Of a DNA stretch of 64,000 bases, positions 1-64,000 are shown one piece after another (within the stretch, counting starts at the first letter, position 1; every line of letters starts with the position of its first letter). This DNA comes from an uncultured virus (IMG/VR IMGVR_UViG_3300008111_002316) (Duplodnaviria > Heunggongvirae > Uroviricota > Caudoviricetes). The notes beneath the pieces were generated by a model. It had not been told where the DNA came from. It worked only from the letters and a program-made list of their open reading frames with translations, and made no database searches. Made by a program: the position numbers and the translations under genes. The DNA is taken from the IMG/VR virus record IMGVR_UViG_3300008111_002316, one strand, 5' to 3'.

Positions 1-208
1 TGCTGAAAAAGTTTTTCGTGGGGACAGGGTGTGGGGTGTGGGGTGTGGGGTGTAGGTTTTTACCGATTCTCATCTGGTCAATTACCTAATTTTCAGAGAA
101 AAAGTACCTGAATTTTCCCCCCCTCACTCCCAGAACTGGTACTTTTTGATTGACAAAAAGTCTAAAAGTCTTACCCAACAAGGTTTTTAGATTTATTCAG
201 CCAGCCCT
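1..208. mobile_element. Microcystis-type MITE-like repeat (left end cut by window edge)
   Basis: Non-coding. Starts TGCTGAAAAAG and ends TTCAGCCAGCCC (inverted-terminus-like). Contains a (GGGGTGT)n heptamer run. Resembles repeats I recognise from Microcystis intergenic DNA. Confidence 0.6.
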
Positions 209-210
209 AA

Positions 211-399
211 CTAACTCAACGCTTCAAAATAATCGCGAATTTGATTACGTCGCTGGGATTGACGCAGTTTTTGCAACGCTTTCGACTCAATTTGTCGCAT
301 CCTTTCCAGGGATAATTCCCAAGTGCGACCGATATCACCTAAAGCATGGGATTTACCATTAAAATTTAGTTGGCCATTTTTCGGACATCGAGTCCTCAA
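211..399 (-). pseudogene. C-terminal (region 4) fragment of an RpoD/SigC-type RNA polymerase sigma factor
   Basis: HALGDIGRTWELSLERMRQIESKALQKLRQ is a sigma-70 region-4 HTH. The upstream part of the gene is missing. Confidence 0.75.
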
Positions 400-479
400 A
401 TTGCCGCCCCCTGCACCTTCCCCACCGGTGCGTTGCTGAGGGTGGGGACTGATGCAGGTTCGTTCAACTCGACTTGATA

Positions 480-2167
480 TTAAGGCTGAAAGAAATTTGC
501 CGCAACAAACTCGCCAACAGCTAACCCCATTTCAAAAGAATCAGTACAAGCTTCACTGACGTGAACCCCGCCATAAATACGACTGAGGGCATCTTCCATT
601 CCCGCTTCATAGAAGCTATCGAAATCACGAACGACACCGGGAAGTTCTTGGGAGACAGCACTAAACACATATCTTGGGAGACAGCACTAAACACATAGTT
701 GTCACCAAAATATTCGGTCATCACTCCAGCAAATGCTCCCCCCATGGCGGAATGCCCTGACATATAATCCGGGAAAGGTGGCGAATTAACCCCCATTAAT
801 TCTGACAGCAAGGGTTTCCAATCGGGATCGCCCACCGTAGAAGCTATCCCGTCATTAGCCGCAAATCCTCCGGCAATTATGTCATCAGGGCGAGGTTGCA
901 GTTCAGTGTATTTCTCTTTCCAAGCGATGATTACTGCATCCTCTAGTGCGGTATTTAACGCGGCGAATAGGCTGGCAGTTTTTTCTAGGGAACTACGCTC
1001 TTTGACGGCAATTTCTTGAGCAATTTGGTTTAAGTGACCGTAGGGACGGAAGGTATCAGCCCGGTCATAAGCGAAGAAAACAGCCATTTCTGTCTGGTCT
1101 GCATTGCGTAAAGTGGTAGTCAGAGCAGTGTTTTGCAAGCCGCCGTAGAGCCGGACTTCTTCAATTTCTTCGGCATACAATGTAGGATTTGTGTCGGGAC
1201 GGCCTTCAAGAGTCACATCAAGATTATTTTCCGATACAAACTGGTTAATGTCACCAATTGCCCAAGTATCTACTCCCCCCCAGTTCGCACCGACTGCTAC
1301 CCCCGCAGTGGGTCCCTCTGCTTCTGGCTTCCAAACGTAGTCTCCAGACGGTGGAGTGTAAGGCGTATTGTCGTTAGAACCATCATTAGCCCGTAAATTC
1401 ATGCTCTGATCGGCTACTAAAATACCAAAATTAAACCCACGTTTTTTAGCAATGTTACTGTCCGGAATCTCTGCCAGAGAATTGGATAATTGCTGTAAGA
1501 ACAAGCTATTTTGTTTAGGTAATTGAGTAGAAAGAACTCGATAAGCCGCCCCGACTACCGATGCCTCTAACAAGGCATTTTTTGGTGCGTTCACATTTAC
1601 AGCGTAAGAGGGATATAAAGTGTTGAAGGCATTGACCGTATCATAAACGGCAGTAGAAACCAGTGCCATTAAGCGAGAACCTACGGTTGGCGCAACTCCC
1701 CGCCCCGCTTTTCCCTCAGTTTGAATCGCATTTAAAGCAATTGCATTCCAGTTGATTACGACATTAGTATTGCGTCCCGATACTAATTTACTGATAACAT
1801 TATTAGTTTCCAGTTGTTCAGCAATTAGGTTATTTGCGTCAACTTCAGCAATGAGAAAGTAAGCCCCTAGAGCGATGACTGAAGTGTTGTTGTTATACGT
1901 CAAGTCTAAGGTGACTGACTGTCCAGCGTTTAGGTTCAAGTTTGTGCTGACACTGGTGAGTAAGGCATCGTTTTTGTCAATCTGACCGTCAGTAGAAATG
2001 TACAGGTTGACAGTAATGGAACCACTGGCGATTCCTTGTCCTTGATTGGTGACAATTACCTGTGCAGTTCCCTGAGCGTCCATATCAACCGTGTTTGGCA
2101 AATCAATCACGCCAAAACTTATTTCTAAATCAGGTAGAAAGTCATTGATTGATTGTAAATTAAGCAT
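480..2167 (-). pseudogene. Vanadium-dependent haloperoxidase/PAP2-family protein with N-terminal CARDB-like domain, frameshifted
   Basis: Motifs WKEKY..RP, PPFPDYMSGHS and SRIYGGVH. The last motif lies in another frame (480..668) because of a 26-bp tandem duplication at 646-697. Confidence 0.8.
646..697. repeat. Exact 26-bp tandem duplication
   Basis: TCTTGGGAGACAGCACTAAACACATA at 646-671 and 672-697. Confidence 0.95.
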
Positions 2168-2326
2168 AAAAAACCTCTCTTGAGAATATACAAATACATT
2201 ATAGCACAAGAAAAATTAAAAACCTAAAAATTAAGTCTAAATTTAATATATTCTTTTTATCTTTAATTTGAGCGAAAAAAAAGCCTTCTAAGTTAAAGAA
2301 GGCAAAAAATTAAAAATTCAAACTAA

Positions 2327-3043
2327 CTAACTAAAAAAAGCTTTGATAGCATCAATTACTTCAGGGTCATCTTCTGGGTAGCAAGCAACATTTCGTTGTT
2401 GTCCGTTAACTAATCGTTCTTCTTGTTGGGAAAGATGTTCACAAGTTTTTTTGACAAATTTCCCTAAAGAAGAACGATTTTTCAAGTTAACAGGTAAACC
2501 TAAAGATTCAGCAATTTCGGCGACCCCTTTTAATTTAATACCAGTTAAGCTATTACTGGCTGGCATTAAATCAGAAATAGCGTGGTCTATCAAAAACTGT
2601 GCCAATCGGGGGTTGTTGTCAGAAATCAGATTTTGGATTTCAGCGACCGCTTTAGCTACCTTCACAGCTTTTTCTTCACTAGGAAGTTGAGGCTGGGTAG
2701 TTTGCGGTGGAGATTGAACAGAATAGCTACCAGTTTTGCGAATAGCGGTAAGGACTACCTGTACTACCCAATCTTGAAATGGTTCTGCTTGAGGTTTGCG
2801 GCTGGTTAACACTAAACGATAAAGTCCAGACTCTTAAATGATTGCCATTTCTTGGTTTCCACCAAGGGTAAGCACACTGTGCAGACCCTTTTCATAGTCT
2901 TTTAAACGAGATAGAACTTTAGAAATGCTAGGTTGTTCTAGTACATCACAAATATCCTTGGCGACAAACCACGGTTCATCGCCGATAAGGACTACTCGGA
3001 TTTCGTGGGTATCAAATTGAAACGCTACAAGACTATTAGGCAT
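2327..3043 (-). pseudogene. BRO-N domain antirepressor interrupted by an in-frame TAA
   Basis: EPWFVAKDICDVL ... MAII*ESGLYRLVLTSRKPQAEPFQDWV. The two ORFs are in frame across the stop at 2834-2836. Confidence 0.85.
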
Positions 3044-3070
3044 AGTTTAAAACCTCTAGAGAATAAAGTT

Positions 3071-3098
3071 ATTATAACACAAAGAAAAAAAATGTCAA
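3071..3098 (-). promoter_or_regulatory. Sigma70-type promoter of the BRO gene
   Basis: TTGACA-16-TATAAT on the minus strand, about 30 bp before the ATG. Confidence 0.7.
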
Positions 3099-3181
3099 CC
3101 CAAAACTAAGATTAAAATTTAAACTAAAAAAAGTCTTCCAATTTATTGTAGGAAGACTAGCTTGAATCAACTATCCTATGT

Positions 3182-4210
3182 TCAATCTTTTTGTTTTAGC
3201 AAGAAATTGTTGCTGATAACTTTAAAACTGGTGTAGGAATTTTCAAAGTTTCTGAGAACCAGACCCTCACGAGTAGTATTAGGATTAACAAGGGAGTGAC
3301 CGGAGGAAAAAGCAATTAAAGTATCAAGGGAAGAAGGTAGAAAAAAGTCACTAAATAGTAGAGGAACTGTATCAAGTCCAGCATTGGACAATAGGGAATG
3401 GTTAGCAGGGGAAAAAATGTCTAATCTTTTTTGATTGTCAAGGTTAATCAAATTGAAAACATAAAGCCGATAGTTTGGAAGTTTGTAAGGATTGCCTTGA
3501 ATTTTACCCCCAACAATTTCGCCTTGAATAGCGGAGGGGAATGGTAAAGATTTTAGGAAATCACCAATTTTATACTTGTGAAAAAATTGCCAATAAATGT
3601 TGGTATCGGATTCCTTTAATTCCCGGTTTTGAGAGCAGACACCAAAAGTATCGTTGTAGTAGAAAGCAGTAAAGCTAGTGCCGTCTAGTTTTTCGGTAAC
3701 ATTGAAGGATTTTTGACGAAGTAAAGGGTATAATTCACTCAAATTTTGAATGCGTTCTTCGTCAGTTTTAGGGACAAAAGAAGGGAAATAGCCTAAAATA
3801 TCACCATGTAAATAAGCAGATACATCGAGTTCCCATTTTTTGACACCTAATAAATTAGTGAGGTCTGTACCAATTGTAAAAGTCTTAGAAGTCAAGAAAA
3901 AGTTAGATAAGTGAGATAAAGGCAAAGCTAGACCCTGACTTAATTGTTCTCTCATATTAACGGTTCTGATACGAAAACCTTTTTCACCAGTGTTTAAGGT
4001 TGCGAAACAATACTTCCGCAAAAACTCAAATTCTGGAAGTTCAGGTAGAAAAGAATCAATTTCAAAATAAACACAAAGGCTACCAATTTCAAATAGACCT
4101 TTTTTGACTACGACTTTCCAACCACGGACAGTAGCCACTTCAATATTGTCAGCACCGGGAATAGGTTGAATGTCTTTGATGACTTCTAAGGTTGCAAGTT
4201 TACGTTCCAT
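3182..4210 (-). CDS. ATP-dependent RNA ligase (DRB0094/Rnl2-like)
   Basis: N-terminal MERKLAT..IQPIPGADNIE OB-like domain. Motif I TEKLDGTS, then QGEIVG, REGLV and FKVISN. Confidence 0.85.
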   Translation of the reverse strand: MERKLATLEVIKDIQPIPGADNIEVATVRGWKVVVKKGLFEIGSLCVYFEIDSFLPELPEFEFLRKYCFATLNTGEKGFRIRTVNMREQLSQGLALPLSHLSNFFLTSKTFTIGTDLTNLLGVKKWELDVSAYLHGDILGYFPSFVPKTDEERIQNLSELYPLLRQKSFNVTEKLDGTSFTAFYYNDTFGVCSQNRELKESDTNIYWQFFHKYKIGDFLKSLPFPSAIQGEIVGGKIQGNPYKLPNYRLYVFNLINLDNQKRLDIFSPANHSLLSNAGLDTVPLLFSDFFLPSSLDTLIAFSSGHSLVNPNTTREGLVLRNFENSYTSFKVISNNFLLKQKD

Positions 4211-4236
4211 AAGTTTTTTAGGGGGGGAGAGAAAAT

Positions 4237-5283
4237 TTAAAAATCCAAAATGCAAGAAAGCAAGCCAGAGAGATGAGGACAGGGTTCAAAATCGGGCAAA
4301 GAGCAAGTTGAAAAAGATTTTGAGTTAGCCCATTCCTTGAGATATTTATGAGTACGAGGGGATTTTAGGGAAACAATAGCACTTGGTGCATAGGATTTGT
4401 TAATGAACCAAGGAAAAGCTTCAGATAGCAAATCCGAAATGTTATGCCCATCATAAAAAGAGGAACCCCAAGAATCAGTTTCAAGATAAGAAGACCATTT
4501 GTTAAGATTAGGAGTCTTATAGAAAAAGGAAGTTTGGGAAACCTGATTCAAATGGACTTGCCAAGCGTCAATCAAAGAAGAGAGGGAATTACCCTGATTG
4601 AGATTGTGAGCAAAATGAGAAAATAAACCTTCGAGAGGGCAAGGAAGATTAAATTTTGACTGAGAAAAAGAAATAACGGAGTTGAAACATTGGAGATAAA
4701 AAAGAGAAAGTGAAGACCAAAGAGATAAAGAATGGTCAAGATAGGCAGAACGAGAGAGAGAAAGTTCAGAGTTGAAAAGTTTCCAAAAGGGTGAATAAGA
4801 GAGCAAATCAAAAGACTGAGTAGCCTGATAACAAGAGTCGTATTGATTCAGAAAAAAGATAGAGTATTTAAGAGAATAGTCAAGTTGGGAGACTATTTTC
4901 TGAGATAAAGCCATTGTTTCAGAGTTAGGAGAAGAATTGGGAGCCTTATCAGAAAAAGGAAGGTTTTTGAGACTGGTCAAGGTACTACCCAAAGCGAGGA
5001 GAATAGCTTTATTAAGACCTTGAGCAGAAGTAGCGTTAGATTTGGGAGGATTGAAGAGAGGAAGAAGGGATTTTAAAAGATTGTAGATTTGGAGATGATG
5101 AGAGCAAGTATAACCAACAGGAAGGACATTGGTTAAGACAAAAAGTTCAAATTCTTTATGAACTTTAATAAAAGAGGATTTGTCGGTAATTTCCGATTGA
5201 ATAGCAGAAAGGGACAAGTTATCAAAATCTCGCAACATAAAAGATTTAGCTGTGACTTTTTTACCATAGCCTCTGGGACGCAT
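4237..5283 (-). CDS. Hypothetical protein
   Basis: 348-aa ORF with GGAGG RBS, co-oriented with the helicase. Confidence 0.6.
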   Translation of the reverse strand: MRPRGYGKKVTAKSFMLRDFDNLSLSAIQSEITDKSSFIKVHKEFELFVLTNVLPVGYTCSHHLQIYNLLKSLLPLFNPPKSNATSAQGLNKAILLALGSTLTSLKNLPFSDKAPNSSPNSETMALSQKIVSQLDYSLKYSIFFLNQYDSCYQATQSFDLLSYSPFWKLFNSELSLSRSAYLDHSLSLWSSLSLFYLQCFNSVISFSQSKFNLPCPLEGLFSHFAHNLNQGNSLSSLIDAWQVHLNQVSQTSFFYKTPNLNKWSSYLETDSWGSSFYDGHNISDLLSEAFPWFINKSYAPSAIVSLKSPRTHKYLKEWANSKSFSTCSLPDFEPCPHLSGLLSCILDF

Positions 5284-5297
5284 AAAAACCTCCGTAC

Positions 5298-7247
5298 CTA
5301 TCGAGATTGGACTTGTCTTTTAGCCTTTTGAACTAATTCAAAGAGGGCTGGTTGTTTATAAAAAAGATGAGAAGTTAAGTCAACAAAAAAGGAGTCATGA
5401 GCAGAAGCTAAGGAATAAGATTCCATAATGATAGGTAAATCTTTACGAAGTTCAAACCCTTTAGAAGAAGTAAAAAAATTTAAACTAATTTCTACCATTT
5501 TAGCAGGAGGGTAATAAAGATTTTCAGCCTCAAGACATTTCAAAATAGCTTGAGAGATACAAGTGCCGTTAACCTCTAAAAACACGGAATAAGGATGCCA
5601 TTTAGGAGAGTTATTAGAGTAATAATCAGCCTCTAGAAAAGTGCGTAAGGGTTCAAATTCAGGGGAATAAAAAGCTTGATGAGCTTTTAAAAAGTGAATA
5701 AGAAAATTAACGTCAAAAACAGGAGGGGGTAAAGATGGTTTCTTTTCGATGTTATAAGTGAAAAGAATGAGACAAAACCGCCAAAAGTAAACTAAAGCTT
5801 GAGTAGAATAAGTCATAGTTTGGATTCGGAAATTGCGTTCTAAGTCTTCGACAGTCTTATAAAGAGAACAAGGCTTAGTCTTTTTCAAAGTAGGAGATAT
5901 AGAGCGCAGAAGATGTTTATAAGTCTCTTCATCAATATCTGGAAATTTCTCAGGTTGAAAAAGAGGAATTTCCTCAGTATAGCCCACAACAGACAAAAAT
6001 TCTTGAACACAAAGGTAAATCAGCCAATAAATGAGAGACTCATAAGAAACATTGTACTTATCAGCAATAAATTGCCAATGTCGATGAAGGTTAAAAGGAC
6101 AAGTTTCGTCAACCTGATAAGGTAAAGATTTGTCTTTACAAAGTTCAGCCTTAGTTTTAATTTCTAAGATTTTTATTCTGTCTTGAATGCCAGAGTCAGC
6201 GTTATAGAAATCACGAAGATTGAAAGAATTGCTACTAGCAATAATTACGGTCTGGGATTGTGTGTTAACAGCACTTTCACCCTTATTTTCAGTTTTGAGA
6301 ACATTGTTAGAAACAATCTGTTTAATTTTGCCAGAAGAAATAATACGACGTTGGGTTTCTTTGGTTAAGTCATCGATAAACGTAAAATGACTGCTGGCAA
6401 TTTCAGCCCAACCAAAACGACCGCTAGACTCAGAAATGGTAGTAGTTTCAAAGCCTAAAGATTGAATAGCTTCGGATATAGCGTCTAAAAAGGTTGATTT
6501 GCCTAAACGAGGTTCGCCAGTAATTATACCCATATAACGGGCTTTATGTTCAACGACAATACCCTCAACGGATTTTGTACCCCCACGCCCCACAAAAATC
6601 CTCCCAATGATGTACTGAAGCATTTTAGATTCTGCAGAGGGAAAAAGGTATAAAAGGTCGTCAATAGAAATGGAATCAAAACGTGAGTCAAACCAAGACT
6701 TTAGGGGGACAACATATAAACCTCCATCGCCCCCTGTAAGACTGATTAAGTTATCAGACTTTTGACGGGAATTAAACTTTTCAGCATCAAGAAAAAGGGA
6801 CGCAAGATTAAAAATGGCTTTTCGTTTATCACCACCTAACTCTACCATAGGTTTCCAAAAATCACCAACTGATTTACCACATTGAGAACGAATAGCACAA
6901 TAAGCATTAGACAATAAAGGTAAATCATCACCAAGGCTAATTCTTTTACGCCATTTAAAATTTTTTGGCGGGTTAACATCAGTAATTGTTTTACCATCTT
7001 TAGAAATCAGGGTGAAAGGCGTATCGACATAAACCCTGTGTCCAACACAGTCAGGGTTAGAATGGGGAATGAAAGTATAACCTAAAGAACTTAATACCCG
7101 AATACCTTCTGCATATTTATCATAGTCACTAAGATAGTTATCCCCTAAATCTTCTGTATCTTCGACCTCTTTTAAGTGATTTTGGCTATTATACTCTGGG
7201 TGGTTAAATTTGTCCACGTTGTTAGAGGATGCTTTTTTTCTGGGCAT
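5298..7247 (-). CDS. SF3/D5-like helicase (primase-helicase)
   Basis: Walker A GEPRLGKST, Walker B FTFIDD, motif C IIASSN. Confidence 0.7.
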   Translation of the reverse strand: MPRKKASSNNVDKFNHPEYNSQNHLKEVEDTEDLGDNYLSDYDKYAEGIRVLSSLGYTFIPHSNPDCVGHRVYVDTPFTLISKDGKTITDVNPPKNFKWRKRISLGDDLPLLSNAYCAIRSQCGKSVGDFWKPMVELGGDKRKAIFNLASLFLDAEKFNSRQKSDNLISLTGGDGGLYVVPLKSWFDSRFDSISIDDLLYLFPSAESKMLQYIIGRIFVGRGGTKSVEGIVVEHKARYMGIITGEPRLGKSTFLDAISEAIQSLGFETTTISESSGRFGWAEIASSHFTFIDDLTKETQRRIISSGKIKQIVSNNVLKTENKGESAVNTQSQTVIIASSNSFNLRDFYNADSGIQDRIKILEIKTKAELCKDKSLPYQVDETCPFNLHRHWQFIADKYNVSYESLIYWLIYLCVQEFLSVVGYTEEIPLFQPEKFPDIDEETYKHLLRSISPTLKKTKPCSLYKTVEDLERNFRIQTMTYSTQALVYFWRFCLILFTYNIEKKPSLPPPVFDVNFLIHFLKAHQAFYSPEFEPLRTFLEADYYSNNSPKWHPYSVFLEVNGTCISQAILKCLEAENLYYPPAKMVEISLNFFTSSKGFELRKDLPIIMESYSLASAHDSFFVDLTSHLFYKQPALFELVQKAKRQVQSR

Positions 7248-7309
7248 GGAAACAAACTCCTTAACTTAATATGTTACCCATAATAGGCCATAGGAGTAAT
7301 TTTGTCAAG

Positions 7310-8143
7310 TTATTTAAATTTTTGATAAGCATTTGCTAAACGAACGTCATAGGGGGGTTTATGCAAATGGTAATTAGACCCATTATAGGAATAAGCAAAC
7401 CCTTTCCAATCTTTAATTCTTAAAGTTTTAACTAATGAGTTTTTGATTAGAAATTGACCAAAAGCTTTTAATTGCTCTTTAGGGCTGAACATAGCTTCAT
7501 AAAAATCTTGTACATTTTTAAATCCAACAAGAGCATGATTAAAGCCCATAATTTGAAAAGCCCCATAAGAAGCAGATTTCAAAGCGGCTGTTTCATTTAA
7601 ATCTTTAGCAATATCTAATCTGGAATATTCTTTTTCGGAAGACGATAAATTTAGACTTGGATTGTATTTTTTGCTGGAAATCTTAGGATAATCTTTATCG
7701 TATAAATTATTAGTTAGGCTACTAAAGATATGAGATTCAAAGCGAATAATAGGTTTCCCATCTTTTTGTACCCAAGAACCAGAAGATTCTACTTCTATAA
7801 CTGCTTTAATGGTTGCTAATTCAATAACTAAAGATTGGGATAAGGCTAAAATGTCAGCTTCTGTGATTGGGCTAACATCCAATTCAGTTTCAGTATTTTT
7901 TTCAGGATTGTAACTTGTTAATTTGCTTATAAAAGTTTTACCAATTAATTTTTTATCAAAATTATTAAGGTTTAATAATTTAGCGACAGACTCAATAGCA
8001 GTCTCAGTTCCTTGACCCCAAACTCCGTCAATTTTTAAATGATAAAATCCTTTTTCTTTGAGTAAAGTTTGCAATTCGGCAAGGATTTCAGAATTTGATT
8101 TTAGTTGATTAAAAGTAAGCGGCTTGCTAATTTCAGATAGCAT
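7310..8143 (-). CDS. Endolysin: peptidoglycan-binding domain plus N-acetylmuramidase (DUF3380-like)
   Basis: IDGVWGQGTETA (PG-binding); AVIEVESSG, IRFESHIF, SASYGAFQIMGFNH, FAYSYNG. Confidence 0.85.
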   Translation of the reverse strand: MLSEISKPLTFNQLKSNSEILAELQTLLKEKGFYHLKIDGVWGQGTETAIESVAKLLNLNNFDKKLIGKTFISKLTSYNPEKNTETELDVSPITEADILALSQSLVIELATIKAVIEVESSGSWVQKDGKPIIRFESHIFSSLTNNLYDKDYPKISSKKYNPSLNLSSSEKEYSRLDIAKDLNETAALKSASYGAFQIMGFNHALVGFKNVQDFYEAMFSPKEQLKAFGQFLIKNSLVKTLRIKDWKGFAYSYNGSNYHLHKPPYDVRLANAYQKFK

Positions 8144-8195
8144 TTTAAAAACCCAAGATATACTAATCTTGGGTTTGAGCGTTTTAAGCTGGTAA

Positions 8196-8423
8196 CTATT
8201 CCGACTTTTCAACAAATTTTTCGTAGGTATCAAATATATCTTTTAGAAGCAAGTTTAGATTGGTAACTGCGTCTAATAGACTGGTGCGAGAAGCCAAACG
8301 AGAATTGTTACAGTCTAAATTTTTTTCAATGCGACGACGAGCATTGATGATGCTACGGGTCAATAAAGTACATTCGTTTTCTTGCTCTCCATTGTAAGCA
8401 GAAAAATCAAAGTTATTAGACAT
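8196..8423 (-). CDS. Hypothetical protein
   Basis: 75-aa ORF in the same orientation as its neighbours. Confidence 0.5.
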   Translation of the reverse strand: MSNNFDFSAYNGEQENECTLLTRSIINARRRIEKNLDCNNSRLASRTSLLDAVTNLNLLLKDIFDTYEKFVEKSE

Positions 8424-8498
8424 AGAAAAAACAAGGTGGGTAAGGGTCTAAAAGGGGAACAAAGAGGGGTAGAGACTAAATCTACCCCTAGACTAGCA

Positions 8499-9470
8499 CT
8501 ACCAGTCTAAATTAAAACCATCATCAGTCGGATAGTTTTCCACAGGAATTAGAAGAGCAACATTTACTTTCCAATTACCATTGGTCATCTTTTTCTTGTC
8601 GGCAATCCGCAGAGTACAGGGTTTCTCACGAGAAATGATGGGGTTTCCACGCAAAGTAGTAGCTAAAGCTCTGTTACTCATGACACGAATGCCAGAGTCT
8701 AACGAAAGGATGTAAAAACCTCCATTTTCCGACTCTTTAAATTCATAACCGGTATGAACAGAATTTTCGTCCATCTCACGGAGAGGAATACCACCACCAC
8801 CACCGGTATGGGGTTCACATAGAAAAGCCCCTAAGTTGTTTTCGTTGTTTTTGAGATACTTTGCAAACGCCCGTTTAAAAGATGCTTCTTGAGATTTCCG
8901 CTTCTCTAGGTCAGGTTCAGAGTAACGAACACTGAATTTGACAGTCAGACTTTCGGGAAACAGTTCTGTTTCTGGCAAGGTAATCTCAATGTCTCCGTTG
9001 TCTAAAGCCACATCGCAACCTTCTATGGCTTTAAAAGCTAATAGAGGAACAAAAAGTTTAGCTCCCATACGGACACCAACATTACGCCCTTTCAGCAATA
9101 ACTCTTCATAAGCTTTGATTTCTTCTGGAGTTTTTGCTTTGATTTTTTCTTCGTCTGAAACAGGTGTGCTATCACATTCAAATAAGCTAGGATTTTTTTT
9201 AGCGTAGGCAGAATCTCGAAGCTTCTCGTTTGGGACGAAATACACAGTAGGGCTGAATAAGCGTTTAAAATTACCGTTATCGGCTTGTACTGTTAATACT
9301 GAGTCGTTATCGGAGAAATCCTCTCCAACGGACTCAAAAATGTATTTAAATTGGGACTTAAGAAGATTTCCAATTGACGAGTTTGGAATGTTGACGTAGG
9401 ATTTATCCCAATTTTTCGAGGAAAGTAGGGCTTCAAATTTATCATAACTGACGACAGAGTTGTAGGACAT
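8499..9470 (-). CDS. Hypothetical protein, possibly ssDNA-binding
   Basis: Acidic/aromatic C-terminus DDGFNLDW; adjacent to replication genes. Confidence 0.45.
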   Translation of the reverse strand: MSYNSVVSYDKFEALLSSKNWDKSYVNIPNSSIGNLLKSQFKYIFESVGEDFSDNDSVLTVQADNGNFKRLFSPTVYFVPNEKLRDSAYAKKNPSLFECDSTPVSDEEKIKAKTPEEIKAYEELLLKGRNVGVRMGAKLFVPLLAFKAIEGCDVALDNGDIEITLPETELFPESLTVKFSVRYSEPDLEKRKSQEASFKRAFAKYLKNNENNLGAFLCEPHTGGGGGIPLREMDENSVHTGYEFKESENGGFYILSLDSGIRVMSNRALATTLRGNPIISREKPCTLRIADKKKMTNGNWKVNVALLIPVENYPTDDGFNLDW

Positions 9471-9654
9471 AATTAGTAGGTTTTGAGAGAGTTTGGTTGA
9501 TTTTGAGGTCTGATTTTTAATTTTTGCGAGAATCAGCAAAACTTGCATCTTAGACGTGAGCGGTGTAGAGGCTTAAACTAGAACCTAGTCGCTTTGTCTA
9601 TATTTCCTATATTAGCTGGTTTTTTTCGAGTTGTCAACCCCTTTTTCAAAGATT

Positions 9655-10560
9655 TTACAAAAAGTCTGGAACAAAGTCATAGTAGCCCCAGAATGGTACA
9701 CGGTGTCCAGCAGTCAAAAACCATTGATGAGCTTTTTGGATATGCTTTACACTTGAGTTAGGTGTACCAGCATTTGCTACTTGCACTATTTGGGTTTTAA
9801 ATTGGGCGATATTGAGCAAATCGTATTGAGGTGGTGGATTTAACAGATTAATCACCTCTAGAGGGCTACCTTTTGACAAATTGTCAGATTTATCGCCTTT
9901 TTCAGCCTTAATATCCCAGACTTGGGTAGGGTTAGCAATTTGGGTTTTTTCCCTTTTGAGTGTGTGAGCGATTACTCCTTCTACATTTCTAAAACGAGGT
10001 GTCCATTTATCCATGCTGACCCATTGAACAGTTGTATCGACCCATGGTTCCTTAATTGCCTCGTCTAAAGAAAAATTCGCATTGAGACAACCATCATTGA
10101 CTAATCCCATCCAATCCGAGTCGATAGTGTGAAGAAAGATTAAACGTTTAGGACTTGTGCGGACAAGTGCCGAAGCTATATCATCTGCTTCATATTTTTC
10201 AAATTTAAGGTAATGCAAGGGCGAGTTAGGTGCGTGAATGTAGTCAATACCAGCTTGATTGACATCATACCATTCATCTGTTTTAGTGGGTCTTCCTCCT
10301 TTATATTCGGGAAATCCTCGTTCTCTTAAATAATCGCTTCTCCAATAGGGTGAACTGTCGTCGACTACCACCACAGTATGCGGAAAATAAGGTAATCCAG
10401 TATAGCCCCTGTTTAATTTTAAAGCCCATGCCGCTTTTAACCATGATTTCACAGTCTCTGGGGGGCAGTTTGCTTTGATAAATTGATATTCAGAATAAAT
10501 TTGATACACAGCAACTCGAAAATCTACCACCATTAAAGGGGCATTTGAAACATCAGACAT
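9655..10560 (-). CDS. 5'-3' exonuclease/flap endonuclease (T4 RNase H/T5 D15-like)
   Basis: YKGGR, YEADDI, DSDW and GDKSDN metal-binding motifs. Confidence 0.8.
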   Translation of the reverse strand: MSDVSNAPLMVVDFRVAVYQIYSEYQFIKANCPPETVKSWLKAAWALKLNRGYTGLPYFPHTVVVVDDSSPYWRSDYLRERGFPEYKGGRPTKTDEWYDVNQAGIDYIHAPNSPLHYLKFEKYEADDIASALVRTSPKRLIFLHTIDSDWMGLVNDGCLNANFSLDEAIKEPWVDTTVQWVSMDKWTPRFRNVEGVIAHTLKREKTQIANPTQVWDIKAEKGDKSDNLSKGSPLEVINLLNPPPQYDLLNIAQFKTQIVQVANAGTPNSSVKHIQKAHQWFLTAGHRVPFWGYYDFVPDFL

Positions 10561-10712
10561 AATTAAAGACCGGTATAGTTATTAAATATATGTCTGAGGT
10601 TCCAAAAAAAGCCCTCTAATATGGTAGAGGGTCAAGTAGAGGGCTTAAGTAATAAGGAGTTACGATTTCATTATAACCGATTAGTTTAAATTTGTCAACA
10701 ACTTTTTTTCTG

Positions 10713-10994
10713 ATGACTAATACTACTGAGAACACATACTCACCTGATTGGGTTTCACCACCAGGAGAAACTCTTGCGTACATCCTAGAAGAAAGAAATA
10801 TGTCTCAATCGGAACTCGCCCAACGCATGGGGTTGCCGAAAAAGACTATTAATCAACTAATAAAGGGTAAAGCGGAAATTACTATCCGTATTGCCTACAA
10901 AATGGAATTAGCTTTATGGATACCTTCTGCTCGTTTCTGGATAGAGCGAGAAAGACTTTACCGAGAATCTCTAGCAAATCAAAACCAATGCTAG
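10713..10994 (+). CDS. HigA-like XRE HTH protein (stand-alone antitoxin-like)
   Basis: PPGETL..LEERNMSQSELAQRMG..KTINQLIKGKA..FW. Confidence 0.75.
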   Translation: MTNTTENTYSPDWVSPPGETLAYILEERNMSQSELAQRMGLPKKTINQLIKGKAEITIRIAYKMELALWIPSARFWIERERLYRESLANQNQC

Positions 10995-11440
10995 ATAGGG
11001 TTAGTATAGAGAAAAATCCATGTAAAAATTATCACTCTTCTTGACAGTTATTGAGAATTATTCTCGTTAGCTATAAACAAAAACTCAAATTGGTCTACGA
11101 TTTTAGTAGGGTTTTTGTTGTCGGTTATGGTATATACAGGTGTTAGTCTAACCACGTCAAGGAGAGGGTTTGCCTACGGTCAGAAGCTGGTCTTTTTGAC
11201 ATTGGCACTATTGAAATTAATTCTCAACTAATTTACCATTTGACAAGCAGTCCTTTGGGTATGAATGGTATCCTATCTACCGTAAAAACGAGATACTGAG
11301 ACTAATATATTCATCATAATAAATCGGTCTGGGCAACCAAAGAGGGAAAAAGCCCACAAGCCTTACCCCATAAGGGTTCCCAGTCCCACCAGCTAAAAGT
11401 TGAAGGGGTTCAAAACTATTTGCTAATCAATTAAAATACT

Positions 11441-11875
11441 TTAAAAGTCTTTTGAGCTTAACTGTCTAAAAAATATTTTGTCCTGAAGGTTAATCCAAAA
11501 ATAATAATTAGCATATAAAATATCAGGATGAATAAAAGGAATTTTGTGATAATCAAATAACTCAAATTGGTCATCTTTCAAACCAATAACTAAGCCGTTA
11601 TAGACATCCCATTCGTAGACAGAATCAGGAGTGGCGTTAGGATTTTCAGAAGGGCGTATAGAGAGCAAATCAGTATCTTTAATCAAAATCCACTTATCAG
11701 GATTAAGAATATCTTTAGCAGAACCACCACCAAAAGCATACCCAAAAAAGGAATAATTTTGATTGTCGGAGTATTCATTCACATTAAGCCAAAAATCTTC
11801 AGAAAGATTATTAACAGCCAACATTAGTGAAGCATTATAAGGGGAGTAGATGGTTAAATCGATATTGTTATTCAT
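11441..11875 (-). CDS. Hypothetical acidic/aromatic protein, candidate immunity protein
   Basis: 144 aa; overlaps the stop of the upstream toxin-like gene. Confidence 0.5.
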   Translation of the reverse strand: MNNNIDLTIYSPYNASLMLAVNNLSEDFWLNVNEYSDNQNYSFFGYAFGGGSAKDILNPDKWILIKDTDLLSIRPSENPNATPDSVYEWDVYNGLVIGLKDDQFELFDYHKIPFIHPDILYANYYFWINLQDKIFFRQLSSKDF

Positions 11876-14411
11876 CGGAAATATCTGGTTCTTTAGGCAA
11901 AGGTTTTAATTGGTCGTCTAAACTTGGGAAGTTGTCTGTTAGAGTCGAGCCAGTAAGTCCATTCATTATAGCATTCATCACCATTTTGGGGGTAGCATTA
12001 GCAGGAAGTCCCCAAATTCTAGGATTTTTTATAGCAGAGTCAAAGAATTGGCTTGGTGTGTGATTTCTAATATAGTCAGCGTTAAGTCCTTGATTGATTA
12101 TGAAATTAGTTACCTTATCAATTTCTTTAATCACGTTTTTTGTGTTCTTTATTTTTTCTTGAATATTTTTAATAGCCTCACTTTGGGAAGAATTTTGGTC
12201 TGAGGGTAACAAATCATTTATTGAAGCCGCAGACTGGGTTAAAAAAGCTAATCTTTCCTCTAATTTAGTCAAATTATTGACGTAAGAAGGTCTGATTCCA
12301 TTTTTGTAGTAATTATACTTAGCGGAATTAGAGATAATAGCTTTTTCACTTGTTGAGGGTATTTCTTCAAGTAGGGATATTACTGCTTTTTCAACTTGTT
12401 CATAAAGTTCGATACGACGATACAAGTATAAATTATCACGAACCTCATCATGTCTTTCAGACTCTACTTGACCTTTACCAGCTTTTAACTTTCCTGTTTT
12501 GAGTCCTTCTTCTAATTCTGTCTGAAGTTTTTTAGAGACGTTTAATTTAGAAGCTAATTCAGAAAGGTTTGATAGTTGAGATTTTTGAATATCATTATCA
12601 GGTTTTATGGTGTAATTTTCGACAGGGTGTAATAAACCATATAAACTGTTGACTCTAGACTTCTCATGATAAGCAATGGGTAAATCCAGATATAACTTAG
12701 GCGAGTGGTTCATTTCAGAAATAGCTTTGTCCCAAGAAACAGTTTCTCCAGATTCAGGATTTTTAAACCCAATGATAGTGTTGTCGGTTTTGTCTACAAT
12801 TAACTCCCAATTATTGCGATAATAACTTAATGGTAAATCTTTTAAAAAAACAGAACCTTTTAATTTTGCGCCTTTTTCCGAGAAATAATCTTTATAAAAA
12901 TAAGATATATTACCACTTTCATCATAGTTTACGGTTAAGCCTAACAAATCTTCTTCGGAAATAGCTTTAAGTGAATCTTTACTATTACTACCATAAGCTT
13001 TTTCAATGGCAAAATAAGGATTACCATTAACATCAAAAGATGCAAATTGGTTTACATGATGGAGTTGATACCCCTGTTTAATTTTAGTAACTGGGACTTG
13101 ATAAATATCATCTTTTTCCAAGTTAAAAAGAAAAAGTTGAATCCTTGCCTTATCAACATCATTACCAATCTCAAAAAGTAATTGTTCCCGTAATTGCATT
13201 AATTCTAAAATTGGTAATTTTTTTAAAAACGTATCCTTAATTTGGAGTTTATTGCTAAGAATAGTTCTATCACCTACGACTTCAGCATTTCTACCAAGTT
13301 TTGTAACATACTCAATTAATAGTTTTGTTTCTGTTTCTATTTCTTTTATTATTTCTTTATCAGATTTGGGTACTTTTGCGGATTCGTTAGCAATTAAAGC
13401 ATTTCGTATAAGTTCTTCTTTTTGAATGTTAATGGAGTCTATAGTTGATTTCAGGAACTGTGCTATTTGCTCTTTGTCAGCAACTTTTTCGACCTTATAT
13501 GTACCAGCTTCTTTTGCGGCTTTAAAGTCTTTTCGCTTTGAATTTGCAGAATCATTGACAGATTTAATGTCTTTAAATAGTTCATTAACTTTATATTCTG
13601 GAATAGTGCTTAATTTTGCCCAAGTCGTAGAACTTAAAAAAGAAGCAACTAACCTGCTTTCAAAAAATTCTTTGTTTAATGCGTCAACGTCGTTTTGTTT
13701 AACTAAAGCCGCTCTAATATCTTTTAAAGAATTGTAAACTTGACCGTCAGCAAAAAGTTCAGGAGCCTTAAAATTAATAAATCTTCGATATTCATCTAAG
13801 AGTTTTTTTCTATTTTCAGCAGTAAGCAGACTAATATTATAAGACAATAAAATTTGTTTTGTTGAAAATTCTCCAAAAGCCTCTCTAAATTCTTTAAGGT
13901 TGTTTAGCATAACAGAAAAGTTTCGCTCACCCGATTTTAGCATAATACCGGCTGGTTTTATTTTACCTCTAGAATCTTTAGGTAAAGCTGTACCTTTGGA
14001 ACTTAAAGGTTTACTTTTTTGAGTAACTATTTCTTCAATTTTTTCTAAAAGAGGCTTAATCTTTTTAGCAAAAGATATGCGAATCAATTTTGAGTTAGGT
14101 TGATTTTTTTTTGCACTTTTGGAATCCAGAGTTAAAAGATTAGGTTGAGACTCCTGATTTTGATTTTTAAGTTGAGATTTTTTATCTTTAGCTATCTTTT
14201 CCTTTCTTTGTTGACGATTAAATTTACCATAAGCTTTACTTACGGCTCCCTCAAATGTAAATTTCCCACTAGCATCTCTTTTAACATCAGATTCTTTAAA
14301 GATTCTGTATATGTTAAACTTACCAAAAGCTTTTGTGCGATAAGCAATTGACCCTTTAATTTTGGCTTTGGTATTTATTTTTAAGCCTTTAGCCTTTCTA
14401 TTTCGCCTCAT
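11868..14411 (-). CDS. Large minor-head-position protein with a putative LHH (HNH/EndoVII) nuclease motif
   Basis: Directly after portal. RDASGKF motif; YQLHHVNQ ... AYHEK ... LLHP ... ERHDEVR. Confidence 0.5.
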   Translation of the reverse strand: MRRNRKAKGLKINTKAKIKGSIAYRTKAFGKFNIYRIFKESDVKRDASGKFTFEGAVSKAYGKFNRQQRKEKIAKDKKSQLKNQNQESQPNLLTLDSKSAKKNQPNSKLIRISFAKKIKPLLEKIEEIVTQKSKPLSSKGTALPKDSRGKIKPAGIMLKSGERNFSVMLNNLKEFREAFGEFSTKQILLSYNISLLTAENRKKLLDEYRRFINFKAPELFADGQVYNSLKDIRAALVKQNDVDALNKEFFESRLVASFLSSTTWAKLSTIPEYKVNELFKDIKSVNDSANSKRKDFKAAKEAGTYKVEKVADKEQIAQFLKSTIDSINIQKEELIRNALIANESAKVPKSDKEIIKEIETETKLLIEYVTKLGRNAEVVGDRTILSNKLQIKDTFLKKLPILELMQLREQLLFEIGNDVDKARIQLFLFNLEKDDIYQVPVTKIKQGYQLHHVNQFASFDVNGNPYFAIEKAYGSNSKDSLKAISEEDLLGLTVNYDESGNISYFYKDYFSEKGAKLKGSVFLKDLPLSYYRNNWELIVDKTDNTIIGFKNPESGETVSWDKAISEMNHSPKLYLDLPIAYHEKSRVNSLYGLLHPVENYTIKPDNDIQKSQLSNLSELASKLNVSKKLQTELEEGLKTGKLKAGKGQVESERHDEVRDNLYLYRRIELYEQVEKAVISLLEEIPSTSEKAIISNSAKYNYYKNGIRPSYVNNLTKLEERLAFLTQSAASINDLLPSDQNSSQSEAIKNIQEKIKNTKNVIKEIDKVTNFIINQGLNADYIRNHTPSQFFDSAIKNPRIWGLPANATPKMVMNAIMNGLTGSTLTDNFPSLDDQLKPLPKEPDISDE

Positions 14412-16284
14412 AACCAACTCCCTCTAAAACTTCTTCTGGCGTAGCGTCAATTAATTTACCTAATTCTTCAGCTAATATCATAATTATTTGTTTTGCTTCT
14501 TCAGGTGAAATATCTTCATTAAAATTAACAGAAGCAAGAATATCTTCAGTTTTATTATTAGAAAGAGTAGCTAAAGCATTAGCTAGATTTACCACAGTTT
14601 CAAAAGGGTCAACAGTTTTTTCAGTTTCTTCAGAATCAGTTGTGGGTGAGTTCTTACCTTCAGGGTTTTGAATAGCTTGCATTTCAAGCATTTGTTCTTT
14701 AATTCTGTCCCATTCTACTGAGGGGTCAAAGCCTAATAATTCTTGAGCAGTAGAAACAGAAACGATTTGGTTTAAGACTAAAGACGTAAGTTCTTCTAAA
14801 CCAAGTTCAGGATGGTCGACTTTTGAGAAGTCTTGTAACGTTTCCTTATGAATAATTTCTTGTTCAAGAATTGAAGCGTTAGGGGTTAAAGCTCGTTGTA
14901 GGTCTTCAACCACTAGGCGCATAGCAGTATTGGAAATAGGAGTGTCTAAAGCCTCTAAAAGGGAAATTCTATTTACTTTTGTGTCAACAGTATCTAAAAC
15001 AAATTCATTAAGACCAGAAACTGAAATTTGAGAAATTTCCTCTTTACTAAAACCCTGAGTTAAAGCAACTAATTTATAACATTCTTCAAGAAAAAACAAT
15101 AATTGTTCACCGTAAGCGGCAAGAGCTTGTTCTTGACTAATAAAGTCCATACTTTTTGCTATGCCAGATTCTTGCATTGGTCTATCATCACCAGCAGAAA
15201 TACCATTAGAAAAAATTAAATCTTTAATTCTACTTTCTAGTTTTCCTAGATAGCCAGCAATGGTATTAATAGCAGTACCTGTAGTTTCATTAAAAGTAAA
15301 TCCTTGTCCAATTAATACTCGATGGTTTCCTGTTTGACCTCTGGCTTCTTCCAAGTCAACCATTTTATCTGCGGATTCTGACATAGGAGTAAATAATCTT
15401 TGAATTTGACCGGCAACATTTGCGGTATATGTCAAATTATTATGAACCCTAATATGTTCCAAAACTAAAAATATAGCTTCTTTAGTGACCCAAAGATTTT
15501 CAGGAATTTGAATTTTTACAACGGGAATAGTGCCTCTTTCATGAGCAACTTGTTTAAATAAAGGAATCATATAAGAACTTGAATTAAACTCCGATTGGAC
15601 ATCGGGTTCAAGTTTTCCATTACTATAAATCATTGGGCAACGATAGCTAGTAATAAAAGTATCATCGATAAATGTCCATTTCAGAAAATATTGCGTTTCA
15701 CCTACAGGGCTATAATTGGTTTCTAATTCTCTAATTTTTATCCATTTTAGCTTTCCATCAAGTTCTTGATAGTGAATTACAGAACGAGGGTCATACAACG
15801 CAATATAAGGCATTAAACCTAATTCTTCTTCTTCTTTTTTATTAGTCGGTAAAATGTCTAAATAATCTTTTTCTATTACTGCGTATACTTTTTCATATTT
15901 TAAAAGTTTAAAGAAAACATCTTTAATAAAAGCTTTTTCTTTTTGATGATTACCGTTAACAGATTCTCTAAATTTAGACCAAAATTCTTTGTGTTTAGGG
16001 CTTTCTGAAAAACCATTAATAGTATGATTAGATGCAGTCATTCTATTCAACAATTGAGCTAAACATTGCCCTAAAATAGGAACATAAGTGAAGAGTCTTT
16101 TACGGTATTTGTAAATTTCAGCATCTTCATCGGGTTTTTTAATTAAATATTTTTCTAAATTATCTTTTAATCTTTGCCCGCCGCCTAATAAGTCGTCAGT
16201 CATATTAAAAAGTTCCTGATTTTGTTCAACTTCAGGGTGGACAGATTCTAAAATTTCAAATGCTACTTTTTTTGGATATTCCAT
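14398..16284 (-). CDS. Portal protein
   Basis: Follows TerL. YLIKKPDEDAEIYKYR and ESGIAKSMD motifs are typical of siphophage portals. Confidence 0.8.
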   Translation of the reverse strand: MEYPKKVAFEILESVHPEVEQNQELFNMTDDLLGGGQRLKDNLEKYLIKKPDEDAEIYKYRKRLFTYVPILGQCLAQLLNRMTASNHTINGFSESPKHKEFWSKFRESVNGNHQKEKAFIKDVFFKLLKYEKVYAVIEKDYLDILPTNKKEEEELGLMPYIALYDPRSVIHYQELDGKLKWIKIRELETNYSPVGETQYFLKWTFIDDTFITSYRCPMIYSNGKLEPDVQSEFNSSSYMIPLFKQVAHERGTIPVVKIQIPENLWVTKEAIFLVLEHIRVHNNLTYTANVAGQIQRLFTPMSESADKMVDLEEARGQTGNHRVLIGQGFTFNETTGTAINTIAGYLGKLESRIKDLIFSNGISAGDDRPMQESGIAKSMDFISQEQALAAYGEQLLFFLEECYKLVALTQGFSKEEISQISVSGLNEFVLDTVDTKVNRISLLEALDTPISNTAMRLVVEDLQRALTPNASILEQEIIHKETLQDFSKVDHPELGLEELTSLVLNQIVSVSTAQELLGFDPSVEWDRIKEQMLEMQAIQNPEGKNSPTTDSEETEKTVDPFETVVNLANALATLSNNKTEDILASVNFNEDISPEEAKQIIMILAEELGKLIDATPEEVLEGVGYEAK

Positions 16285-16325
16285 TTAAAAACCCAACGCT
16301 ACTAGAGTGTTGGGCGATTTTAGGT

Positions 16326-19061
16326 TCATATTAAGCCCGCAAATAAAGAGTTAGACTTTGTAACGGGTCTTTCTGGTGTAGTAATGACAGAACCCTCTGG
16401 GATAATGTTTTCGATGTTTTTATGTTCTAAAGTTGCTAACACATATCTTAAAGCATCGCAATTACTCACTAATACTGCGTTTGAGCCAATTTTGATGAAG
16501 TAATTGTGTGACTCCTCGACTTCTATGTTATATACTCGGTTTACTGAGTATTTACCTACACATTCTAGGGCTGGGCTTGACCCTAGTGTATCTGCTAAGT
16601 TAGAAATTCCTATAAGTGACAGCCATTGAGATTTGTCAAGATTTTTTAAATGGTTCGTAACACTAAGGTTCTCGGCACTTATCAAACCATTATAAGTGTA
16701 AAAAGGGTGGTCTGGAGTACAGCGCACAATAGCTGAAGAATTGTAATCTTTAACTTCTATCGTTTCTGCCAATCGGGAACCAGTGAAAGTAATATTTTTT
16801 AATCCATTAGAAGACCACACTTTGTCTTTAACTTTCAGGCTTTCTATATTTTGCCATCCTGTTTCTGTTAAAACCTGTGTGCCAGCCGCAAAACAAAGAT
16901 GGTCTTGTTGAGATTCAGCAACTTCTTCTTTAATAAATCCTTCTTTGGATGCCCGATGATATGCTCCCATATCTTCATAAACCCTTCTGCAAGATTCGGC
17001 TATCATTAAGCGTTTTTGATAAAGTAAAGTGTTTACAATACCATTACCTTCACTAACACGATTATAACCCCCCATAAGTTTAGGAATCCCTGACTTTCTC
17101 ATAGTTAAAATTCTACCGGGTTGTGAAGGGTCAGCAAATGAACGGCTCACATTGTGTTCACTCACAAACTGAAGAGCTTTGTCGTTGTGAACTCGTTGTT
17201 CAATGGCAGTATTAGGGTTAGGATTTTCCCAGAAATCAATAATAAAGTAAGTGTTACCCATTTTACCCACCACAACTAAAGCTGGATTGACATCCCCCCA
17301 GTCAACACCTAAATATACTTGTTCAAAGTAAGTAGGTAAATTCTCATCAGAAATAATATTGTCAGTAGATAAGGAAGAAAAAATTTGACCATCAAAATTT
17401 TCCCAAGAAGCCAAACATTCTTGTCTAAATACTTTTTCTGGTAAAGATTCTTTTATACGTTCAATTTCTTCACGAGGAATAAAGGGGTTGTCATAAATTG
17501 TACGATGGAAAGCACCCCAATCTTTGTATTTTTCCCCATTTTCGTACAAACTGTGAAAAAAAGTTCCATAACCTTTAGGTGTATTATGACTAATAAACCC
17601 GTTACTCCAGAAAGAATTTGTGTTAGGTACTGTAAAATCGTAAGTCTGATTTTCAGAGTCACTAATTGATTCTATAGTGTCCCAAAAATAGTCATTAGAA
17701 TTAAAGGGTTCATCGGGAGGGTTTAATTTTTGTACTCCTAGGCTACTTGTTTTTTTGTTATCAGACCCAAAACCAATTAATTGACAATAAGTGTCAAAAT
17801 GTGAACCAGTTAGTTCTAATTGTGCCATTTCTGGGTCATGTGGTAATAAAAAAACTTTTGCAATTACTCCTAAGTTAGAAAGTAACAATTGAAATTGTTG
17901 AGCTAATGTTTTATTACAAGTGAAATGAATAATTTTTGCTACTCTGTTACCTGTAGTACCAATCGAACCAGCAATGTCCATAAACCCTTGAATAAAAGAG
18001 ATAGCCCAAGATTTACGCCCTTGAAACAACCATAATGGTAAGGTTCTTCTTCTCCGACTCACAGTGGACATCCCTATATGCTTTAGTAACTCTACTAAAT
18101 CGTTATCTACATACGACCAAACATTTCCTACATCTTGTTTAAATATAGCCCCTAAAATCTTACCACTTTCTAGAAACTCTCTCATTTGTTGTGTAGTAGT
18201 TTTTACGGTAATGTAATACTTACCATTTTGTTTTTTGTGGGTTCCTTGAGATAACCATAGACCAAGAAAATAGGCAAAATCTTTGGTCATGCCTTGATTA
18301 GGTTGTAGCCAACCTTTTGTTTTAGGGACATATTGTCTTTTGATTTTGAAACCATCTATAGGGTCTTTCGTACCCCAAATGTCCATACCATGTGCTATAG
18401 CCACTGTGTCCCCCTCTTTTAGTTCTTCCATTTTTTTCCAGCCATTTTTTGTCCAAATAGGATGGTTTAAAGAAGCTTCTAAAGTGAATCCAAAAGAAGA
18501 TGTGATGATTTTGGTATTGGTATATCCATTATTAAAAAAAGAATCTGCTTTATGAAATTCATTATTGAGTCCATAAAGTTCAACATCCTTTAGCGGTTGA
18601 TACTCTTTTGCACAACTATCCTGATTAAATTCAACAATTTCTGTCATGCCTTGTCTAGGTAAGACAAAGGTGTTAGGAGCCACACAACCTGTCAATAAAG
18701 CACATGACCCTTTTGTATCAATTAACGCTGGCATAATAACTTCCATCCATGCTATAGGTTTAATGTCTTGCATTTCATCAAGACCTGCGAAATAAATTTT
18801 TAACCCCCTACAATTGTCCCCATTGTCTTCATTTAAACCCGCTTGTTTTAATGAGGGCATTCCCAATAAAACTACAGGCGGTGATGCTTTATCATACGCC
18901 CCTTTATAATTGAGTGCCTTATCTATAATCATTGTCAACATAAGTCTCGATTTACCGTATCTTCGGGAACTCACTAATACTTTAAATCTTTTAGGACTAA
19001 CAAATACTGTTTGTTGACCAGGGTGCAAATATAACTTTAATGTTTTATTCCTTTTTAACAT
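16326..19061 (-). CDS. terL: Terminase large subunit with two inteins
   Basis: RRYGKS (Walker A), GLDEM (Walker B), TG|TPKG, GVDWG, DHL|CDALRY. Confidence 0.9.
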   Translation of the reverse strand: MLKRNKTLKLYLHPGQQTVFVSPKRFKVLVSSRRYGKSRLMLTMIIDKALNYKGAYDKASPPVVLLGMPSLKQAGLNEDNGDNCRGLKIYFAGLDEMQDIKPIAWMEVIMPALIDTKGSCALLTGCVAPNTFVLPRQGMTEIVEFNQDSCAKEYQPLKDVELYGLNNEFHKADSFFNNGYTNTKIITSSFGFTLEASLNHPIWTKNGWKKMEELKEGDTVAIAHGMDIWGTKDPIDGFKIKRQYVPKTKGWLQPNQGMTKDFAYFLGLWLSQGTHKKQNGKYYITVKTTTQQMREFLESGKILGAIFKQDVGNVWSYVDNDLVELLKHIGMSTVSRRRRTLPLWLFQGRKSWAISFIQGFMDIAGSIGTTGNRVAKIIHFTCNKTLAQQFQLLLSNLGVIAKVFLLPHDPEMAQLELTGSHFDTYCQLIGFGSDNKKTSSLGVQKLNPPDEPFNSNDYFWDTIESISDSENQTYDFTVPNTNSFWSNGFISHNTPKGYGTFFHSLYENGEKYKDWGAFHRTIYDNPFIPREEIERIKESLPEKVFRQECLASWENFDGQIFSSLSTDNIISDENLPTYFEQVYLGVDWGDVNPALVVVGKMGNTYFIIDFWENPNPNTAIEQRVHNDKALQFVSEHNVSRSFADPSQPGRILTMRKSGIPKLMGGYNRVSEGNGIVNTLLYQKRLMIAESCRRVYEDMGAYHRASKEGFIKEEVAESQQDHLCFAAGTQVLTETGWQNIESLKVKDKVWSSNGLKNITFTGSRLAETIEVKDYNSSAIVRCTPDHPFYTYNGLISAENLSVTNHLKNLDKSQWLSLIGISNLADTLGSSPALECVGKYSVNRVYNIEVEESHNYFIKIGSNAVLVSNCDALRYVLATLEHKNIENIIPEGSVITTPERPVTKSNSLFAGLI
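16461..16895 (-). mobile_element. Intein 2 (145-aa mini-intein)
   Basis: CFAAGTQV...CTPDHPF...VYNIEVEESHNYF..VLVSN followed by C. Confidence 0.9.
17583..18686 (-). mobile_element. Intein 1 (368 aa) with LAGLIDADG-type endonuclease region
   Basis: CVAPNT...TYDFTV..NSFWSNGFISHN followed by T. Internal YFLGLWLSQG and FIQGFMDIAGS. Confidence 0.9.
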
Positions 19062-19218
19062 CCAAAACCCTATTCAAAGTTTATCGAAACTCACATCAAA
19101 AAAATGGGCGAAACTTTCCTTAACTTTATGCGTCTTATCACAGATTTGCAAAAACCCCTTGACAATCTAGTTTAGAAGTGCTATTATATATATAACTGGT
19201 ATCAACTAAGATTAAATT

Positions 19219-19851
19219 ATGCGTCAATCCACCGACAAAGACTTTGTTAATGCACTAACTTCTTACTGGGAGTTCACAAGCACTACTGTCGTATATCCTT
19301 CAAAAAAATCACTGGAATACGTCACTCTCGGTTTGATTAGTGAAATCAACGAATTGGTTAACAACTCTTTTGCTTTGCTTATGGCTCATCAAGAAGGTGA
19401 GCTAGAGGTCGAAGAAAGTGTTTTAGACATAGAACGAACCAAGTTGCTTTTAGAACTAGGCGATATACTTTACTATGTGACTCGTTTGTGTATTCACCTC
19501 GGTTATCGCTCTGTCAAAAATTTTCTAGTTAATGCTAAAATTTATCAAGAGTCGAAATTTAATAAAAGTCTTGAAAAATCTGATTTTTTCTCGACTTACA
19601 TGACTCTTAATCTTGCGTCGGGAACATTAGCTGGGCTTATCAAAAAATATGTTCGTGGTGACTCCAATTATCAAGACTTGTCTCTTTTACAGGTTTTTTG
19701 TGAATCCTCCCTATTCATTCTGTTCTTGACAATAGACGAACTAGCCTATGAATTGAATAGTGATTTGAAAACTGTCATGGACGATAATACTAATAAATTG
19801 ACAAAACGGAAAAATGCGGGTACTATTCAAGGAGACGGGGATTTCCGTTAA
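19219..19851 (+). CDS. mazG: MazG-like nucleotide pyrophosphohydrolase (tandem domains)
   Basis: LGLISEINE..ELGDILYYV; C-terminal NKLTKRK..IQGDGDFR. Promoter TTGACA-17-TATTAT at 19159-19187. Confidence 0.75.
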   Translation: MRQSTDKDFVNALTSYWEFTSTTVVYPSKKSLEYVTLGLISEINELVNNSFALLMAHQEGELEVEESVLDIERTKLLLELGDILYYVTRLCIHLGYRSVKNFLVNAKIYQESKFNKSLEKSDFFSTYMTLNLASGTLAGLIKKYVRGDSNYQDLSLLQVFCESSLFILFLTIDELAYELNSDLKTVMDDNTNKLTKRKNAGTIQGDGDFR

Positions 19852-19880
19852 GGTTTGTCATTATTAAGCTTGGTGAACTG

Positions 19881-20471
19881 TTACCAACAAAAGTTGGCAA
19901 CCTTTTTTTTTTTTTTGATTAAGCCGCCAAAGCAGTTAATACATGAGGAATTATAGGGTGTCTTACACATGATACTTTGGGATGGGTCGCCAATAATAAC
20001 AAGTTTTGACCCGTGAGATATTCTCGTGATTACACAATTAAAAAGTCTTTGAGTCGCATCTTCTGCTTCATCAAAAATAATAAATGTGTTAGATAATGAT
20101 GCCCCTTTAAGTTTTCCAATATGTGAAATTTCTAATCTGGTTTTAAACTTTCTAAGCTCATCAGGGGAACAAATTTCAGATAAATTAGTCCAAAGAGGAA
20201 GTCCTAAAAAATCAATTTTTTCCCTGTATTCACCAGGCAAAGCCCCAATATCTTGTTCATCTGGTTCATTAACAAATGGTCTGACATAAAGAATAGAATC
20301 AATCGGCGATTCAGGATTATTTATAGCTAAAATAGCCGCATACATGGCTAATAACGTTTTTCCTGTCCCTGCTTCACCAATTCCTAAAGTGATAGTATTT
20401 TCTCGAATGGATTGTAAGAATTTTGCTTGCGAGTGGTTCTTGGGTTTAAGACCTTTTGCAATGTTGACCAT
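19881..20471 (-). CDS. phoH: PhoH-like ATPase, C-terminus apparently truncated
   Basis: GEAGTGKT, GALPG, IFDEAED, ITRI..SKLVIIGD..Q. The sequence after GDPSQS is aberrant. Confidence 0.8.
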   Translation of the reverse strand: MVNIAKGLKPKNHSQAKFLQSIRENTITLGIGEAGTGKTLLAMYAAILAINNPESPIDSILYVRPFVNEPDEQDIGALPGEYREKIDFLGLPLWTNLSEICSPDELRKFKTRLEISHIGKLKGASLSNTFIIFDEAEDATQRLFNCVITRISHGSKLVIIGDPSQSIMCKTPYNSSCINCFGGLIKKKKKVANFCW

Positions 20472-20520
20472 TTGGTAGGTTTTAAATAAAGGATTAATCT
20501 TAAAATGGGCGAGGAGTGTT

Positions 20521-21063
20521 TCAGTTCAAAACATCGTCTTCAGCATTAGAAGCAAGGTTCGTAGTAGGTAAAAATTGGGGGTAAACATCAACTTCTAAAA
20601 AGACTTCTTCTCCCTGTTCTGTCAGAGAATCAACTTTTTCGAGAATCATTCCTAATTGTTTATGTGCTTCTAATGAGGCATTAAGGTTTTTAGCCGTTAA
20701 AGTAACAATATCACCTCTGTTAGTGGCTTTTTGTTCTTCATATCCTTCTTTACCCATTATCATTATATCGGTTAAAAATTTGACTCTAGAGTGTAACGTT
20801 GAAAATTTTAGTTCCCCTAAAAGTATCCCCAATTTTACAGATTCCGCTCCTCCAAATTTATGTTTAAAAAGACGGTCTGGCTCTAATTGTAAAACATTTA
20901 AAACAAGTTTTTCGTCTATAGTAATGCAATCAAGATTTTTATTAACTCGTCTGGCTATTTCAGCATCTGAATATTGAGGATAACAACCCCTATAATAACA
21001 AATAGCCTCTTTTATTAACTCAGGAACTTCTTCAGGATTTGTTAATTTAATTAGTTTAGACAT
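20521..21063 (-). CDS. Putative terminase small subunit
   Basis: 180-aa helical protein with an N-terminal HTH-like segment, close to and upstream of TerL. Confidence 0.45.
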   Translation of the reverse strand: MSKLIKLTNPEEVPELIKEAICYYRGCYPQYSDAEIARRVNKNLDCITIDEKLVLNVLQLEPDRLFKHKFGGAESVKLGILLGELKFSTLHSRVKFLTDIMIMGKEGYEEQKATNRGDIVTLTAKNLNASLEAHKQLGMILEKVDSLTEQGEEVFLEVDVYPQFLPTTNLASNAEDDVLN

Positions 21064-21120
21064 TCCATTTTTAGTTACTTAATTTGGCTATTTGTTTTCA
21101 AGGATGGGACTTGTATCCTA

Positions 21121-21914
21121 TTAAATCGCTGTCATCAAATCAGAAGTCCAAGATTTTCCTGTGAACTTTTTAGGTGCTTTCGTTTTACGACGAGGGAATC
21201 CAGCTTTATCGACTAAATTACGTTGCATTTGTTCTTTAGATTCTGCATCACCCCATCCAGCCCCTAAAGTTACAGCATCGGTCAAATCAAGCACTAACCT
21301 AGCACGATGTTTATAGTGTCCTGATATGATTTCTAGAACTTCCCAATGGCGCATTTTTAAAAGTTCTAATCTAGAAATACCAAAACTATAAAATATTGGT
21401 AGACAATCGATAAGAGTGTTAACATATCTCACTACTCTTGCTCGATTCTCCCATCCAAAGGGACTTCTAAATCTTCCTCAGCACTTTGTGTTTTGATGAC
21501 TGGTTCGACAGTTTGTTTTGCATCTAAAAGTTGTTGACAATGATTGTATAATGACATCACTGTTTTACTTCTTTTTCGTTTAAATGTCCCAGCCGGTACT
21601 CCTAATAATGCTTCAACCATTCGACGGGCAGGTTTATACATTAAAGCTTCTAATTTAGCTTTTTTTACTGAATCTGAAGCACCTACACTTTTTTCAAGTA
21701 TTAGTTCTCCATCTTCATTTTCAACACCGTAAACACTAAGCAAAGCATCCATAGCTTCTGCTCTAGCTTGAAAATATTCAATATATTCGGCTTCAGATAA
21801 ATCTTCAGGGGCTGTGATTTTATATTCTGTGCCATCTAGCATTAAAGTACCTAATGGTTCCCCTTCATCTAAAAATTGGGCAATTATAGAAGTATTAGGC
21901 AAAGTTTCGGGCAT
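21121..21914 (-). CDS. Tail assembly chaperone pair (gpG/gpGT) joined by a -1 frameshift
   Basis: 160-aa ORF followed by a 103-aa ORF in the -1 frame. Slippery heptamer C CCT TTG at 21456-21462; the -1 frame is open into the second ORF. Confidence 0.7.
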
Positions 21915-22016
21915 AATTAAATCAAATCTTTAAGTGGAAAGTCAATCATATTTTGAGCGAAAAATCCTTGGACTTTAGAATCTCAAAATTAAACTACTTT
22001 TTGAACAATCAAAAAC

Positions 22017-22810
22017 TGTACTACTTAGCCCTAAATCAATAAAACTTAATCATATAAAGGGTTTTAACATTTTAGACTTTAAAAAACCCCATTTTAAAAT
22101 CAATAAAACTCTGTCATAGTATGGCTTTGACCCGTTTGTACTATGTAGTGGGGGGGATAACTTTATTTTTTTTATCTTCCACCTCTTTAATCATCGCATT
22201 AAAAAACTTTCATGCTTTTTTTGCTTTCCCACCCTTACCCCGCACCCCAAAAATATTTTTCCACTACCACTTGACATTTTGTTTATTCCCATGCTATGCT
22301 ATACACATAGCGAAAAATAGAGTGGGGGATAGGATACTAGAGTGCTTTAATTCTAGGGTATTCACAAATCAACCTATCAAAAATTAAATATATATTTTAC
22401 ATATTTAGCCCACATTCACCCTTTTACCCATTTTTTACCTCTCAGACCATTACAAATTGGTTTATTGGTAAAAGTATCATGACCCACTCTGAAGTGCGGG
22501 AAAAGGCTGATAAACGAAAAAGTCTAACCCCTCCCCTATCAAAGCAAAAAACAGTTTTGAATCGTTGAGGCTTCCAAATGCTTCAATCTGCTCAATCTAG
22601 ATGGTATATGTTTTTTAGTGCCTAAACTGCGATGATTAAAGAGGTGGAAGATAAAAAAAATAAAGTTATCCCCCCCACTACATAGTACAAACGGGTCAAA
22701 GCCATACTATGACAGAGTTTTATTGATTTTAAAATGGTGTTTTTTTTAAGTCAAAAATGTTGAAACCCTAGATATGATTGGGTTTTATTGATTTTGGGCT
22801 AAGTAGTACA
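22017..22810. repeat. Inverted-repeat element 1: arms 22017-22198 and 22628-22810
   Basis: 22089-22198 is the exact reverse complement of 22628-22737 (110 bp). The outer parts of the arms are imperfect. Confidence 0.95.
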
Positions 22811-22864
22811 ATAAATTTTTGAGTATTGTCCTTTTGGGAATTTTTTGTTATGCTGGGAACAGCT

Positions 22865-24180
22865 TTAGACCCGCCTTTGTTAACATTCATTAACATTTAC
22901 GGTAGTTTACTACCACGGTTAAAGTCTAAAAGATTTTTCTCAAACCCCTTGACATTCTAACTACCATTTGTTATACTTTAATTATTGCAACCCATTTAAT
23001 GCCATGCTATTAGGATTTAAAACTGAAATCAACCCTAATAAAACCCAACTAACTCTCCTAGCCCAAAATGCTGGAGTAGCTAGACACGCATGGAATTGGG
23101 GGTTAGCTCTCACTAAACAGATTCTTAACCATAATAAAATCAATCCAGATGAGAAAATTAAATTCCCTTCAGCTATTGATTTACATAAATGGTTAGTTGC
23201 TATCGTTAAAAGAGATAATCCTTGGTACTACGAAAGCAGTAAATGGAGTCCGCAAAATGCTCTTCGAGCCTTGTCGGACGCATGGCAACGCTGTTTTAAA
23301 AAAGTATCTGGAAGTCCTAAATTCAAAAAGAAAGGTAGAAATGATAAATTCACTCTTGATGGTTCTATCACCGTAGGACATCAAAAAATAAAAATACCTA
23401 ATTTAGGTTGGGTTAAGACTTTTGAGAGATTACCACAAGGGATTTCACCTAAATCAGTTACCCTGTCTAAAAAAGCTGATAGATGGTTTATTAGCTTCAG
23501 AATTGAAGTAGAACCCACTAATCCTGAGAAATCAGTTGATGTAGTAGGTGTTGACCTAGGAATTAAAGCCCTAGCTACACTATCTACAGGGGAAACTTTT
23601 CAAGGTTCAAAACCCTATAAAAGATTGGAATCTAAGTTATCCCGCTTACAATGGTTAAACCGACATAAAACGATTGGTTCTAACAATTGGAGAAAAGCCC
23701 AATTAAAAATAGCTAATCTGCATAGAAAGATTGCTAACATTCGTAAAGATACATTACACAAATTGACTAGCTATCTGACCAAGAACCACGGTATGATAGT
23801 TATTGAAGATTTAAATGTATCTGGAATGATGGCTAATCATTGTCTAGCCAAAGCTATTCAGGATATGGGGTTTTACGAGTTTAGAAGACAGTTAACATAC
23901 AAAACAGAGTTATACGGGTCTAAACTGGTAGTAGTAGATAGATGGTTTCCGTCATCTAAAACTTGCTCTAACTGCGGAGTTAAAAAGGATAAATTGACTC
24001 TATCAGACCGAATTTTCAACTGTGATAGTTGTGGGTTTGAAATAGATAGAGATTTGAATGCTAGTATTAATCTAGCAAAAGCGGGCAGTTAGCTCGTGTT
24101 AGCTTGTGGAGTGGAGTTAGGCCGTCCTTACCACAATGAAGCAAGAAATTAATGTTAATGAATGTTAACATTTTTATAAC
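22865..24180 (+). mobile_element. Non-autonomous IS607/IS200-IS605-type element carrying tnpB only
   Basis: Left end contains TGTTAACATTCATTAACATT and right end contains its reverse complement. No tnpA. Confidence 0.75.
23004..24092 (+). CDS. tnpB: TnpB RNA-guided endonuclease
   Basis: RuvC motifs GVDLG, IEDL and DRDLNAS, plus CxxC..CxxC zinc ribbon. All three catalytic residues are present. Confidence 0.95.
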   Translation: MLLGFKTEINPNKTQLTLLAQNAGVARHAWNWGLALTKQILNHNKINPDEKIKFPSAIDLHKWLVAIVKRDNPWYYESSKWSPQNALRALSDAWQRCFKKVSGSPKFKKKGRNDKFTLDGSITVGHQKIKIPNLGWVKTFERLPQGISPKSVTLSKKADRWFISFRIEVEPTNPEKSVDVVGVDLGIKALATLSTGETFQGSKPYKRLESKLSRLQWLNRHKTIGSNNWRKAQLKIANLHRKIANIRKDTLHKLTSYLTKNHGMIVIEDLNVSGMMANHCLAKAIQDMGFYEFRRQLTYKTELYGSKLVVVDRWFPSSKTCSNCGVKKDKLTLSDRIFNCDSCGFEIDRDLNASINLAKAGS

Positions 24181-24200
24181 GGAACAGCTAATTAACTCCA
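24060..24200 (+). ncRNA. Putative TnpB omegaRNA (scaffold to ~24180, then flank-derived guide)
   Basis: Established position overlapping the tnpB 3' end and right end. Stem GCTTGTGG...GAAGCAAG. Boundaries approximate. Confidence 0.6.
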
Positions 24201-24217
24201 CCTCCCCCAAAAAACTA

Positions 24218-24505
24218 ATGAACAATCCACAACCAAAACCAGTAAAAGTCTATGTAACAGAGTACGCCCTAACAGCCGGGGTTTATTTAACTGAAGCCGA
24301 AATTTCAGAGTGTGGACGTTTTGCAAGAGCAAAAAATCAGTTTGGGACAGACACTGCGTATACTCTAGGAAAGTCAGCCTTTTTTACCGTTGAAGAAGCA
24401 AAAGCAAATTTTGAAAAACGAAAAGCTTCTGCCCTTAAATCTGCTGAAAAGAAAATCAAAAAATTGAAAAATTTAGAGTTTTCTTTTACAGATTGCATTG
24501 ACTAA
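24218..24505 (+). CDS. Hypothetical protein
   Basis: 95 aa; VYVTEYALTAGV...EEAKANFEKRK. Confidence 0.6.
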   Translation: MNNPQPKPVKVYVTEYALTAGVYLTEAEISECGRFARAKNQFGTDTAYTLGKSAFFTVEEAKANFEKRKASALKSAEKKIKKLKNLEFSFTDCID

Positions 24506-24579
24506 ATCACAACCAGAACCGCAAAGAGTTTTTCACTAACCCTGCCGTAAAACAGACGGGGTTTTTACCCAAATTTCCC

Positions 24580-24843
24580 CTGACTAATCCATACCAACCA
24601 GAACCGCAAAGAAGAGTTTATGTTACTAGATACTCTCTAACATCTGGAGTTTATCGAACAAATTCATATTTCTTAAACCCGTACGATGTAGCTTTTGTCA
24701 AAAACCGACAAGGAGCTATTATTACCATAAAAGTTGGTAAGTCAGTCTTTTTGACGTACGAAGAAGCAAAAAAAGATTCTGAAAAACGAAAAGCTTTTGC
24801 CAGGAGATACTTTTGTCCGCTTGAAAACAGTAAATACAAGTAA
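24580..24843 (+). pseudogene. Paralog of 24218..24505 lacking an ATG start
   Basis: Open frame TNPYQPEPQRRVYVTRYSLTSGVY...GKSVFLTYEEAKKDSEKRK starting at CTG. Confidence 0.6.
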
Positions 24844-24921
24844 TGACGATAATATTTTCGGAATATTTGTTACTAGCAAGACTGAAATTATTTTCGCCAG
24901 CATAACTTCTGTTTTGTAAAT

Positions 24922-25824
24922 TTAAGCTAATCCTTGAGTCCAGACTCGCATTAATATTCTTTCCGATCCTAACACCCCGACACATATCCAAGTATTCATG
25001 TTTGATAGATCAGGGTCTATTCCTGTATTTCTATAGACTTCTCCCACAGGTATCTGTAAACTTGTTTTTAACAGATTCGGCACATACCCAATAGCCTTGT
25101 TAGGTGCGTCATTATCCCTTAAGTAAAATTCTGTGGTGTTCGCTCCTGGAGTAGCGGACAGACAAGAAACAGGATAATTAGCAATAGGGTCAGCATCTGG
25201 TAGCTGAGGAATATTAAAATTGCGAACAACATTGCTATTTTCAGCAGAAGGTCTAAAACCTCTAATTTGATGAGTGTCTGAATCTAATATCAATATATAG
25301 GCATTTCTAGGAAAAGCATTACCGCTATAGATTGAGTTATTAAGCCAACCAAAACTAACAAAACAAAAATTATTATTGTTTAAATCCTGCCCGTTTCTTG
25401 CTATTGAAAAAATACTAAGACTTCTATTGTTTAATACGCCGTAAAAAGCACGAGATGAAGCTCCAGCGAATAAGTAACTACTGTCGTATAAGCTGTCGTT
25501 ATTATTCGCTATAGTTGGATAGCTTATTCTCGCCGCAGATGTAACATTAATGTTAGTAGTTACAGTTGACGCATTTTCCTCTCCAAATCTATATTTAGAA
25601 CTGGTAGCTGGGAAAGTAAGACTTTCAAAAGAAGTGGGGAATATAACTTTTAGCGTAGTAGATGAGGATGTAACAGCACAGGTTTGGTTAAAAAAATTGT
25701 TAATCCAAGTAGCTAATTGAGCCGTGGTAAATCCAACAGATTCAGGACTGTACAAAAGATCATTAATTCTCCATCCGTAATAAGAATTGCCGAAGGTGTC
25801 GGTGTTGATTAAAGGTAAATTCAT
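24922..25824 (-). CDS. Virion/tail-fibre-associated protein (putative)
   Basis: 300 aa, S/T/N-rich, downstream of the tail tube gene. Confidence 0.5.
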   Translation of the reverse strand: MNLPLINTDTFGNSYYGWRINDLLYSPESVGFTTAQLATWINNFFNQTCAVTSSSTTLKVIFPTSFESLTFPATSSKYRFGEENASTVTTNINVTSAARISYPTIANNNDSLYDSSYLFAGASSRAFYGVLNNRSLSIFSIARNGQDLNNNNFCFVSFGWLNNSIYSGNAFPRNAYILILDSDTHQIRGFRPSAENSNVVRNFNIPQLPDADPIANYPVSCLSATPGANTTEFYLRDNDAPNKAIGYVPNLLKTSLQIPVGEVYRNTGIDPDLSNMNTWICVGVLGSERILMRVWTQGLA

Positions 25825-26039
25825 GGCGTTCTATCAAATCCTGAGTTATTAAGATCAAAAGCGCAATAAACAAAAGTCCCGTTAACGGGATCAATTGGTC
25901 TTAATTCGTTAACAGAAAAAGCGCAATAAACAAAAGTCCCGTTAACGGGATCAATTGGTCTTAATTCGTTAACAGAAAAAGCACAGTAAACAAAAGTGTT
26001 ATATAGAATTGTATCTGGCCAGTACAACCATCTAGGCAT
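25821..26039 (-). CDS. 72-aa protein made of 20-aa repeats
   Basis: 60-bp tandem repeat at 25857-25998; stop overlaps the next ATG (ATGA). Confidence 0.6.
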   Translation of the reverse strand: MPRWLYWPDTILYNTFVYCAFSVNELRPIDPVNGTFVYCAFSVNELRPIDPVNGTFVYCAFDLNNSGFDRTP

Positions 26040-26093
26040 ATTGAATACTTAAGGAAAAATCTATATTAACAGGATTAGAGATATTAGAATTTA

Positions 26094-26414
26094 CAGTAGA
26101 TAAAAGATTAACATTCGTAAATATCTAAGGGTATCAACTCCCTATTTTGGGTAGCTTAGTTAGGAATTTTATACGGATTCCTCTAAAACTAATCACTCTG
26201 CGAGCTAATTGCACGCTTTACCATAGTTAAAGGGGGTTTTGACCCGTTATAATTAAGCTTGGTTTTTGCCTAACTAATTTTGTTGGGTTAACCCCCGTAT
26301 AACAGATGGTCGATAAGATGTCAAGGGGGGGTGGGTTGAGAAAAATCTTTTAGACTTAAACCCTAGTAGTAAACTACTGTAAATGTTAATGAATGTTAAC
26401 AAAGGCGGGTCTAA
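26094..26414 (-). mobile_element. Gene-less mini-element with the tnpB element's left end and promoter, and a right-end-like terminus
   Basis: 26296-26414 is the reverse complement of 22865-22977 with few changes. Ends ATATTTACGAATGTTAATCTTTTATCTAC. Confidence 0.75.
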
Positions 26415-26438
26415 AACTAAGCACTTTCAAAATTTGAG

Positions 26439-27077
26439 TTAAGCTACGGTTTCATCACCAAAAATAATCCGAACACCAGAGCTATCAGGTAAAGATGTGA
26501 GAGTCACTTTGAGTTCTTGTTGAGTTTGTAACCCAAAAGCCAAGTTAGTACCATTGATAGAAGTCAATGCACCGTTAGGAAAAGTTACCCAGTTATTAAC
26601 CCAAGCTTTATAAGCGGCTACATCAGCATCAAAAGCATCTTCGGCTAATCCCACAGTACCATAAGTTTTACCGTTATAAGTGGTAGTAGTGGGGGCAGTA
26701 TTACCTGGGTCAGTAAGAACGGGATAAGGTTTTAATACAACTTTTTGACCAGTAATCAGAGTGCCTGCTTGGTCTGTAACTTCTACTTTTCGCATAGTGT
26801 AGTTAACGGTATTAACCGTATCAGTGTCAGATTGGAGAGGCACACCAAAAAGAAGAGCAATTTGTTGAGCAGAAATGTCTGAGATAGAGATTTCCAATTT
26901 ACCTTCAATACCCGTTTTAATATAGCCAACTGGTTTAGAGGAACTTTGGTCTTTGAGGGTAAACTCATCCCTTTCAATCCTCAGCGTGGCATCATTCATT
27001 TGTTGGTCATTGGTGATAGTGATTTTATTCAGACCTGTACCAATTTCAATTAGAGATGGTCCGGAACGTTTTGCCAT
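26439..27077 (-). CDS. Major tail (tube) protein
   Basis: 212 aa, T-rich, beta-type; follows the head-tail joining genes. Confidence 0.65.
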   Translation of the reverse strand: MAKRSGPSLIEIGTGLNKITITNDQQMNDATLRIERDEFTLKDQSSSKPVGYIKTGIEGKLEISISDISAQQIALLFGVPLQSDTDTVNTVNYTMRKVEVTDQAGTLITGQKVVLKPYPVLTDPGNTAPTTTTYNGKTYGTVGLAEDAFDADVAAYKAWVNNWVTFPNGALTSINGTNLAFGLQTQQELKVTLTSLPDSSGVRIIFGDETVA

Positions 27078-27130
27078 TGTTTTAATTTATCCTTTTTTAC
27101 TAGCAGACTTAACTAAGGTAATGAGCGTTT

Positions 27131-27547
27131 TTAGACATTTCGGATATGAAATCGATAATCAACACCACTAATATAAATTTCAAAGGATTTATCAAATATA
27201 GGAGCGATGCGACGAGCTAAGTAGCTATGATTAGACTCTTGGTTTAGCATAATAAGGTTAAAAGGATTTAAAGACTGCAAATATTCAATCAAAGATTCTT
27301 GAATTTGACGGTTTTTAGCATAATCAGCGTTAAAAACTAAAAAAGAAACTAAAGGATGAATAATATCTCTAGAAATAATGGAACCTTCAATGTCATCAGA
27401 TATAGCAGAAAAAGTAATAATCGTTTTTCCATTATATAACTCATTCTTTGTTTTTGGGTAATTAACTGAAAAAGTAATGTCACTATTAACAAAAAATTCA
27501 GTTAAGAGAGTAAATAATGCTGATTCTAATTTAGATACACTTAACAT
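27131..27547 (-). CDS. Putative tail terminator
   Basis: Size and position immediately before the tail tube gene. Confidence 0.45.
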   Translation of the reverse strand: MLSVSKLESALFTLLTEFFVNSDITFSVNYPKTKNELYNGKTIITFSAISDDIEGSIISRDIIHPLVSFLVFNADYAKNRQIQESLIEYLQSLNPFNLIMLNQESNHSYLARRIAPIFDKSFEIYISGVDYRFHIRNV

Positions 27548-27774
27548 TAAACCCTCCGAAGCTCTTGAGAAAGTTTGTCAACATAAGGTCTTACTTCAGG
27601 GTTAAGTAATTCTTCTGTTATATCTTTTTTAATAATTACCCTAACTTCGTTTTCTTCTTGGGTAACTTTAGCATTCTCAAACTGTTGAGTAAGAAAGTCA
27701 ACTTTATTAAACAAAGAAATGATTTTGTCTTGTTTAAATCTATCTAATTCAGCATGGTTACGAACGACGGGCAT
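27547..27774 (-). CDS. Putative neck/tail-completion protein
   Basis: Start reassigned to MPVVRNH; called from position. Confidence 0.4.
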   Translation of the reverse strand: MPVVRNHAELDRFKQDKIISLFNKVDFLTQQFENAKVTQEENEVRVIIKKDITEELLNPEVRPYVDKLSQELRRV

Positions 27775-27784
27775 AAAATTATTC

Positions 27785-28213
27785 CTATGGTAACAAAGTT
27801 TGAACATCAGACCAACTATACGGAACCCCTTCATTGGCATTAACCACAACGGTAGATAAAGCAGATAAATTGTATTTAACGTTCTTAACGACTGCCGATA
27901 CAATTCTGGTGTTTTCCGACCAATCAATAAAAGCATAGTCACCCATTAGAATTTCAGCTTGGGGTATAGCCATTTTAAACCTGAAAATTCCTCCAGAATT
28001 TGAACTAAATTGAAGTCTCTCGTGAAAAGTACCATCTTCAAAAGAGATTATAGGATAACTATTTACCAACAAGAGGGGGTTTAGATTAGGTGCGTTAAAA
28101 GGATTAGAGGCAATGTTAGAAGGACGAACAATGTGAACATACCCCGCATTTAATGTGTTCACAATCTCCCTAACTACTTCCTGTAATCCTAAGTCAGATA
28201 AATTTAAACTCAT
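27785..28213 (-). CDS. Putative head-closure protein
   Basis: Size and position; late motif upstream. Confidence 0.45.
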   Translation of the reverse strand: MSLNLSDLGLQEVVREIVNTLNAGYVHIVRPSNIASNPFNAPNLNPLLLVNSYPIISFEDGTFHERLQFSSNSGGIFRFKMAIPQAEILMGDYAFIDWSENTRIVSAVVKNVKYNLSALSTVVVNANEGVPYSWSDVQTLLP

Positions 28214-28251
28214 AAGGAAATTTTGGTGTAATAACCTTATTTTGAGCGGAA

Positions 28252-28557
28252 TTAGTTTAATCGTCTTCGGAAATGATAAGTACCAGAAACAAATTTTCCA
28301 ACATCGGAAGCGTGAAAAATCATTGTGCCAAGAGTTCGATTGATTGAAATGAAACCCCCAACAGGTGGAGATGCCCCATTAAACAAAATACGTTCAGGAG
28401 GTATTAATTCATTATTGATGCTTAATTTAAGATAATTTAAGTCAGCACCAATAATTTCTTCAAAACCTGATTTTGAAGAAGCAAAAGGAAAAGGTACGAC
28501 TAGAGAATCAGGGATTAAAATAGACATTAAAAGAGAATCAGGGATTAAAATAGACAT
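28252..28557 (-). CDS. Small virion protein with a duplicated N-terminal decapeptide
   Basis: MSILIPDSLL-MSILIPDSLV, from a 30-bp duplication. Confidence 0.55.
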   Translation of the reverse strand: MSILIPDSLLMSILIPDSLVVPFPFASSKSGFEEIIGADLNYLKLSINNELIPPERILFNGASPPVGGFISINRTLGTMIFHASDVGKFVSGTYHFRRRLN

Positions 28558-30953
28558 TAAAGATTTCCTTGAGAAATTTCAGAAGCTGAAAAAGTAACAT
28601 AGTGTTCTATAATACGGGCATTATCTCCTAAAACACCATAACAAACAGGGAGTGTATAAAAGTCCTGAGATTGAAAAGAAACACCAGTTTGACCATTTTG
28701 AAAATTAATTGATAGACCATCAAGAATAGGTTGAGAATCGGCGTGGGTTGTTTTAACGCCACTATGGTCTTTAACCCAAGCAGAACCATTCCAACCCCAA
28801 GATTCCCACTCAAGAGAACAAACACCAATACTTCCCCCAACAAAAAAAAGATTTCTGCCTAAATACAATGAATTATCAGAAAGCTCTTGAGTTAACCTAT
28901 TAACACTTTGAACTTCAACAACAGAATTATTTCTTACAGAAATAAAAATATTAACCCCATTTCTTAAATCCTGTCTGGCATAATAAAAATTATTTTCGTC
29001 AAAAAACCCAATACGCTTGACATTTCCCGAAACCACGTTAGCCGGAGAAAAATTACTATTTTGTGTAGCCTGAGAACCAAAAGAATTAGCATGAAAAGAA
29101 TGAGTATTAACAGCATGGAAAATCCAAAAATCTCCAAAAGTAGAAACTTGAACAGCTTTGTCTGTAGGTATAATACCACCTGTGACAGTTGTATTGAACG
29201 TAACAGAATTTGCACTACCATTCCCAATAGACATAGACCACCAAACTAATGCAAAATTGCTACCATTACGCAAATAAATAACAAATTCAGCATTTGGTCT
29301 ATTAGAAGAAGTACAACCTACTAATGCAAAAACATTAGCCCAACCCATAGATGTAATATTAGCATTAGAGGGGTTAAAAAAAGTTGACCAGTTAGAGGAT
29401 AAATTTGTAATTCCGTTATTAGTAACAATAAATAGGTCTAAGGCTGTTTGATTAAAAGCAGAAGCCACAGCATAAACCGGTGTAGTTACCAGTCTAACAA
29501 TAGAATTAGTACCCCCTGCTGGGTTAATTTCCCACAATCCTGTGTCAGAACAAGCCACATAAATTTTTCCGTTAAATATTTCTAACTGTTTAATATTGGT
29601 AACAGGGAGATTAGCATTAGAAACAGTAGTATCATTATTGACATCAAAATTTTTGTAATCTCCATTTAAAATGTCAATCATTGTGACTCCTGTAGAATCC
29701 CAACGTATTAGTGTTCTATCGTTAAAAACTTTGTAGTTAAGATGATTTTGATGTCCATGAGAATGATTAAAAGGAACCCTAGAATACCTATAACCTAAAA
29801 AGGGAATTACATCTAGTGTTTGCAACCAAGAATTACCTTCATAATGGGTAAAACGTTGACGTTCTAAACGATAAGTAGCAACTCCAATATTTCCAGAATC
29901 TACAATTCGTATTCTATACATATCAGGATAATAGCCAGTCCAAGAACCAGAAGGTATCATTTTTCCTGAACCATTAGCTGACCATGTAGCATCATAAAAA
30001 GCAGACACGGCATTATTTTTTTTACCCCAAGAAGTTTGAATAGGATTGCGAGCGGGATTCACTAATTGAATTGCAACAGCTGTTAAGCCAGTTGAATCCA
30101 AGTCACCAACAGCTAATGTGTTTATAACTCTACCTGTAAAAGCATCTAATCCTAATGAATTACCACCCAATTTAAACTCTAAATTCGATAACAGTCGTGA
30201 AATGTCTCTATTAACAGATAGCCCATTATTTAAGCCATTAAGTGATGACGAAATATTTGTAGAAGTATCTGACACCCAAAAATGATAATTATCTGGGTTA
30301 GGCAAAAAAGTTAAACTAGGGGTTTGACGAGGGCTAGTAATATCAGACCTTGAAGATATAAACTTTGCATCGAATCCAAAAAGAACTCTACCAATATGTC
30401 GTATTAAATCTCCACCTTTAGGCAATCCTAATCCAACCTCATTAACAAAATAGACCCTGTAAAAGATGTCAATATTTTCAAAAGCACCCTGTGTGACGTT
30501 ATTTTCAAAAAGAACATAAGCGTAAGCAGAAGTTGAAAGATAGGTAGTACCTACCGCATTAGCACTTGGTGCATTCTCACCAACCGCAACAGTACGGAAA
30601 GTTCTGGAAGCCCCTGTAAAAACTAACCGTCCTCGTAATTCACCGTACATAGGTGATTCATCAGTAGCCTCTACCCATGACACCTCTGTAGCACCAGTCG
30701 GAGGCTCACAGCGTGCAATTAAACCACTGACAGTTGTAACATATCTATCTGGGGTATCTGTAGAAGAAGAGATATATAATCTCTCTGCTATCGCAAAAGG
30801 TGCGGACAGTAGGTTAGTACCAGACACATTTGAGAGATTTAAAGCAGTTTGATAACCTCTTTCTGTAAAAGTGTTATATTCTGTAATAGAACGTGATTGT
30901 CCAGTTTTCTCATCCGTTATCAAAAGAGTGACTTGCCCTATAGGTTTAAACAT
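28557..30953 (-). CDS. Tail/receptor-binding protein (beta-propeller-like)
   Basis: About 798 aa, TAATG-coupled to the upstream gene; IYVACSDTGLWEI-type repeats. Confidence 0.55.
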   Translation of the reverse strand: MFKPIGQVTLLITDEKTGQSRSITEYNTFTERGYQTALNLSNVSGTNLLSAPFAIAERLYISSSTDTPDRYVTTVSGLIARCEPPTGATEVSWVEATDESPMYGELRGRLVFTGASRTFRTVAVGENAPSANAVGTTYLSTSAYAYVLFENNVTQGAFENIDIFYRVYFVNEVGLGLPKGGDLIRHIGRVLFGFDAKFISSRSDITSPRQTPSLTFLPNPDNYHFWVSDTSTNISSSLNGLNNGLSVNRDISRLLSNLEFKLGGNSLGLDAFTGRVINTLAVGDLDSTGLTAVAIQLVNPARNPIQTSWGKKNNAVSAFYDATWSANGSGKMIPSGSWTGYYPDMYRIRIVDSGNIGVATYRLERQRFTHYEGNSWLQTLDVIPFLGYRYSRVPFNHSHGHQNHLNYKVFNDRTLIRWDSTGVTMIDILNGDYKNFDVNNDTTVSNANLPVTNIKQLEIFNGKIYVACSDTGLWEINPAGGTNSIVRLVTTPVYAVASAFNQTALDLFIVTNNGITNLSSNWSTFFNPSNANITSMGWANVFALVGCTSSNRPNAEFVIYLRNGSNFALVWWSMSIGNGSANSVTFNTTVTGGIIPTDKAVQVSTFGDFWIFHAVNTHSFHANSFGSQATQNSNFSPANVVSGNVKRIGFFDENNFYYARQDLRNGVNIFISVRNNSVVEVQSVNRLTQELSDNSLYLGRNLFFVGGSIGVCSLEWESWGWNGSAWVKDHSGVKTTHADSQPILDGLSINFQNGQTGVSFQSQDFYTLPVCYGVLGDNARIIEHYVTFSASEISQGNL

Positions 30954-32251
30954 TAACCGATTACTACCCCGCCTAAATCTAAGTCTGTTACAGACAATTG
31001 CCATACTACATTTAATTGAGCGTTAAAAGAACTTAATAGTTCACGGTTAAGAAAATTATTTGGGATTAGTTGATAAGCATTTAAATTAGATGATAGCAAT
31101 GGAAGGTCAGTTACGAGAACAGAAGAAGCCGTAGACCAATTTGTTTGTACAGTTGAAAAAGATAACAGGGTAGAATTATCTAAAACTGTTTCAGACAAAG
31201 CACTAGAAACTCTAAGATTTTCAAATTCACTAGGAGCATAGCCGTAACTCTCTAAGTGAAACTGTGGGTCAATATAAAATAAATCTGAAGGGATTTCAAA
31301 ATTATTGTTATCTAAAGTATAACAAGAAATTATTCTAAAGGGGATTTTAGCAGGGACATTAAACTTATTTAAGACCGTAGAACCTAAGTTAATCCACCCA
31401 TTGTTATAAGTTTCAATTTTATAGTTAACTAATCCAAAAGTTTCAGACGGGGGATTCCATTTAAAATACACAGTGTTAATATCTAAATTTTTTTTATAAG
31501 AGGCAGTTAAAGAATAAGGTAAATCATAAATTAAAGGTGCTAAAACTTTTTGTAGAGAGGAAAACTCAGTAAAATATGAATAAGCACTAAGTCCTTTCAA
31601 AACATCAAAACTTGAAGGAGCAGGCACAATTTCTATTGTAGCAAATACATCGGGATTATCTAAAAGAGCTACTTTAAAAAATATTTTACCACCTGTAGAA
31701 TTAAAAAACCCCCCTTGAGAAATAACGTTAGTAACTAAATCGTTAGGGTTAGAAAAAGTAACAGGGTTTCCTGAAATTTGTGACCATTGAACAAATGAGG
31801 TCGAAGAACTAGCACTTATTATAACTTCTGTTTGTAAAATCACATAAATCTTTTCAGGGGCTGATATAGTTGCTATGGAAGCAATCATGTAAAGAGTTAC
31901 AGAATAAATATCAGAAAACTCAGTTTCTATACTCGGTCGTTTTTCAAAATATAAAATGACTTGTCCAAAAGATTTAATAACACTTTCATAAAAAATAAAC
32001 TGATTTGTCTTAAAAGATTCTGGAATGCCAAATCCCCGCCCAGTAACATTTAAATTTTTATAAAAGTCTATAAACTCTAAAACTTGTGTGCTATTTAAAC
32101 CTTCAAATTTGGCTGACACTTTTGCACTTCTACCTTGAGTAAAAGCATTTGTTCGATGTTCTATTCCTTCTTGGTCTTCAGTAATTATACTACCAAAATC
32201 AGATAACTCAATGTATTCAATTTTTGTAGGTTTAAAATTAGGAAAGCTCAT
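30953..32251 (-). CDS. Minor tail protein
   Basis: N-terminus paralogous to the gpM/DUF2460-like distal tail proteins in this window. Confidence 0.55.
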   Translation of the reverse strand: MSFPNFKPTKIEYIELSDFGSIITEDQEGIEHRTNAFTQGRSAKVSAKFEGLNSTQVLEFIDFYKNLNVTGRGFGIPESFKTNQFIFYESVIKSFGQVILYFEKRPSIETEFSDIYSVTLYMIASIATISAPEKIYVILQTEVIISASSSTSFVQWSQISGNPVTFSNPNDLVTNVISQGGFFNSTGGKIFFKVALLDNPDVFATIEIVPAPSSFDVLKGLSAYSYFTEFSSLQKVLAPLIYDLPYSLTASYKKNLDINTVYFKWNPPSETFGLVNYKIETYNNGWINLGSTVLNKFNVPAKIPFRIISCYTLDNNNFEIPSDLFYIDPQFHLESYGYAPSEFENLRVSSALSETVLDNSTLLSFSTVQTNWSTASSVLVTDLPLLSSNLNAYQLIPNNFLNRELLSSFNAQLNVVWQLSVTDLDLGGVVIG

Positions 32252-32673
32252 AAAATTTGGTCAGGATAAGGATTAGGAGACGGAACTACAATCGTACTGG
32301 TAGTAACTAAATTCACAGTAAAATTATAAACGTTTTGTTTAACTGTAGTTATTTCTATTTTGTCAGCAAATCTCCAAATAACCCCTTTTGTAAGAGATTC
32401 TAAAGCATTTTTAAGTGATAAAGGATGTCTCCAGACCGAAATAGGAACCAAAAACCCCTTAAAAGTACCTTTGGCACTATTATAAAAGCCAACAATTTCT
32501 AAAACATCCTCAGCAGTACGATTAACATACTCTAATTTAATTTTAGTACCTGTACCATTATTGGTCAAAGATAAGCGAATTTCTGCTCCATCTGGAAACT
32601 CAGTAATAGATGAAGCATAAGTAGGAAGCTCTAGCTCCCTCATAAAATCTGGAACCAAATCAGGATATATCAT
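32248..32673 (-). CDS. Minor/distal tail protein (gpM/DUF2460-like)
   Basis: FYNSAKGTFKGF..WRF pattern shared with 37066..37458 and 37958..39682. Confidence 0.6.
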   Translation of the reverse strand: MIYPDLVPDFMRELELPTYASSITEFPDGAEIRLSLTNNGTGTKIKLEYVNRTAEDVLEIVGFYNSAKGTFKGFLVPISVWRHPLSLKNALESLTKGVIWRFADKIEITTVKQNVYNFTVNLVTTSTIVVPSPNPYPDQIL

Positions 32674-35600
32674 TGAAATTTGAAGTCGAGGTCAGAAAAA
32701 TCAAATAATTTGTTAGACCATAAAACAGCACTTATAGATATTTCACCATTTTCAGAGATTGCAAGATTTTGAATCCTGTAAACTTTATCTTCAATAATGG
32801 CTCTACCAATAACTACAGGGTCATACAAGGAAATGGGTGAAGGTAAATTTTCAATGTCCAAATAGTAAAAACCATTCTCCTGAACTAATGCAAAAGTTAA
32901 GTTCTCTAGTACCGTATTGGTTTCCTGAAGTTGAATGGTAGCTTTATAGTCAGATGTAATTAAATTAGAGGGTTGTCTAGATAGCAAAATTCTTTGGGTT
33001 TGAGTTGTTATATCATAAACTCCAACTTCGGTTACATATCCAGAAATGTCATAATCATATTCGGTAGCCGTATGCTGAACTAGAATTGCTTCACCCGGAG
33101 CTAAAAAAAGTCCTTGAGTGGCAGTCTTAAACTTGACTATTTTATCTTGGTATCTCTTTGAGTTAAGAGTTACACCAGCTACCTTTTTGGCTTGCTCAGG
33201 ATTAGAAATACTAGGAGCCTCAATTGTGATAGAATTTAATTTAACTTGTTTAGATACTAAGGCATCAGTTCGAGCTACTACTGCCGTTAAAGGTTTTTGA
33301 TTATCAGTACCATCTGTAAAGACCACAACAACTTGATTAATCTGTGATTCTTGCCACGGTAATACACTTTCCTCAAATGAATCTTTTAAAATGTTAGAAG
33401 CATTGAAAACTGCGATTGGTAATCTATCTTCATCTTCAGTAGTAAGTCCAAATAAACCATTAGGACTAAAAGGATATAAAAGAGAAAGACTAGCATCTTT
33501 TGTTACTTTAGTTGAAAAATTTTCCACCTCCGATAAAACACCATCCCAATAAAATTCATTTTCTTTAACGAATCTACGGGCTTTAACAATCGAATCATAA
33601 TCAATATCATTATCGCCATCAATAACTGCCCCTAAACCCCCTTCTGGGTTAATTAACCAATCAACATAAATATCCGGAAAATAATTAGATGCCTCATAAT
33701 TATAGATAATAAAACGGTCTTTAGGGCTAAAGGATATAGTCGTAACAGGTCTATTATTAGATATACCTGTCACTGTACCTTCCAATTTAGTGTCTAGATT
33801 TCTAACTTTAGTTGTCCCATTCACTATTTCGTTTATTGTAGAATAATCGATAGTCGTGTCAATAATGGTGCTTTGAGTAATAGTTGCTTGTTGCACCCCA
33901 TAATGTAATAAGTTTCTAATTTTTCTTCCTTCACTAACAAAAAAAGACATTTCGGGGGCTGTTGAAACTCTGTCAGAAGCTTTCACTTTAACTCCAACAA
34001 CAGCCACACCAGCATAGTTACTAGGCTTTGAGATAGTATCAGGATTTACAACTTCTGATATAGTAGTTATTCTAAGTGGTGCGCCACTTTCAGATGAGAC
34101 TATTCTTTTGAACTCATCAAAATTTATAGAATCTCTCATCATTCTATTAGTTGGTTGCCCTGAAAATTCCCCCTTTAAACGCACAATATTTCCGTTAATA
34201 TTAGCTGAAGTAGAATAAACAGCATCTTCACCACTACAATCTAATTTGAGAGTATCAGAAGTAGAATCAGGAGCCGTTGAAAAAGGTTTTAATTTGACAT
34301 AATACCGACCATATTTAAGATTTTCTATCTCTATTCTAAATTGTTTAGCGTTTTCAGATTTTTCACGAATAAATATCCGTTTAAGAAAAACCCAATTGTT
34401 TTCAGAATAAGGAATAGGGTCGCCATCAATATCTGTCAAGGGTTGTATAAAAACATCAAAACATACCCCATAAGGGTAAATATCATCAAAATTTTCTAAA
34501 TCTGCGTGATTTTTACCACCCATTCCTTTATCCTCTAATTTTTACCTGATTTTTCTGTTTCACTTTCGAGCGGCTTACGTCTGGAAAATAAGACCCCTTC
34601 AAAGTTAATCACTATTTTGTTTACCTTTTTACTTGTTTCATAAAAAGCTTCCCATATAGCAAATATGTCATCATCCTCCGTAATAGTTACAGACGGTTTA
34701 ATGGTTATAGTCCTGTCTGAATCTTTTTTCTTAGTCACTCTAAAACGATTGTTTATTCCACCATTGTTAACCTCATAAATTTCGGCAGGGGTAAACCGAC
34801 TCCAATTTTCAATCGAATCTTTTTCGTCCTCATAAACGACTAATGTTGCGGTATCTGCAGATGATGAAACCACCCCTACTCCAAATTCCCCAGTGGGAAA
34901 AGCTACGCTGGACACCGAGTTAACCCTAACACTTGTGTTCATACCTTGAATAACAACTTTGGCTGGTATTCCACTCCAATTTACACCTGAAACAGCTAAA
35001 ATTAATTCATTATTCTTTTTATATCTTACGACTTTATTAGCACCTGAAAAACCTAACTCAACTTGAAAAGTATCATTGATAGCCCAAACACTAGAGCTTA
35101 CGGTGCTACCATTGGCAATAATAGATAGGGGATATGTTGTAATTGTAGTTTGAGGATCAAAAACAGATTCAGTTCTAATCCCAAAAGTAATGTTATTACT
35201 TCCTCTTGTACCATAACCTACTATCTTAGGGGCATAATCAAAGACTTGCCATGAAATAGTGCCGCCTCCTTCACCTGGGATTTCGTTTGTAACGGCATAG
35301 GAATCAGCTACGGTACTCTCACTAGAACCAGCATTTTTAGTAAAGGTTTGTCCAGAACTACCACTGGACGATATGTAACAATTTGTCACTCCCCAACTAC
35401 CATTGATTGACCTTGTTGAAGAAGCTAAAACTGAGTTTTTAGCTTGCGCTCTTTTTGACGTTCCCAAAAGATTATAGGAATTTGGAGAAATACATTGCCC
35501 AAAAAAGTTAAAGTCTGTTGTTAAACTGTTTTGACCTTGATTATTGTAAAAAGTAGGAGTTCCTGACAAGTATTGAAAATCTAAATCTTCTTCATAATAT

Positions 35601-36130
35601 CTGTCAATAGTTTGATTATCTATTAACAATTTAGAATCATCAATGTACCCTATTTCCCCTAAACTCAAAGCCACAACTGCATATAAATTTCCTGAATCCC
35701 CCCTGTTTTCAACTCTACAAGCAATTAACTTACCACCAGTTCTTACGCCCCCTAAAGGATTTTTTAAATTAGAAGTATAAATAATAGGAATTGCTGTTCC
35801 TTGAGTTGCAATACTATCCCCAGACATTCCGTCAAAAGAAAAAGTAGGAGCTTTAGGTTTTTTAGATTTTTTTCCACTATTACCACCAAACAAAGAAGAA
35901 CCAAGTGCAAATCCCATTGTAATTCCTGTCAAAATAGCAGGTACACCACCTAAAGCAAAACCAACAATGCCCCCAACTATTCCTAGACCAATTCCTCCTT
36001 CTAATTTTCCATTTTGTATAACAAATTTATCCGTACTTTCAGTTAAGGGTACGTCAGCTAATCTTCTATCCTCTTTTAGGCAAACCTTAAAGAAAAAGTC
36101 TTGAAAGTTTTGTTCAGGAGTTTTTAACAT
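32670..36130 (-). CDS. Tail tip/host-specificity protein (gpI/J-like), split by a probable 1-bp frameshift
   Basis: GTAIPIIY, ALSLGEI in ORF 34535..36130; YAGVAVVG, LAPGEAILV in ORF 32670..34523. One extra A at 34539-34543 joins them. Confidence 0.7.
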
Positions 36131-36131
36131 T

Positions 36132-36581
36132 CTACACTACCTTTTCTGTTTTTTCCCAAATATTCCAAGTTTTAACAATGAGCGGGTTCAGCTTCTTTAA
36201 AGGTTTAAATGTACTTCTAGAACTACCACCGCTACCCGTATATACCACATAATTAACGTTTAAATGGGGTACAATTATTCCTAATCCGTATTTCCCATAC
36301 CAGTTTATAAGAAGCATATCTAGGGGTTCGTTTGTTTGTTTTCCCTCCCCCAATAAATCAACACTTATTCTTTCCAATTCGGAATTTGGGAGCTCAGAAT
36401 CAGCATTGTATTTTTTATATACCCAATCAAAGCCTAAAAATTTTTTTCCTTTATGTTTATAATAGACATAATTTACTAAACCAAAACAATCTAATCCTTC
36501 TTTAGGGGTTTTACCGCCCCAAAGATAAGGAATATCCTTAAAATCAAAAATCGAGGGTTCTATCTCTGTTGTAATTATCAT
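36132..36581 (-). CDS. NlpC/P60 tail assembly protein (gpK-like)
   Basis: PYLWGG..GLDCFGLV. Confidence 0.75.
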   Translation of the reverse strand: MIITTEIEPSIFDFKDIPYLWGGKTPKEGLDCFGLVNYVYYKHKGKKFLGFDWVYKKYNADSELPNSELERISVDLLGEGKQTNEPLDMLLINWYGKYGLGIIVPHLNVNYVVYTGSGGSSRSTFKPLKKLNPLIVKTWNIWEKTEKVV

Positions 36582-37066
36582 AGGGGTCTATAATTAGTTT
36601 TAACACTATTTACATAAGGTAACTCTGGGAATATGTCAGGTTCAAACACTTTAGAAGGAATTTGATTAAAAACAGCATCTACTGGAGAGCGACAGGTAAA
36701 AACTACTGCTCCTTTTTGTAAAACATACGAGGAAATCCTAGTATTTTGCGTTTCGTAAATAGCGTCTTCGTCCTCTGGAAACACAGTATATACTTTCATT
36801 AAACTTCCTCTCAATTCTTTTTCCTTTAATATAGCCCTTAAAGCTTCAGTATTTGCTAATTTTAACGACATAGAAGTTGAGGAAATTTCTAAATCTTCAA
36901 CAAAAGTTGTCAAAACAAAAGGTAAATAAATATAATATGAACCTTCAAAACTATAAGGTGCAATTTGAAAATTTTGGAACCTGTAAACTTCATTAGTAGG
37001 AAGTTTTAAGAAAATTAATCTTCCGTAAAAATGCTGTGGATTTAAATGGGGGGCTAAACTTGTCAT
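36578..37066 (-). CDS. Minor tail protein (gpL-like)
   Basis: Position between gpM-like and NlpC genes; YIYLPF..LKLAN..IPS pattern. Confidence 0.55.
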   Translation of the reverse strand: MTSLAPHLNPQHFYGRLIFLKLPTNEVYRFQNFQIAPYSFEGSYYIYLPFVLTTFVEDLEISSTSMSLKLANTEALRAILKEKELRGSLMKVYTVFPEDEDAIYETQNTRISSYVLQKGAVVFTCRSPVDAVFNQIPSKVFEPDIFPELPYVNSVKTNYRPL

Positions 37067-37458
37067 TAGCTAATTACCGATATTAAGGAGACATCGAAAT
37101 TATAAATCTTAGTAAAAACAGTAATAAATTTTATAGGCGAAGCAAATCGCCATAATGTAGTATCACCCAACAAATCAATACTATCCTTGTAGTCCGTCGG
37201 GTGTCTATTAATTCCGGTTGGTAATGTAAAAGCTTCCTTTAACCCTCTAACTTGTCCCCAAAAATTAATAATAGTTGCGACTTCTGTTTCCGTTCTCCCC
37301 TGATATTTTAGCATAATTTTAGTATGGTTGCCTTGTTGATGAACAAAACGTCTTGTTTCAGACCCGTCATCATTTTCAAAAATCTTTACCCCGAAATCTG
37401 GAAGCTCAAAGTTATCAATTGAATTTGGGATAATTGAAGGGTATGTGAATCCTGACAT
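37066..37458 (-). CDS. Minor tail protein (gpM/DUF2460-like)
   Basis: DGSETRR..FWGQVRG..AFTLP..WRF. Confidence 0.6.
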   Translation of the reverse strand: MSGFTYPSIIPNSIDNFELPDFGVKIFENDDGSETRRFVHQQGNHTKIMLKYQGRTETEVATIINFWGQVRGLKEAFTLPTGINRHPTDYKDSIDLLGDTTLWRFASPIKFITVFTKIYNFDVSLISVIS

Positions 37459-37468
37459 AATATTGACC

Positions 37469-37897
37469 CTAGCTAAAAGTTGCAGTTAATACACCAGTAT
37501 TGGTGGGTATATCTACTTGAAAAGTTACGCCACTAGGGGTAAAACTATTATTAAATTCTAAAAAGGCAATCACAGGGTCGGATGTAGCGAAACTACCACC
37601 AACTCTTTTACAAATTACCATTCCTAACAAGGGTGTGGATGTACCAGTCGTTAAATTATTCCAAATAGGATTGGTAAACGTCCATCTGACTGTGGGAGTC
37701 GTAGGAGTGTCTAAAGTTGTTCCAGACAATAACTGTGGTGCATAAGTTCCCCCAGAAGCTTCCGCTAACCCTGTGCGAGTGGTTACAGTCGAAACAGGTG
37801 TAGAAGTCACTAAACAAGCATAAAACGTATCACTGTCTAAATCTATTGTGGCATTTAATATTCCGATTTTTGCAGAATTAAAAACAAATGAGGGCAT
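37469..37897 (-). CDS. Tail-fibre-like virion protein
   Basis: IDLDSDTFYACLVTS..EASGGTY pattern of small phage tail proteins. Confidence 0.5.
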   Translation of the reverse strand: MPSFVFNSAKIGILNATIDLDSDTFYACLVTSTPVSTVTTRTGLAEASGGTYAPQLLSGTTLDTPTTPTVRWTFTNPIWNNLTTGTSTPLLGMVICKRVGGSFATSDPVIAFLEFNNSFTPSGVTFQVDIPTNTGVLTATFS

Positions 37898-37957
37898 AAA
37901 CCAAAATTAGGTAAAGTTAAAGGATGGCTATTCTCAGTTTGAGCGTTCCTTTCCGTT

Positions 37958-39682
37958 TTAAGTCTTTAAAATTCCAATGCTAAATATTAAATCTGCTGCA
38001 CTACTATTTGACGTGATAACCAGTGTTACCGTTCCTGACACCGCTACGGTTTTAGCCGATGTAGAGCTTATGTTTTGATTAGAGTTAGTGACACTGATGC
38101 TACTTAATCCTCCAACATTAACACCGTTTATCTGTAGTGAGGCTGTACAAGTTCCAGAAGTTGTGGATATTGAAATATTTTCAATTGTAAAGCCAAATTT
38201 AGCAACACCTACTAACGTATAAGTTTTATTAGCAGGAACTTCTATTTGCCCACCTATTGAATCTATGTTAAAAGAATTACTTAATACTTTGCTTGAATTT
38301 AAAGCTAATCCCGTACCAGCAGTATTTATTATGTTGGTTAATTTTTGGATAAACCAAGATTTGGCTCCGTTATGTATGAATAAATAAAGGTCATCTTTAG
38401 TTAAAGTTAGCCCATTAGGTGCTGTTAAGACTACATTACTGTTTTGAGGGCTAATAGTAATAGTTCCATCTTGTGTATCATCTCTCACATAACAAAACCA
38501 GCCAGTCGGGAAGTTAGTAGTAGTATCAGGTATTGTCAAAGTAAAGTTACCAGAATATAAATCATTGTAAGCTAATTTACCTTGCCAACTAGACTCTAAT
38601 GTTGAGCCTTGCATTTGTAACAAGGGGATAATTCCGGTAGTCCCACCTCCACCATCACCACTACCTGTTGCTAATTCTGTTCCAACAATTGTCCATCTAT
38701 TTCCTTTTTTAATTACTTGAATAGAAGTGTTTTCAACATTTAACACTCTACTGCTTTGACCTTGTATTGTTTGTCCTACTGGTGCATTTAAAGTAAACGC
38801 ATTTAAACCAAAACCTGTAGGTGAGCTAGTAGAAGTTCCAGCGTAATCAGAATAAATAATAGTTGTATCATCAAGAGCATCCGAAGGCAATGTTGTGGAT
38901 GCCACACCAGAAGCTGTATTAACTAAGTGTATATAACGTGCTAAACTTGTGAATGTTCCTGAAACAATGATACTGGGCATTTGTTCAAAACTGTTTAATA
39001 TTCCAAAGCCTGTTTGTGAAGCCACAAAAGAAAGGCTTAAACTTTGGATTGAGCGACTATCTACAGAACCAGAATTAGAAGTGGTAAAAGTTAGTTCTGA
39101 AATTTCTAACGTTAAGTCTATAGAATTGACAGTTACACTCTGGTTTAAATTTATTGAGGATATGATAAATTCTAAAGCTATAGGGACTAATTCCCTAACT
39201 TGTTTTTGTGTAATCAATATAGTGGGTAAAATAAAATCTACATTTGCACTATTTACAAAACCTATAATTTTAGAACTATCAGGATTTAACGAATCCTTTA
39301 GTGATAATAATCTTATCTCTACAGTGTAAATATCACTAATAACTGTCTGAATCATAGGCGGGTTCATAAATCGCCATTCGGTAGTATCAGCTAAAGCAGT
39401 TAAAGAATTTGTAATACTAGAAGGACTGCGATAAAAATTTATTGGCAAAGTAAACTTATCAAATGTTCCCTTAACTTGGAGATAAAATGCCGTTAAAGCT
39501 TTAACCTCTTCACTTCTAAGCCCGTTATATTGTATTTTTAACTCAGTTTTGTAACCCGTGTCTTCAGTATATCTGCGAATTTCCCGTCCTAATTCATTCT
39601 CAAATAGTTTTAAACCATAATCTGGTAATTTATCAACGTGGAAAAAATTAGGAGCAAGAGTTTCAGGAAAAGTATTAGTCAT
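37958..39682 (-). CDS. Distal tail protein fused to fibre-like domains
   Basis: Follows the tape measure; gpM-like N-terminus and T/S/G-rich C-terminus. Confidence 0.55.
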   Translation of the reverse strand: MTNTFPETLAPNFFHVDKLPDYGLKLFENELGREIRRYTEDTGYKTELKIQYNGLRSEEVKALTAFYLQVKGTFDKFTLPINFYRSPSSITNSLTALADTTEWRFMNPPMIQTVISDIYTVEIRLLSLKDSLNPDSSKIIGFVNSANVDFILPTILITQKQVRELVPIALEFIISSINLNQSVTVNSIDLTLEISELTFTTSNSGSVDSRSIQSLSLSFVASQTGFGILNSFEQMPSIIVSGTFTSLARYIHLVNTASGVASTTLPSDALDDTTIIYSDYAGTSTSSPTGFGLNAFTLNAPVGQTIQGQSSRVLNVENTSIQVIKKGNRWTIVGTELATGSGDGGGGTTGIIPLLQMQGSTLESSWQGKLAYNDLYSGNFTLTIPDTTTNFPTGWFCYVRDDTQDGTITISPQNSNVVLTAPNGLTLTKDDLYLFIHNGAKSWFIQKLTNIINTAGTGLALNSSKVLSNSFNIDSIGGQIEVPANKTYTLVGVAKFGFTIENISISTTSGTCTASLQINGVNVGGLSSISVTNSNQNISSTSAKTVAVSGTVTLVITSNSSAADLIFSIGILKT

Positions 39683-42600
39683 TAGTTTATTCCTAATTTT
39701 CTTCTAGCGGCTGGCGAATAACGAATTGCATCATAAACTGAGTTTTTAGCTGTTTCTACTGTTTGTTCAATAGCTTGTTTAAATACTTCTTCAGTCACAA
39801 AGTTTTGCCCATTAAAGGCAGTGGATGCGTAGTTTAACTCTATTTTAGGTAAACTAAGATTCTCGCTTTGACCCATAAACTCTGCAATAGCTTTTTCAGA
39901 CTCAGATTTGGGTTCAGGTAACATAGCACTTTTACCTCTAAATCTTTCACTAGATGGTATATCGTCCAAACCTAAATTTTGAGGTGATTGTATGTCAGCT
40001 AATTGTAAATAACCAGCATTTAAAGCATTTAGCTTACCTTCACCACCAAGATAGGACATTCCTTTATTTGTTATTACACCCTCTCCCGGTGTTAACATTG
40101 CCGGTATAGTATCTGAGTTACCAAACCCTCCCACTAAACCTCCAGAATTATATCTTTTTGGTCTTTGGTTACCACCAAATAATGAAGTTATGAAAGGTAA
40201 AGAAGTCATTAACAATCCTAATATACCTTCTACCCCGCCCATACCTCCTAACAATTGGCTGAAAAAGCCCCCACCACTACCGGCTCCTGTGGCTTTTGTC
40301 AAAGGTTCTAAGATATTCATAGGCATTTGGAATTGAGGAGTTGACCCAAAAGTAAAAGGACTACCCAGATTAAAGTCAGATTTTAATCCTAAAGGAGATG
40401 GTTGACCGTTAAAGGATGAAAATTCTGAAATATTTTGAAGATTCAAATTGTCACCAAACCCTAAACTATAATTAGGCTTACTAAAACCTAAATCTATACC
40501 CAAGTCTGATATACCCGAAGCAACTATAGCTTCTTGTGGCTTAAAGAAACTTGATGTTGAACCTTGGTATGTACCATTTTGTAAATCTTTTTCCATTTGT
40601 AAATACTCTGTTTGCCTTTGCTGTTTCATCATGTCTCGCCACTGATGATTCTCTGGATACATATCCAGTTGCTCTTTTACTGTATGACTTGTAGGGGTGT
40701 TGATAGGGGCGGGGGTGTTGATAGGGGCTGGAGTAAGAGGTGTTGTAGGAGTCTCAGGATTTTTAGGGATAGCAGGCGTATCTTTATCATGTCCGTCACA
40801 AACAGGAACACACACAGGCGTAGATTCTTGACCATTAGGCATAGCTGTCGTTTCTGGCTTTTTCCCCTGTGCTACAGAATTATCTTTGTTCTCTGTTTTA
40901 GCTTTAGATTTATTTTTATCCTTTGACGAATCATTAGATAGTCTTTTTATTTCATCAGACAAATTATTTATGCCGTCTCGAACATCACTTAAAATATCCC
41001 TAGAAGTTAATAAGGTGTTTTTAATTTTTTCTTGGATTGAAGTCTGAACACCTATATTGATAGCCATACCTTGTTCCCCATTAGCTGAGTTGACGGCTAT
41101 AAGTTTAGCTAATTCCCCATCGCCTACGTTTTCATTAAGGGTTTCGCTAAATTTTTTGAATATGCTTTCTGCGGATTTACCAGCTTCTTCAATATTAGCA
41201 ACTTCCAAAATACTTGTACGCATTCTAGCATTAAGTTCTTTCAGATTCTCTTGTTGTTTAGCGTCTAAAGCCATAATTTCAGCAAAAGTCTTTTCTCGGT
41301 TAATGCTGTTTTCAGGGTTTTCCATTGCTGGTTTCCCAAATTCTAAACCTTTTAATTGTGAGTAGTTAGGGCTTACAGCGTCTTTAATACCTTTGTCATC
41401 CCGTTTAGTTAACGCATCCTTAAAAGGGGCTATCATCAAATCTTTCAGATAATTCCATCCAATTTTACCTAATTCTTTAAGTAAATTATCTGAAAACGAT
41501 TTCATTTTTTGCTCAAAAGTTTTACTAGAATCCGTTAATATATCATAGAGTCCTGTAAAAGCACCGTCAACGACTTCTGCGATTTGAGAGTTGATTCTAT
41601 ACAAATCATCTAATTCAGTGGCAGATTTTTCCATTGCCACTTTTAATTTATTGTACGCCGCATTTTTAGCATTGGCTAACTCTGTGTCAATACCTACTAT
41701 TTTTGATTGAATTTCTGCGTATCTTAAAGCCGCTTCTTGTTGTCCTTCAGGAGTCGAGAAAGCTCCCGATACCGCTCTTTGTTCTAAAGCTTCTTTAGCT
41801 TTTTGTTCTTCTAATCTTCTAGAATTAGCATTTAATGTAGCACTTAATATGCTTTTTTCATATTCTATTTGGGCATTTTTAAGCTCTAATTCAGCACCAG
41901 CCCTTCTACTATTTCTGCTTTGACCCATTTTTAGGATTTCTATACGAGCATTATTAGCCTCGATTTGCGCTTGATTGTAACCAATTGCGTTATTCCCTAC
42001 TGACTTATTAAAGTCATCAGTCGCTTTTTCCACTCTATACTTTCTTTCAATCTCCAAAAGCATTTCTAATGCTTTCTTTTGTTGTTCTAAGTATAATTTG
42101 GATTGTTCTAGGTTGTCTTTACTTACTAAAGATAATTCCCCAAACACTTCTGTCACAGTAGATAATTGAGAAGTCATTAGCTTGATTCTTAACTCTAAAT
42201 CAGCAACACTTTTGTCATAGCCTTCTTGTTTCTTTTCAAAATCTAAAATATCATCGGCTACTTGGGAAAATCCTCGTCCCAATTCTCTTGTTTCTTTGAA
42301 AATTTCTAAGAAACTTTCAAAAAAGGTTAAATTAGCTTTTATTCTAGACATATCTAAAATATTTTGAGCATCTAATTTTAACCCTTCAATTTTTGCCTGA
42401 TTAACACGAATTGAGGCTTCACCAAAGGCAACTTTTTGACTGAAAAACTCATCTGGAAAATATTGCCCTAATGCCTTATTAAGTCCTACCTGTCTTCGGA
42501 TTCCAGAAGTTTCTTGTTGTAATCCTAATTGTTCTTCTTTGTTTTTAAAGATACTAGAACTTACATCATTAGCTAAACCTAATAATTTAGTGACAGAACC

Positions 42601-45600
42601 TCCAATGCCTAGCATTCCTACTGCTTCTTCTGCTCTTCGTGTAGCATTCTCAGATAAATTTTGAAAAAACCCGTTTAACTCACGAACCATTGAGTTAACC
42701 ACATCCTGTAAAGCTTCTTTCAACAATTTAGGAATCGAATTAAAGATTTTTTCTAATCCTCCCAAAGCCTTAGCGTCTTGTTGCGTAAATTCTCTAGGAC
42801 TTATAGCTTGAATAACTTTTAAAGTTTGCATCTGTTGGGCTAATTGAAGTCCTTGTGTCTTTACAGCATCAAACATTTGATTTGCCTGATTCATTGCTGG
42901 AGAACTTGCCCCTAGCGTGTTTCCTAAATTAGAAAGGGTTCCTGTCGCTTGTTGTATGCCTGACGCTATTGCATTTTTAACCTGTAACGTTAAATTTTCT
43001 TGAACTAGCCCACTTTGCTTAAGAATCTCAGCTTTTTCTTGGTTCTTAAGGTTTATATCATCTACTTGCTGTTTAATAATCTCAGCAGATAAAGCATTTA
43101 CCTCTTTATCTGGTGAACCTTTAGGAACAAAAACTGGTTGACCAGTACCACCATAATTTTCTTGAATGCCCCCTCCAATTTGAGGATTAACATCTTTATA
43201 TTTGGTTGTTAAATTATTTTTGTTATCAGTAAAATATTGGTCAATTCCTTGTAATCTTGCTCTATTACTCAATAAGGTGTTTTCTGCTTGTGCTAAAATC
43301 CCAAAAAAGGATTCTAAATTACTATTGACTTGTCCTTTATAGGCAGTCGCTAAAGTGTAAGACTGTCTCTCAAGCTCAAAACCTTTTTGACGTAATTGCA
43401 AAATCTGATTTTCTTGTTCTATTCTTGTTTTATGAGTATCATCAATCAGTTTACGGTATTTATCTAAATCAACAGTTACACCTTCAGCTACTGCACTTTT
43501 TTTATCTAATTTTTTAGGTTGGTCAATTTGACCCTCTTGAGTTATGGCTCTTAAATTTTCATTTATCGTTAATCTATCAGTTTCAGATGTATTTTTATTG
43601 TTTACAATTTCTAACTGTTTAGTGACAAATTGCTCTAAGAAAGAGGTAAAATCGCCTACCATCTCCCCACTTTCTAATTGCTTCTTAATTCTATCCCAAG
43701 CTGGCTTGAGTTTTCCCTTTTGTTTAGCGGCTTGTTCTAACTCATTAATGGTAAATTGGGTATATTCATTAGCAGTTCTTGCTATATCTGCACCCTTTTC
43801 AGTTCTATCTAATGTGGCTAAAAGTTGTTGTTGAGTTAATAATGGAGCTTCTCCTTTTGTACCTTTAACAGCACCTGTAGACAAATTTACTAATGCTTGT
43901 ATGTTTTTTATATCTTTGTTTTCTTTGGCTGTTTGAGCCAAAGCTTGAGCGGCATTTGCACCTTCTTTACCAGATGCCGTTCTTATTAACGCATTTAATC
44001 TTTCTCTATTTTCCATTAAAGCACTAGCAGTAAGTGCGTTTTTATCAATATCTGTTACTCTAGCTGTGTCTTCATTAAACATAGCTGTTGCTCCAAATAA
44101 TTCTTTAGCTCTTAAATCTTGAGCATCATTAATGGCTTTCTTTCTACTCTCCAAATCCTTGTAGGTGGATGTCAGTGTCTCCATCTGCTTCTGGGGTAAA
44201 AATGAACCTAAACCTGCGGTAGTTGGGTCTACTGTGGGAACTGGTTTTTTTCCTCTTGGGGCTAAAATAGCTCCTAGATTTTTTGCATCATCCGAACCTT
44301 CTTTAACATCTACCGGTTCAAATCTATTATCTTTCAATTTTAAGACCAAACTTTGGTCTTTACCAGTACCTCCGGATATAAAATAATCTGTCTTATCTTG
44401 CCCCTGTACTTTTCTAAACCCTTGTTGTATTACGGACAATCTTTCTTCTTGACTAGCCCCTTCTAAATCCTTAAAGGTTTCTGCCCTTGTATCTTTATTC
44501 CAGCCATCTTTTGATAATCTTTCTCTACCAGTTTTAATAACAAATCTGTTTACACCATTAGCTTGAATTGCGGCTTCTAGTTCTGCGGCTTCCCTCTCGG
44601 ACACTTTCTGAATAGCATTAGAATCTTTAACTGTTAAATTTCCAATTTTTCCTGTTTCTACTGCATAATTAAAGACTCTTTCACTTGTACCTCCTATTTC
44701 ACCTCTAGTTCTTAATGCTTCTGCTTCACTTCTTACTTCAGCATCAACACCTAATACTCTCAGTCCCCCTCCTGATTCATTTATTAAGGGAATTAGACCT
44801 TTCAGCACTTGAAAGAGTCCTTCTAACCCGCCCACAAAATCAGCCAATAAGTTATTTAAATTTTCAAACATATTGGTTACATTGTCACCAGTTTCGAGAA
44901 AATTTAAACTTCTATCTAGCCAACTTTCAAACATTTTGCCCAAGTTACCAGCAGTTTGAATAATTCCATCTACAAATTGGTCTAGTAACTTATTGTCACC
45001 TAAATTACCAAAAGCCTTACCAATTCTCTCAGACATTCTTTCAATCGCTCCAGCAAACTTTTCAACATTATCAGTTAAAGCATCTGCCGCTTGTCTCATG
45101 AATAAAACAAATTGGGTAAACCCCGGTGCTAATTTACTACCAAACAAAGTTGTGATGTTTTCAATCGATGATTCCACAAGGTCTAAAGCACCTTTTAAAC
45201 CTGATTGTCTCATTTTTACAAAATCTTCCATCAACCCTGTACCGTCAGGATTTTTTTGGTTGAATTTCTCAAATTCTTCTTTTTGCTTTTGTAACCCTTC
45301 CCTTCCTTGTAACGTCAAATTTCGATAACCAATTGTGAAAGTATCCCCTCCACCCATCAAGGCTCCTACGAGTTGACTTCTCAGATTGGCTTGACCTTGT
45401 AAGTTTAAAGTCTCGTAATATTTGGCATTTAAGTTACCCATGCCCGCAACTTGACTTGCTTCGCCTCTTTTAATGATGGTTTCAGCTACGGTATCTAAAT
45501 AAGCTAATTTAGCGTTAAAGTCACCGGGTTCTCTCAATGAACTAGCTAAATCCCCGTCAAAATATTTTGAAAAAGTTCCATAAAGTTGTCTATTTGTTTG

Positions 45601-47478
45601 ATTCGGGTTATTTAGTCCATTGTACAGATTTTTTAACAAAGTACCAGCAACTTCAGGCGTGGACATATTAAACATCGTGGCGTAACCTTGCATTACGTCT
45701 CTTAATTGTATTCCCGCCACAGATGCCGCAGATAGTGAATCTTGTGTCGCAAATTTAAATCTACGAAATTCCGCAGGGGTCGATAACCCTAATGCCGCTA
45801 ATTCTCTTACAGCCGTTGAAGGACTTGTACCAGGAAAAGAAGTCATTATTTGTTTTAATAAGATAGCTACCTCTTTTAACTCTTCACCCGGTAGCCCCAT
45901 AGCTTCCCCTAAACCCATACCTTGATATAGTATCCCTCTTTTAATCTCCTCTCTCGTTGCTCCCCCTACTATATCTTTTAAATCTAAACCAGCTTTTACC
46001 ATTTGTTGCACTAATTCCGCAGTTTCTATTCTACTATACGAATAGTCTGTTCCCGCAACTGTAATAGCTTTTTGCGCTCCTTCAAAATTTTGGCGAAATT
46101 CAGGACTATCTTGCCTGAAACCAGACTTACGCCCAGTCACAAACGTCGCCATATTCAATCTTCTTTCTTCTTCACCATAATCCATCATCCCCTTGACTGT
46201 TGTGGACATAAATCCCCCAATAGTCCCTTTGATGATTTCCATACGACTATTTAACGCAAACATTAAAGAATTGGAGATTGCTTCGCCCACTATTGACCCA
46301 ACAGCAGTTCCCAATACTCCTAATGCCGCCCCACCTAATGCACCACCTATAGCCGACCCAAATCCCCCACTAAAACCATTAGCCGCTTTACCCCCAGCCT
46401 GATACATATCTTTTTCAATCTGTTCACTGGCTTTTGCTGTTGATTCTCTTATTCCTTGTATTGTTTGTGTTGCTTGCTCTCTTACGTTCTGGGCTAATCC
46501 AAACAGTCTATCTGCTTCATCATTATTAGCCCCTAATACTTGTAATTTTTTTGCTTGTTGTGCTAGACTATTGGCTGTTCTCTCTATTTGTTTTTCATAC
46601 TTTTTAATGGATTCCTCTACTCCTTTCGACATTACTGCTAATGCCTCTTTAGTTCCTTCCACCCCTTGTGTTTCTAGAATTTTTCCTGCTTTTTCATAAG
46701 CTTTTTCTATCTGGTTTCTAAATTTATTTCCTGCTTCTTCTAAATTCTTATCAGCTATGCTATTGCTTAATTGCAGATTTTTTAATTGCCCATTAACGGT
46801 CTTTTCTAATTCCATTCCCGCTTGAACTATTGTGCTTCTTAATTCTTTAAAGCTGTCTGCGGCATTTTGACCATTAACTCCTAATAGTAATGCCTGTTTT
46901 TGTAAATTTTGAAGTGAAGAATCTATTTGATTTAGATTCATTGCATCAAATGTTTTAGCTATTTCTCTTGTTTTATTTGCTAACGATGCCGCTTCTCTCG
47001 TATTACCTGTCCTAGCATTGTTGATTAAGTTTTGTGCTATTATTTCCGCTTGTTGTTTTGCCGCTTGTTTAGCGTTTTCTAATGCTAATTTTCCTTCTGC
47101 TTCTAAAGTTTGCATCGTTTGACGCATAGCCCCTAATGTTTGTTTAGAACTATTTGCTAACTCAGCATTAGCTTCAAGTGCCGCAGTTTTCATGTTTTTT
47201 AACGCATCACTTGAAGCCTTATCCAATTGTTTAAAATTTACAACCATTCCACTGATTGTTTTATCTATCTTCCCCCCTAGTGCATCCCCTCCTTCTCTCC
47301 CTAATTTTCCAAAAGCATCACCCATCATCGACGATACTCGCTCATTGAACATAAATGCTATACGATTCGCTGAACCTTCTAGCATATTTTCAAATTTTAA
47401 CAATGTATTCTCCGCAGGCTTTGTATTTAAGCCTATTGACACCATTAAAGAACTGACATTGTAAGTATCTTGATTCAT
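39682..47478 (-). CDS. Tape measure protein (~2600 aa)
   Basis: Very long helical A/G/Q-rich ORF with C-terminal GGLVGG..DTIPAMLTPGEGV motif. Confidence 0.9.
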   Translation of the reverse strand: MNQDTYNVSSLMVSIGLNTKPAENTLLKFENMLEGSANRIAFMFNERVSSMMGDAFGKLGREGGDALGGKIDKTISGMVVNFKQLDKASSDALKNMKTAALEANAELANSSKQTLGAMRQTMQTLEAEGKLALENAKQAAKQQAEIIAQNLINNARTGNTREAASLANKTREIAKTFDAMNLNQIDSSLQNLQKQALLLGVNGQNAADSFKELRSTIVQAGMELEKTVNGQLKNLQLSNSIADKNLEEAGNKFRNQIEKAYEKAGKILETQGVEGTKEALAVMSKGVEESIKKYEKQIERTANSLAQQAKKLQVLGANNDEADRLFGLAQNVREQATQTIQGIRESTAKASEQIEKDMYQAGGKAANGFSGGFGSAIGGALGGAALGVLGTAVGSIVGEAISNSLMFALNSRMEIIKGTIGGFMSTTVKGMMDYGEEERRLNMATFVTGRKSGFRQDSPEFRQNFEGAQKAITVAGTDYSYSRIETAELVQQMVKAGLDLKDIVGGATREEIKRGILYQGMGLGEAMGLPGEELKEVAILLKQIMTSFPGTSPSTAVRELAALGLSTPAEFRRFKFATQDSLSAASVAGIQLRDVMQGYATMFNMSTPEVAGTLLKNLYNGLNNPNQTNRQLYGTFSKYFDGDLASSLREPGDFNAKLAYLDTVAETIIKRGEASQVAGMGNLNAKYYETLNLQGQANLRSQLVGALMGGGDTFTIGYRNLTLQGREGLQKQKEEFEKFNQKNPDGTGLMEDFVKMRQSGLKGALDLVESSIENITTLFGSKLAPGFTQFVLFMRQAADALTDNVEKFAGAIERMSERIGKAFGNLGDNKLLDQFVDGIIQTAGNLGKMFESWLDRSLNFLETGDNVTNMFENLNNLLADFVGGLEGLFQVLKGLIPLINESGGGLRVLGVDAEVRSEAEALRTRGEIGGTSERVFNYAVETGKIGNLTVKDSNAIQKVSEREAAELEAAIQANGVNRFVIKTGRERLSKDGWNKDTRAETFKDLEGASQEERLSVIQQGFRKVQGQDKTDYFISGGTGKDQSLVLKLKDNRFEPVDVKEGSDDAKNLGAILAPRGKKPVPTVDPTTAGLGSFLPQKQMETLTSTYKDLESRKKAINDAQDLRAKELFGATAMFNEDTARVTDIDKNALTASALMENRERLNALIRTASGKEGANAAQALAQTAKENKDIKNIQALVNLSTGAVKGTKGEAPLLTQQQLLATLDRTEKGADIARTANEYTQFTINELEQAAKQKGKLKPAWDRIKKQLESGEMVGDFTSFLEQFVTKQLEIVNNKNTSETDRLTINENLRAITQEGQIDQPKKLDKKSAVAEGVTVDLDKYRKLIDDTHKTRIEQENQILQLRQKGFELERQSYTLATAYKGQVNSNLESFFGILAQAENTLLSNRARLQGIDQYFTDNKNNLTTKYKDVNPQIGGGIQENYGGTGQPVFVPKGSPDKEVNALSAEIIKQQVDDINLKNQEKAEILKQSGLVQENLTLQVKNAIASGIQQATGTLSNLGNTLGASSPAMNQANQMFDAVKTQGLQLAQQMQTLKVIQAISPREFTQQDAKALGGLEKIFNSIPKLLKEALQDVVNSMVRELNGFFQNLSENATRRAEEAVGMLGIGGSVTKLLGLANDVSSSIFKNKEEQLGLQQETSGIRRQVGLNKALGQYFPDEFFSQKVAFGEASIRVNQAKIEGLKLDAQNILDMSRIKANLTFFESFLEIFKETRELGRGFSQVADDILDFEKKQEGYDKSVADLELRIKLMTSQLSTVTEVFGELSLVSKDNLEQSKLYLEQQKKALEMLLEIERKYRVEKATDDFNKSVGNNAIGYNQAQIEANNARIEILKMGQSRNSRRAGAELELKNAQIEYEKSILSATLNANSRRLEEQKAKEALEQRAVSGAFSTPEGQQEAALRYAEIQSKIVGIDTELANAKNAAYNKLKVAMEKSATELDDLYRINSQIAEVVDGAFTGLYDILTDSSKTFEQKMKSFSDNLLKELGKIGWNYLKDLMIAPFKDALTKRDDKGIKDAVSPNYSQLKGLEFGKPAMENPENSINREKTFAEIMALDAKQQENLKELNARMRTSILEVANIEEAGKSAESIFKKFSETLNENVGDGELAKLIAVNSANGEQGMAINIGVQTSIQEKIKNTLLTSRDILSDVRDGINNLSDEIKRLSNDSSKDKNKSKAKTENKDNSVAQGKKPETTAMPNGQESTPVCVPVCDGHDKDTPAIPKNPETPTTPLTPAPINTPAPINTPTSHTVKEQLDMYPENHQWRDMMKQQRQTEYLQMEKDLQNGTYQGSTSSFFKPQEAIVASGISDLGIDLGFSKPNYSLGFGDNLNLQNISEFSSFNGQPSPLGLKSDFNLGSPFTFGSTPQFQMPMNILEPLTKATGAGSGGGFFSQLLGGMGGVEGILGLLMTSLPFITSLFGGNQRPKRYNSGGLVGGFGNSDTIPAMLTPGEGVITNKGMSYLGGEGKLNALNAGYLQLADIQSPQNLGLDDIPSSERFRGKSAMLPEPKSESEKAIAEFMGQSENLSLPKIELNYASTAFNGQNFVTEEVFKQAIEQTVETAKNSVYDAIRYSPAARRKLGIN

Positions 47479-47589
47479 TTTTTTTATCTTTATTTTTTTT
47501 TTTTTGCCTCTATTCAAGAGATGGGCGTTGCTTAAATCCAAATCTTGTGATATAATTAGTTCACACTACCTTTTCTAACTTACCTTATC

Positions 47590-48099
47590 ATGCAACACTT
47601 AAATTTAACCCACCAACAACAAATCAAAGCTTTTTATAGCAATCAAACTTTGAGTCTGATTCAATCACAATTGCAAGCCATTAAACGTGCTATGTCTGAC
47701 TGTGATGTATCTGGTGAAGATTATATGCAAGAAGGTATTCTTGTCGTTTTGAAAAAATTGAAAACTTGGAATCCCTCTAAAGGTTCCCTAACCACCCACT
47801 GTTGGCTAGATTTGCGATGTAAATTTAATCGGTTAAAACACCGTCAGACTCAGCAATATTTTCTTTCTAATTCTCTGAAATTTTCCACCTTTTCTACTGA
47901 TTCTGAAGAACACAGGCTAATTTTGGCTAGTTTCTTAGAATCCTTAACACCGATAGAAAAACAGATTGTTGCTTTGCGATGGTCGAGAAATAGTAATTAT
48001 CCACTAATTTGCTCTGAACTGAAAATATCCTTGCAAAAACTGAAAAATCATGTTAAGATGATAAAAGATAAATTGACCTTAGCAGGATTTCACCCCTAA
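47590..48099 (+). CDS. Phage sigma-70-like factor
   Basis: EDYMQEGIL..WNPSKG.LTT (region 2); LTPIEKQIVALRW..ICSELKIS (region 4). Promoter TTGCTT-17-TATAAT at 47528-47556. Confidence 0.75.
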   Translation: MQHLNLTHQQQIKAFYSNQTLSLIQSQLQAIKRAMSDCDVSGEDYMQEGILVVLKKLKTWNPSKGSLTTHCWLDLRCKFNRLKHRQTQQYFLSNSLKFSTFSTDSEEHRLILASFLESLTPIEKQIVALRWSRNSNYPLICSELKISLQKLKNHVKMIKDKLTLAGFHP

Positions 48100-49043
48100 T
48101 GACTACTACTCTTAAAGCCTTGGTAATAGCTCAAACTTTCAATCACCGTACAAAGTCGACTATAACCACTTTTCAAATCACCATGCCACGTTTTGTTTTG
48201 GCTCAATTGAACAAACATCGCATTTTGTCTTCTAATACAGAATCTAATCGTGCTGTTCCTATTGCTAAAAAAGACGCAAAACTTCTTGCTAACCCTTATT
48301 TTCCCCTCTCTTGGGGTACTAACCAAAAAGGAATGCAGTCTGGTGTACCATTACAGGGCTTCAAGCACTATTTGGCTAACTTGATTTGGTTTTTATCTTT
48401 GCATTCTCAGCGAATTTACGGTAATCTATTACATCGACTAGGTGTACATAAAGAAATTGTCAATCGCTTAACCGAACCTTTCCAATTAGTTGATATTGTT
48501 ATTACTGGTACTCAATGGGAAAACTTTTTTAATCTACGGACTAATATCGCCGCTCAACCTGAAATTCGAGAAATAGCCTTATTAATGAAAAAAGCTATTA
48601 CTGAGTTTCCAGATTTAAAAATTACTTCTGACGAGGTTTTTCTTCATCTTCCCTATGTCCATCCTGAAGAAAAAGAAAAATACGAAGACGACTTTTTGGT
48701 ATTATTTGCCATCTCTAGTGCAAGATGTGCCAGAGTTTCGTACTTAAACCACACTGGTAATTCAAACGTTACCGCAGATGTTAAACTTTTTCTCAGCTTA
48801 GTTAAAAGCGGTCATTGGTCTGCACTTGAACACTGTGCGATAGCTTCTAATCAGTTTGCCCTTTTTGGTAACTTTATTGGTTGGATTCCAGTTCGTAAAT
48901 TGTTTGAGGGAGAATCTGGCGATTCGGCTATGGATAATATTCCCTATCTTAACCCTAAAGAAATTAAAGAGGTTTCTTCTTTCCCCTCTTTAAGCTATTC
49001 TTCCACTTCTGATTCCTTGAGTCAACTATTTCACATTTTGTGA
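48099..49043 (+). CDS. thyX: FAD-dependent thymidylate synthase
   Basis: PRFVLAQLNKHRILSSNTESNRA, WENFFNLR..AQPEIR, SARCARVSY, GHWSALEH. Confidence 0.8.
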   Translation: MTTTLKALVIAQTFNHRTKSTITTFQITMPRFVLAQLNKHRILSSNTESNRAVPIAKKDAKLLANPYFPLSWGTNQKGMQSGVPLQGFKHYLANLIWFLSLHSQRIYGNLLHRLGVHKEIVNRLTEPFQLVDIVITGTQWENFFNLRTNIAAQPEIREIALLMKKAITEFPDLKITSDEVFLHLPYVHPEEKEKYEDDFLVLFAISSARCARVSYLNHTGNSNVTADVKLFLSLVKSGHWSALEHCAIASNQFALFGNFIGWIPVRKLFEGESGDSAMDNIPYLNPKEIKEVSSFPSLSYSSTSDSLSQLFHIL

Positions 49044-49051
49044 TTCGTAGT

Positions 49052-49414
49052 TCAAGGAAAACTGACAAAGGAAAATCCCAGCCCACCGCCTTTAAAAGGG
49101 TTATATCGTACATCTAATGCCGTTTGGTGGGCTAATTCTTTTAATCGTCTCGTCCCTTCTCTTTTTAGTCCATCTATGATACTTTGATATTGCAATTTAA
49201 TACCTTCAACTTCTACAACATAAAGTTTTTCTACATATTGTTGAATTTTTTCATCAATCTCATCTATTGTATCAACAAGTGAAATCACTCTATCGTATCT
49301 GATTTCGTCTTGAATTTTTTCAAGCGCAATCATTATATCTTGTTCGTATTTGGGGAACTCTTCGTATCCTAACACTAATCTAATTCTTGATACTTCTTCG
49401 GGACTAAATAACAT
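49052..49414 (-). CDS. Putative head-tail adaptor
   Basis: RIRLVLG N-terminus; lies downstream of the capsid gene. Confidence 0.5.
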   Translation of the reverse strand: MLFSPEEVSRIRLVLGYEEFPKYEQDIMIALEKIQDEIRYDRVISLVDTIDEIDEKIQQYVEKLYVVEVEGIKLQYQSIIDGLKREGTRRLKELAHQTALDVRYNPFKGGGLGFSFVSFP

Positions 49415-49517
49415 TTTTTTATTAACTAACTCTATCTGTTTTTTGAGCGAAACTCCTTGACAAACCTTTTAATCCTTGCTAAAATGGGAATAACACCTAG
49501 AAAGAGGAAATATCCCT

Positions 49518-49727
49518 TTGTCTCTAAATAAACTAAAAAGCTTAAACAGAATAAAAGACTTTCTTGATGGGAAAATTCAAGAAATAGATGCCAAATTGAC
49601 TCTACCTAATAGTCAATTTAAACAAAATAGCTTGTTAATTCAAAGAAAGATTCTTCAAAGCTTCAAAACAAGCACACTCCATAATCTAAAAATGCTAGAA
49701 AAAGGAAAAAATTATGACTTTAAATAG
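49518..49727 (+). CDS. Hypothetical protein
   Basis: Paralog of 49714..49992; TTGACA-17-TAAAAT promoter at 49457-49485. Confidence 0.55.
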   Translation: MSLNKLKSLNRIKDFLDGKIQEIDAKLTLPNSQFKQNSLLIQRKILQSFKTSTLHNLKMLEKGKNYDFK

Positions 49728-49992
49728 TTCACAAGGCTTAACTAAAATAAAAAATTTCTTGGATAAAAAGATATTGGAAGTTGAAGCAGAATTAAACAAT
49801 TCTGATTCTTTATTCAAGAAAGAAATACTTATCTTGAAACGTCATGCTCTTGAGATACTCAAAATACGCACCTCTAACAATTTGAAACTTTTAAATATGT
49901 TAGAAACTCAATTTCTAAAAAATGTGCAAGATTTGACTGAATCATTAGTCGACACTTTTCGTTTTGACCCTGACGATTTTGATGTAGATTAA
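49714..49992 (+). CDS. Hypothetical protein
   Basis: Shares IKxFLDxKIxE with the upstream ORF. Confidence 0.55.
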   Translation: MTLNSSQGLTKIKNFLDKKILEVEAELNNSDSLFKKEILILKRHALEILKIRTSNNLKLLNMLETQFLKNVQDLTESLVDTFRFDPDDFDVD

Positions 49993-49995
49993 AAC

Positions 49996-50024
49996 AAAAA
50001 AAGCAGGCATACAGTCCTGCTTTA
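49996..50024. terminator. Intrinsic terminator downstream of the capsid gene
   Basis: AAAAAAAGCAGG-CATACAGT-CCTGCTTT hairpin between convergent genes. Confidence 0.65.
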
Positions 50025-50046
50025 ATTTTTGGAATTAGAGTTAAAT

Positions 50047-51093
50047 CTAACCTACCTTAATGTTTTTAATAACCCCTACATTCTTACGAGTAGTCAACTG
50101 TAATTGAGGAATACAACCAACTACAAAGTTATCAACATACAAGGAAGTTTGGGCTAACTGACGCATTAAGGTATATACCCCATTGGCAGAAAAAGCACCA
50201 ACTACAGGAGTAGAATAGAAGCGTAAATCGTCTTTTTTCAGAAAATACATTACACCTTCATCTACCGCAGTTCCTAATGCAGTAGTGATAGCCGATTCTG
50301 CGGCAGTCCGAGTACGAGAACAGAATACGTCATCGATAATAGGTCTTCCCATGTACCCAGCTACATTAAATCCTAAGTCAATTAAAGGTACACGCTGACC
50401 ATCAAAAGTCATGATTTGATAGCTACGATTAGATTCAAAAACTTTTTTGTACTGCTCTACCACTTTAGGAGTCGTCAAGATTAGGTCGTAAGCACCCGGT
50501 CGATAACGGATTTTACGGTCTAGCTCTAACAAAAAATCAGTTTTTAATACTTGACGCTTATCCGTACCCGTTGCAGTAGCATCCCACGCATCTACTTCAG
50601 AGACATTCCATAACGGATAAGTTGCACTGGAAATACCAGCGTAGTCTTGTCCAGAAGCGGCAATTGATAACCCAACTAGACCACCATCTGCAATAGCTCC
50701 AGAACCATCATACAGTTTTTTGTTCAGGGTAGTCGCAATTTCTTCAACTGCATTTCGCATTTGGGCTTCCAACAAATTACGCAATTCCTCATTGCTCACT
50801 TGTTCTTTAGACTCTTCGATTTCCTTCAGATTTAAGGTAAAAGTTGATTGAACACTTGCCGCACTAATGGGCAATTGAGCCGGTAACGTTGCATCCATTG
50901 AAGCCGCAGGTGCAGAACCAGTAATCGCTACTCCAGTTGCGGTAGTCCCTCCCATTCCTACACCCCATTGGATGTTAGATTTGCGTTCGGGAAACTTGCT
51001 TAATAATCCTAAAAACGTTGCACTACGATTAATTTCTTGTGTCAATAACTCCGAAAAAACGTTATTGAGTACAGCCAAATTTAACTTTGCCAT
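50047..51093 (-). CDS. Major capsid protein (HK97 fold)
   Basis: 348 aa; KLYDGSG..GLVGL, YMGRPIIDD; downstream of the scaffold gene. Confidence 0.85.
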   Translation of the reverse strand: MAKLNLAVLNNVFSELLTQEINRSATFLGLLSKFPERKSNIQWGVGMGGTTATGVAITGSAPAASMDATLPAQLPISAASVQSTFTLNLKEIEESKEQVSNEELRNLLEAQMRNAVEEIATTLNKKLYDGSGAIADGGLVGLSIAASGQDYAGISSATYPLWNVSEVDAWDATATGTDKRQVLKTDFLLELDRKIRYRPGAYDLILTTPKVVEQYKKVFESNRSYQIMTFDGQRVPLIDLGFNVAGYMGRPIIDDVFCSRTRTAAESAITTALGTAVDEGVMYFLKKDDLRFYSTPVVGAFSANGVYTLMRQLAQTSLYVDNFVVGCIPQLQLTTRKNVGVIKNIKVG

Positions 51094-51125
51094 TTTCTTT
51101 GTGTTTGTTGTAGATTTTTCTTTTG

Positions 51126-51187
51126 CAGTTGATAAAACATTAACATTCGTTAATATCTAAGGGTATCAACTCCCTATTTGGGGTAGC
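51126..51187 (-). repeat. 62-bp copy of the mini-element right end in the capsid leader
   Basis: 58/62 identical to 26094-26155. Confidence 0.9.
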
Positions 51188-51318
51188 ACTTTATCCGGTA
51201 CAACGGTATCTACAAGTTAAATTGGCCTGTAGTCGCTCTCTAATTTTAGAATTGGGCGAAAAATTTGAAAAATTTCTATAATTTATGCTATCATATAAAA
51301 AACAGCCGGAGATTTCCA

Positions 51319-51603
51319 ATGTTTGTCAAAAATTTTGAGTTCAATAAACATTCCGACTCTATCCATCTACATTTAGAAGTTTATACAACTTGTGAGACCA
51401 GTTGGGACTATTGGATTGACCTTCATCCATTTGATGGCGACAATCCCGATGTTTTTATTTTTGATTTTCCTTTGATTCTTTCCAATATGGTAGAAGCAGT
51501 GGTTTTTGATTTTGAAAAATTAAAAAACCGTAGCTTAAACATTAAAGAACAAGCAACTTTGGTTAAATTTTTGCTTGCTCTTCAATGTTTGACTATTTAT
51601 TAG
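51319..51603 (+). CDS. Hypothetical protein
   Basis: GGAG RBS and sigma70-like promoter upstream. Confidence 0.55.
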   Translation: MFVKNFEFNKHSDSIHLHLEVYTTCETSWDYWIDLHPFDGDNPDVFIFDFPLILSNMVEAVVFDFEKLKNRSLNIKEQATLVKFLLALQCLTIY

Positions 51604-52220
51604 TCTTCTAAAAACAAATCATCAAGGGTATTCTTTTTACTCTCTTCTTTGGGGGCTACCGTTGTGTTTTGAGGTTTTAACCCGCTACCTCTTGCTTTAG
51701 ACGTAGGAGGTACTAGGGTTTTTCCAAAATCGGTTTCTAAAAACTTATCTACAGCCGTATCCAACGAAACTACAGATTCTCCGCTCTTGACATACCATAT
51801 ACCGTCTTCTTGTTGCAAATTGCCCTCATTCTCTAACTTAAAAGCCTTCAAAGCAATCCCACTATTTAAAACTTTTTTACCATTCAAAGCACTTAATAGA
51901 TTGCCGTCCAATTCTTTTAAAAGTAATTTCTTGTCTTTTTCTTCTAACTGCGCTTTAAAATCTGCAATTTGTCTTTCCAATGCTTTTAAACTTAATTTAG
52001 TTTTTTCTTCTTCCTGAACTGGTGCTTTTTCTTCTTCCAAAACTGGCACTTTTTCTTCTTTAGGTTTTAAACTTTTTATTAGACTACTGACTGTCCCAGA
52101 ATTTTTTTTGTCCACTTCTTGGAGAATTTCCCCTTTCATTCCCTGTAAACTGGTCTGGACTTGCTCTAATAGCAAGGATTGAGACTCTTCCAATAATGCC
52201 TTTAATTCTTCTAACGTCAT
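51600..52220 (-). CDS. Capsid scaffolding protein
   Basis: Coiled-coil, E/K-rich, ARGSG near the C-terminus; upstream of the capsid gene. Confidence 0.65.
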   Translation of the reverse strand: MTLEELKALLEESQSLLLEQVQTSLQGMKGEILQEVDKKNSGTVSSLIKSLKPKEEKVPVLEEEKAPVQEEEKTKLSLKALERQIADFKAQLEEKDKKLLLKELDGNLLSALNGKKVLNSGIALKAFKLENEGNLQQEDGIWYVKSGESVVSLDTAVDKFLETDFGKTLVPPTSKARGSGLKPQNTTVAPKEESKKNTLDDLFLED

Positions 52221-52354
52221 ATTTGAGCTTAAATTTAGCTTAATTTTAGATTGCTCAAATATTTTGAGCGATTTTTCAAAATACCCCTTGACAAAAATTC
52301 CAAAATTTGCTATATTGGTTTCAATCAAGTTAAACAGCCACACCTACTATTCTT

Positions 52355-52738
52355 ATGGAATTAAAAACCGGTGATAAATTATTTGCTCTAGAACGCAGGT
52401 TATACTGTGTTGACACCTTCCCTTATGTTTTCGTAGTACACTCAGTTACCCCTAAACTTGCCTATATTCAACCTTTTGACAATAATGACTACCAACAATC
52501 GTCTAAATACACAGTTTATCGTACCTTAGTCTCTCATGAATCCAGATTTATAGCTAATTGGAGAGGAAAACCTCACCCTGCTTTCTCTTCTAGCTTCGAC
52601 TATCTGTGGCTATGGGATGAAACTTTAAACAGTTTGTCGCCTTCTAAATCTAAAGACCTTGTTTTTTCTGAAACTGAACTTAAACTTTTGGAAGTTCAAA
52701 CATTTAATCAAATTTTGGAGGATTTTTCTGATGTCTAA
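52355..52738 (+). CDS. Hypothetical protein
   Basis: TTGACA-17-TATATT promoter at 52288-52316. Confidence 0.55.
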   Translation: MELKTGDKLFALERRLYCVDTFPYVFVVHSVTPKLAYIQPFDNNDYQQSSKYTVYRTLVSHESRFIANWRGKPHPAFSSSFDYLWLWDETLNSLSPSKSKDLVFSETELKLLEVQTFNQILEDFSDV

Positions 52739-53156
52739 ATTATTAAATATTGGTGACAAAGTTGCAAGTATAGGTTTTGCTGGAAAATCATGTGGGAGCG
52801 AATATTTTAATATATTCCATATTGACCATGTATCTGCTAAACGCTGTCGTGCTTTCTGTACCAATAGCCAAAGACTCAAAGATGTCGTGTTTACCCTCGA
52901 CCGTACACCTTATTATCAAGACGGCATTGCTTTCTATCATTTTCACGGTTCTTATGGTGGTGTCGATGCTGTTTTAGTTACTGAGGCTATTCAAAAGCTC
53001 TACGAGAACTATTCCCGCATCCTTCGCCTAAAAAAACAGGTAAAAGCCATTTACCAATGGTCTGAAAATCTTTCTTTGCACACTACTACCGATTTATCTG
53101 TTATAATCAAAGCAATCAACACAATCGATTCTTTGATTAAACCAAAAAAAAAATGA
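52731..53156 (+). CDS. Hypothetical protein
   Basis: Start MSKLLNIGDK overlaps the upstream stop. Confidence 0.55.
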   Translation: MSKLLNIGDKVASIGFAGKSCGSEYFNIFHIDHVSAKRCRAFCTNSQRLKDVVFTLDRTPYYQDGIAFYHFHGSYGGVDAVLVTEAIQKLYENYSRILRLKKQVKAIYQWSENLSLHTTTDLSVIIKAINTIDSLIKPKKK

Positions 53157-53785
53157 CTAACCATACTCTAACCCTATCTGCTTGTCTAAGCTCAATTGAC
53201 TTAGTTCAAATTCCCAATGCAAATTTTAATTTTGGGAAATATCCAGTGACTCAGGCACAATATCAGTCTGTAATGGGAACCAACCCCTCTTATTTCAAAA
53301 ACAATCCACAAAATCCAGTAGAACAAGTCAGTTTTGACGACGCTCAAGCTTTTTGTCAGAAATTAAGTCAAATAACAGGGAAAACCTATCGCCCACCAAC
53401 GGAAGCCCAATGGGAATATGCTTGTCGGGCTGGTACTACTACTCGCTTTTATTATGGCAATGATGCTAATGAGTTAGGAGACTACGCTTGGTATTTCAGA
53501 AATTCTCAGGGAACAACCCATCCCGTAGGGCAAAAAAAGCCTAATAATTGGGGACTTTATGACATGATTGGTAATGTTTGGGAATGGTGCGCTAGTTATG
53601 GCGGCGCACCAACAGACGGCAGTGCTTGGATAGAAATTAGCAATAAATCTTACAAAGATATTGTCGTGCGTCGGGGAGGCTCTTGGGTTAACGATGAAAT
53701 TAACTGCTATTGCCCCTACCGAGGCTTTCTCCATCACTCCATCTCAGATTTTAACTATGGTTTTCGGGTAGTCTGTGACAATTAA
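53153..53785 (+). CDS. FGE-sulfatase (SUMF1/C-type lectin fold) domain protein
   Basis: YPVTQAQY, PVEQVS, PTEAQWEYACRAG, GLYDMIGNVWEW, RGGSW..GFRVV. Confidence 0.9.
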   Translation: MTNHTLTLSACLSSIDLVQIPNANFNFGKYPVTQAQYQSVMGTNPSYFKNNPQNPVEQVSFDDAQAFCQKLSQITGKTYRPPTEAQWEYACRAGTTTRFYYGNDANELGDYAWYFRNSQGTTHPVGQKKPNNWGLYDMIGNVWEWCASYGGAPTDGSAWIEISNKSYKDIVVRRGGSWVNDEINCYCPYRGFLHHSISDFNYGFRVVCDN

Positions 53786-53803
53786 TTACTAATTAGCTAT
53801 TTA

Positions 53804-53974
53804 TCAGTTATCATTCGCTTGACTCATCATGATAAAATTATCAATCTCATCGTCCATTGTTGGCGCAAAGTCTTCTTCATCTTTTTTGTTAATGGCAATC
53901 ACTGTCACTAAAAACATACCAAACAAAACGATAAAAAAACCTAAAATCAAGCCAGTTAATAAAATTAATTCCAT
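53804..53974 (-). CDS. 56-aa single-pass membrane protein (not in the ORF track)
   Basis: MELILLTGLILGFFIVLFGMFLVTVIAINKKDEED...; AAGGA RBS. Confidence 0.55.
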   Translation of the reverse strand: MELILLTGLILGFFIVLFGMFLVTVIAINKKDEEDFAPTMDDEIDNFIMMSQANDN

Positions 53975-54043
53975 TTTTTTTTATCCTTAAAAAAGAGCCA
54001 ATCCCCTACAGAATTGGCTTTTTGAGAAAAACACAGGAGCAAA

Positions 54044-54343
54044 CTAAGCTGTAAGTTTAGTCACACAGGCGCTAACAAAACTAGCAGGAGTAGTGACCCC
54101 AGCACCAGCCGCAACAGCCTGAATAGCATTTACAAAAGCGGTATCTTTAAGAGCAAATTCAAGAATAGCTAAAATAGCGTCTCGTTGCAATAATTGGTCA
54201 GCATTTGCCGAACCATTAATATTGTAACCATAGGTTGCCCGGAGAATATCTACACCACTATTTACATATTGGGGGTCAAGTAGATAGCTACCACTGGCTG
54301 GATTTGCTCCCCCTTTGACTGCGGGGGTATAAACTAAAGGCAT
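54044..54343 (-). CDS. Capsid cement/decoration protein (Mic1 gp47-like)
   Basis: 99 aa. Sequence recalled as close to the Mic1 cement protein (not verified). Late motif upstream and terminator downstream. Confidence 0.65.
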   Translation of the reverse strand: MPLVYTPAVKGGANPASGSYLLDPQYVNSGVDILRATYGYNINGSANADQLLQRDAILAILEFALKDTAFVNAIQAVAAGAGVTTPASFVSACVTKLTA

Positions 54344-54431
54344 ATTTGAATCACCTACTTTAAAAAATAACGTGGAATTTGGGGTAAACGTCTAAACGTT
54401 TCGCACCTACATATCAATTTGGGCGATTTTA

Positions 54432-54920
54432 TCAATCTGTCCACCAAGATATTGGCAAATCCCCTTCTATTTCTTCACCATCAATTGTTGGTTCATATTT
54501 TCCAGTTAAATATGGGGAATCTCCTAAACTATACGGCAATCTGCATTGAGCTTTTGTTTCCGTATCCATACGATGTTCTGTGTATATTTTCGTACTATTT
54601 GGGTTTAATTGGTCATCTAACGACATTAACAATAATTCCTGTTTATGTTCTTTATACCAATCAGAAACCTCCTTTAATTGTTTTCCTTTTAATTTGGTCA
54701 AGTGTTCTTTTATGATTCCATGCACCGTACCCTCATCTGCCCTATACTTTGTATAGATTTTTCCATACCTATTTTTAAATCTGTCTCTTAATGTTGTCCA
54801 CGGGATTCCATATCTTTCAGCTAAACTTCTAACCGATACTCCCCCTAGCTTATAGATTTCAAACAACGTTTCTGTCTGTGTTTTGATTTCTTCTTTGGTT
54901 TTATTTGTTTTTGCTTTCAT
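54432..54920 (-). CDS. HTH DNA-binding protein
   Basis: SVRSLAERYGIPWTTLRDR. Confidence 0.7.
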   Translation of the reverse strand: MKAKTNKTKEEIKTQTETLFEIYKLGGVSVRSLAERYGIPWTTLRDRFKNRYGKIYTKYRADEGTVHGIIKEHLTKLKGKQLKEVSDWYKEHKQELLLMSLDDQLNPNSTKIYTEHRMDTETKAQCRLPYSLGDSPYLTGKYEPTIDGEEIEGDLPISWWTD

Positions 54921-55071
54921 CGAAAAAATTACCTCAACTGTGACACCTAAATTTTAAGTTTACATAACTATATTTGTCAAAATCTGTCTTTATTCGCTCA
55001 GTTAACCCCTTTAATAGTTAACCTTAAATCTATTCCTGAACAAGTGTGAACCCCTTTTTGATACTTAGAAT

Positions 55072-56320
55072 GTGACACCTAACCTGTACTACTCAGTAAA
55101 AATCAATAAGATTCAGTCATATCAAGGGTTTTAAATTTTTGGGACAGTTTAAATACTGTTTAAAAATCAATAAAACCTAATCACAGTATAGGTTTAGTCT
55201 GTTTTGTACTATGTAGTGGGGGGGATAACTTTATTTTTTTTTATGATAGGGGTATCTAATCAACACAGTGGTTTTTCCTCTAAAATGAGAAACAAGTACC
55301 TTTTGAGAGTATTTGGAAGCTACGAGTACCTTTAAGTACCTTTGAAGATTTAGTTTCCCAATTAGTTGTGTTTTGGCGTAGGTCATCTTTTTTAATGTGT
55401 TTTCAAGGTTTTGTTCTTTGACCACTCCTTATACTAAACCGTGAAACCCTTACACTGCATAGGTTTCAGCCAATTTTTACACAAAAATCTGGCATATCTA
55501 TATATATTATATCTTTTTTTTTTGTTAGGTTAAATGTTTCAAGACCCTAGGGTAATTCCTAGTCTCGTATCCATGCTTATATCATATACGGTTTTGAGCG
55601 AAATGTCAAGAGGTTTTTTAAAGATTTTTCTTTTTCCAAAAGATTTCCCACCCTAAAGCCTTTCTCAGAGAGGATTTCAACACTTTTAACATTTTTTTCC
55701 TTATGTTTTAATATGCTTAACATGGCCTAATAGGGTAAACGTGGTATTGTCTAAGGGGGTTGGAGTGTGAGGAAGGGGTAGAAAATAGCCCTGTAAACCT
55801 TACAGTCTTATTAAGAGAGTGAATATAGCCTAAACGGGTAAAAATGTCTTTAAGGTGTTAAAAAGTAGCAATTGGAGAAAGACCGAGAGTGAAAGGATTA
55901 AAAACGAGTGAACTACTCACAAGAAAGGATAGGCCAGTGGTTTAAGTATTTGTACCTAAGTAATTATACCTATCACCCAGTCCTTTAAAGCCCGAACATC
56001 AAAAACTTGCAAAGCTTTTTAAAACAAGACAAATTGTTAAAGCTATAAACGAAAGGTACTCAAAGGTACTTGTAGCTTCCAAATGCTCTCAAAAGGTACG
56101 AAAAGCTTTTTTTAGGGGTTTTTCACTGTGTTGATTAGATACCCCTATCATAAAAAAAATAAAGTTATCCCCCCCACTACATAGTACAAAACAGACTAAA
56201 CCTATACTGTGATTAGGTTTTATTGATTTTTAAACAGTATTTAAACTGTCTCAAAATTACAAAACCCTTGATATGATTGAGTTTTATTGATTTTCACAAA
56301 GTAGTACACTTAAGGTGTCA
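55072..56320. repeat. Inverted-repeat element 2: arms ~55072-55344 and ~56053-56320
   Basis: 55143-55269 versus 56124-56250 differ only by one base in a homopolymer run. Inverted GTACCTT iterons lie at the inner ends. Confidence 0.95.
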
Positions 56321-56681
56321 CTATAGGACGGAAATACTAAACTACCTAAAAAAAGCTAGACAGCCTATTGAGGCTAAAATTAAGAAATTAGCTAAGGATT
56401 AGACTTGAAGGTTTTGGTGATTGCAACTTAATTGCTAATCTTACTCAAAACTCAAAACCGAAAAAATTGCGTATTTTTGGGCATTTTACCCTTGAGAAGT
56501 GTTTCAGAGCTAATTTGGGTTAGGCTATTAAACCTTATCACAGTATTTTTTTAGTCTTTCATATTCAGATAATGAGGTACGGACTTTAAGAGTATAATAA
56601 TTTCTAGGCTTTTTACTTGACATTTCCTGTAAGCTTATGGTATAACTAAATATAGTTTAGCATCTTTTTCTGCCTTAAGTT

Positions 56682-57143
56682 ATGTCTAATTCTCCAAAAG
56701 TACAACTAAATTTTAATGCTCCTGTTTATAGTGTAGCTGGAAAGATTGTCAAAGATCAAGTTGTAGAATTAAAACCTGAGTATATTGTTAGATTTATTGC
56801 AAGGGTTTTTCCTGGTGGAAGCGATTCAGTTATTAAAGAATTGCTTGTAACCGATATTTCAGTCGGGATTACCTCTGAATTAGCCGAAGAGTCTGATAAT
56901 TTGTTTTCAACTCATGCTGATGTTCCTAGCCTTCGTGTTTACATCGCACCAGAAATTTTTGAAAAATTTCTTATTACTGAAACAGGAACAAATTATAAGG
57001 CTCAGACTGTTGACGTGCCAAGACTATTAGAATGCTGGGAAGTATTAGGGTTTCCTCTTTATATTGATACTACTAAATTTAACTTTTATAAAGGTTGGGC
57101 TATAGGTTTTGGTGTAAAGACTGGTATCCCAAAAAATCTTTAG
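56682..57143 (+). CDS. Hypothetical protein
   Basis: 153 aa, with TTGACA..TATAAC promoter upstream. Confidence 0.6.
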   Translation: MSNSPKVQLNFNAPVYSVAGKIVKDQVVELKPEYIVRFIARVFPGGSDSVIKELLVTDISVGITSELAEESDNLFSTHADVPSLRVYIAPEIFEKFLITETGTNYKAQTVDVPRLLECWEVLGFPLYIDTTKFNFYKGWAIGFGVKTGIPKNL

Positions 57144-57209
57144 ACTTCTTACCATAAGCTTTCTATCAAGCTTATGGTATATTTAGATAAGAATAAAAGA
57201 AGGTCGACC

Positions 57210-57980
57210 CATGAGAAAAATATGAGAAAGCAATTATGGTAAAAAGTACCAATAATGCCAGATGAGAGAATTATGAAAGAAAAATGAGAAAAATATGAAA
57301 AAGCAATTATGGTAAAAAGTACCAATAATGCCAGATGAGAGAAATATGAGAGAAAAATGAGAAAAGGGGTGAAAGTAAAAAGAAGAGATAGAGAGAAAGG
57401 AAAGCGGGAGGGTGACACACACAAAGTCGTAAAACCTGAGAATGATAATCATTCTCATTTTACACAAAGTCCTAAAACCTGAGAATGATAATCATTCTCA
57501 TTTTACACAAAGACTCTAAACCTGTGAATACTTTAGTCTACAAATTAAGGGGAGGGCAGGACAGGGATGCCATGAGTATAAATACCTAGACCACACACAC
57601 AAAGGCTCAAAACCTGTGACACAAAATTGCAATATGAATGTCACACAAAAGTCATACAATTCAAAACCCTGTGACACAAATCACAACCTCCTTGTGATAA
57701 AAAGAAATGCAGGGGCAAAATTGGAGTTTGCGCCATGTGTAAGAAAAGCTAAAAAAGAAAAAGAAATGCAGGGGTAAAAATAGAGTTTGCGCCAATGTAA
57801 AAAAAAAAAGCTAAAAAATTAAAAGAAATGCAGGGGTAAAATTGGGGTTCGAGCCACGAGCGAGTAAGAAACAAAAAAGGTTAGGTTAGGACAGGCATAC
57901 TATAAGTATAAATACTTAGACCACTTGTAATAAAGGTTAGGACATGGATACTATGAGTATAAATACTTAGACCACTAGCT
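57210..57980. repeat. Cluster of several different short direct repeats
   Basis: 73-bp-period x2 (from 57213), 43-bp-period x2 (from 57419), AAAAGAAATGCAGGGG x3, AGTATAAATAC(C/T)TAGACCAC x3. Confidence 0.9.
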
Positions 57981-58199
57981 ATCACAGGGAAAACCAGATA
58001 AAATGATGTTTCTAACCCTATCAAAGAGGGTAAAGGACGAGCTACTGTGAGGTGAAAGACGGTTAAAAAATGGAATATATATATATAGAGGAAAAATAGG
58101 AGATGTGTGCCAATTCTGAAAGTGTCCACTAGAGCGGGACAAGTCAAGATAAATAGTGACATAATAGGTACATAGAGAAAAGACCATAGGAGGTCAAAA

Positions 58200-58529
58200 A
58201 TGAAGTACACAGAAATCATAAGCATAATCAGAATCGTAGGATTAAATTGGTACGGGCAGACTTGTGCAATGTTTAAAGAGTTAAAACGCTATGACGTAGG
58301 TAATTTAGAAGACTCAGGATTAAGTGCGGAATTGAGCAAAGAACAAAAAAGAGAGGTAATTGAAGGATGGTTAGCAAAGAATAGCGGGGATTTTCAAATA
58401 ATCTTAGACTTTGAAGCTGACATAGAGTTAGGAGATGGGAGTAATGTTACGTTAGATTGGCTAAACGAAGATAGCGAGTGGGAATATATGGACTGCACGG
58501 GTCGTTTAGCCAATCTACCGTGGTTATGA
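58200..58529 (+). CDS. Small acidic early protein (family A)
   Basis: GGAGG RBS; paralog of 58734..59126. Confidence 0.7.
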   Translation: MKYTEIISIIRIVGLNWYGQTCAMFKELKRYDVGNLEDSGLSAELSKEQKREVIEGWLAKNSGDFQIILDFEADIELGDGSNVTLDWLNEDSEWEYMDCTGRLANLPWL

Positions 58530-58532
58530 GGA

Positions 58533-59323
58533 TTAGTATAAACCTCAAAAAATCCTGAGAAAACCCCCGAAGTGGTAATTAAAAAAGACCAAAATAGGGG
58601 GTTACATAAAAAAGTAAAGTAACATAGAGAGGACAAAGATATGCCAATTTGAAAAGTGTCACAAACAAGTTGACAAAGTAGATGAAGGATGCCATAATAG
58701 GTACATAAGCAAAGAAACACAGGAGTAACAAAAATGACTTACACAAAGGCACTCGATAACGGGGATGTAACATGGTTCAGAATACTAGGGCAAGATTGGT
58801 TTGGTAAGACTTGTACACTGGACATAGAGTTAAACAAGTATGACATAGGAGAATTAGAAAACTTAGGATTAGGATTAGGAGAATCCGAAAAAGAAGCGAG
58901 AGAGGTGATAAACCAATGGTTGTTGGCCGCCGATATTTATGACCCACAAGGCTTTTGGAATCCTGATTTTAGTTCTGTAACGGATTATGATTGTCAGATT
59001 GAGCTAAGTGATGGAAGTTATTTTAGTCTAGATTGGGAAGACGATACAAACTATGCTAAGTATCGAGAAATAATGCTTAGTTACCAAGAGGCAATGTATG
59101 AAGCAATGTATGGTGATGAGGAATAGTATAAACCTCAATAAATCCTGAGAACACCCCCGAAAAGGTAATTTAAAAATACCAAAATAGGGGGGGGGGTTAC
59201 ATAAAAAAGGAAAGTAACGTAGAGAGAACAAAGATATGCCAATTTGAAAAGTGTCACAAACAAATTGACAAAGAAGTTAAAGAATGCCATAATAGGTACA
59301 TAAGCAAAGAAACAGGAGCTAAA
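58533..59323 (+). repeat. ~200-bp direct repeat carrying a promoter/operator module (58533-58733 and 59123-59323)
   Basis: Near-identical from TAGTATAAACCTCAA to the RBS/ATG. Confidence 0.9.
58734..59126 (+). CDS. Small acidic early protein (family A)
   Basis: RILGQDWFGKTC..ELNKYDIGELE, versus RIVGLNWYGQTC..ELKRYDVGNLE in the paralog. Confidence 0.7.
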   Translation: MTYTKALDNGDVTWFRILGQDWFGKTCTLDIELNKYDIGELENLGLGLGESEKEAREVINQWLLAADIYDPQGFWNPDFSSVTDYDCQIELSDGSYFSLDWEDDTNYAKYREIMLSYQEAMYEAMYGDEE

Positions 59324-59632
59324 ATGTCACCGTCACATTCGAGAGAACCGTTAGTAAAGAGATTGTTACCATTAATAGTAGAATGGGGTAACAAAACAGT
59401 AACAGATCAAGAATTTCTGAGTACCTGTGATAAGTTCTACAAAATTCTAGAGGGTCGCCAGTGTCCACATTGTGGAAGTTATGATGTGGTAATCAGGGCG
59501 TATAAAGAAACAGCTAAGGGAGAGAAATACCCAATGTTTCAATGTAAGGACTGCAAAAGAACCTTTTCAGGGGTCAAAAAATTTAATGGTAAATTCGGGG
59601 ACAGTTTAGAATTTGACACACTTGACAAGTAA
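59324..59632 (+). CDS. Zinc-ribbon protein
   Basis: CPHCGS...FQCKDCKRTF. Confidence 0.7.
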   Translation: MSPSHSREPLVKRLLPLIVEWGNKTVTDQEFLSTCDKFYKILEGRQCPHCGSYDVVIRAYKETAKGEKYPMFQCKDCKRTFSGVKKFNGKFGDSLEFDTLDK

Positions 59633-59679
59633 TGCAGATTGTGACATAATAGAGACATTAGTAAGTTAGGAGTAAATAA

Positions 59680-60015
59680 ATGGAGACTGAAATCACTAAA
59701 GTAATATTCCGTAAATGGAATAAGTCGGTGGACAAAGAACAAGGAATTATCGCAATATTCCCTGAAGATATTGGAACAATGTCAAGTTATACTTGTAGTG
59801 CGTGGGAATGGGTAGGTGAACATGGTGCTTGTGACCCTGCGGAGGTAATCAAAAACTCAAAACCTGCTAAAGAGATTGAATACCAAGAAATCAAAAATTA
59901 CCTAGAAAATCATTACGGGTACAAGTTAGAGGTTAACCAAAGACTACGTTACAATGCCATAGAAATCAGACAACAAAAAATCCGGGAGATAGGTAATGGA
60001 CACTCAAAAAACTAA
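59680..60015 (+). CDS. Early hypothetical protein (family B)
   Basis: TKVIFRKWNK..GIIAIFPE; paralog of the next gene. Confidence 0.7.
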   Translation: METEITKVIFRKWNKSVDKEQGIIAIFPEDIGTMSSYTCSAWEWVGEHGACDPAEVIKNSKPAKEIEYQEIKNYLENHYGYKLEVNQRLRYNAIEIRQQKIREIGNGHSKN

Positions 60016-60328
60016 AGTAATATTCCGTAAATGGAATAAAGATATAGACCCTAAACAAGGCATAATCGCAATATTCCCAGAGGAAATAGTATCACTGTCA
60101 TTCTTAGATTGTGATTCATGGCAAAGAGTCGGAGAATATGGTGATATTAATTCTTGGAGTCCATGCAATCCTGAAGTAGTAATTAAGGGTTCAAAACTTG
60201 CTACTGAAAGTCAATATCTAGAGGACAAAAATTACCTAGAAAATCATTACGGGTATAATCTAAAGGTTCTGAAAAGAATACCCAGAACTGCCATAAAGGT
60301 AAGAAGCAAAAACATAGCCCAATTATAG
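59996..60328 (+). CDS. Early hypothetical protein (family B)
   Basis: Same motifs, plus NYLENHYGY. Confidence 0.7.
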   Translation: MDTQKTKVIFRKWNKDIDPKQGIIAIFPEEIVSLSFLDCDSWQRVGEYGDINSWSPCNPEVVIKGSKLATESQYLEDKNYLENHYGYNLKVLKRIPRTAIKVRSKNIAQL

Positions 60329-60337
60329 GAGGGTATC

Positions 60338-60634
60338 ATGACACAGGACAACAAAAGAAATTACAGCTTTTTGGTTAAGGTAAGGGATAAGGACGGAAAA
60401 CTTATTCCGTGCGACGAAACAACTGACAACACACGGATTAGCTTTGACTTAGCTGAGTTGACCGATAAGCAGGTAATTTCTCACCTAAAATCAACGGGGA
60501 AAACATTAAAGGCTTGGATGCCAGATGATCGAAAAATCGGAATAGATGCTTATGTCTTTGATTCTATTTCAAGGACTTATACGCTCCTTTTTTCGTGGTA
60601 TGATGTGGATGTTGAGAAAGTTGTGAAGCATTAA
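60338..60634 (+). CDS. Early hypothetical protein
   Basis: GGAGG RBS. Confidence 0.65.
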   Translation: MTQDNKRNYSFLVKVRDKDGKLIPCDETTDNTRISFDLAELTDKQVISHLKSTGKTLKAWMPDDRKIGIDAYVFDSISRTYTLLFSWYDVDVEKVVKH

Positions 60635-60685
60635 TTATCAGGTATCAGTTATCAGTAAAAAACACCCATTAAGAGAGAAAAAAAC

Positions 60686-60913
60686 ATGACAGAAATTAAG
60701 GAATACACTAGAAGACTCACAATCAACCTAGATGTAACATTATCTGCAAAAAGCGAAAAAGAAGCCTTAGAATTGTTTGAAAATATCTACCCGCTTATCA
60801 GTTTAAGCTATATGGACATAGAGTTAAACAGGTATGACATAGAGGATGAGATACCTGAACTCATTGATTGGGATACTCATATCGACACAGCCGATTGGGA
60901 GATAGAGGATTAA
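60686..60913 (+). CDS. Small acidic early protein (family C)
   Basis: Paralog of 61612..61803. Confidence 0.65.
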   Translation: MTEIKEYTRRLTINLDVTLSAKSEKEALELFENIYPLISLSYMDIELNRYDIEDEIPELIDWDTHIDTADWEIED

Positions 60914-60961
60914 TGACCAGGTATCAGTTATCAGTAGCCATTATTTAGGAGTACCAAAAAG

Positions 60962-61165
60962 ATGAACTTTACCTTTTTTGATCTAGGCTATGCAGTGAAA
61001 TTGACCAATGGGGAAACCGACATTTTACTACAGGGTGAGGATGCTGAAATCTTCTTAAAACAAGTCGATACCCTTAAGGAATTATGGGAAAATGGCAATC
61101 CTAACTATGAAGTTTTCCCTAGCTACGAGAAACATTTAGAAGTTTTGATCGAGCCTTATTTTTAA
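60962..61165 (+). CDS. Early hypothetical protein
   Basis: AGGAG RBS. Confidence 0.65.
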   Translation: MNFTFFDLGYAVKLTNGETDILLQGEDAEIFLKQVDTLKELWENGNPNYEVFPSYEKHLEVLIEPYF

Positions 61166-61217
61166 TCAGTTCCAGTTATCAGTTATCGGTAAACATTAAC
61201 CATTTAGGAGTAGAAAA

Positions 61218-61541
61218 ATGTACCAAAAATTAAGCACCGATGAAGCTATTAAATTACTGAAATATGATCATAGTGCTGGTTGGTCATGGGAGGGTGCTAC
61301 AGCTTTAATTGAGTACCTAGAAAACTTAGAGGATAGTGATAAGCCTATCAAATTTGATAGAGTCGCTTTGCGGTGTGATTTTTCAGAATATGATAGCGTC
61401 CTAGAGGCGGCGGAACATTATGATTTTATTCCCCCCGATGATGAGGATGAGGATGAGATAGAAGCGGAGGCACTTAAATATTTGGAGGATCGGACGACCG
61501 TAATTCAATTTGAGGGTGGTGTAATTATTAAGGACTTTTAA
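61218..61541 (+). CDS. Acidic early hypothetical protein
   Basis: AGGAG RBS; DDEDEDE tract. Confidence 0.7.
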   Translation: MYQKLSTDEAIKLLKYDHSAGWSWEGATALIEYLENLEDSDKPIKFDRVALRCDFSEYDSVLEAAEHYDFIPPDDEDEDEIEAEALKYLEDRTTVIQFEGGVIIKDF

Positions 61542-61611
61542 TTAATCAGTTATCAGTTATCAGTTATCAGTTATCAGTTATCAGTAATTAACACATAATA
61601 GGAGTAAAAAA

Positions 61612-61803
61612 ATGAAGGAATATACAGGGAGTTTAAACCTCACAATTGAGGTCACGGTTAAGGCAAAAAACAGAAAAGAAGCGTCGTCAATGTTTGACGA
61701 TTTATACACTCAAATCAGCATAGAAAATGACGGGAACCAATTGATAGAGATAGTTAGCGATAATCTGGGATTACTCGAAAATAGTTGGGATATAGAAGAT
61801 TAA
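61612..61803 (+). CDS. Small acidic early protein (family C)
   Basis: KEYT..L.L...WDIED. Confidence 0.65.
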   Translation: MKEYTGSLNLTIEVTVKAKNRKEASSMFDDLYTQISIENDGNQLIEIVSDNLGLLENSWDIED

Positions 61804-61953
61804 GTAGGAGTTATCAGTTATCAGTAAAAAAAGCCAAAAAGTCAAGAGTATATGTGACAGTTTATAAATTGTCACAACCTACCAAAAAACCCCTTGACAA
61901 TCCAAGAGATAAATGACATAATAGGTACATAAGCAAAAAAACGGGAGTACATC

Positions 61954-62535
61954 ATGAACTATCAACCGCAATATCTTAAAAAATGGACAGAAGCACCAAA
62001 TTATTTAGGGATGGATTTAACGGACTTCTATGTAGTAGCGGCTGAATCAGAGCAGAGTGATTCAGTAGATATGAGTAATTATCGAGTATGGCATCGATTA
62101 TTTCCAGACTTAGAAGAGTTTAGTTTTGGGGGTTGCATGGAATTTAAAGCTTTAATGATTCATAAAGATTCTTTGCTATTAGAAGCAATAGATGAGAAAA
62201 AGAAAAGCTTGGAAGACTACTCAATACTAGATGAACAAGACTTGTCTGACTTAGAATATGAGCAGTGGTATGAGTATTGGTCAAATTGGGGATATATTGA
62301 GTGTTTTAAGGAATTGTTAATAGCAATACCTGAGTTAAAAGATGATGAACGAGTAACGAGTCTGGATAATAAGTGTGTATTAACCAGTGATGAGTTAGGT
62401 GAGTTAATTGAGGATTTTGCTAACGATTTTGCGAATCTAGACGATTTTAGTATTAGTTTTAATTTTAGCGAGTCTGAGAAGGAATTGCTACTGAAAAGAC
62501 TAGAGGACATTTTAAGCCGAACTGAGGAAAACTAA
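61954..62535 (+). CDS. Acidic early hypothetical protein
   Basis: Has its own promoter, and a terminator at 62544-62571. Confidence 0.7.
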   Translation: MNYQPQYLKKWTEAPNYLGMDLTDFYVVAAESEQSDSVDMSNYRVWHRLFPDLEEFSFGGCMEFKALMIHKDSLLLEAIDEKKKSLEDYSILDEQDLSDLEYEQWYEYWSNWGYIECFKELLIAIPELKDDERVTSLDNKCVLTSDELGELIEDFANDFANLDDFSISFNFSESEKELLLKRLEDILSRTEEN

Positions 62536-62810
62536 CATAAACAAAAGGGTGAGTTAATGTACTCACCTTTTCTTGTCTATACCAAACAAGGCAGAAATAT
62601 GTAGGAGTTGTGTAATAAAGAATGAATAATGCAGGTATGTGTATCAGGTTTGTATATAAGCAAAACTAATAACAAAGATAAGAAAAAATTATATAAGGTA
62701 AAGTTATAGCAAGGGCGGATAGGGATAAGAAAATAAAATACGAAAAGTATTGACACAGGACTGAAAAGATAGCATAATGGGTACATAAGCAAACAAAGAG
62801 GAAAAAGACA

Positions 62811-63242
62811 ATGTATAGCACAAAATGGACAGAAATACACTATCTGGGAAAACGAAAAAAAGACGGAAAACTAATATATATAGCCGCCCCGACATGGGAT
62901 TGTGATTGGTACTGGTCTTTCGGGTATTTAAGGGCAAAAGGGGAACATTACCACTTGAGCAACTATGGGAATATCAACTGGCAAGAGGCTCTAGAAAGAG
63001 ACTACACTTTAAACGTAAAATTGAGAGGGGATAACCTATGGAAGTTTTACGAACTAGCGAAAACAGCTTATGGATTAAAGGAAGTAGCGGAAATATTAGG
63101 TAGAGGTGGTTCTCATGTAACGGTAAACCCGTTAGCAGAGGTAATCAAAAATAAAGCAGAGGTTGACAGAATCAATCAGATAGTATTACCTCAAATATTT
63201 GATGCAATAAATGAGATGTTCGAGGTAAGAAAAACACCTTGA
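62811..63242 (+). CDS. Early hypothetical protein
   Basis: Has its own promoter; APTWDCDWYWSFGY. Confidence 0.7.
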   Translation: MYSTKWTEIHYLGKRKKDGKLIYIAAPTWDCDWYWSFGYLRAKGEHYHLSNYGNINWQEALERDYTLNVKLRGDNLWKFYELAKTAYGLKEVAEILGRGGSHVTVNPLAEVIKNKAEVDRINQIVLPQIFDAINEMFEVRKTP

Positions 63243-63247
63243 CAAAG

Positions 63248-63281
63248 AAATAGGGTAGCCTAAAAAAAGTTACCCTATTTT
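63248..63281. terminator. Terminator between the early region and nrdB
   Basis: AAATAGGGTAGC...GTTACCCTATTTT hairpin. Confidence 0.65.
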
Positions 63282-63294
63282 TAGATGTAAATTG

Positions 63295-63999
63295 TTAGTT
63301 AGCTACCTTACCATATTTAGGTAAATGACTACGATGTGTTTCAAAGAAACCGGGCAAAACAGCGAAGGAGGTATCTTTAAACTTAGCGTAAGAACCTTGA
63401 TGAAGTAATTGAAAAGACTGGTCAATATAATTTTTAGATTGACCGTATTTACCTTCAATCCCAGAATCATCAAGGTCTGAAACAAGCCACTCGATGGTTT
63501 CCTGTCTAAGGTCATCCAAGTCAGGGGGAATAGAAAGTCCTAACATTTTAGCGATAGTGCCGTTAGTTCTAGCGTGAATTGTCTCGTCCCTGCTAATCTC
63601 TGCGGAAACCATAGCTAACTGAGTACCACCTAAACGGCGGTATAAAGTTAAGACCGGAAAAAAGATAGATTGTTCGGCGACCCAAGTAACTAAAACGGGG
63701 TGATATTTCTCTCCCATTTTTAACCATTTAGAGACTAAAGAACGAGATTCAGACTCAATTTGTAGTTTATCAGTAAGATTAGCTAAAGAGATATTTGAAT
63801 AGGCATAATTTAACTGAGAGTCATGTTTTTTTTCGTCTTTAAAATTAGAGGCTAATAATAAAATACCGTAATCAGATAACCATTTTCTCTCTCGACTAGC
63901 ACACTCTTTAATCCATTGACCAACGGGTAACTCTAAGTGTCGAGCCTCTAATGCTTTTTGGATAGTTTTTTCCGCACCCCGAACACAGTGACCGTTTTG
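63295..63999 (-). CDS. nrdB: Ribonucleotide reductase beta subunit, cyanophage type (5' end beyond the window)
   Basis: Frame is open to the window edge: RHLELPVG, DEKKHD, EQSIFF, DETIH di-metal motifs. Confidence 0.75.
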   Translation of the reverse strand, partial: QNGHCVRGAEKTIQKALEARHLELPVGQWIKECASRERKWLSDYGILLLASNFKDEKKHDSQLNYAYSNISLANLTDKLQIESESRSLVSKWLKMGEKYHPVLVTWVAEQSIFFPVLTLYRRLGGTQLAMVSAEISRDETIHARTNGTIAKMLGLSIPPDLDDLRQETIEWLVSDLDDSGIEGKYGQSKNYIDQSFQLLHQGSYAKFKDTSFAVLPGFFETHRSHLPKYGKVAN

Positions 64000-64000
64000 A

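Follow-up and report, generated by a model that had tools for sequence, protein, structure and literature searches.

What are the two large inverted repeats that lie about 33 kb apart in this stretch of phage DNA? The stretch, 64,000 nucleotides long and referred to below as the window, carries element 1 (E1) at 22017-22810 and element 2 (E2) at 55072-56321. A sequence-only reading had taken them for twin origins or flip-flop elements. Both belong to a family of intergenic palindromes specific to Mic1-like Microcystis siphophages, and the explanation of that family preferred below has, taken as a whole, about an even chance of being right. The parts of E1 are as follows.

22017..22198, plus strand: left arm, a 182-bp arm module delimited by repeat, motif and conservation-profile analysis, with outer TGTACTAC, inner AATCATCGCA and two direct repeats of ~37 bp, spaced 64 bp apart, with AAATCAATAAAAC boxes at 22033 and 22097
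22135-22175, plus strand: core of the left arm, TTTGTACTATGTAGT-G7-ATAAC-TTTA-T8
22199..22627, plus strand: centre, c1 type, from an alignment of 19 distinct copies, with an invariant upstream block, a variable A-run, short TTTACCCA repeats and a variable tail
22271 to 22300, plus strand: promoter in the centre, TTGACA-18-TATGCT with TG present, 10/12 promoter match
22334-22361: leader hairpin, based on covariation
around 22366-22405: AT-rich tract, 87.5% AT
22628..22810, minus strand: right arm, the arm module inverted, 95% identical to the left arm

The E1 arms pair at 22081-22198 and 22628-22745 over 118 nt with 99% complementarity. A long match had been described here as 110 bp and perfect; the match stands and the figure does not. 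Outward, the pairing continues at 22017-22099 and 22728-22810 (83 nt, 84%). E2 is built from similar parts.

55072..55343, plus strand: left arm, with an outer GTGACACCTAA box at 55072-55082 and the common arm module at 55085-55266
55294-55343: inner extension of the left arm, with three AAAGGTAC boxes
55344..56051, minus strand: centre, c2 type, 5 distinct copies compared
55609 to 55581, minus strand: promoter in the centre, TTGACA-17-TATGAT, 11/12 match
around 55572-55542, minus strand: leader hairpin, homologous to the c1 hairpin
55533-55494, minus strand: A-run and AT-rich tract
56052..56321, minus strand: right arm, the inverted copy, with AAAGGTAC boxes at 56052-56099 and the common module at 56127-56308
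56311-56321: outer GTGACACCTTA of the right arm

The E2 arms at 55072-55241 and 56152-56321 match over 170 nt at 92%, where ~127 near-perfect base pairs had been given for what is indeed an inverted repeat. Inner arm segments at 55277-55343 and 56052-56118 match over 67 nt at 82%.

All four arms were said to contain one core, and they do. The 31-nt sequence TTTGTACTATGTAGTGGGGGGGATAACTTTA occurs at exactly four sites in the window without mismatch (22135 and 55203 on the plus strand, 22661 and 56160 on the minus strand), while 100 dinucleotide shuffles give a mean of 0.00. With its T8-9 run, the core is placed at 22135, 22651, 55203 and 56150. The repeated boxes and outer TGTACTAC ends claimed to be common to the arms are likewise present in the sequence; AAATCAATAAAAC has seven matches in the window, every one within an arm, against 0.63 expected.

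The same reading had held that arms are alike within an element, diverged between elements and homogenised locally. BLAST identities agree: 94.5% within E1 and 88% within E2, and 78-80% between the arms of E1 and those of E2. Over the 182-bp common module, partners are 95% (E1) and 93% (E2) identical and other arms 88% or less, so that every arm in the window is closest to its own partner. A single conservation profile is common to 48 distinct arms. It describes a fixed array of boxes: an outer TGTACTA, two AAAATCAATAAAAC repeats, and a core of TGTACTATGTAGT-G7-TAAC-T8. The AAAATCAATAAAAC repeats are 64 bp apart and therefore on the same face of the helix. Conserved boxes of this kind would fit binding by a protein.

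The two elements are not twins. Genomes of Mic1-like cyanosiphophages have 4-5 such loci each, and E1 and E2 are two of these, from two subfamilies. The family is seen in Mic1, in a complete 96.8-kb relative (G002) and in 36 metagenomic contigs; the core was found in 16 IMG/VR contigs and 20 metagenome contigs, with Mic1-like flanks throughout. Mic1 has 13 arms at 5 loci and the window has 4 arms. In G002, 14 stretches at 4 loci match the arm query; 13 of these are arms exceeding 100 nt, and the other is a fragment of 43 nt where the contig ends. A locus takes the form of a single large palindrome, either side of which carries one or two arms. Positions are fixed across assemblies, at the borders of gene blocks. 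The number of arms varies, solo and tandem arms occur, and contig L035 has an extra arm at a new junction beside a homologue of gp04.

Between the arms, each centre combines a promoter of sigma70 type with a covarying leader hairpin and an AT-rich tract. The promoter matches the consensus at 10/12 positions in c1 (E1) and 11/12 in c2 (E2). Both c1 hexamers are identical in 18 of 19 copies, the exception being L018 (TTTACA at -35, TATGAT at -10); of the 5 c2 copies, 4 agree at -35 (L034 has TGGACA) and all agree at -10. In the leader hairpin 93.6% of cells are paired, with compensatory changes in 2 of 10 pairs and G-U intermediates, and its covariation of 0.215 compares with 0.133 in shuffles, none of 500 reaching the observed value. 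The AT-rich tracts, at 87.5% AT, lie at the 99.88th percentile (top 0.12% of 40-mers), and more AT-rich sites exist in the window.

At all 10 D-E1-B junctions the c1 promoter faces gene block B, and at all 8 reciprocal ones it faces the replication block. The first genes past the Mic1 c1 promoters, gp18, gp19 and gp93, are all assigned to sub-cluster M1 in Mic1 Table S1 (PMC11237433, supplement file 3). The c1 promoter looks constitutive, yet the genes downstream are of the "middle" class, which would imply a regulator. One Mic1 element, at 72.2-73.5 kb, has its promoter directed at the early genes from their 3' side, and no gene is annotated downstream of it.

An intergenic promoter that has long inverted repeats on both sides and lies between divergent genes could be an invertible switch in which a recombinase turns the centre between its arms and redirects the promoter. 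This is very improbable. Relative to the flanks, the centre is oriented alike in all 11 assemblies of E1 and all 7 of E2, Mic1-like relatives included, as far as the majority form in each assembly shows, and the flip-flop claim is not borne out. Pfam finds no invertase or integrase among the 65 ORFs of the window. To that extent the statement that no recombinase gene is visible was right; it fails at the edge of E1, which adjoins a TnpB gene.

22865..24180, plus strand: TnpB-only insertion sequence beside E1 and outside it, boundaries good to about 9 bp
22968-24092, plus strand: tnpB ORF (Pfam OrfB_IS605 5.2e-28, Cas12f1-like_TNB 7.4e-25, HTH_OrfB_IS605)

By its domains and by its presence and absence, 22865-24180 is an IS200/IS605 TnpB-only element: contigs L007, L009, L026, L031 and L032 have empty sites that join window position 22864 to 24181.

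The palindromes themselves might be mobile. An ordinary MITE of the host, which would have many copies there and target duplications, is rejected. Exact searches for the core in prokaryote genomes, one per species, gave no match in 185,579 species; a degenerate outer-arm pattern, which recovers 12 of 13 Mic1 arms, gave none in the same genomes; and none of 9 elements has a target-site duplication of 2-10 bp. It is also unlikely that the family is a selfish, non-autonomous MITE-like element with long terminal inverted repeats and sub-terminal repeats that has spread through the phage lineage with the promoter as passenger. E1 and E2 do have terminal inverted repeats, the ends are of TG...CA type and each 182-bp arm holds two repeats; the multiple copies, the solo and tandem arms and the extra L035 arm also favour such spread. 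The lack of target duplications and of prokaryotic copies with either pattern speaks against it, as do the fixed positions and centre orientation in all assemblies. None of the 65 window ORFs is a transposase with such ends, and the inverted repeat often runs 6-7 bp beyond TGTACTAC. A clean pair of empty and filled sites was found for no element, arm number varying and the L035 arm lying at a new junction. MITEs and IR-DR terminal inverted repeats are similar in their long arms with two direct repeats, short non-coding body and several copies; unlike them, the present family has no target duplication, host copy or transposase, and its syntenic positions are fixed.

The elements had further been proposed as substrates of recombination, and this is supported. 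A segment of ~25 kb, called D-A, is inverted in the Mic1 record relative to all 17 informative contigs, and both breakpoints are in E1-type elements. Between Mic1 and G002 the same segment is inverted, with chimeric junctions inside the elements. Among the 36 metagenomic contigs no Mic1-type junction occurs; the 17 that cover an informative junction together with its two flanks have the other arrangement without exception. According to the methods of the Mic1 paper, that genome was assembled from 12 Velvet contigs whose order was set by PCR (PMC7156551). The inversion needs caution because the Mic1 arrangement rests on one PCR-ordered record. Recombination between E1 and E2, proposed to invert or delete the 33-kb block between them, left no isomer in the 7 assemblies that cover E2 and its flanks.

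Which element, if either, is an origin can be approached through strand composition. Cumulative GC skew has its minimum at 55,123 in the window and 52,597 in Mic1, and AT skew at 55,768 and 52,600. For G002, whose contig ends lie within E2, the minimum falls at those ends and the maximum at position 48,755 of 96,796. A distant relative is weakly consistent. In a per-gene regression the coefficient for replichore is 0.09, against 0.03-0.06 for gene strand. One pole of the best-fitting axis falls at E2 in both genomes (52.5-53 kb in Mic1, 0.5-1 kb in G002); the opposite pole fits equally, and in Mic1 the single lowest value is there, at 6.0 kb. In Mic1 the sign of the skew is the same throughout the minus-strand replication genes at 73.6-88 kb, and it changes at ~9.5 kb, where gene strand is unchanged. 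Because the switch follows replichore and not gene strand, E2 is judged the best candidate for an origin, on the assumption of the usual polarity with a G-rich leading strand. Besides this strand-composition switch, E2 has, in descriptive terms, the repeated boxes and the AT-rich tract of a theta origin. DnaA boxes, whose clusters mark origins that depend on the host initiator, are no commoner than chance (33 matches, 34.4 expected) and do not cluster at E1 or E2.

The proposal of twin origins is supported for E2, which has a skew switch in the window, Mic1 and G002, and not for E1, which has no inflection in any of the three. That E1 and the other c1 elements are origins too, for instance lytic or auxiliary ones like P4 ori plus crr, is quite unlikely for the same reason, even with an arm module, AT-rich tract and variable number of short TTTACCCA repeats common to E1-type elements and E2. 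If skew polarity were reversed, E2 would be the terminus, with the origin at the antipodal switch (~6-9.5 kb in Mic1), near parA and a parS-like palindrome. Skew yields an axis without direction, and the antipodal switch (9,491 in Mic1, 48,755 in G002) adjoins ParA (8171-8791); plasmid par loci often adjoin origins. This arrangement is improbable, as G exceeds C on the leading strand in the usual case, which puts the origin at the minimum, and as E2 is a repeat-rich, non-coding region of 1.2-1.8 kb between divergent operons. The window has a different gene at the parA site, and ParA is found elsewhere in the window's lineage.

A further function for E2 is suggested by the gene beside it.

54432..54920, minus strand: lineage-specific HTH protein of 162 aa, homologue of Mic1 gp48 (HTH_psq 3.7e-05, above the cut-off)
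54940..54980, minus strand: promoter-like site of the HTH gene, TTGACA-18-TAAAAT at 54980-54951

Homologues of this protein form only 2 clusters. A GTGACACCTAA box at 54940-54950 overlaps the -10 and start region of its gene. In the window and Mic1, GTGACACCYAA matches exactly at the ends of the E2 arms and at the promoter of the HTH gene and nowhere else; G002 has these sites and one more, at 40,984. The HTH protein is a candidate to bind the GTGACACC boxes peculiar to E2. It could instead be the missing small terminase subunit, with E2 as the pac region and the arms as TerS-binding arrays. The Mic1 annotation has no TerS, and the window has no Pfam family for a terminase small subunit. The protein is small and of late class L1; its HTH is N-terminal, its central helices are long and its tail is acidic (in a partly low-confidence model), and one Atlas neighbour, a lead only, is named "DNA packaging protein" (score 0.86). 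P22-like headful packaging was inferred for Mic1 in its description (PMC7156551). The probability of this reading is low. Pfam, PHROGs, NCBIfam and PDB gave no sequence or profile match to any TerS family, a common arm dispersed in several copies is unexpected for a pac site, and the skew switch is left unexplained.

Several known systems resemble parts of the palindrome family. Iteron-type origins of phages and plasmids, P4 ori plus crr among them, have repeated boxes and an AT-rich tract in non-coding DNA between divergent operons, and like P4 the present phage encodes an SF3-type primase-helicase (PHROG "DNA primase"). The boxes are unrelated in sequence, P4 ori and crr have neither palindromic arms nor an internal promoter, and the relation of initiator to iterons is putative. 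In chloroplast inverted repeats, herpesviruses and the 2-micron plasmid, a segment between inverted homologous repeats is also inverted between genomes; here the alternative arrangements are fixed in separate records, one of them a single PCR-ordered assembly, and isomers are not seen side by side. As in bacterial inversions symmetric about origin and terminus, the midpoint of the inverted segment (~47.8 kb in G002) is at most ~1 kb from the skew maximum at 48,755. Finally, the hrs of baculoviruses are dispersed, intergenic, lineage-specific palindromic repeats, homogenised within a genome and tied to rearrangements, for which a dual role in origin function and transcription control is proposed. 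They are tandem imperfect palindromes of ~30 bp, bound by IE-1, in a eukaryotic virus. The phage loci have no tandem short imperfect palindromes, so the likeness is one of analogy only; each consists of a single large palindrome whose 182-bp arms enclose a centre with a promoter, in a bacteriophage and with a putative binder.

The preferred explanation, at the even confidence given above, can then be put together. The module would be a promoter cassette with one or two inverted copies of the 182-bp arm around it. The arms are predicted to be binding arrays through which a phage protein may control or insulate the central promoter, for instance by bridging both arms. Since arm copies exist in both orientations, gene conversion could keep them alike and vary their number, and crossing-over between them may invert the TerL-primase segment (~25 kb) that separates E1 from the element just past the left end of the window. 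E2 would represent a divergent subfamily, distinguished by additional AAAGGTAC and GTGACACC boxes, the second of which also occurs in the adjacent HTH promoter, and, placed at a replichore-type skew switch, it may serve these phages as replication origin and control region.

Two large inverted-repeat elements, E1 (22017-22810) and E2 (55072-56321), are found in the window. Recomputing their arms and the 31-nt core that they share confirms the placement given to both inverted repeats by the sequence-only reading.

22081-22198 / 22628-22745: E1 arms, 118 nt, complementarity 99%
22017-22099 / 22728-22810: outward extension of the E1 arms, 83 nt, 84%
55072-55241 / 56152-56321: E2 arms, 170 nt, 92%
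55277-55343 / 56052-56118: E2 inner arms, 67 nt, 82%

The core is present in four exact copies, one per arm, and in none of 100 shuffles. All seven copies of AAATCAATAAAAC in the window lie within arms. Neither element contains a credible open reading frame (ORF), and each occupies a divergent intergenic region: 21914(-) to 22968(+) for E1 and 54920(-) to 56682(+) for E2.

The phage in the window is related to Microcystis phage Mic1 (MN013189); across the elements the two are 79-85% identical. Mic1 has 13 copies of the arm, distributed over five loci.

Arm-bearing loci in Mic1
~19.55 kb: solo arm
22.0-23.0 kb: element
53.9-55.5 kb: element, syntenic with E2
72.3-73.5 kb: element, called Y
88.9-89.6 kb: element, syntenic with E1

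In G002, a complete relative from IMG/VR (96,796 bp), an arm query returns 14 matches at four loci. Of these, 13 are arms longer than 100 nt; the remaining match is a fragment of 43 nt where the contig ends. The core can be found at 31 loci in 16 IMG/VR contigs and at 23 loci in 20 metagenome contigs, with Mic1-like flanks around it in every one of these contigs. E2-type arms form a separate clade (support 0.998) and carry extra boxes, namely an outer GTGACACCYAA and three AAAGGTAC on each inner side. With five loci in Mic1 and four in G002, E1 and E2 are not the twin pair that had been proposed; each stands for a subfamily of its own within a single repeat family.

A 182-bp arm module was defined from an alignment of 17 arms, later extended to 48 distinct arms. 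Arms occur singly, in tandem with a gap of 16-19 bp, or as inverted pairs.

Most conserved blocks of the arm module
Block 1 (outermost): TGTACTA
Block 2: two ~37-bp direct repeats headed by AAAATCAATAAAAC, 64 bp apart
Block 3: core, TTTGTACTATGTAGT-G6-7-TAAC-TTTA-T8
Block 4 (innermost): AATCA

The part between the arms, the centre, comes in two types, described from alignments of 19 distinct E1-type centres (c1) and five distinct E2-type centres (c2). In c1, a near-invariant block ending in TTGACA-18-TATGCT is followed by an A-run of variable length, a hairpin, an AT-rich tract and two to six TTTACCCA/TTTAGCCA repeats; a single copy of the 19 (L018) deviates, by one base per promoter hexamer. 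In c2, on the minus strand of the window, TTGACA-17-TATGAT is followed by a hairpin homologous to that of c1 and by an AT-rich tract, and one of the five copies (L034) has TGGACA as its -35. A promoter scan gives 10/12 for the c1 site (with TG) and 11/12 for the c2 site. With 87.5% AT, the AT tracts of the centres reach the 99.88th percentile, and the window has tracts that are more AT-rich. The A-run right after the c1 -10 (window 22313-22323 and homologous sites) ranges from ~5 to 13 A among copies. It is a tract prone to slippage and coincides with, or lies close to, the presumed start of the transcript.

In the alignment of the hairpin, 93.6% of cells are paired. Compensatory changes occur at two of ten pairs (UA to GC between c1 and c2, GC to AU within c1), and G-U intermediates occur at three pairs. 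Covariation is 0.215 versus 0.133 in shuffles, a value reached by none of 500. Because of the G-U intermediates, a hairpin acting at the RNA level, on the promoter strand, is favoured, with few events behind it. A long structured non-coding RNA in c1 is not supported, since RNAalifold 3' of the promoter gives only -11 kcal/mol, with one hairpin and nothing further. Rfam at gathering thresholds has no match in the entire window, and a terminator scan finds no site in E1 and one weak site outside the E2 arms. RNA contigs from four runs, compared with window 53500-58000 at 80% likeness, cover the cement and HTH genes; they leave the E2 centre nearly uncovered, with joints that mirror the relatives' differing arm numbers, which says nothing on absence of transcription.

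An exact-pattern scan of 185,579 prokaryote species, one genome each, found no match to the core. A degenerate outer-arm pattern, which catches 12 of the 13 Mic1 arms, was equally without a match in the same species. A target duplication of 2-10 bp is seen in none of nine complete elements, and in four of the nine the inverted repeat continues for 6-7 bp (AAAAAC). The lack of matches in these genomes and of target duplications speaks against a host MITE. The statement that the window has no recombinase gene stands for transposase, integrase and invertase families in its 65 ORFs, and fails for one gene, a TnpB at 22968-24092. This TnpB is part of a separate, TnpB-only IS of ~1.3 kb (22865-24180), 54 bp from E1. 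Five relative loci do not have the IS, and there window 22864 is joined straight to 24181. The IS has a promoter-like site of its own at 22949-22977. Another TnpB, Mic1 gp49, abuts the left arm of E2; it is an immediate-early gene in the accessible part of the Mic1 transcriptome study (PMC11237433).

The elements lie at the borders of gene blocks, which in Mic1 are between gp48 and gp50, after gp73, between gp93 and gp94, and before gp18. According to the accessible text of PMC11237433, gp49-gp73 of Mic1 are early, replication genes middle and assembly genes late. Judged against the PhoH/MazG flank, the E1 centre points the same way in all 11 assemblies (window, Mic1 and nine contigs), and the orientation of the E2 centre is constant in seven of seven. 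The suggestion that these are flip-flop elements thus finds no support in the assemblies. The c1 promoter points to the tail-side block in all 10 junctions and to the replication block in all eight reciprocal junctions. The first genes 3' of the Mic1 c1 promoters, gp18, gp19 and gp93, are assigned to sub-cluster M1 in Table S1 of PMC11237433, and gp48 and gp94 to class L1 in the same table. The fixed direction of c1 and its M1 downstream genes therefore fit a middle-class promoter cassette and argue against a flipping switch.

Table S1 of PMC11237433 also contains the six immediate-early genes of the Mic1 'E1-cluster', where E1 names a transcript class. These genes, gp49 and gp69-gp73, peak at 0.5 h and fall rapidly. 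This set coincides with the genes that face, head-on, the c2 promoter (gp49) or the c1 promoter of Y (gp73-gp69), and convergent transcription could be their off-switch. At 47590-48099 the window encodes a small protein that matches Sigma70_r2 weakly. The homologue in Mic1, gp36 (class M2), has a sigma-70 factor annotation and may serve as a late-promoter factor.

Arms in the window are closest to their own partner, with 95% likeness in E1 and 93% in E2 against at most 88% elsewhere, in agreement with the earlier proposal of local homogenisation. The number of arms differs among relatives. Partner-arm likeness and varying arm number both suggest that the arms undergo gene conversion and unequal exchange.

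Evidence for rearrangement comes from gene order. Mic1 is arranged as E2, tail block, a further element X, (primase...TerL), (MazG, PhoH), E1 and replication block. In G002, and in the window to its limit, the X-to-E1 segment is inverted relative to Mic1. The inversion junctions are chimeric within elements; contig L009, for instance, follows Mic1 23340-22774 and then 89111-92501. The midpoint of the inverted segment in G002 (~47.8 kb) is at most ~1 kb from the skew maximum. The junction from PhoH/MazG flank through E1 to tail-side block occurs in nine contigs and the window, and the reciprocal junction in eight contigs. Mic1-type junctions are seen in none of 36 contigs; 17 of these cover an informative junction together with its two flanks, and all 17 have the other arrangement. 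As described in the accessible part of PMC7156551, the Mic1 assembly consisted of 12 Velvet contigs whose order was set by PCR. The inversion could thus be peculiar to the strain, or could stem from the way the contigs were scaffolded. Recombination of the ~33-kb block between E1 and E2, as envisaged from the window alone, finds no support: the seven assemblies that cover E2 and its flanks include no E1 x E2 recombinant. The arms of E1 and E2 are only ~79% alike. A third junction type, close to the skew maximum, is seen in IMGVR_UViG_3300020162_003312 (L035:1-262), where an arm and 18 bp of the PhoH-side flank of E1 adjoin a gp04 homologue; the counterpart in the window, 11174-11436, is unrelated non-coding DNA.

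The cumulative GC-skew minimum is located at 55,123 in the window, inside the left arm of E2, and at 52,597 in Mic1. The AT-skew minimum is at 55,768 and 52,600, respectively. The G002 contig is broken within E2, and its skew minimum falls at the contig ends, with the maximum at the antipode (48,755). When skew is regressed gene by gene, replichore has a larger coefficient (0.09) than gene strand (0.03-0.06), and the best axis has one pole at E2 (52.5-53 kb in Mic1, 0.5-1 kb in G002); this regression does not separate the poles, as the lowest single value in Mic1 is at the opposite pole, 6.0 kb, and the poles of G002 are tied. Across 73.6-88 kb, where the replication genes lie on the minus strand, plus-strand skew remains positive, and it flips at ~9.5 kb without a strand switch. 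If the usual skew polarity holds, the minimum at E2 would therefore place the origin there, and the terminus near Mic1 6-9.5 kb. The skew has no inflection at E1, and DnaA boxes are not enriched. In a distant relative, G006, the AT-skew minimum (61,009) lies inside the repeat-rich non-coding DNA beside the HTH gene; as an independent origin test this genome is weak, because its GC-skew curve is without a clean V. In the lineage of the window, a ParA homologue and an HTH_3 paralogue lie beside the element at the early-middle border (L006, L014, L025, L027), and the HTH_3 gene (10692-10994) stands alone at the window position of Mic1 parA. The partition cassette has moved between Mic1 and this lineage.

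A candidate binder of E2 is encoded next to it by the HTH gene (54432-54920, minus strand; Mic1 gp48 homologue). Exact GTGACACCYAA sites in the window are confined to the promoter/start region of this gene (54940-54950) and the ends of the E2 arms (55072-55082 and, on the minus strand, 56311-56321). Mic1 has the same pattern, as does G002 with one additional site at 40,984. Boxes at the HTH promoter and at the E2 ends are what one would expect if the protein binds DNA, regulates its own gene and binds E2 as well. It matches HTH_psq and has no match in PHROGs, NCBIfam or PDB profile searches, its Atlas neighbours are all below 0.9, and its AlphaFold model has a mean pLDDT of 45.7. A search among near lengths places its homologues in only two clusters. 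Alternatively, the HTH protein could be an unannotated small terminase. In distant relatives, whose HTH protein is 57% identical, the HTH gene is followed at its 3' side by 1.65 kb of non-coding DNA that is also rich in repeats, of a different kind; it bears the motif AGTGGGGGGG...TTTTTTTAT. In one of them (L047), the 1.65 kb beside the gene (5492-7139) contain 145-nt direct repeats and 48-nt inverted repeats, and 1211-1310 holds about 9 tandem 10-bp GGTTAGATTG repeats.

Two further genes of the window can be mentioned. The large terminase (16326-19061) has intein, HINT and LAGLIDADG domains, as reported earlier for Mic1. A 562-aa ORF (521-2209) with CARDB and vanadium chloroperoxidase-like/PAP2 domains lies at the variable end of the block beside the element just beyond the window; it is found in contig L010 and does not align to Mic1.

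The elements are composite palindromic modules that form a family specific to these phages, and their conserved centre bears a promoter. Their position and orientation are fixed, their arms are in concerted evolution, E2 is at the skew switch, and rearrangement breakpoints fall inside elements. The arms may act as arrays of protein-binding sites and so gate or insulate the promoter, E2 would be an origin and control region, and arm-arm recombination would invert a ~25-kb segment.

Membership in the MITE or inverton classes is rejected. The nearest analogy is the baculovirus hr, and the elements fall outside that class. It is a long shot that Mic1-like modules are the phage counterpart of baculovirus hrs, serving at once as E2 origin/control region, timed promoter cassettes and recombination sites. 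Were this so, protein-bound arms would gate middle-gene expression from the cassettes, and head-on transcription from the cassettes would switch off immediate-early genes. Recombination at the modules would invert the ~25-kb packaging/primase segment, with the terminus as the centre of symmetry, and both isomers might exist side by side.

The accessible text of the two Mic1 papers (PMC7156551, PMC11237433) mentions other repeats and none of the E1/E2 type, nor does it describe the origin, the promoters or the cause of the assembly breaks. The accessible part of one Lake Erie paper does not mention rearrangements. Literature searches on dispersed or inverted repeats returned no phage paper among the matches listed, and 'Mic1-like' returned only unrelated work.

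Among siphophages of bloom-forming Microcystis, Mic1 is the model, and it is a candidate chassis for controlling blooms by engineering. For this phage group, the analysis yields a defined candidate origin/control region of ~1.2 kb, a portable promoter cassette bearing a conserved leader, and a map of recombination-prone repeats for annotation, engineering and assembly. The modules also provide a clear phage example of dispersed, concertedly evolving palindromes.

Follow-up and report, generated by a model that had tools for sequence, protein, structure and literature searches.

The strand composition of a Microcystis phage genome reverses at a 1.25-kb non-coding composite inverted repeat, here called element 2. 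Because the composition of the whole genome flips there regardless of gene direction, element 2 is the best candidate for a replication origin, and it may well be, or contain, the main bidirectional origin of lytic replication, which would bear iterons and be assisted by transcription. An origin appears to be the best single explanation of genome composition and comparative anatomy, which are its sole basis, and we hold this view with about even confidence; the main rival is a regulatory cassette at the boundary of gene modules.

In the literature searched, the replication origin of Mic1-like cyanophages is undescribed. The terms "skew", "inverted" and "origin of replication" are absent from the Mic1 genome paper (PMC7156551), and among the matches listed for cyanophage GC skew and replication origins, none concerned the Mic1-like group. 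A defined origin would aid the engineering of Microcystis phages, which have been proposed for bloom control, and would provide a rare phage case of clean, orientation-independent replichore skew.

Phage genome and architecture of element 2

The window, by which we mean the whole analysed stretch of 64,000 nucleotides from the uncultured virus IMGVR_UViG_3300008111_002316, derives from a Mic1-like Microcystis siphophage. Its TerL shares 91% protein identity with that of Microcystis phage Mic1 (MN013189.1), and the alignment with Mic1 spans most of the window at 79-96% nucleotide identity. PHROG and Pfam scans display a siphophage gene order: a minus-strand block at 3-22 kb spans RNA ligase to TerL, MazG and PhoH; a TnpB insertion comes next, followed by tail and head genes (26-55 kb), of which most are minus-strand and several plus-strand; 57-63 kb is occupied by small early genes of the plus strand, with repeated promoters, and beyond them lies minus-strand nrdB. 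For Mic1, the available portion of the published expression data describes gp49-gp73 as early genes in a single direction, and assigns gp10 (primase) to cluster M1, gp48 to L1, gp47 to L2, gp50 to E2, gp74 to M2, gp94 to L1 and gp17 to M2 (PMC11237433). The early genes gp49-gp73 of Mic1 lead rightward away from the region of element 2, with the late genes gp48 and gp47 on its left.

In the window, element 2 consists of two arms (55072-55343 and 56052-56321) around a spacer of 708 nt, and the arms match in three blocks: 55072-55241 with 56152-56321 (92%), 55219-55270 with 56124-56175 (87%), and 55277-55343 with 56052-56118 (82%). Its parts are the following:

55072 to 55241, plus strand: outer left arm, a copy of a unit of about 160-190 nt that is dispersed in Mic1-like phages
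55242 to 55343, plus strand: inner left arm, specific to element 2, with three GTACCTTT iterons; conserved in Mic1, G002 and L047
55344 to 56051, no strand: non-coding spacer, conserved in its left and central part (about 55350-55830), variable with indels at 55840-56030
56052 to 56151, minus strand: inner right arm, with three mirrored iterons AAAGGTAC
56152 to 56321, minus strand: outer right arm, 92% complementary to the outer left arm

Four full variants of element 2 were compared, namely those of the window (identical in G005, G006 and L065), Mic1, G002 (identical in L054) and L047 (apparently the same in L046), together with two partial variants (L050, L052). The variants are mutually 77-88% identical, and a conservation profile places the best-conserved part of the spacer in its left and central 480 nt. 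An additional tandem arm is present in element 2 of Mic1, G002 and L047; in Mic1 and G002 it adds a further three iterons.

No open reading frame of the spacer keeps its frame in both Mic1 and G002; small spacer ORFs were rejected as genes, their frames being broken by indels in these two genomes. A permissive Rfam search of 54000-58500 found no family, the sole match being a chance-level miRNA at 57429-57506. Readings of arm motifs as DnaA boxes, IHF sites or NtcA sites were dropped as poor matches by eye. A repeat-rich non-coding stretch adjoins element 2 up to 57.9 kb and is far less conserved (67-74% to Mic1).

Strand composition switches at element 2

The original prediction had placed a strand-composition switch at element 2, and 1-kb bins, cumulative minima and change-point scans all confirm it. 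In 1-kb bins, the GC skew of the plus strand lies between -0.12 and -0.31 at 44-55 kb and between +0.03 and +0.35 at 55-64 kb. The cumulative minima fall inside element 2, at 55123 (GC), 55718 (purine) and 55768 (AT), and thus near the minimum expected at about 55.7 kb; at about 22.4 kb, where a second minimum had been expected, there is no GC3 breakpoint. In Mic1, the cumulative GC-skew minimum is found at 52597, beside a TnpB insertion that abuts element 2.

Genes on the "wrong" strand had been said to share the local bias, and at third codon positions they do, with exceptions. Plus-strand genes to the left of element 2 show negative GC3 skew (48099-49043, -0.21; 52659-53156, -0.35; 53153-53785, -0.31), and nrdB, on the minus strand to the right, shows +0.22. 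Exceptions on the left are 54044-54343 (minus strand, +0.23), 47590-48099 (plus strand, +0.08) and 49052-49414 (minus strand, +0.07), and in the negative zone of the window 14 of 28 minus-strand ORFs still have a GC3 skew above zero. In Mic1, a regression over 98 annotated CDS relates plus-strand GC3 skew to position with +0.155 +/- 0.020 and to orientation with -0.055 +/- 0.020. Positive GC3 skew is seen there in 28 of 32 plus-strand and 17 of 18 minus-strand genes of the half to the right of the candidate origin, and in 2 of 22 plus-strand and 8 of 26 minus-strand genes of the other half.

The composition switch is real, and gene orientation is no explanation for it. When gene orientation was put forward as the full cause of the skew, it failed: a model with orientation only leaves almost the entire variance of third-position GC skew unexplained (residual sum of squares: window, 3.00 of 3.11; Mic1, 5.32 of 5.38; G002, 5.00 of 5.03). 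The residual falls to 1.79, 3.87 and 3.71, respectively, once two breakpoints are allowed, one of them at or beside element 2. The breakpoint scans were run free and blind to element 2. Their first boundary fell at 55.0-56.5 kb in the window, at 52.5-53.0 kb in Mic1 (beside the TnpB insertion) and at 95 kb in G002. Change points in gene order fell in the gaps 54920-56682 of the window and 53854-56363 of Mic1, both of which hold element 2, and at 95.3 kb in G002, about 1.5 kb from element 2, which is split between the two ends of that contig. Of 300 permutations per genome, 0 attained the observed value in the window, in Mic1 or in G002. The resolution of the skew is such that the switch is placed only within the gene-free gap at 54.9-56.7 kb; less probably, it could lie in the adjoining, less conserved stretch that extends to 57.9 kb.

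A second boundary was found in every genome, with a position that depends on the method: 2.9-9.5 kb in Mic1, 12.7-16.3 kb in the window and 48-49.5 kb in G002. In the window it reads:

12700 to 16330, no strand: terminus-like second skew switch (cumulative GC-skew maximum 12708; GC3 breakpoints 13.5 kb and 16.3 kb)

This second switch lies roughly opposite element 2 on the circular map (in Mic1, 2.9-9.5 kb against 52.6-54.5 kb). The 96.8-kb contig of G002 is broken inside element 2, and its cumulative skew extremes are located at 96754, i.e. at the contig end, and at 48755 of 96796, almost opposite each other.

A weaker independent line of evidence, with noisy subsets, comes from 6282 polarised substitutions in three lineages (the window with its near-identical extension G006, Mic1, and G002). 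The predicted equilibrium GC skew is -0.092 [-0.160, -0.019] to the left and +0.081 [-0.002, +0.154] to the right; third positions of minus-strand genes in the right half are a mismatch, with a predicted equilibrium of -0.069 [-0.269, +0.117] versus a present value of +0.249. Local exceptions to the skew occur, for example in the tail genes at 25-28.5 kb, and AT skew tracks purine rather than keto excess.

Iterons of the inner arms

Three GTACCTT copies mirrored by three AAGGTAC copies had been described by eye, and their positions proved correct: GTACCTT starts at 55296, 55326 and 55336 on the plus strand, and its minus-strand mirror copies lie at 56053, 56063 and 56093. The window contains 14 copies in total, 6 of them in element 2. 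This total is not unusual (8.05 +/- 3.22 in shuffled sequences, with at least 14 in 6 of 100), and it is the clustering that is far from chance: six copies fall in two 48-nt stretches, for which about 0.003 copies per 48 nt are predicted from the 8 other copies over 2 x 64 kb. The real repeat unit is an 8-mer, GTACCTTT; base composition predicts 2.5 copies of it in the window, and there are 11:

55296-55303, 55326-55333 and 55336-55343, plus strand: GTACCTTT iterons of the inner left arm
56052-56059, 56062-56069 and 56092-56099, minus-strand mirrors: AAAGGTAC iterons of the inner right arm

The spacing of 30 and 10 bp puts the copies in helical phase. Across the four variants (77-88% identity), 47 of 48 iteron columns are invariant versus 59 of 96 other columns of the inner arms (Fisher p = 5e-7); the first right-arm iteron of G002 reads AGGGTAC. 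Within each genome, the left and right inner arms have diverged from each other. Retention of the iterons in arms that have mutually diverged points to selection on the repeats and not on complementarity of the arms. All GTACCTTT clusters of Mic1 and G002 sit in element 2. A distance of 710 bp separates the two clusters, which flank the AT-rich tract of the spacer unevenly, at 151 and 519 nt.

The spacer core

The conserved part of the spacer contains four features:

55581 to 55609, minus strand: sigma70-type promoter directed leftward (TTGACA 55609-55604, 17 nt, TATGAT 55586-55581; 11 of 12 consensus matches)
55542 to 55565, no strand: conserved hairpin or palindrome centred on CCTAGG, between the promoter and the AT-rich tract
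55494 to 55533, no strand: conserved AT-rich tract of low stability, a candidate unwinding element
55443 to 55467, no strand: a further conserved hairpin (GAAACC ... GGTTTC)

The -35 element TTGACA is kept in 5 of 6 element-2 variants (TGGACA in L047) and the -10 element in all 6, and a homologous promoter is present in all 7 of the related type-B spacers introduced below. Transcription would start near 55574, which puts the AT-rich tract 41-80 nt downstream. Only three 40-mers of the window are less stable than this tract (-37.9 kcal/mol; mean -48.6, sd 3.3). Among paralogues, the CCTAGG hairpin displays one change that is compensatory and one that is disruptive. A rightward promoter-like site at 55686-55714 was dropped, since its -35 element is not conserved and Mic1 and G002 carry an insertion there. 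In two metatranscriptomes, seen as assembled contigs only and hence uninformative either way, 54.4-56.27 kb is without an RNA contig.

A dispersed family of inverted repeats

The outer arms belong to a repeat family. The outer-arm unit gave 41 BLAST matches in the window, Mic1 and stretches of the related assemblies G002-G004, and it occurs at 13 places in Mic1, at 4 in the window and at many in G002-G004. An alignment of 39 copies from five assemblies, from which one internal secondary match and one shortened copy were left out, displays sharp family boundaries (ACTGTACTAC ... AATCATCGCA). Arms pair facing inward around spacers of 430-900 nt, apart from one solo arm and the extra tandem copies.

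A second type of element, here called type B, has at least three copies per genome. It comprises element 1 of the window, the elements at 22k, 72k and 89k of Mic1 and those at 34k, 60k and 79k of G002, whose spacers are 77-97% alike along their whole extent or the greater part of it. Type-B elements and element 2 have a common core, made up of the AT-rich tract, GATAGGTT, the CCTAGG hairpin and a promoter (TTGACA, extended -10 element TGC-TATGCT). Type-B spacers carry their own tandem AAATGGCTAA-like repeats adjoining the AT-rich tract. The type-B paralogue of the window reads:

22017 to 22810, no strand: element 1, with the same outer arms as element 2 and a spacer of 429 nt
22271 to 22300, plus strand: element 1 promoter, homologous core
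22368 to 22407, no strand: element 1 AT-rich tract, the seventh least stable 40-mer of the window

By the window-wide count, element 1 has no GTACCTT iterons, and element 2 is the sole member of the family to coincide with a reversal of skew. Since the paralogues share outer arms and the promoter/AT core, these parts cannot be what sets the skew switch. A weaker T-to-A shift had been suspected at element 1. The change in AT skew there is real and coincides with an inversion junction and a change in gene set, but no switch in GC-skew polarity accompanies it. As to the suggestion of two origins in one phage, there is no breakpoint at element 1 (about 22.4 kb), which leaves a second origin without support from skew. 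Given the shared promoter/AT core, a role of element 1 as a secondary origin is possible, but unsupported.

All family elements are found at boundaries of transcription modules. In Mic1 they lie between gp48 (L1) and gp50 (E2), between gp73 (E1) and gp74 (M2), beside gp94 (L1), and between gp17 (M2) and gp18 (M1). This location also suits the main rival, in which element 2 is a regulatory cassette between temporal modules, the GTACCTTT copies are operators, and replication begins at another place within or close to the gap, unless the skew arises from something else. Family elements mark the edges of early, middle and late blocks in Mic1, which fits a regulatory role equally well; every copy has a conserved sigma70-type promoter; a small gene with a helix-turn-helix (HTH) motif adjoins element 2; and repeated promoter motifs, along with a 7-nt repeat, are reported for Mic1 non-coding DNA in the accessible part of the genome paper (PMC7156551). 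However, the core promoter has no downstream gene in the elements at 72-73.5 kb of Mic1 (where the flanking genes converge) and at 34 kb of G002. The GTACCTTT repeats are non-palindromic and in direct phase, which makes them more iteron-like than operator-like. Folded against shuffled sequences, single arms reach z = -0.84, -2.15, -0.62 and 0.00, and the putative core transcript z = -1.66, without convincing structure; the arms thus fold no better than shuffled sequence and are not convincing terminators. A regulatory cassette also leaves the orientation-independent skew flip unexplained, and we consider this alternative somewhat unlikely.

The family may also suggest that element 2 is a copy of a non-autonomous, MITE-like or just recombinogenic palindromic repeat that has multiplied in these phage genomes and merely happens to lie at the skew switch. 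In line with such an idea, 39 aligned copies display sharply bounded, long terminal inverted repeats, and the copy content differs among genomes: there is a solo arm in Mic1 (19553-19710) where G003 has a full element, and there are the extra tandem arms of Mic1, G002 and L047. The arms are also the breakpoints of a 25.6-kb inversion (see below), and TnpB insertions lie beside two elements. Yet inspection of the flanks of aligned copies found no target-site duplication, and no transposase with matching ends was identified. Two conserved arm patterns have no exact match in 185,579 species genomes, a search that diverged copies would escape. Element 2 is syntenic in all variants, and its iterons and core are more constrained than the neighbouring sequence, which would be unexpected for selfish DNA. 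Selfish DNA as the whole explanation hence appears decidedly unlikely.

Inversion of a 25.6-kb segment

The segment that runs in Mic1 from 89.6 kb through 0 to 22 kb is inverted in the window, G002, G003 and G004 relative to Mic1, with arms of the family at the breakpoints. Full-length spacer correspondence (the 34k element of G002 with the 89k element of Mic1, and 60k of G002 with 22k of Mic1) places the crossover in oppositely oriented arms. The inverted segment is nearly symmetric about the terminus-like switch of Mic1 at about 9.5 kb, with 12.5 kb on each side. By this symmetry no gene changes between leading and lagging status, and both arrangements retain the V-shaped skew. Short-read assembly cannot resolve inverted repeats of such size. 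The difference between Mic1 and its relatives may reflect an inversion that became fixed, a polymorphism of the flip-flop kind or a choice made in assembly. The paralogous family provides a concrete mechanism for inversion and exchange of modules in these phages.

A more far-reaching, and in our view unlikely, extension would regard the whole family as paralogous origin-like cassettes. Each would comprise long arms, promoter, hairpin, AT-rich tract and tandem repeats of its own. Element 2 would be the master, because it alone has GTACCTTT iterons, and type-B elements would be secondary origins or boundary sites of forks and transcription. The arms would drive a 25.6-kb flip-flop which, being symmetric about the terminus, would leave the leading and lagging status of genes unchanged in both isomers, within replichores of bacterial type maintained by selection in a 92-kb phage.

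Recombination between arms could, on a smaller scale, turn element 2 itself into an invertible promoter switch. A promoter does lie between long inverted repeats, and family arms have recombined to invert a large segment. But the spacer has the same orientation in all variants with readable flanks (window, Mic1, G002, L047 and L050), no strand-changing joint at element 2 was seen in two DNA runs (contigs only, and thus weak evidence), and there is no recombinase gene nearby. Such a switch seems extremely improbable.

Candidate initiator and the neighbouring HTH gene

A replication protein that might act at element 2 is encoded far away from it:

5298 to 7247, minus strand: candidate initiator, a distant P4-family primase / SF3-type NTPase (Pfam, TIGRFAM and PHROG matches)

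Its product matches PF19263 (3.5e-11, 44.2 bits, cut-off 27.6), PF00910 at the cut-off and the PHROG family DNA primase; the match to TIGR01613 (8.8e-11, 41.2 bits) is far below the curated cut-off of 108.7. A sequence search of PDB with this homologue gave 0 matches. The gene lies about 48 kb from element 2.

The gene next to element 2 encodes a different protein:

54432 to 54920, minus strand: small HTH protein, homologue of Mic1 gp48 (HTH_psq, 3.7e-5; HTH N-terminal)

It has generic HTH matches only and 2 homologue clusters, and its AlphaFold model (pLDDT 45.7) is too poor for a fold search. It was rejected as a small terminase or initiator, given only generic HTH matches and no match to a terminase family at E up to 1. 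That gp48 is expressed late and weakly in Mic1 speaks against the origin reading.

In the SPP1 pac site, two repeat clusters flank a central zone. The paired repeat clusters of element 2 around its central zone recall this arrangement, and element 2 might be a pac region in which the HTH protein, as small terminase, binds GTACCTTT on either side of a cleavage zone. The gene, with its N-terminal HTH, is late in Mic1 (gp48 is listed in cluster L1 in the part of the supplementary table available, PMC11237433), and the Mic1 annotation is without a small terminase. On the other hand, the protein is without a terminase-family match even at that permissive threshold, TerL is about 37 kb from element 2, and both the skew and the promoter/AT core shared with paralogues would be unexplained. 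A pac region is therefore very improbable.

Proposed mechanism and comparison with known origins

Returning to the origin, we hypothesize that transcription from the spacer promoter contributes to opening of the AT-rich tract or provides the primer, in the manner of the lactococcal c2-type origin. The iterons would be bound by a phage protein, with the P4-family primase/SF3-type helicase homologue at 5298-7247 as the leading candidate, and this protein would load the replisome. Forks would depart in both directions and meet near the region from TerL/portal to FEN. The outer arms would be generic family sequence and substrates of recombination, and not what makes element 2 an origin.

The P4 ori/crr and the SaPI origins have primase/SF3-helicase initiators, short clustered iterons in both orientations, and an AT-rich region. 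Element 2 resembles them in its clustered, phased iterons in both orientations, its AT-rich tract, and a phage-encoded protein with distant likeness to the P4-family primase-helicases. It differs in that the clusters are 710 bp apart and asymmetric, the gene of the candidate initiator is distant, and the family match is far below cut-off. Of the bidirectional SF3-type origin originally envisaged, the composition switch, the conserved iterons, the AT-rich tract and a distant P4/SF3-type primase-helicase were thus recovered; the compact layout of SaPI/SF3 origins was not, the initiator being 48 kb off.

T4 oriF and oriG and the primary origin of T7 consist of a promoter followed by an unwinding element. 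Element 2 is similar to these in having a promoter 41-80 nt upstream of a very AT-rich tract of low stability, and dissimilar in that its promoter is of the host sigma70 type and that iterons and long arms are added.

The origin of Ceduovirus (c2-type) phages is described, in the part of the source available, as a non-coding stretch that separates early from late genes transcribed divergently; its promoter yields an untranslated transcript, thought to start replication, and the origin can drive plasmid replication (PMC7150918). Element 2 is likewise non-coding and free of ORFs, with a host-type promoter, and is flanked by late genes on the left and early genes on the right. However, the c2 origin is experimentally proven and independent of phage proteins, and element 2 is known from sequence alone. 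The c2 origin is also without long inverted arms, mirrored iterons of the GTACCTTT type and genomic paralogues, all of which element 2 has, and there is no sequence similarity.

The composition pattern as a whole resembles that of bacterial replichores, whose origin lies at the minimum of cumulative GC skew, with a V-shaped cumulative skew, a third-position bias independent of orientation, a second switch roughly opposite, and an inversion across the terminus under which the pattern persists. Unlike bacterial replichores, it is found in a phage genome of 92-97 kb, with an AT skew that follows purines and with local exceptions.

PeSL of T4-type phages are mobile promoter/stem-loop cassettes. 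The elements of the present family are far larger (0.8-1.25 kb, with inverted arms of 160-270 nt), and they are associated with one large inversion and no gene shuffling. Like PeSL, they form a repeated, promoter-bearing non-coding module at the borders of gene blocks, which mediates recombination between segments.

Inverted-repeat elements and an apparent 25.6-kb inversion

The spacers of the type-B inverted-repeat elements, paralogues with common outer arms and a promoter/AT core, carry AAATGGCTAA-like tandem units (3-6 per array, period ~11 nt) that immediately adjoin their AT-rich tract; such arrays are present in Microcystis phage Mic1 (MN013189.1) and in the related assembly G002:

Mic1 22187-22616 and 89014-89457, type-B spacers with AAATGGCTAA-like arrays
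G002 34.5-35.0 kb and 60.5-60.9 kb, type-B spacers with AAATGGCTAA-like arrays

The type-B spacers have their own iteron-plus-AT layout, consisting of AAATGGCTAA-like units and the AT-rich tract. In element 1, the type-B member of the window, these units are degenerate.

A 25.6-kb segment encoding, among others, TerL, portal, primase and RNA ligase is oriented in Mic1 opposite to the window (part compared: 1-22810), G002, G003 and G004. The crossover lies within oppositely oriented arms of two type-B elements, and the terminus-like skew switch, the second GC-skew reversal, is near-centred in the segment (near-symmetric). The orientation difference could reflect a real inversion, flip-flop isomers or assembly choice.

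Element 1 is directly adjoined by a 3.4-kb insert:

22861-22946 and 26333-26418, 86-nt inverted repeat (93%) flanking the insert
22968-24092, IS605-type TnpB gene inside the insert
25849-25968, 60-nt tandem repeat inside the insert

In Mic1 it is element 2, the candidate origin, that is abutted by a TnpB gene (gp49). Since gp49 is distinct from the TnpB beside element 1 of the window, there are two independent TnpB insertions adjacent to inverted-repeat elements.

Gene content differing from Mic1

Window 1-2209 has a G+C of 0.45-0.47 (vs ~0.35 in the remainder) and contains a 562-aa ORF with CARDB and vanadium-chloroperoxidase-N-like domains. As no Mic1 match was found for this ORF, the region looks like a foreign module. 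At 10610-11446, the position of the ParA gene and parS-like palindrome of Mic1, the window carries a different gene:

10692-10994, + strand, Cro/CI-type HTH gene

A partition gene is hence not conserved across the group of Mic1-like phages.

Repeats and early promoters

Two copies of a direct repeat are located 3' of the TnpB insert and 3' of the major capsid gene, respectively:

26090-26155 and 51122-51187, 66-nt direct repeat (92%)

The non-coding region 57150-57980, just 67-74% similar to Mic1 and without Rfam or tRNA matches, is dense in tandem repeats:

73 nt x2
43 nt x2, hairpin inside
54-62 nt x3, GGTTCGAGCC-like motif at end
43 nt x3

At 58147-62802, small + strand genes are preceded by an early-promoter cassette (TTGACA ... 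TGNCATAAT ... GGTACATAAGCAAA) that is present at least five times; the region also contains heptamer runs:

60639-61612, CAGTTAT heptamer runs

The cassettes are similar to the repeated promoter motifs of Mic1, and the heptamer runs match its 7-nt repeat, both of which are described in PMC7156551.
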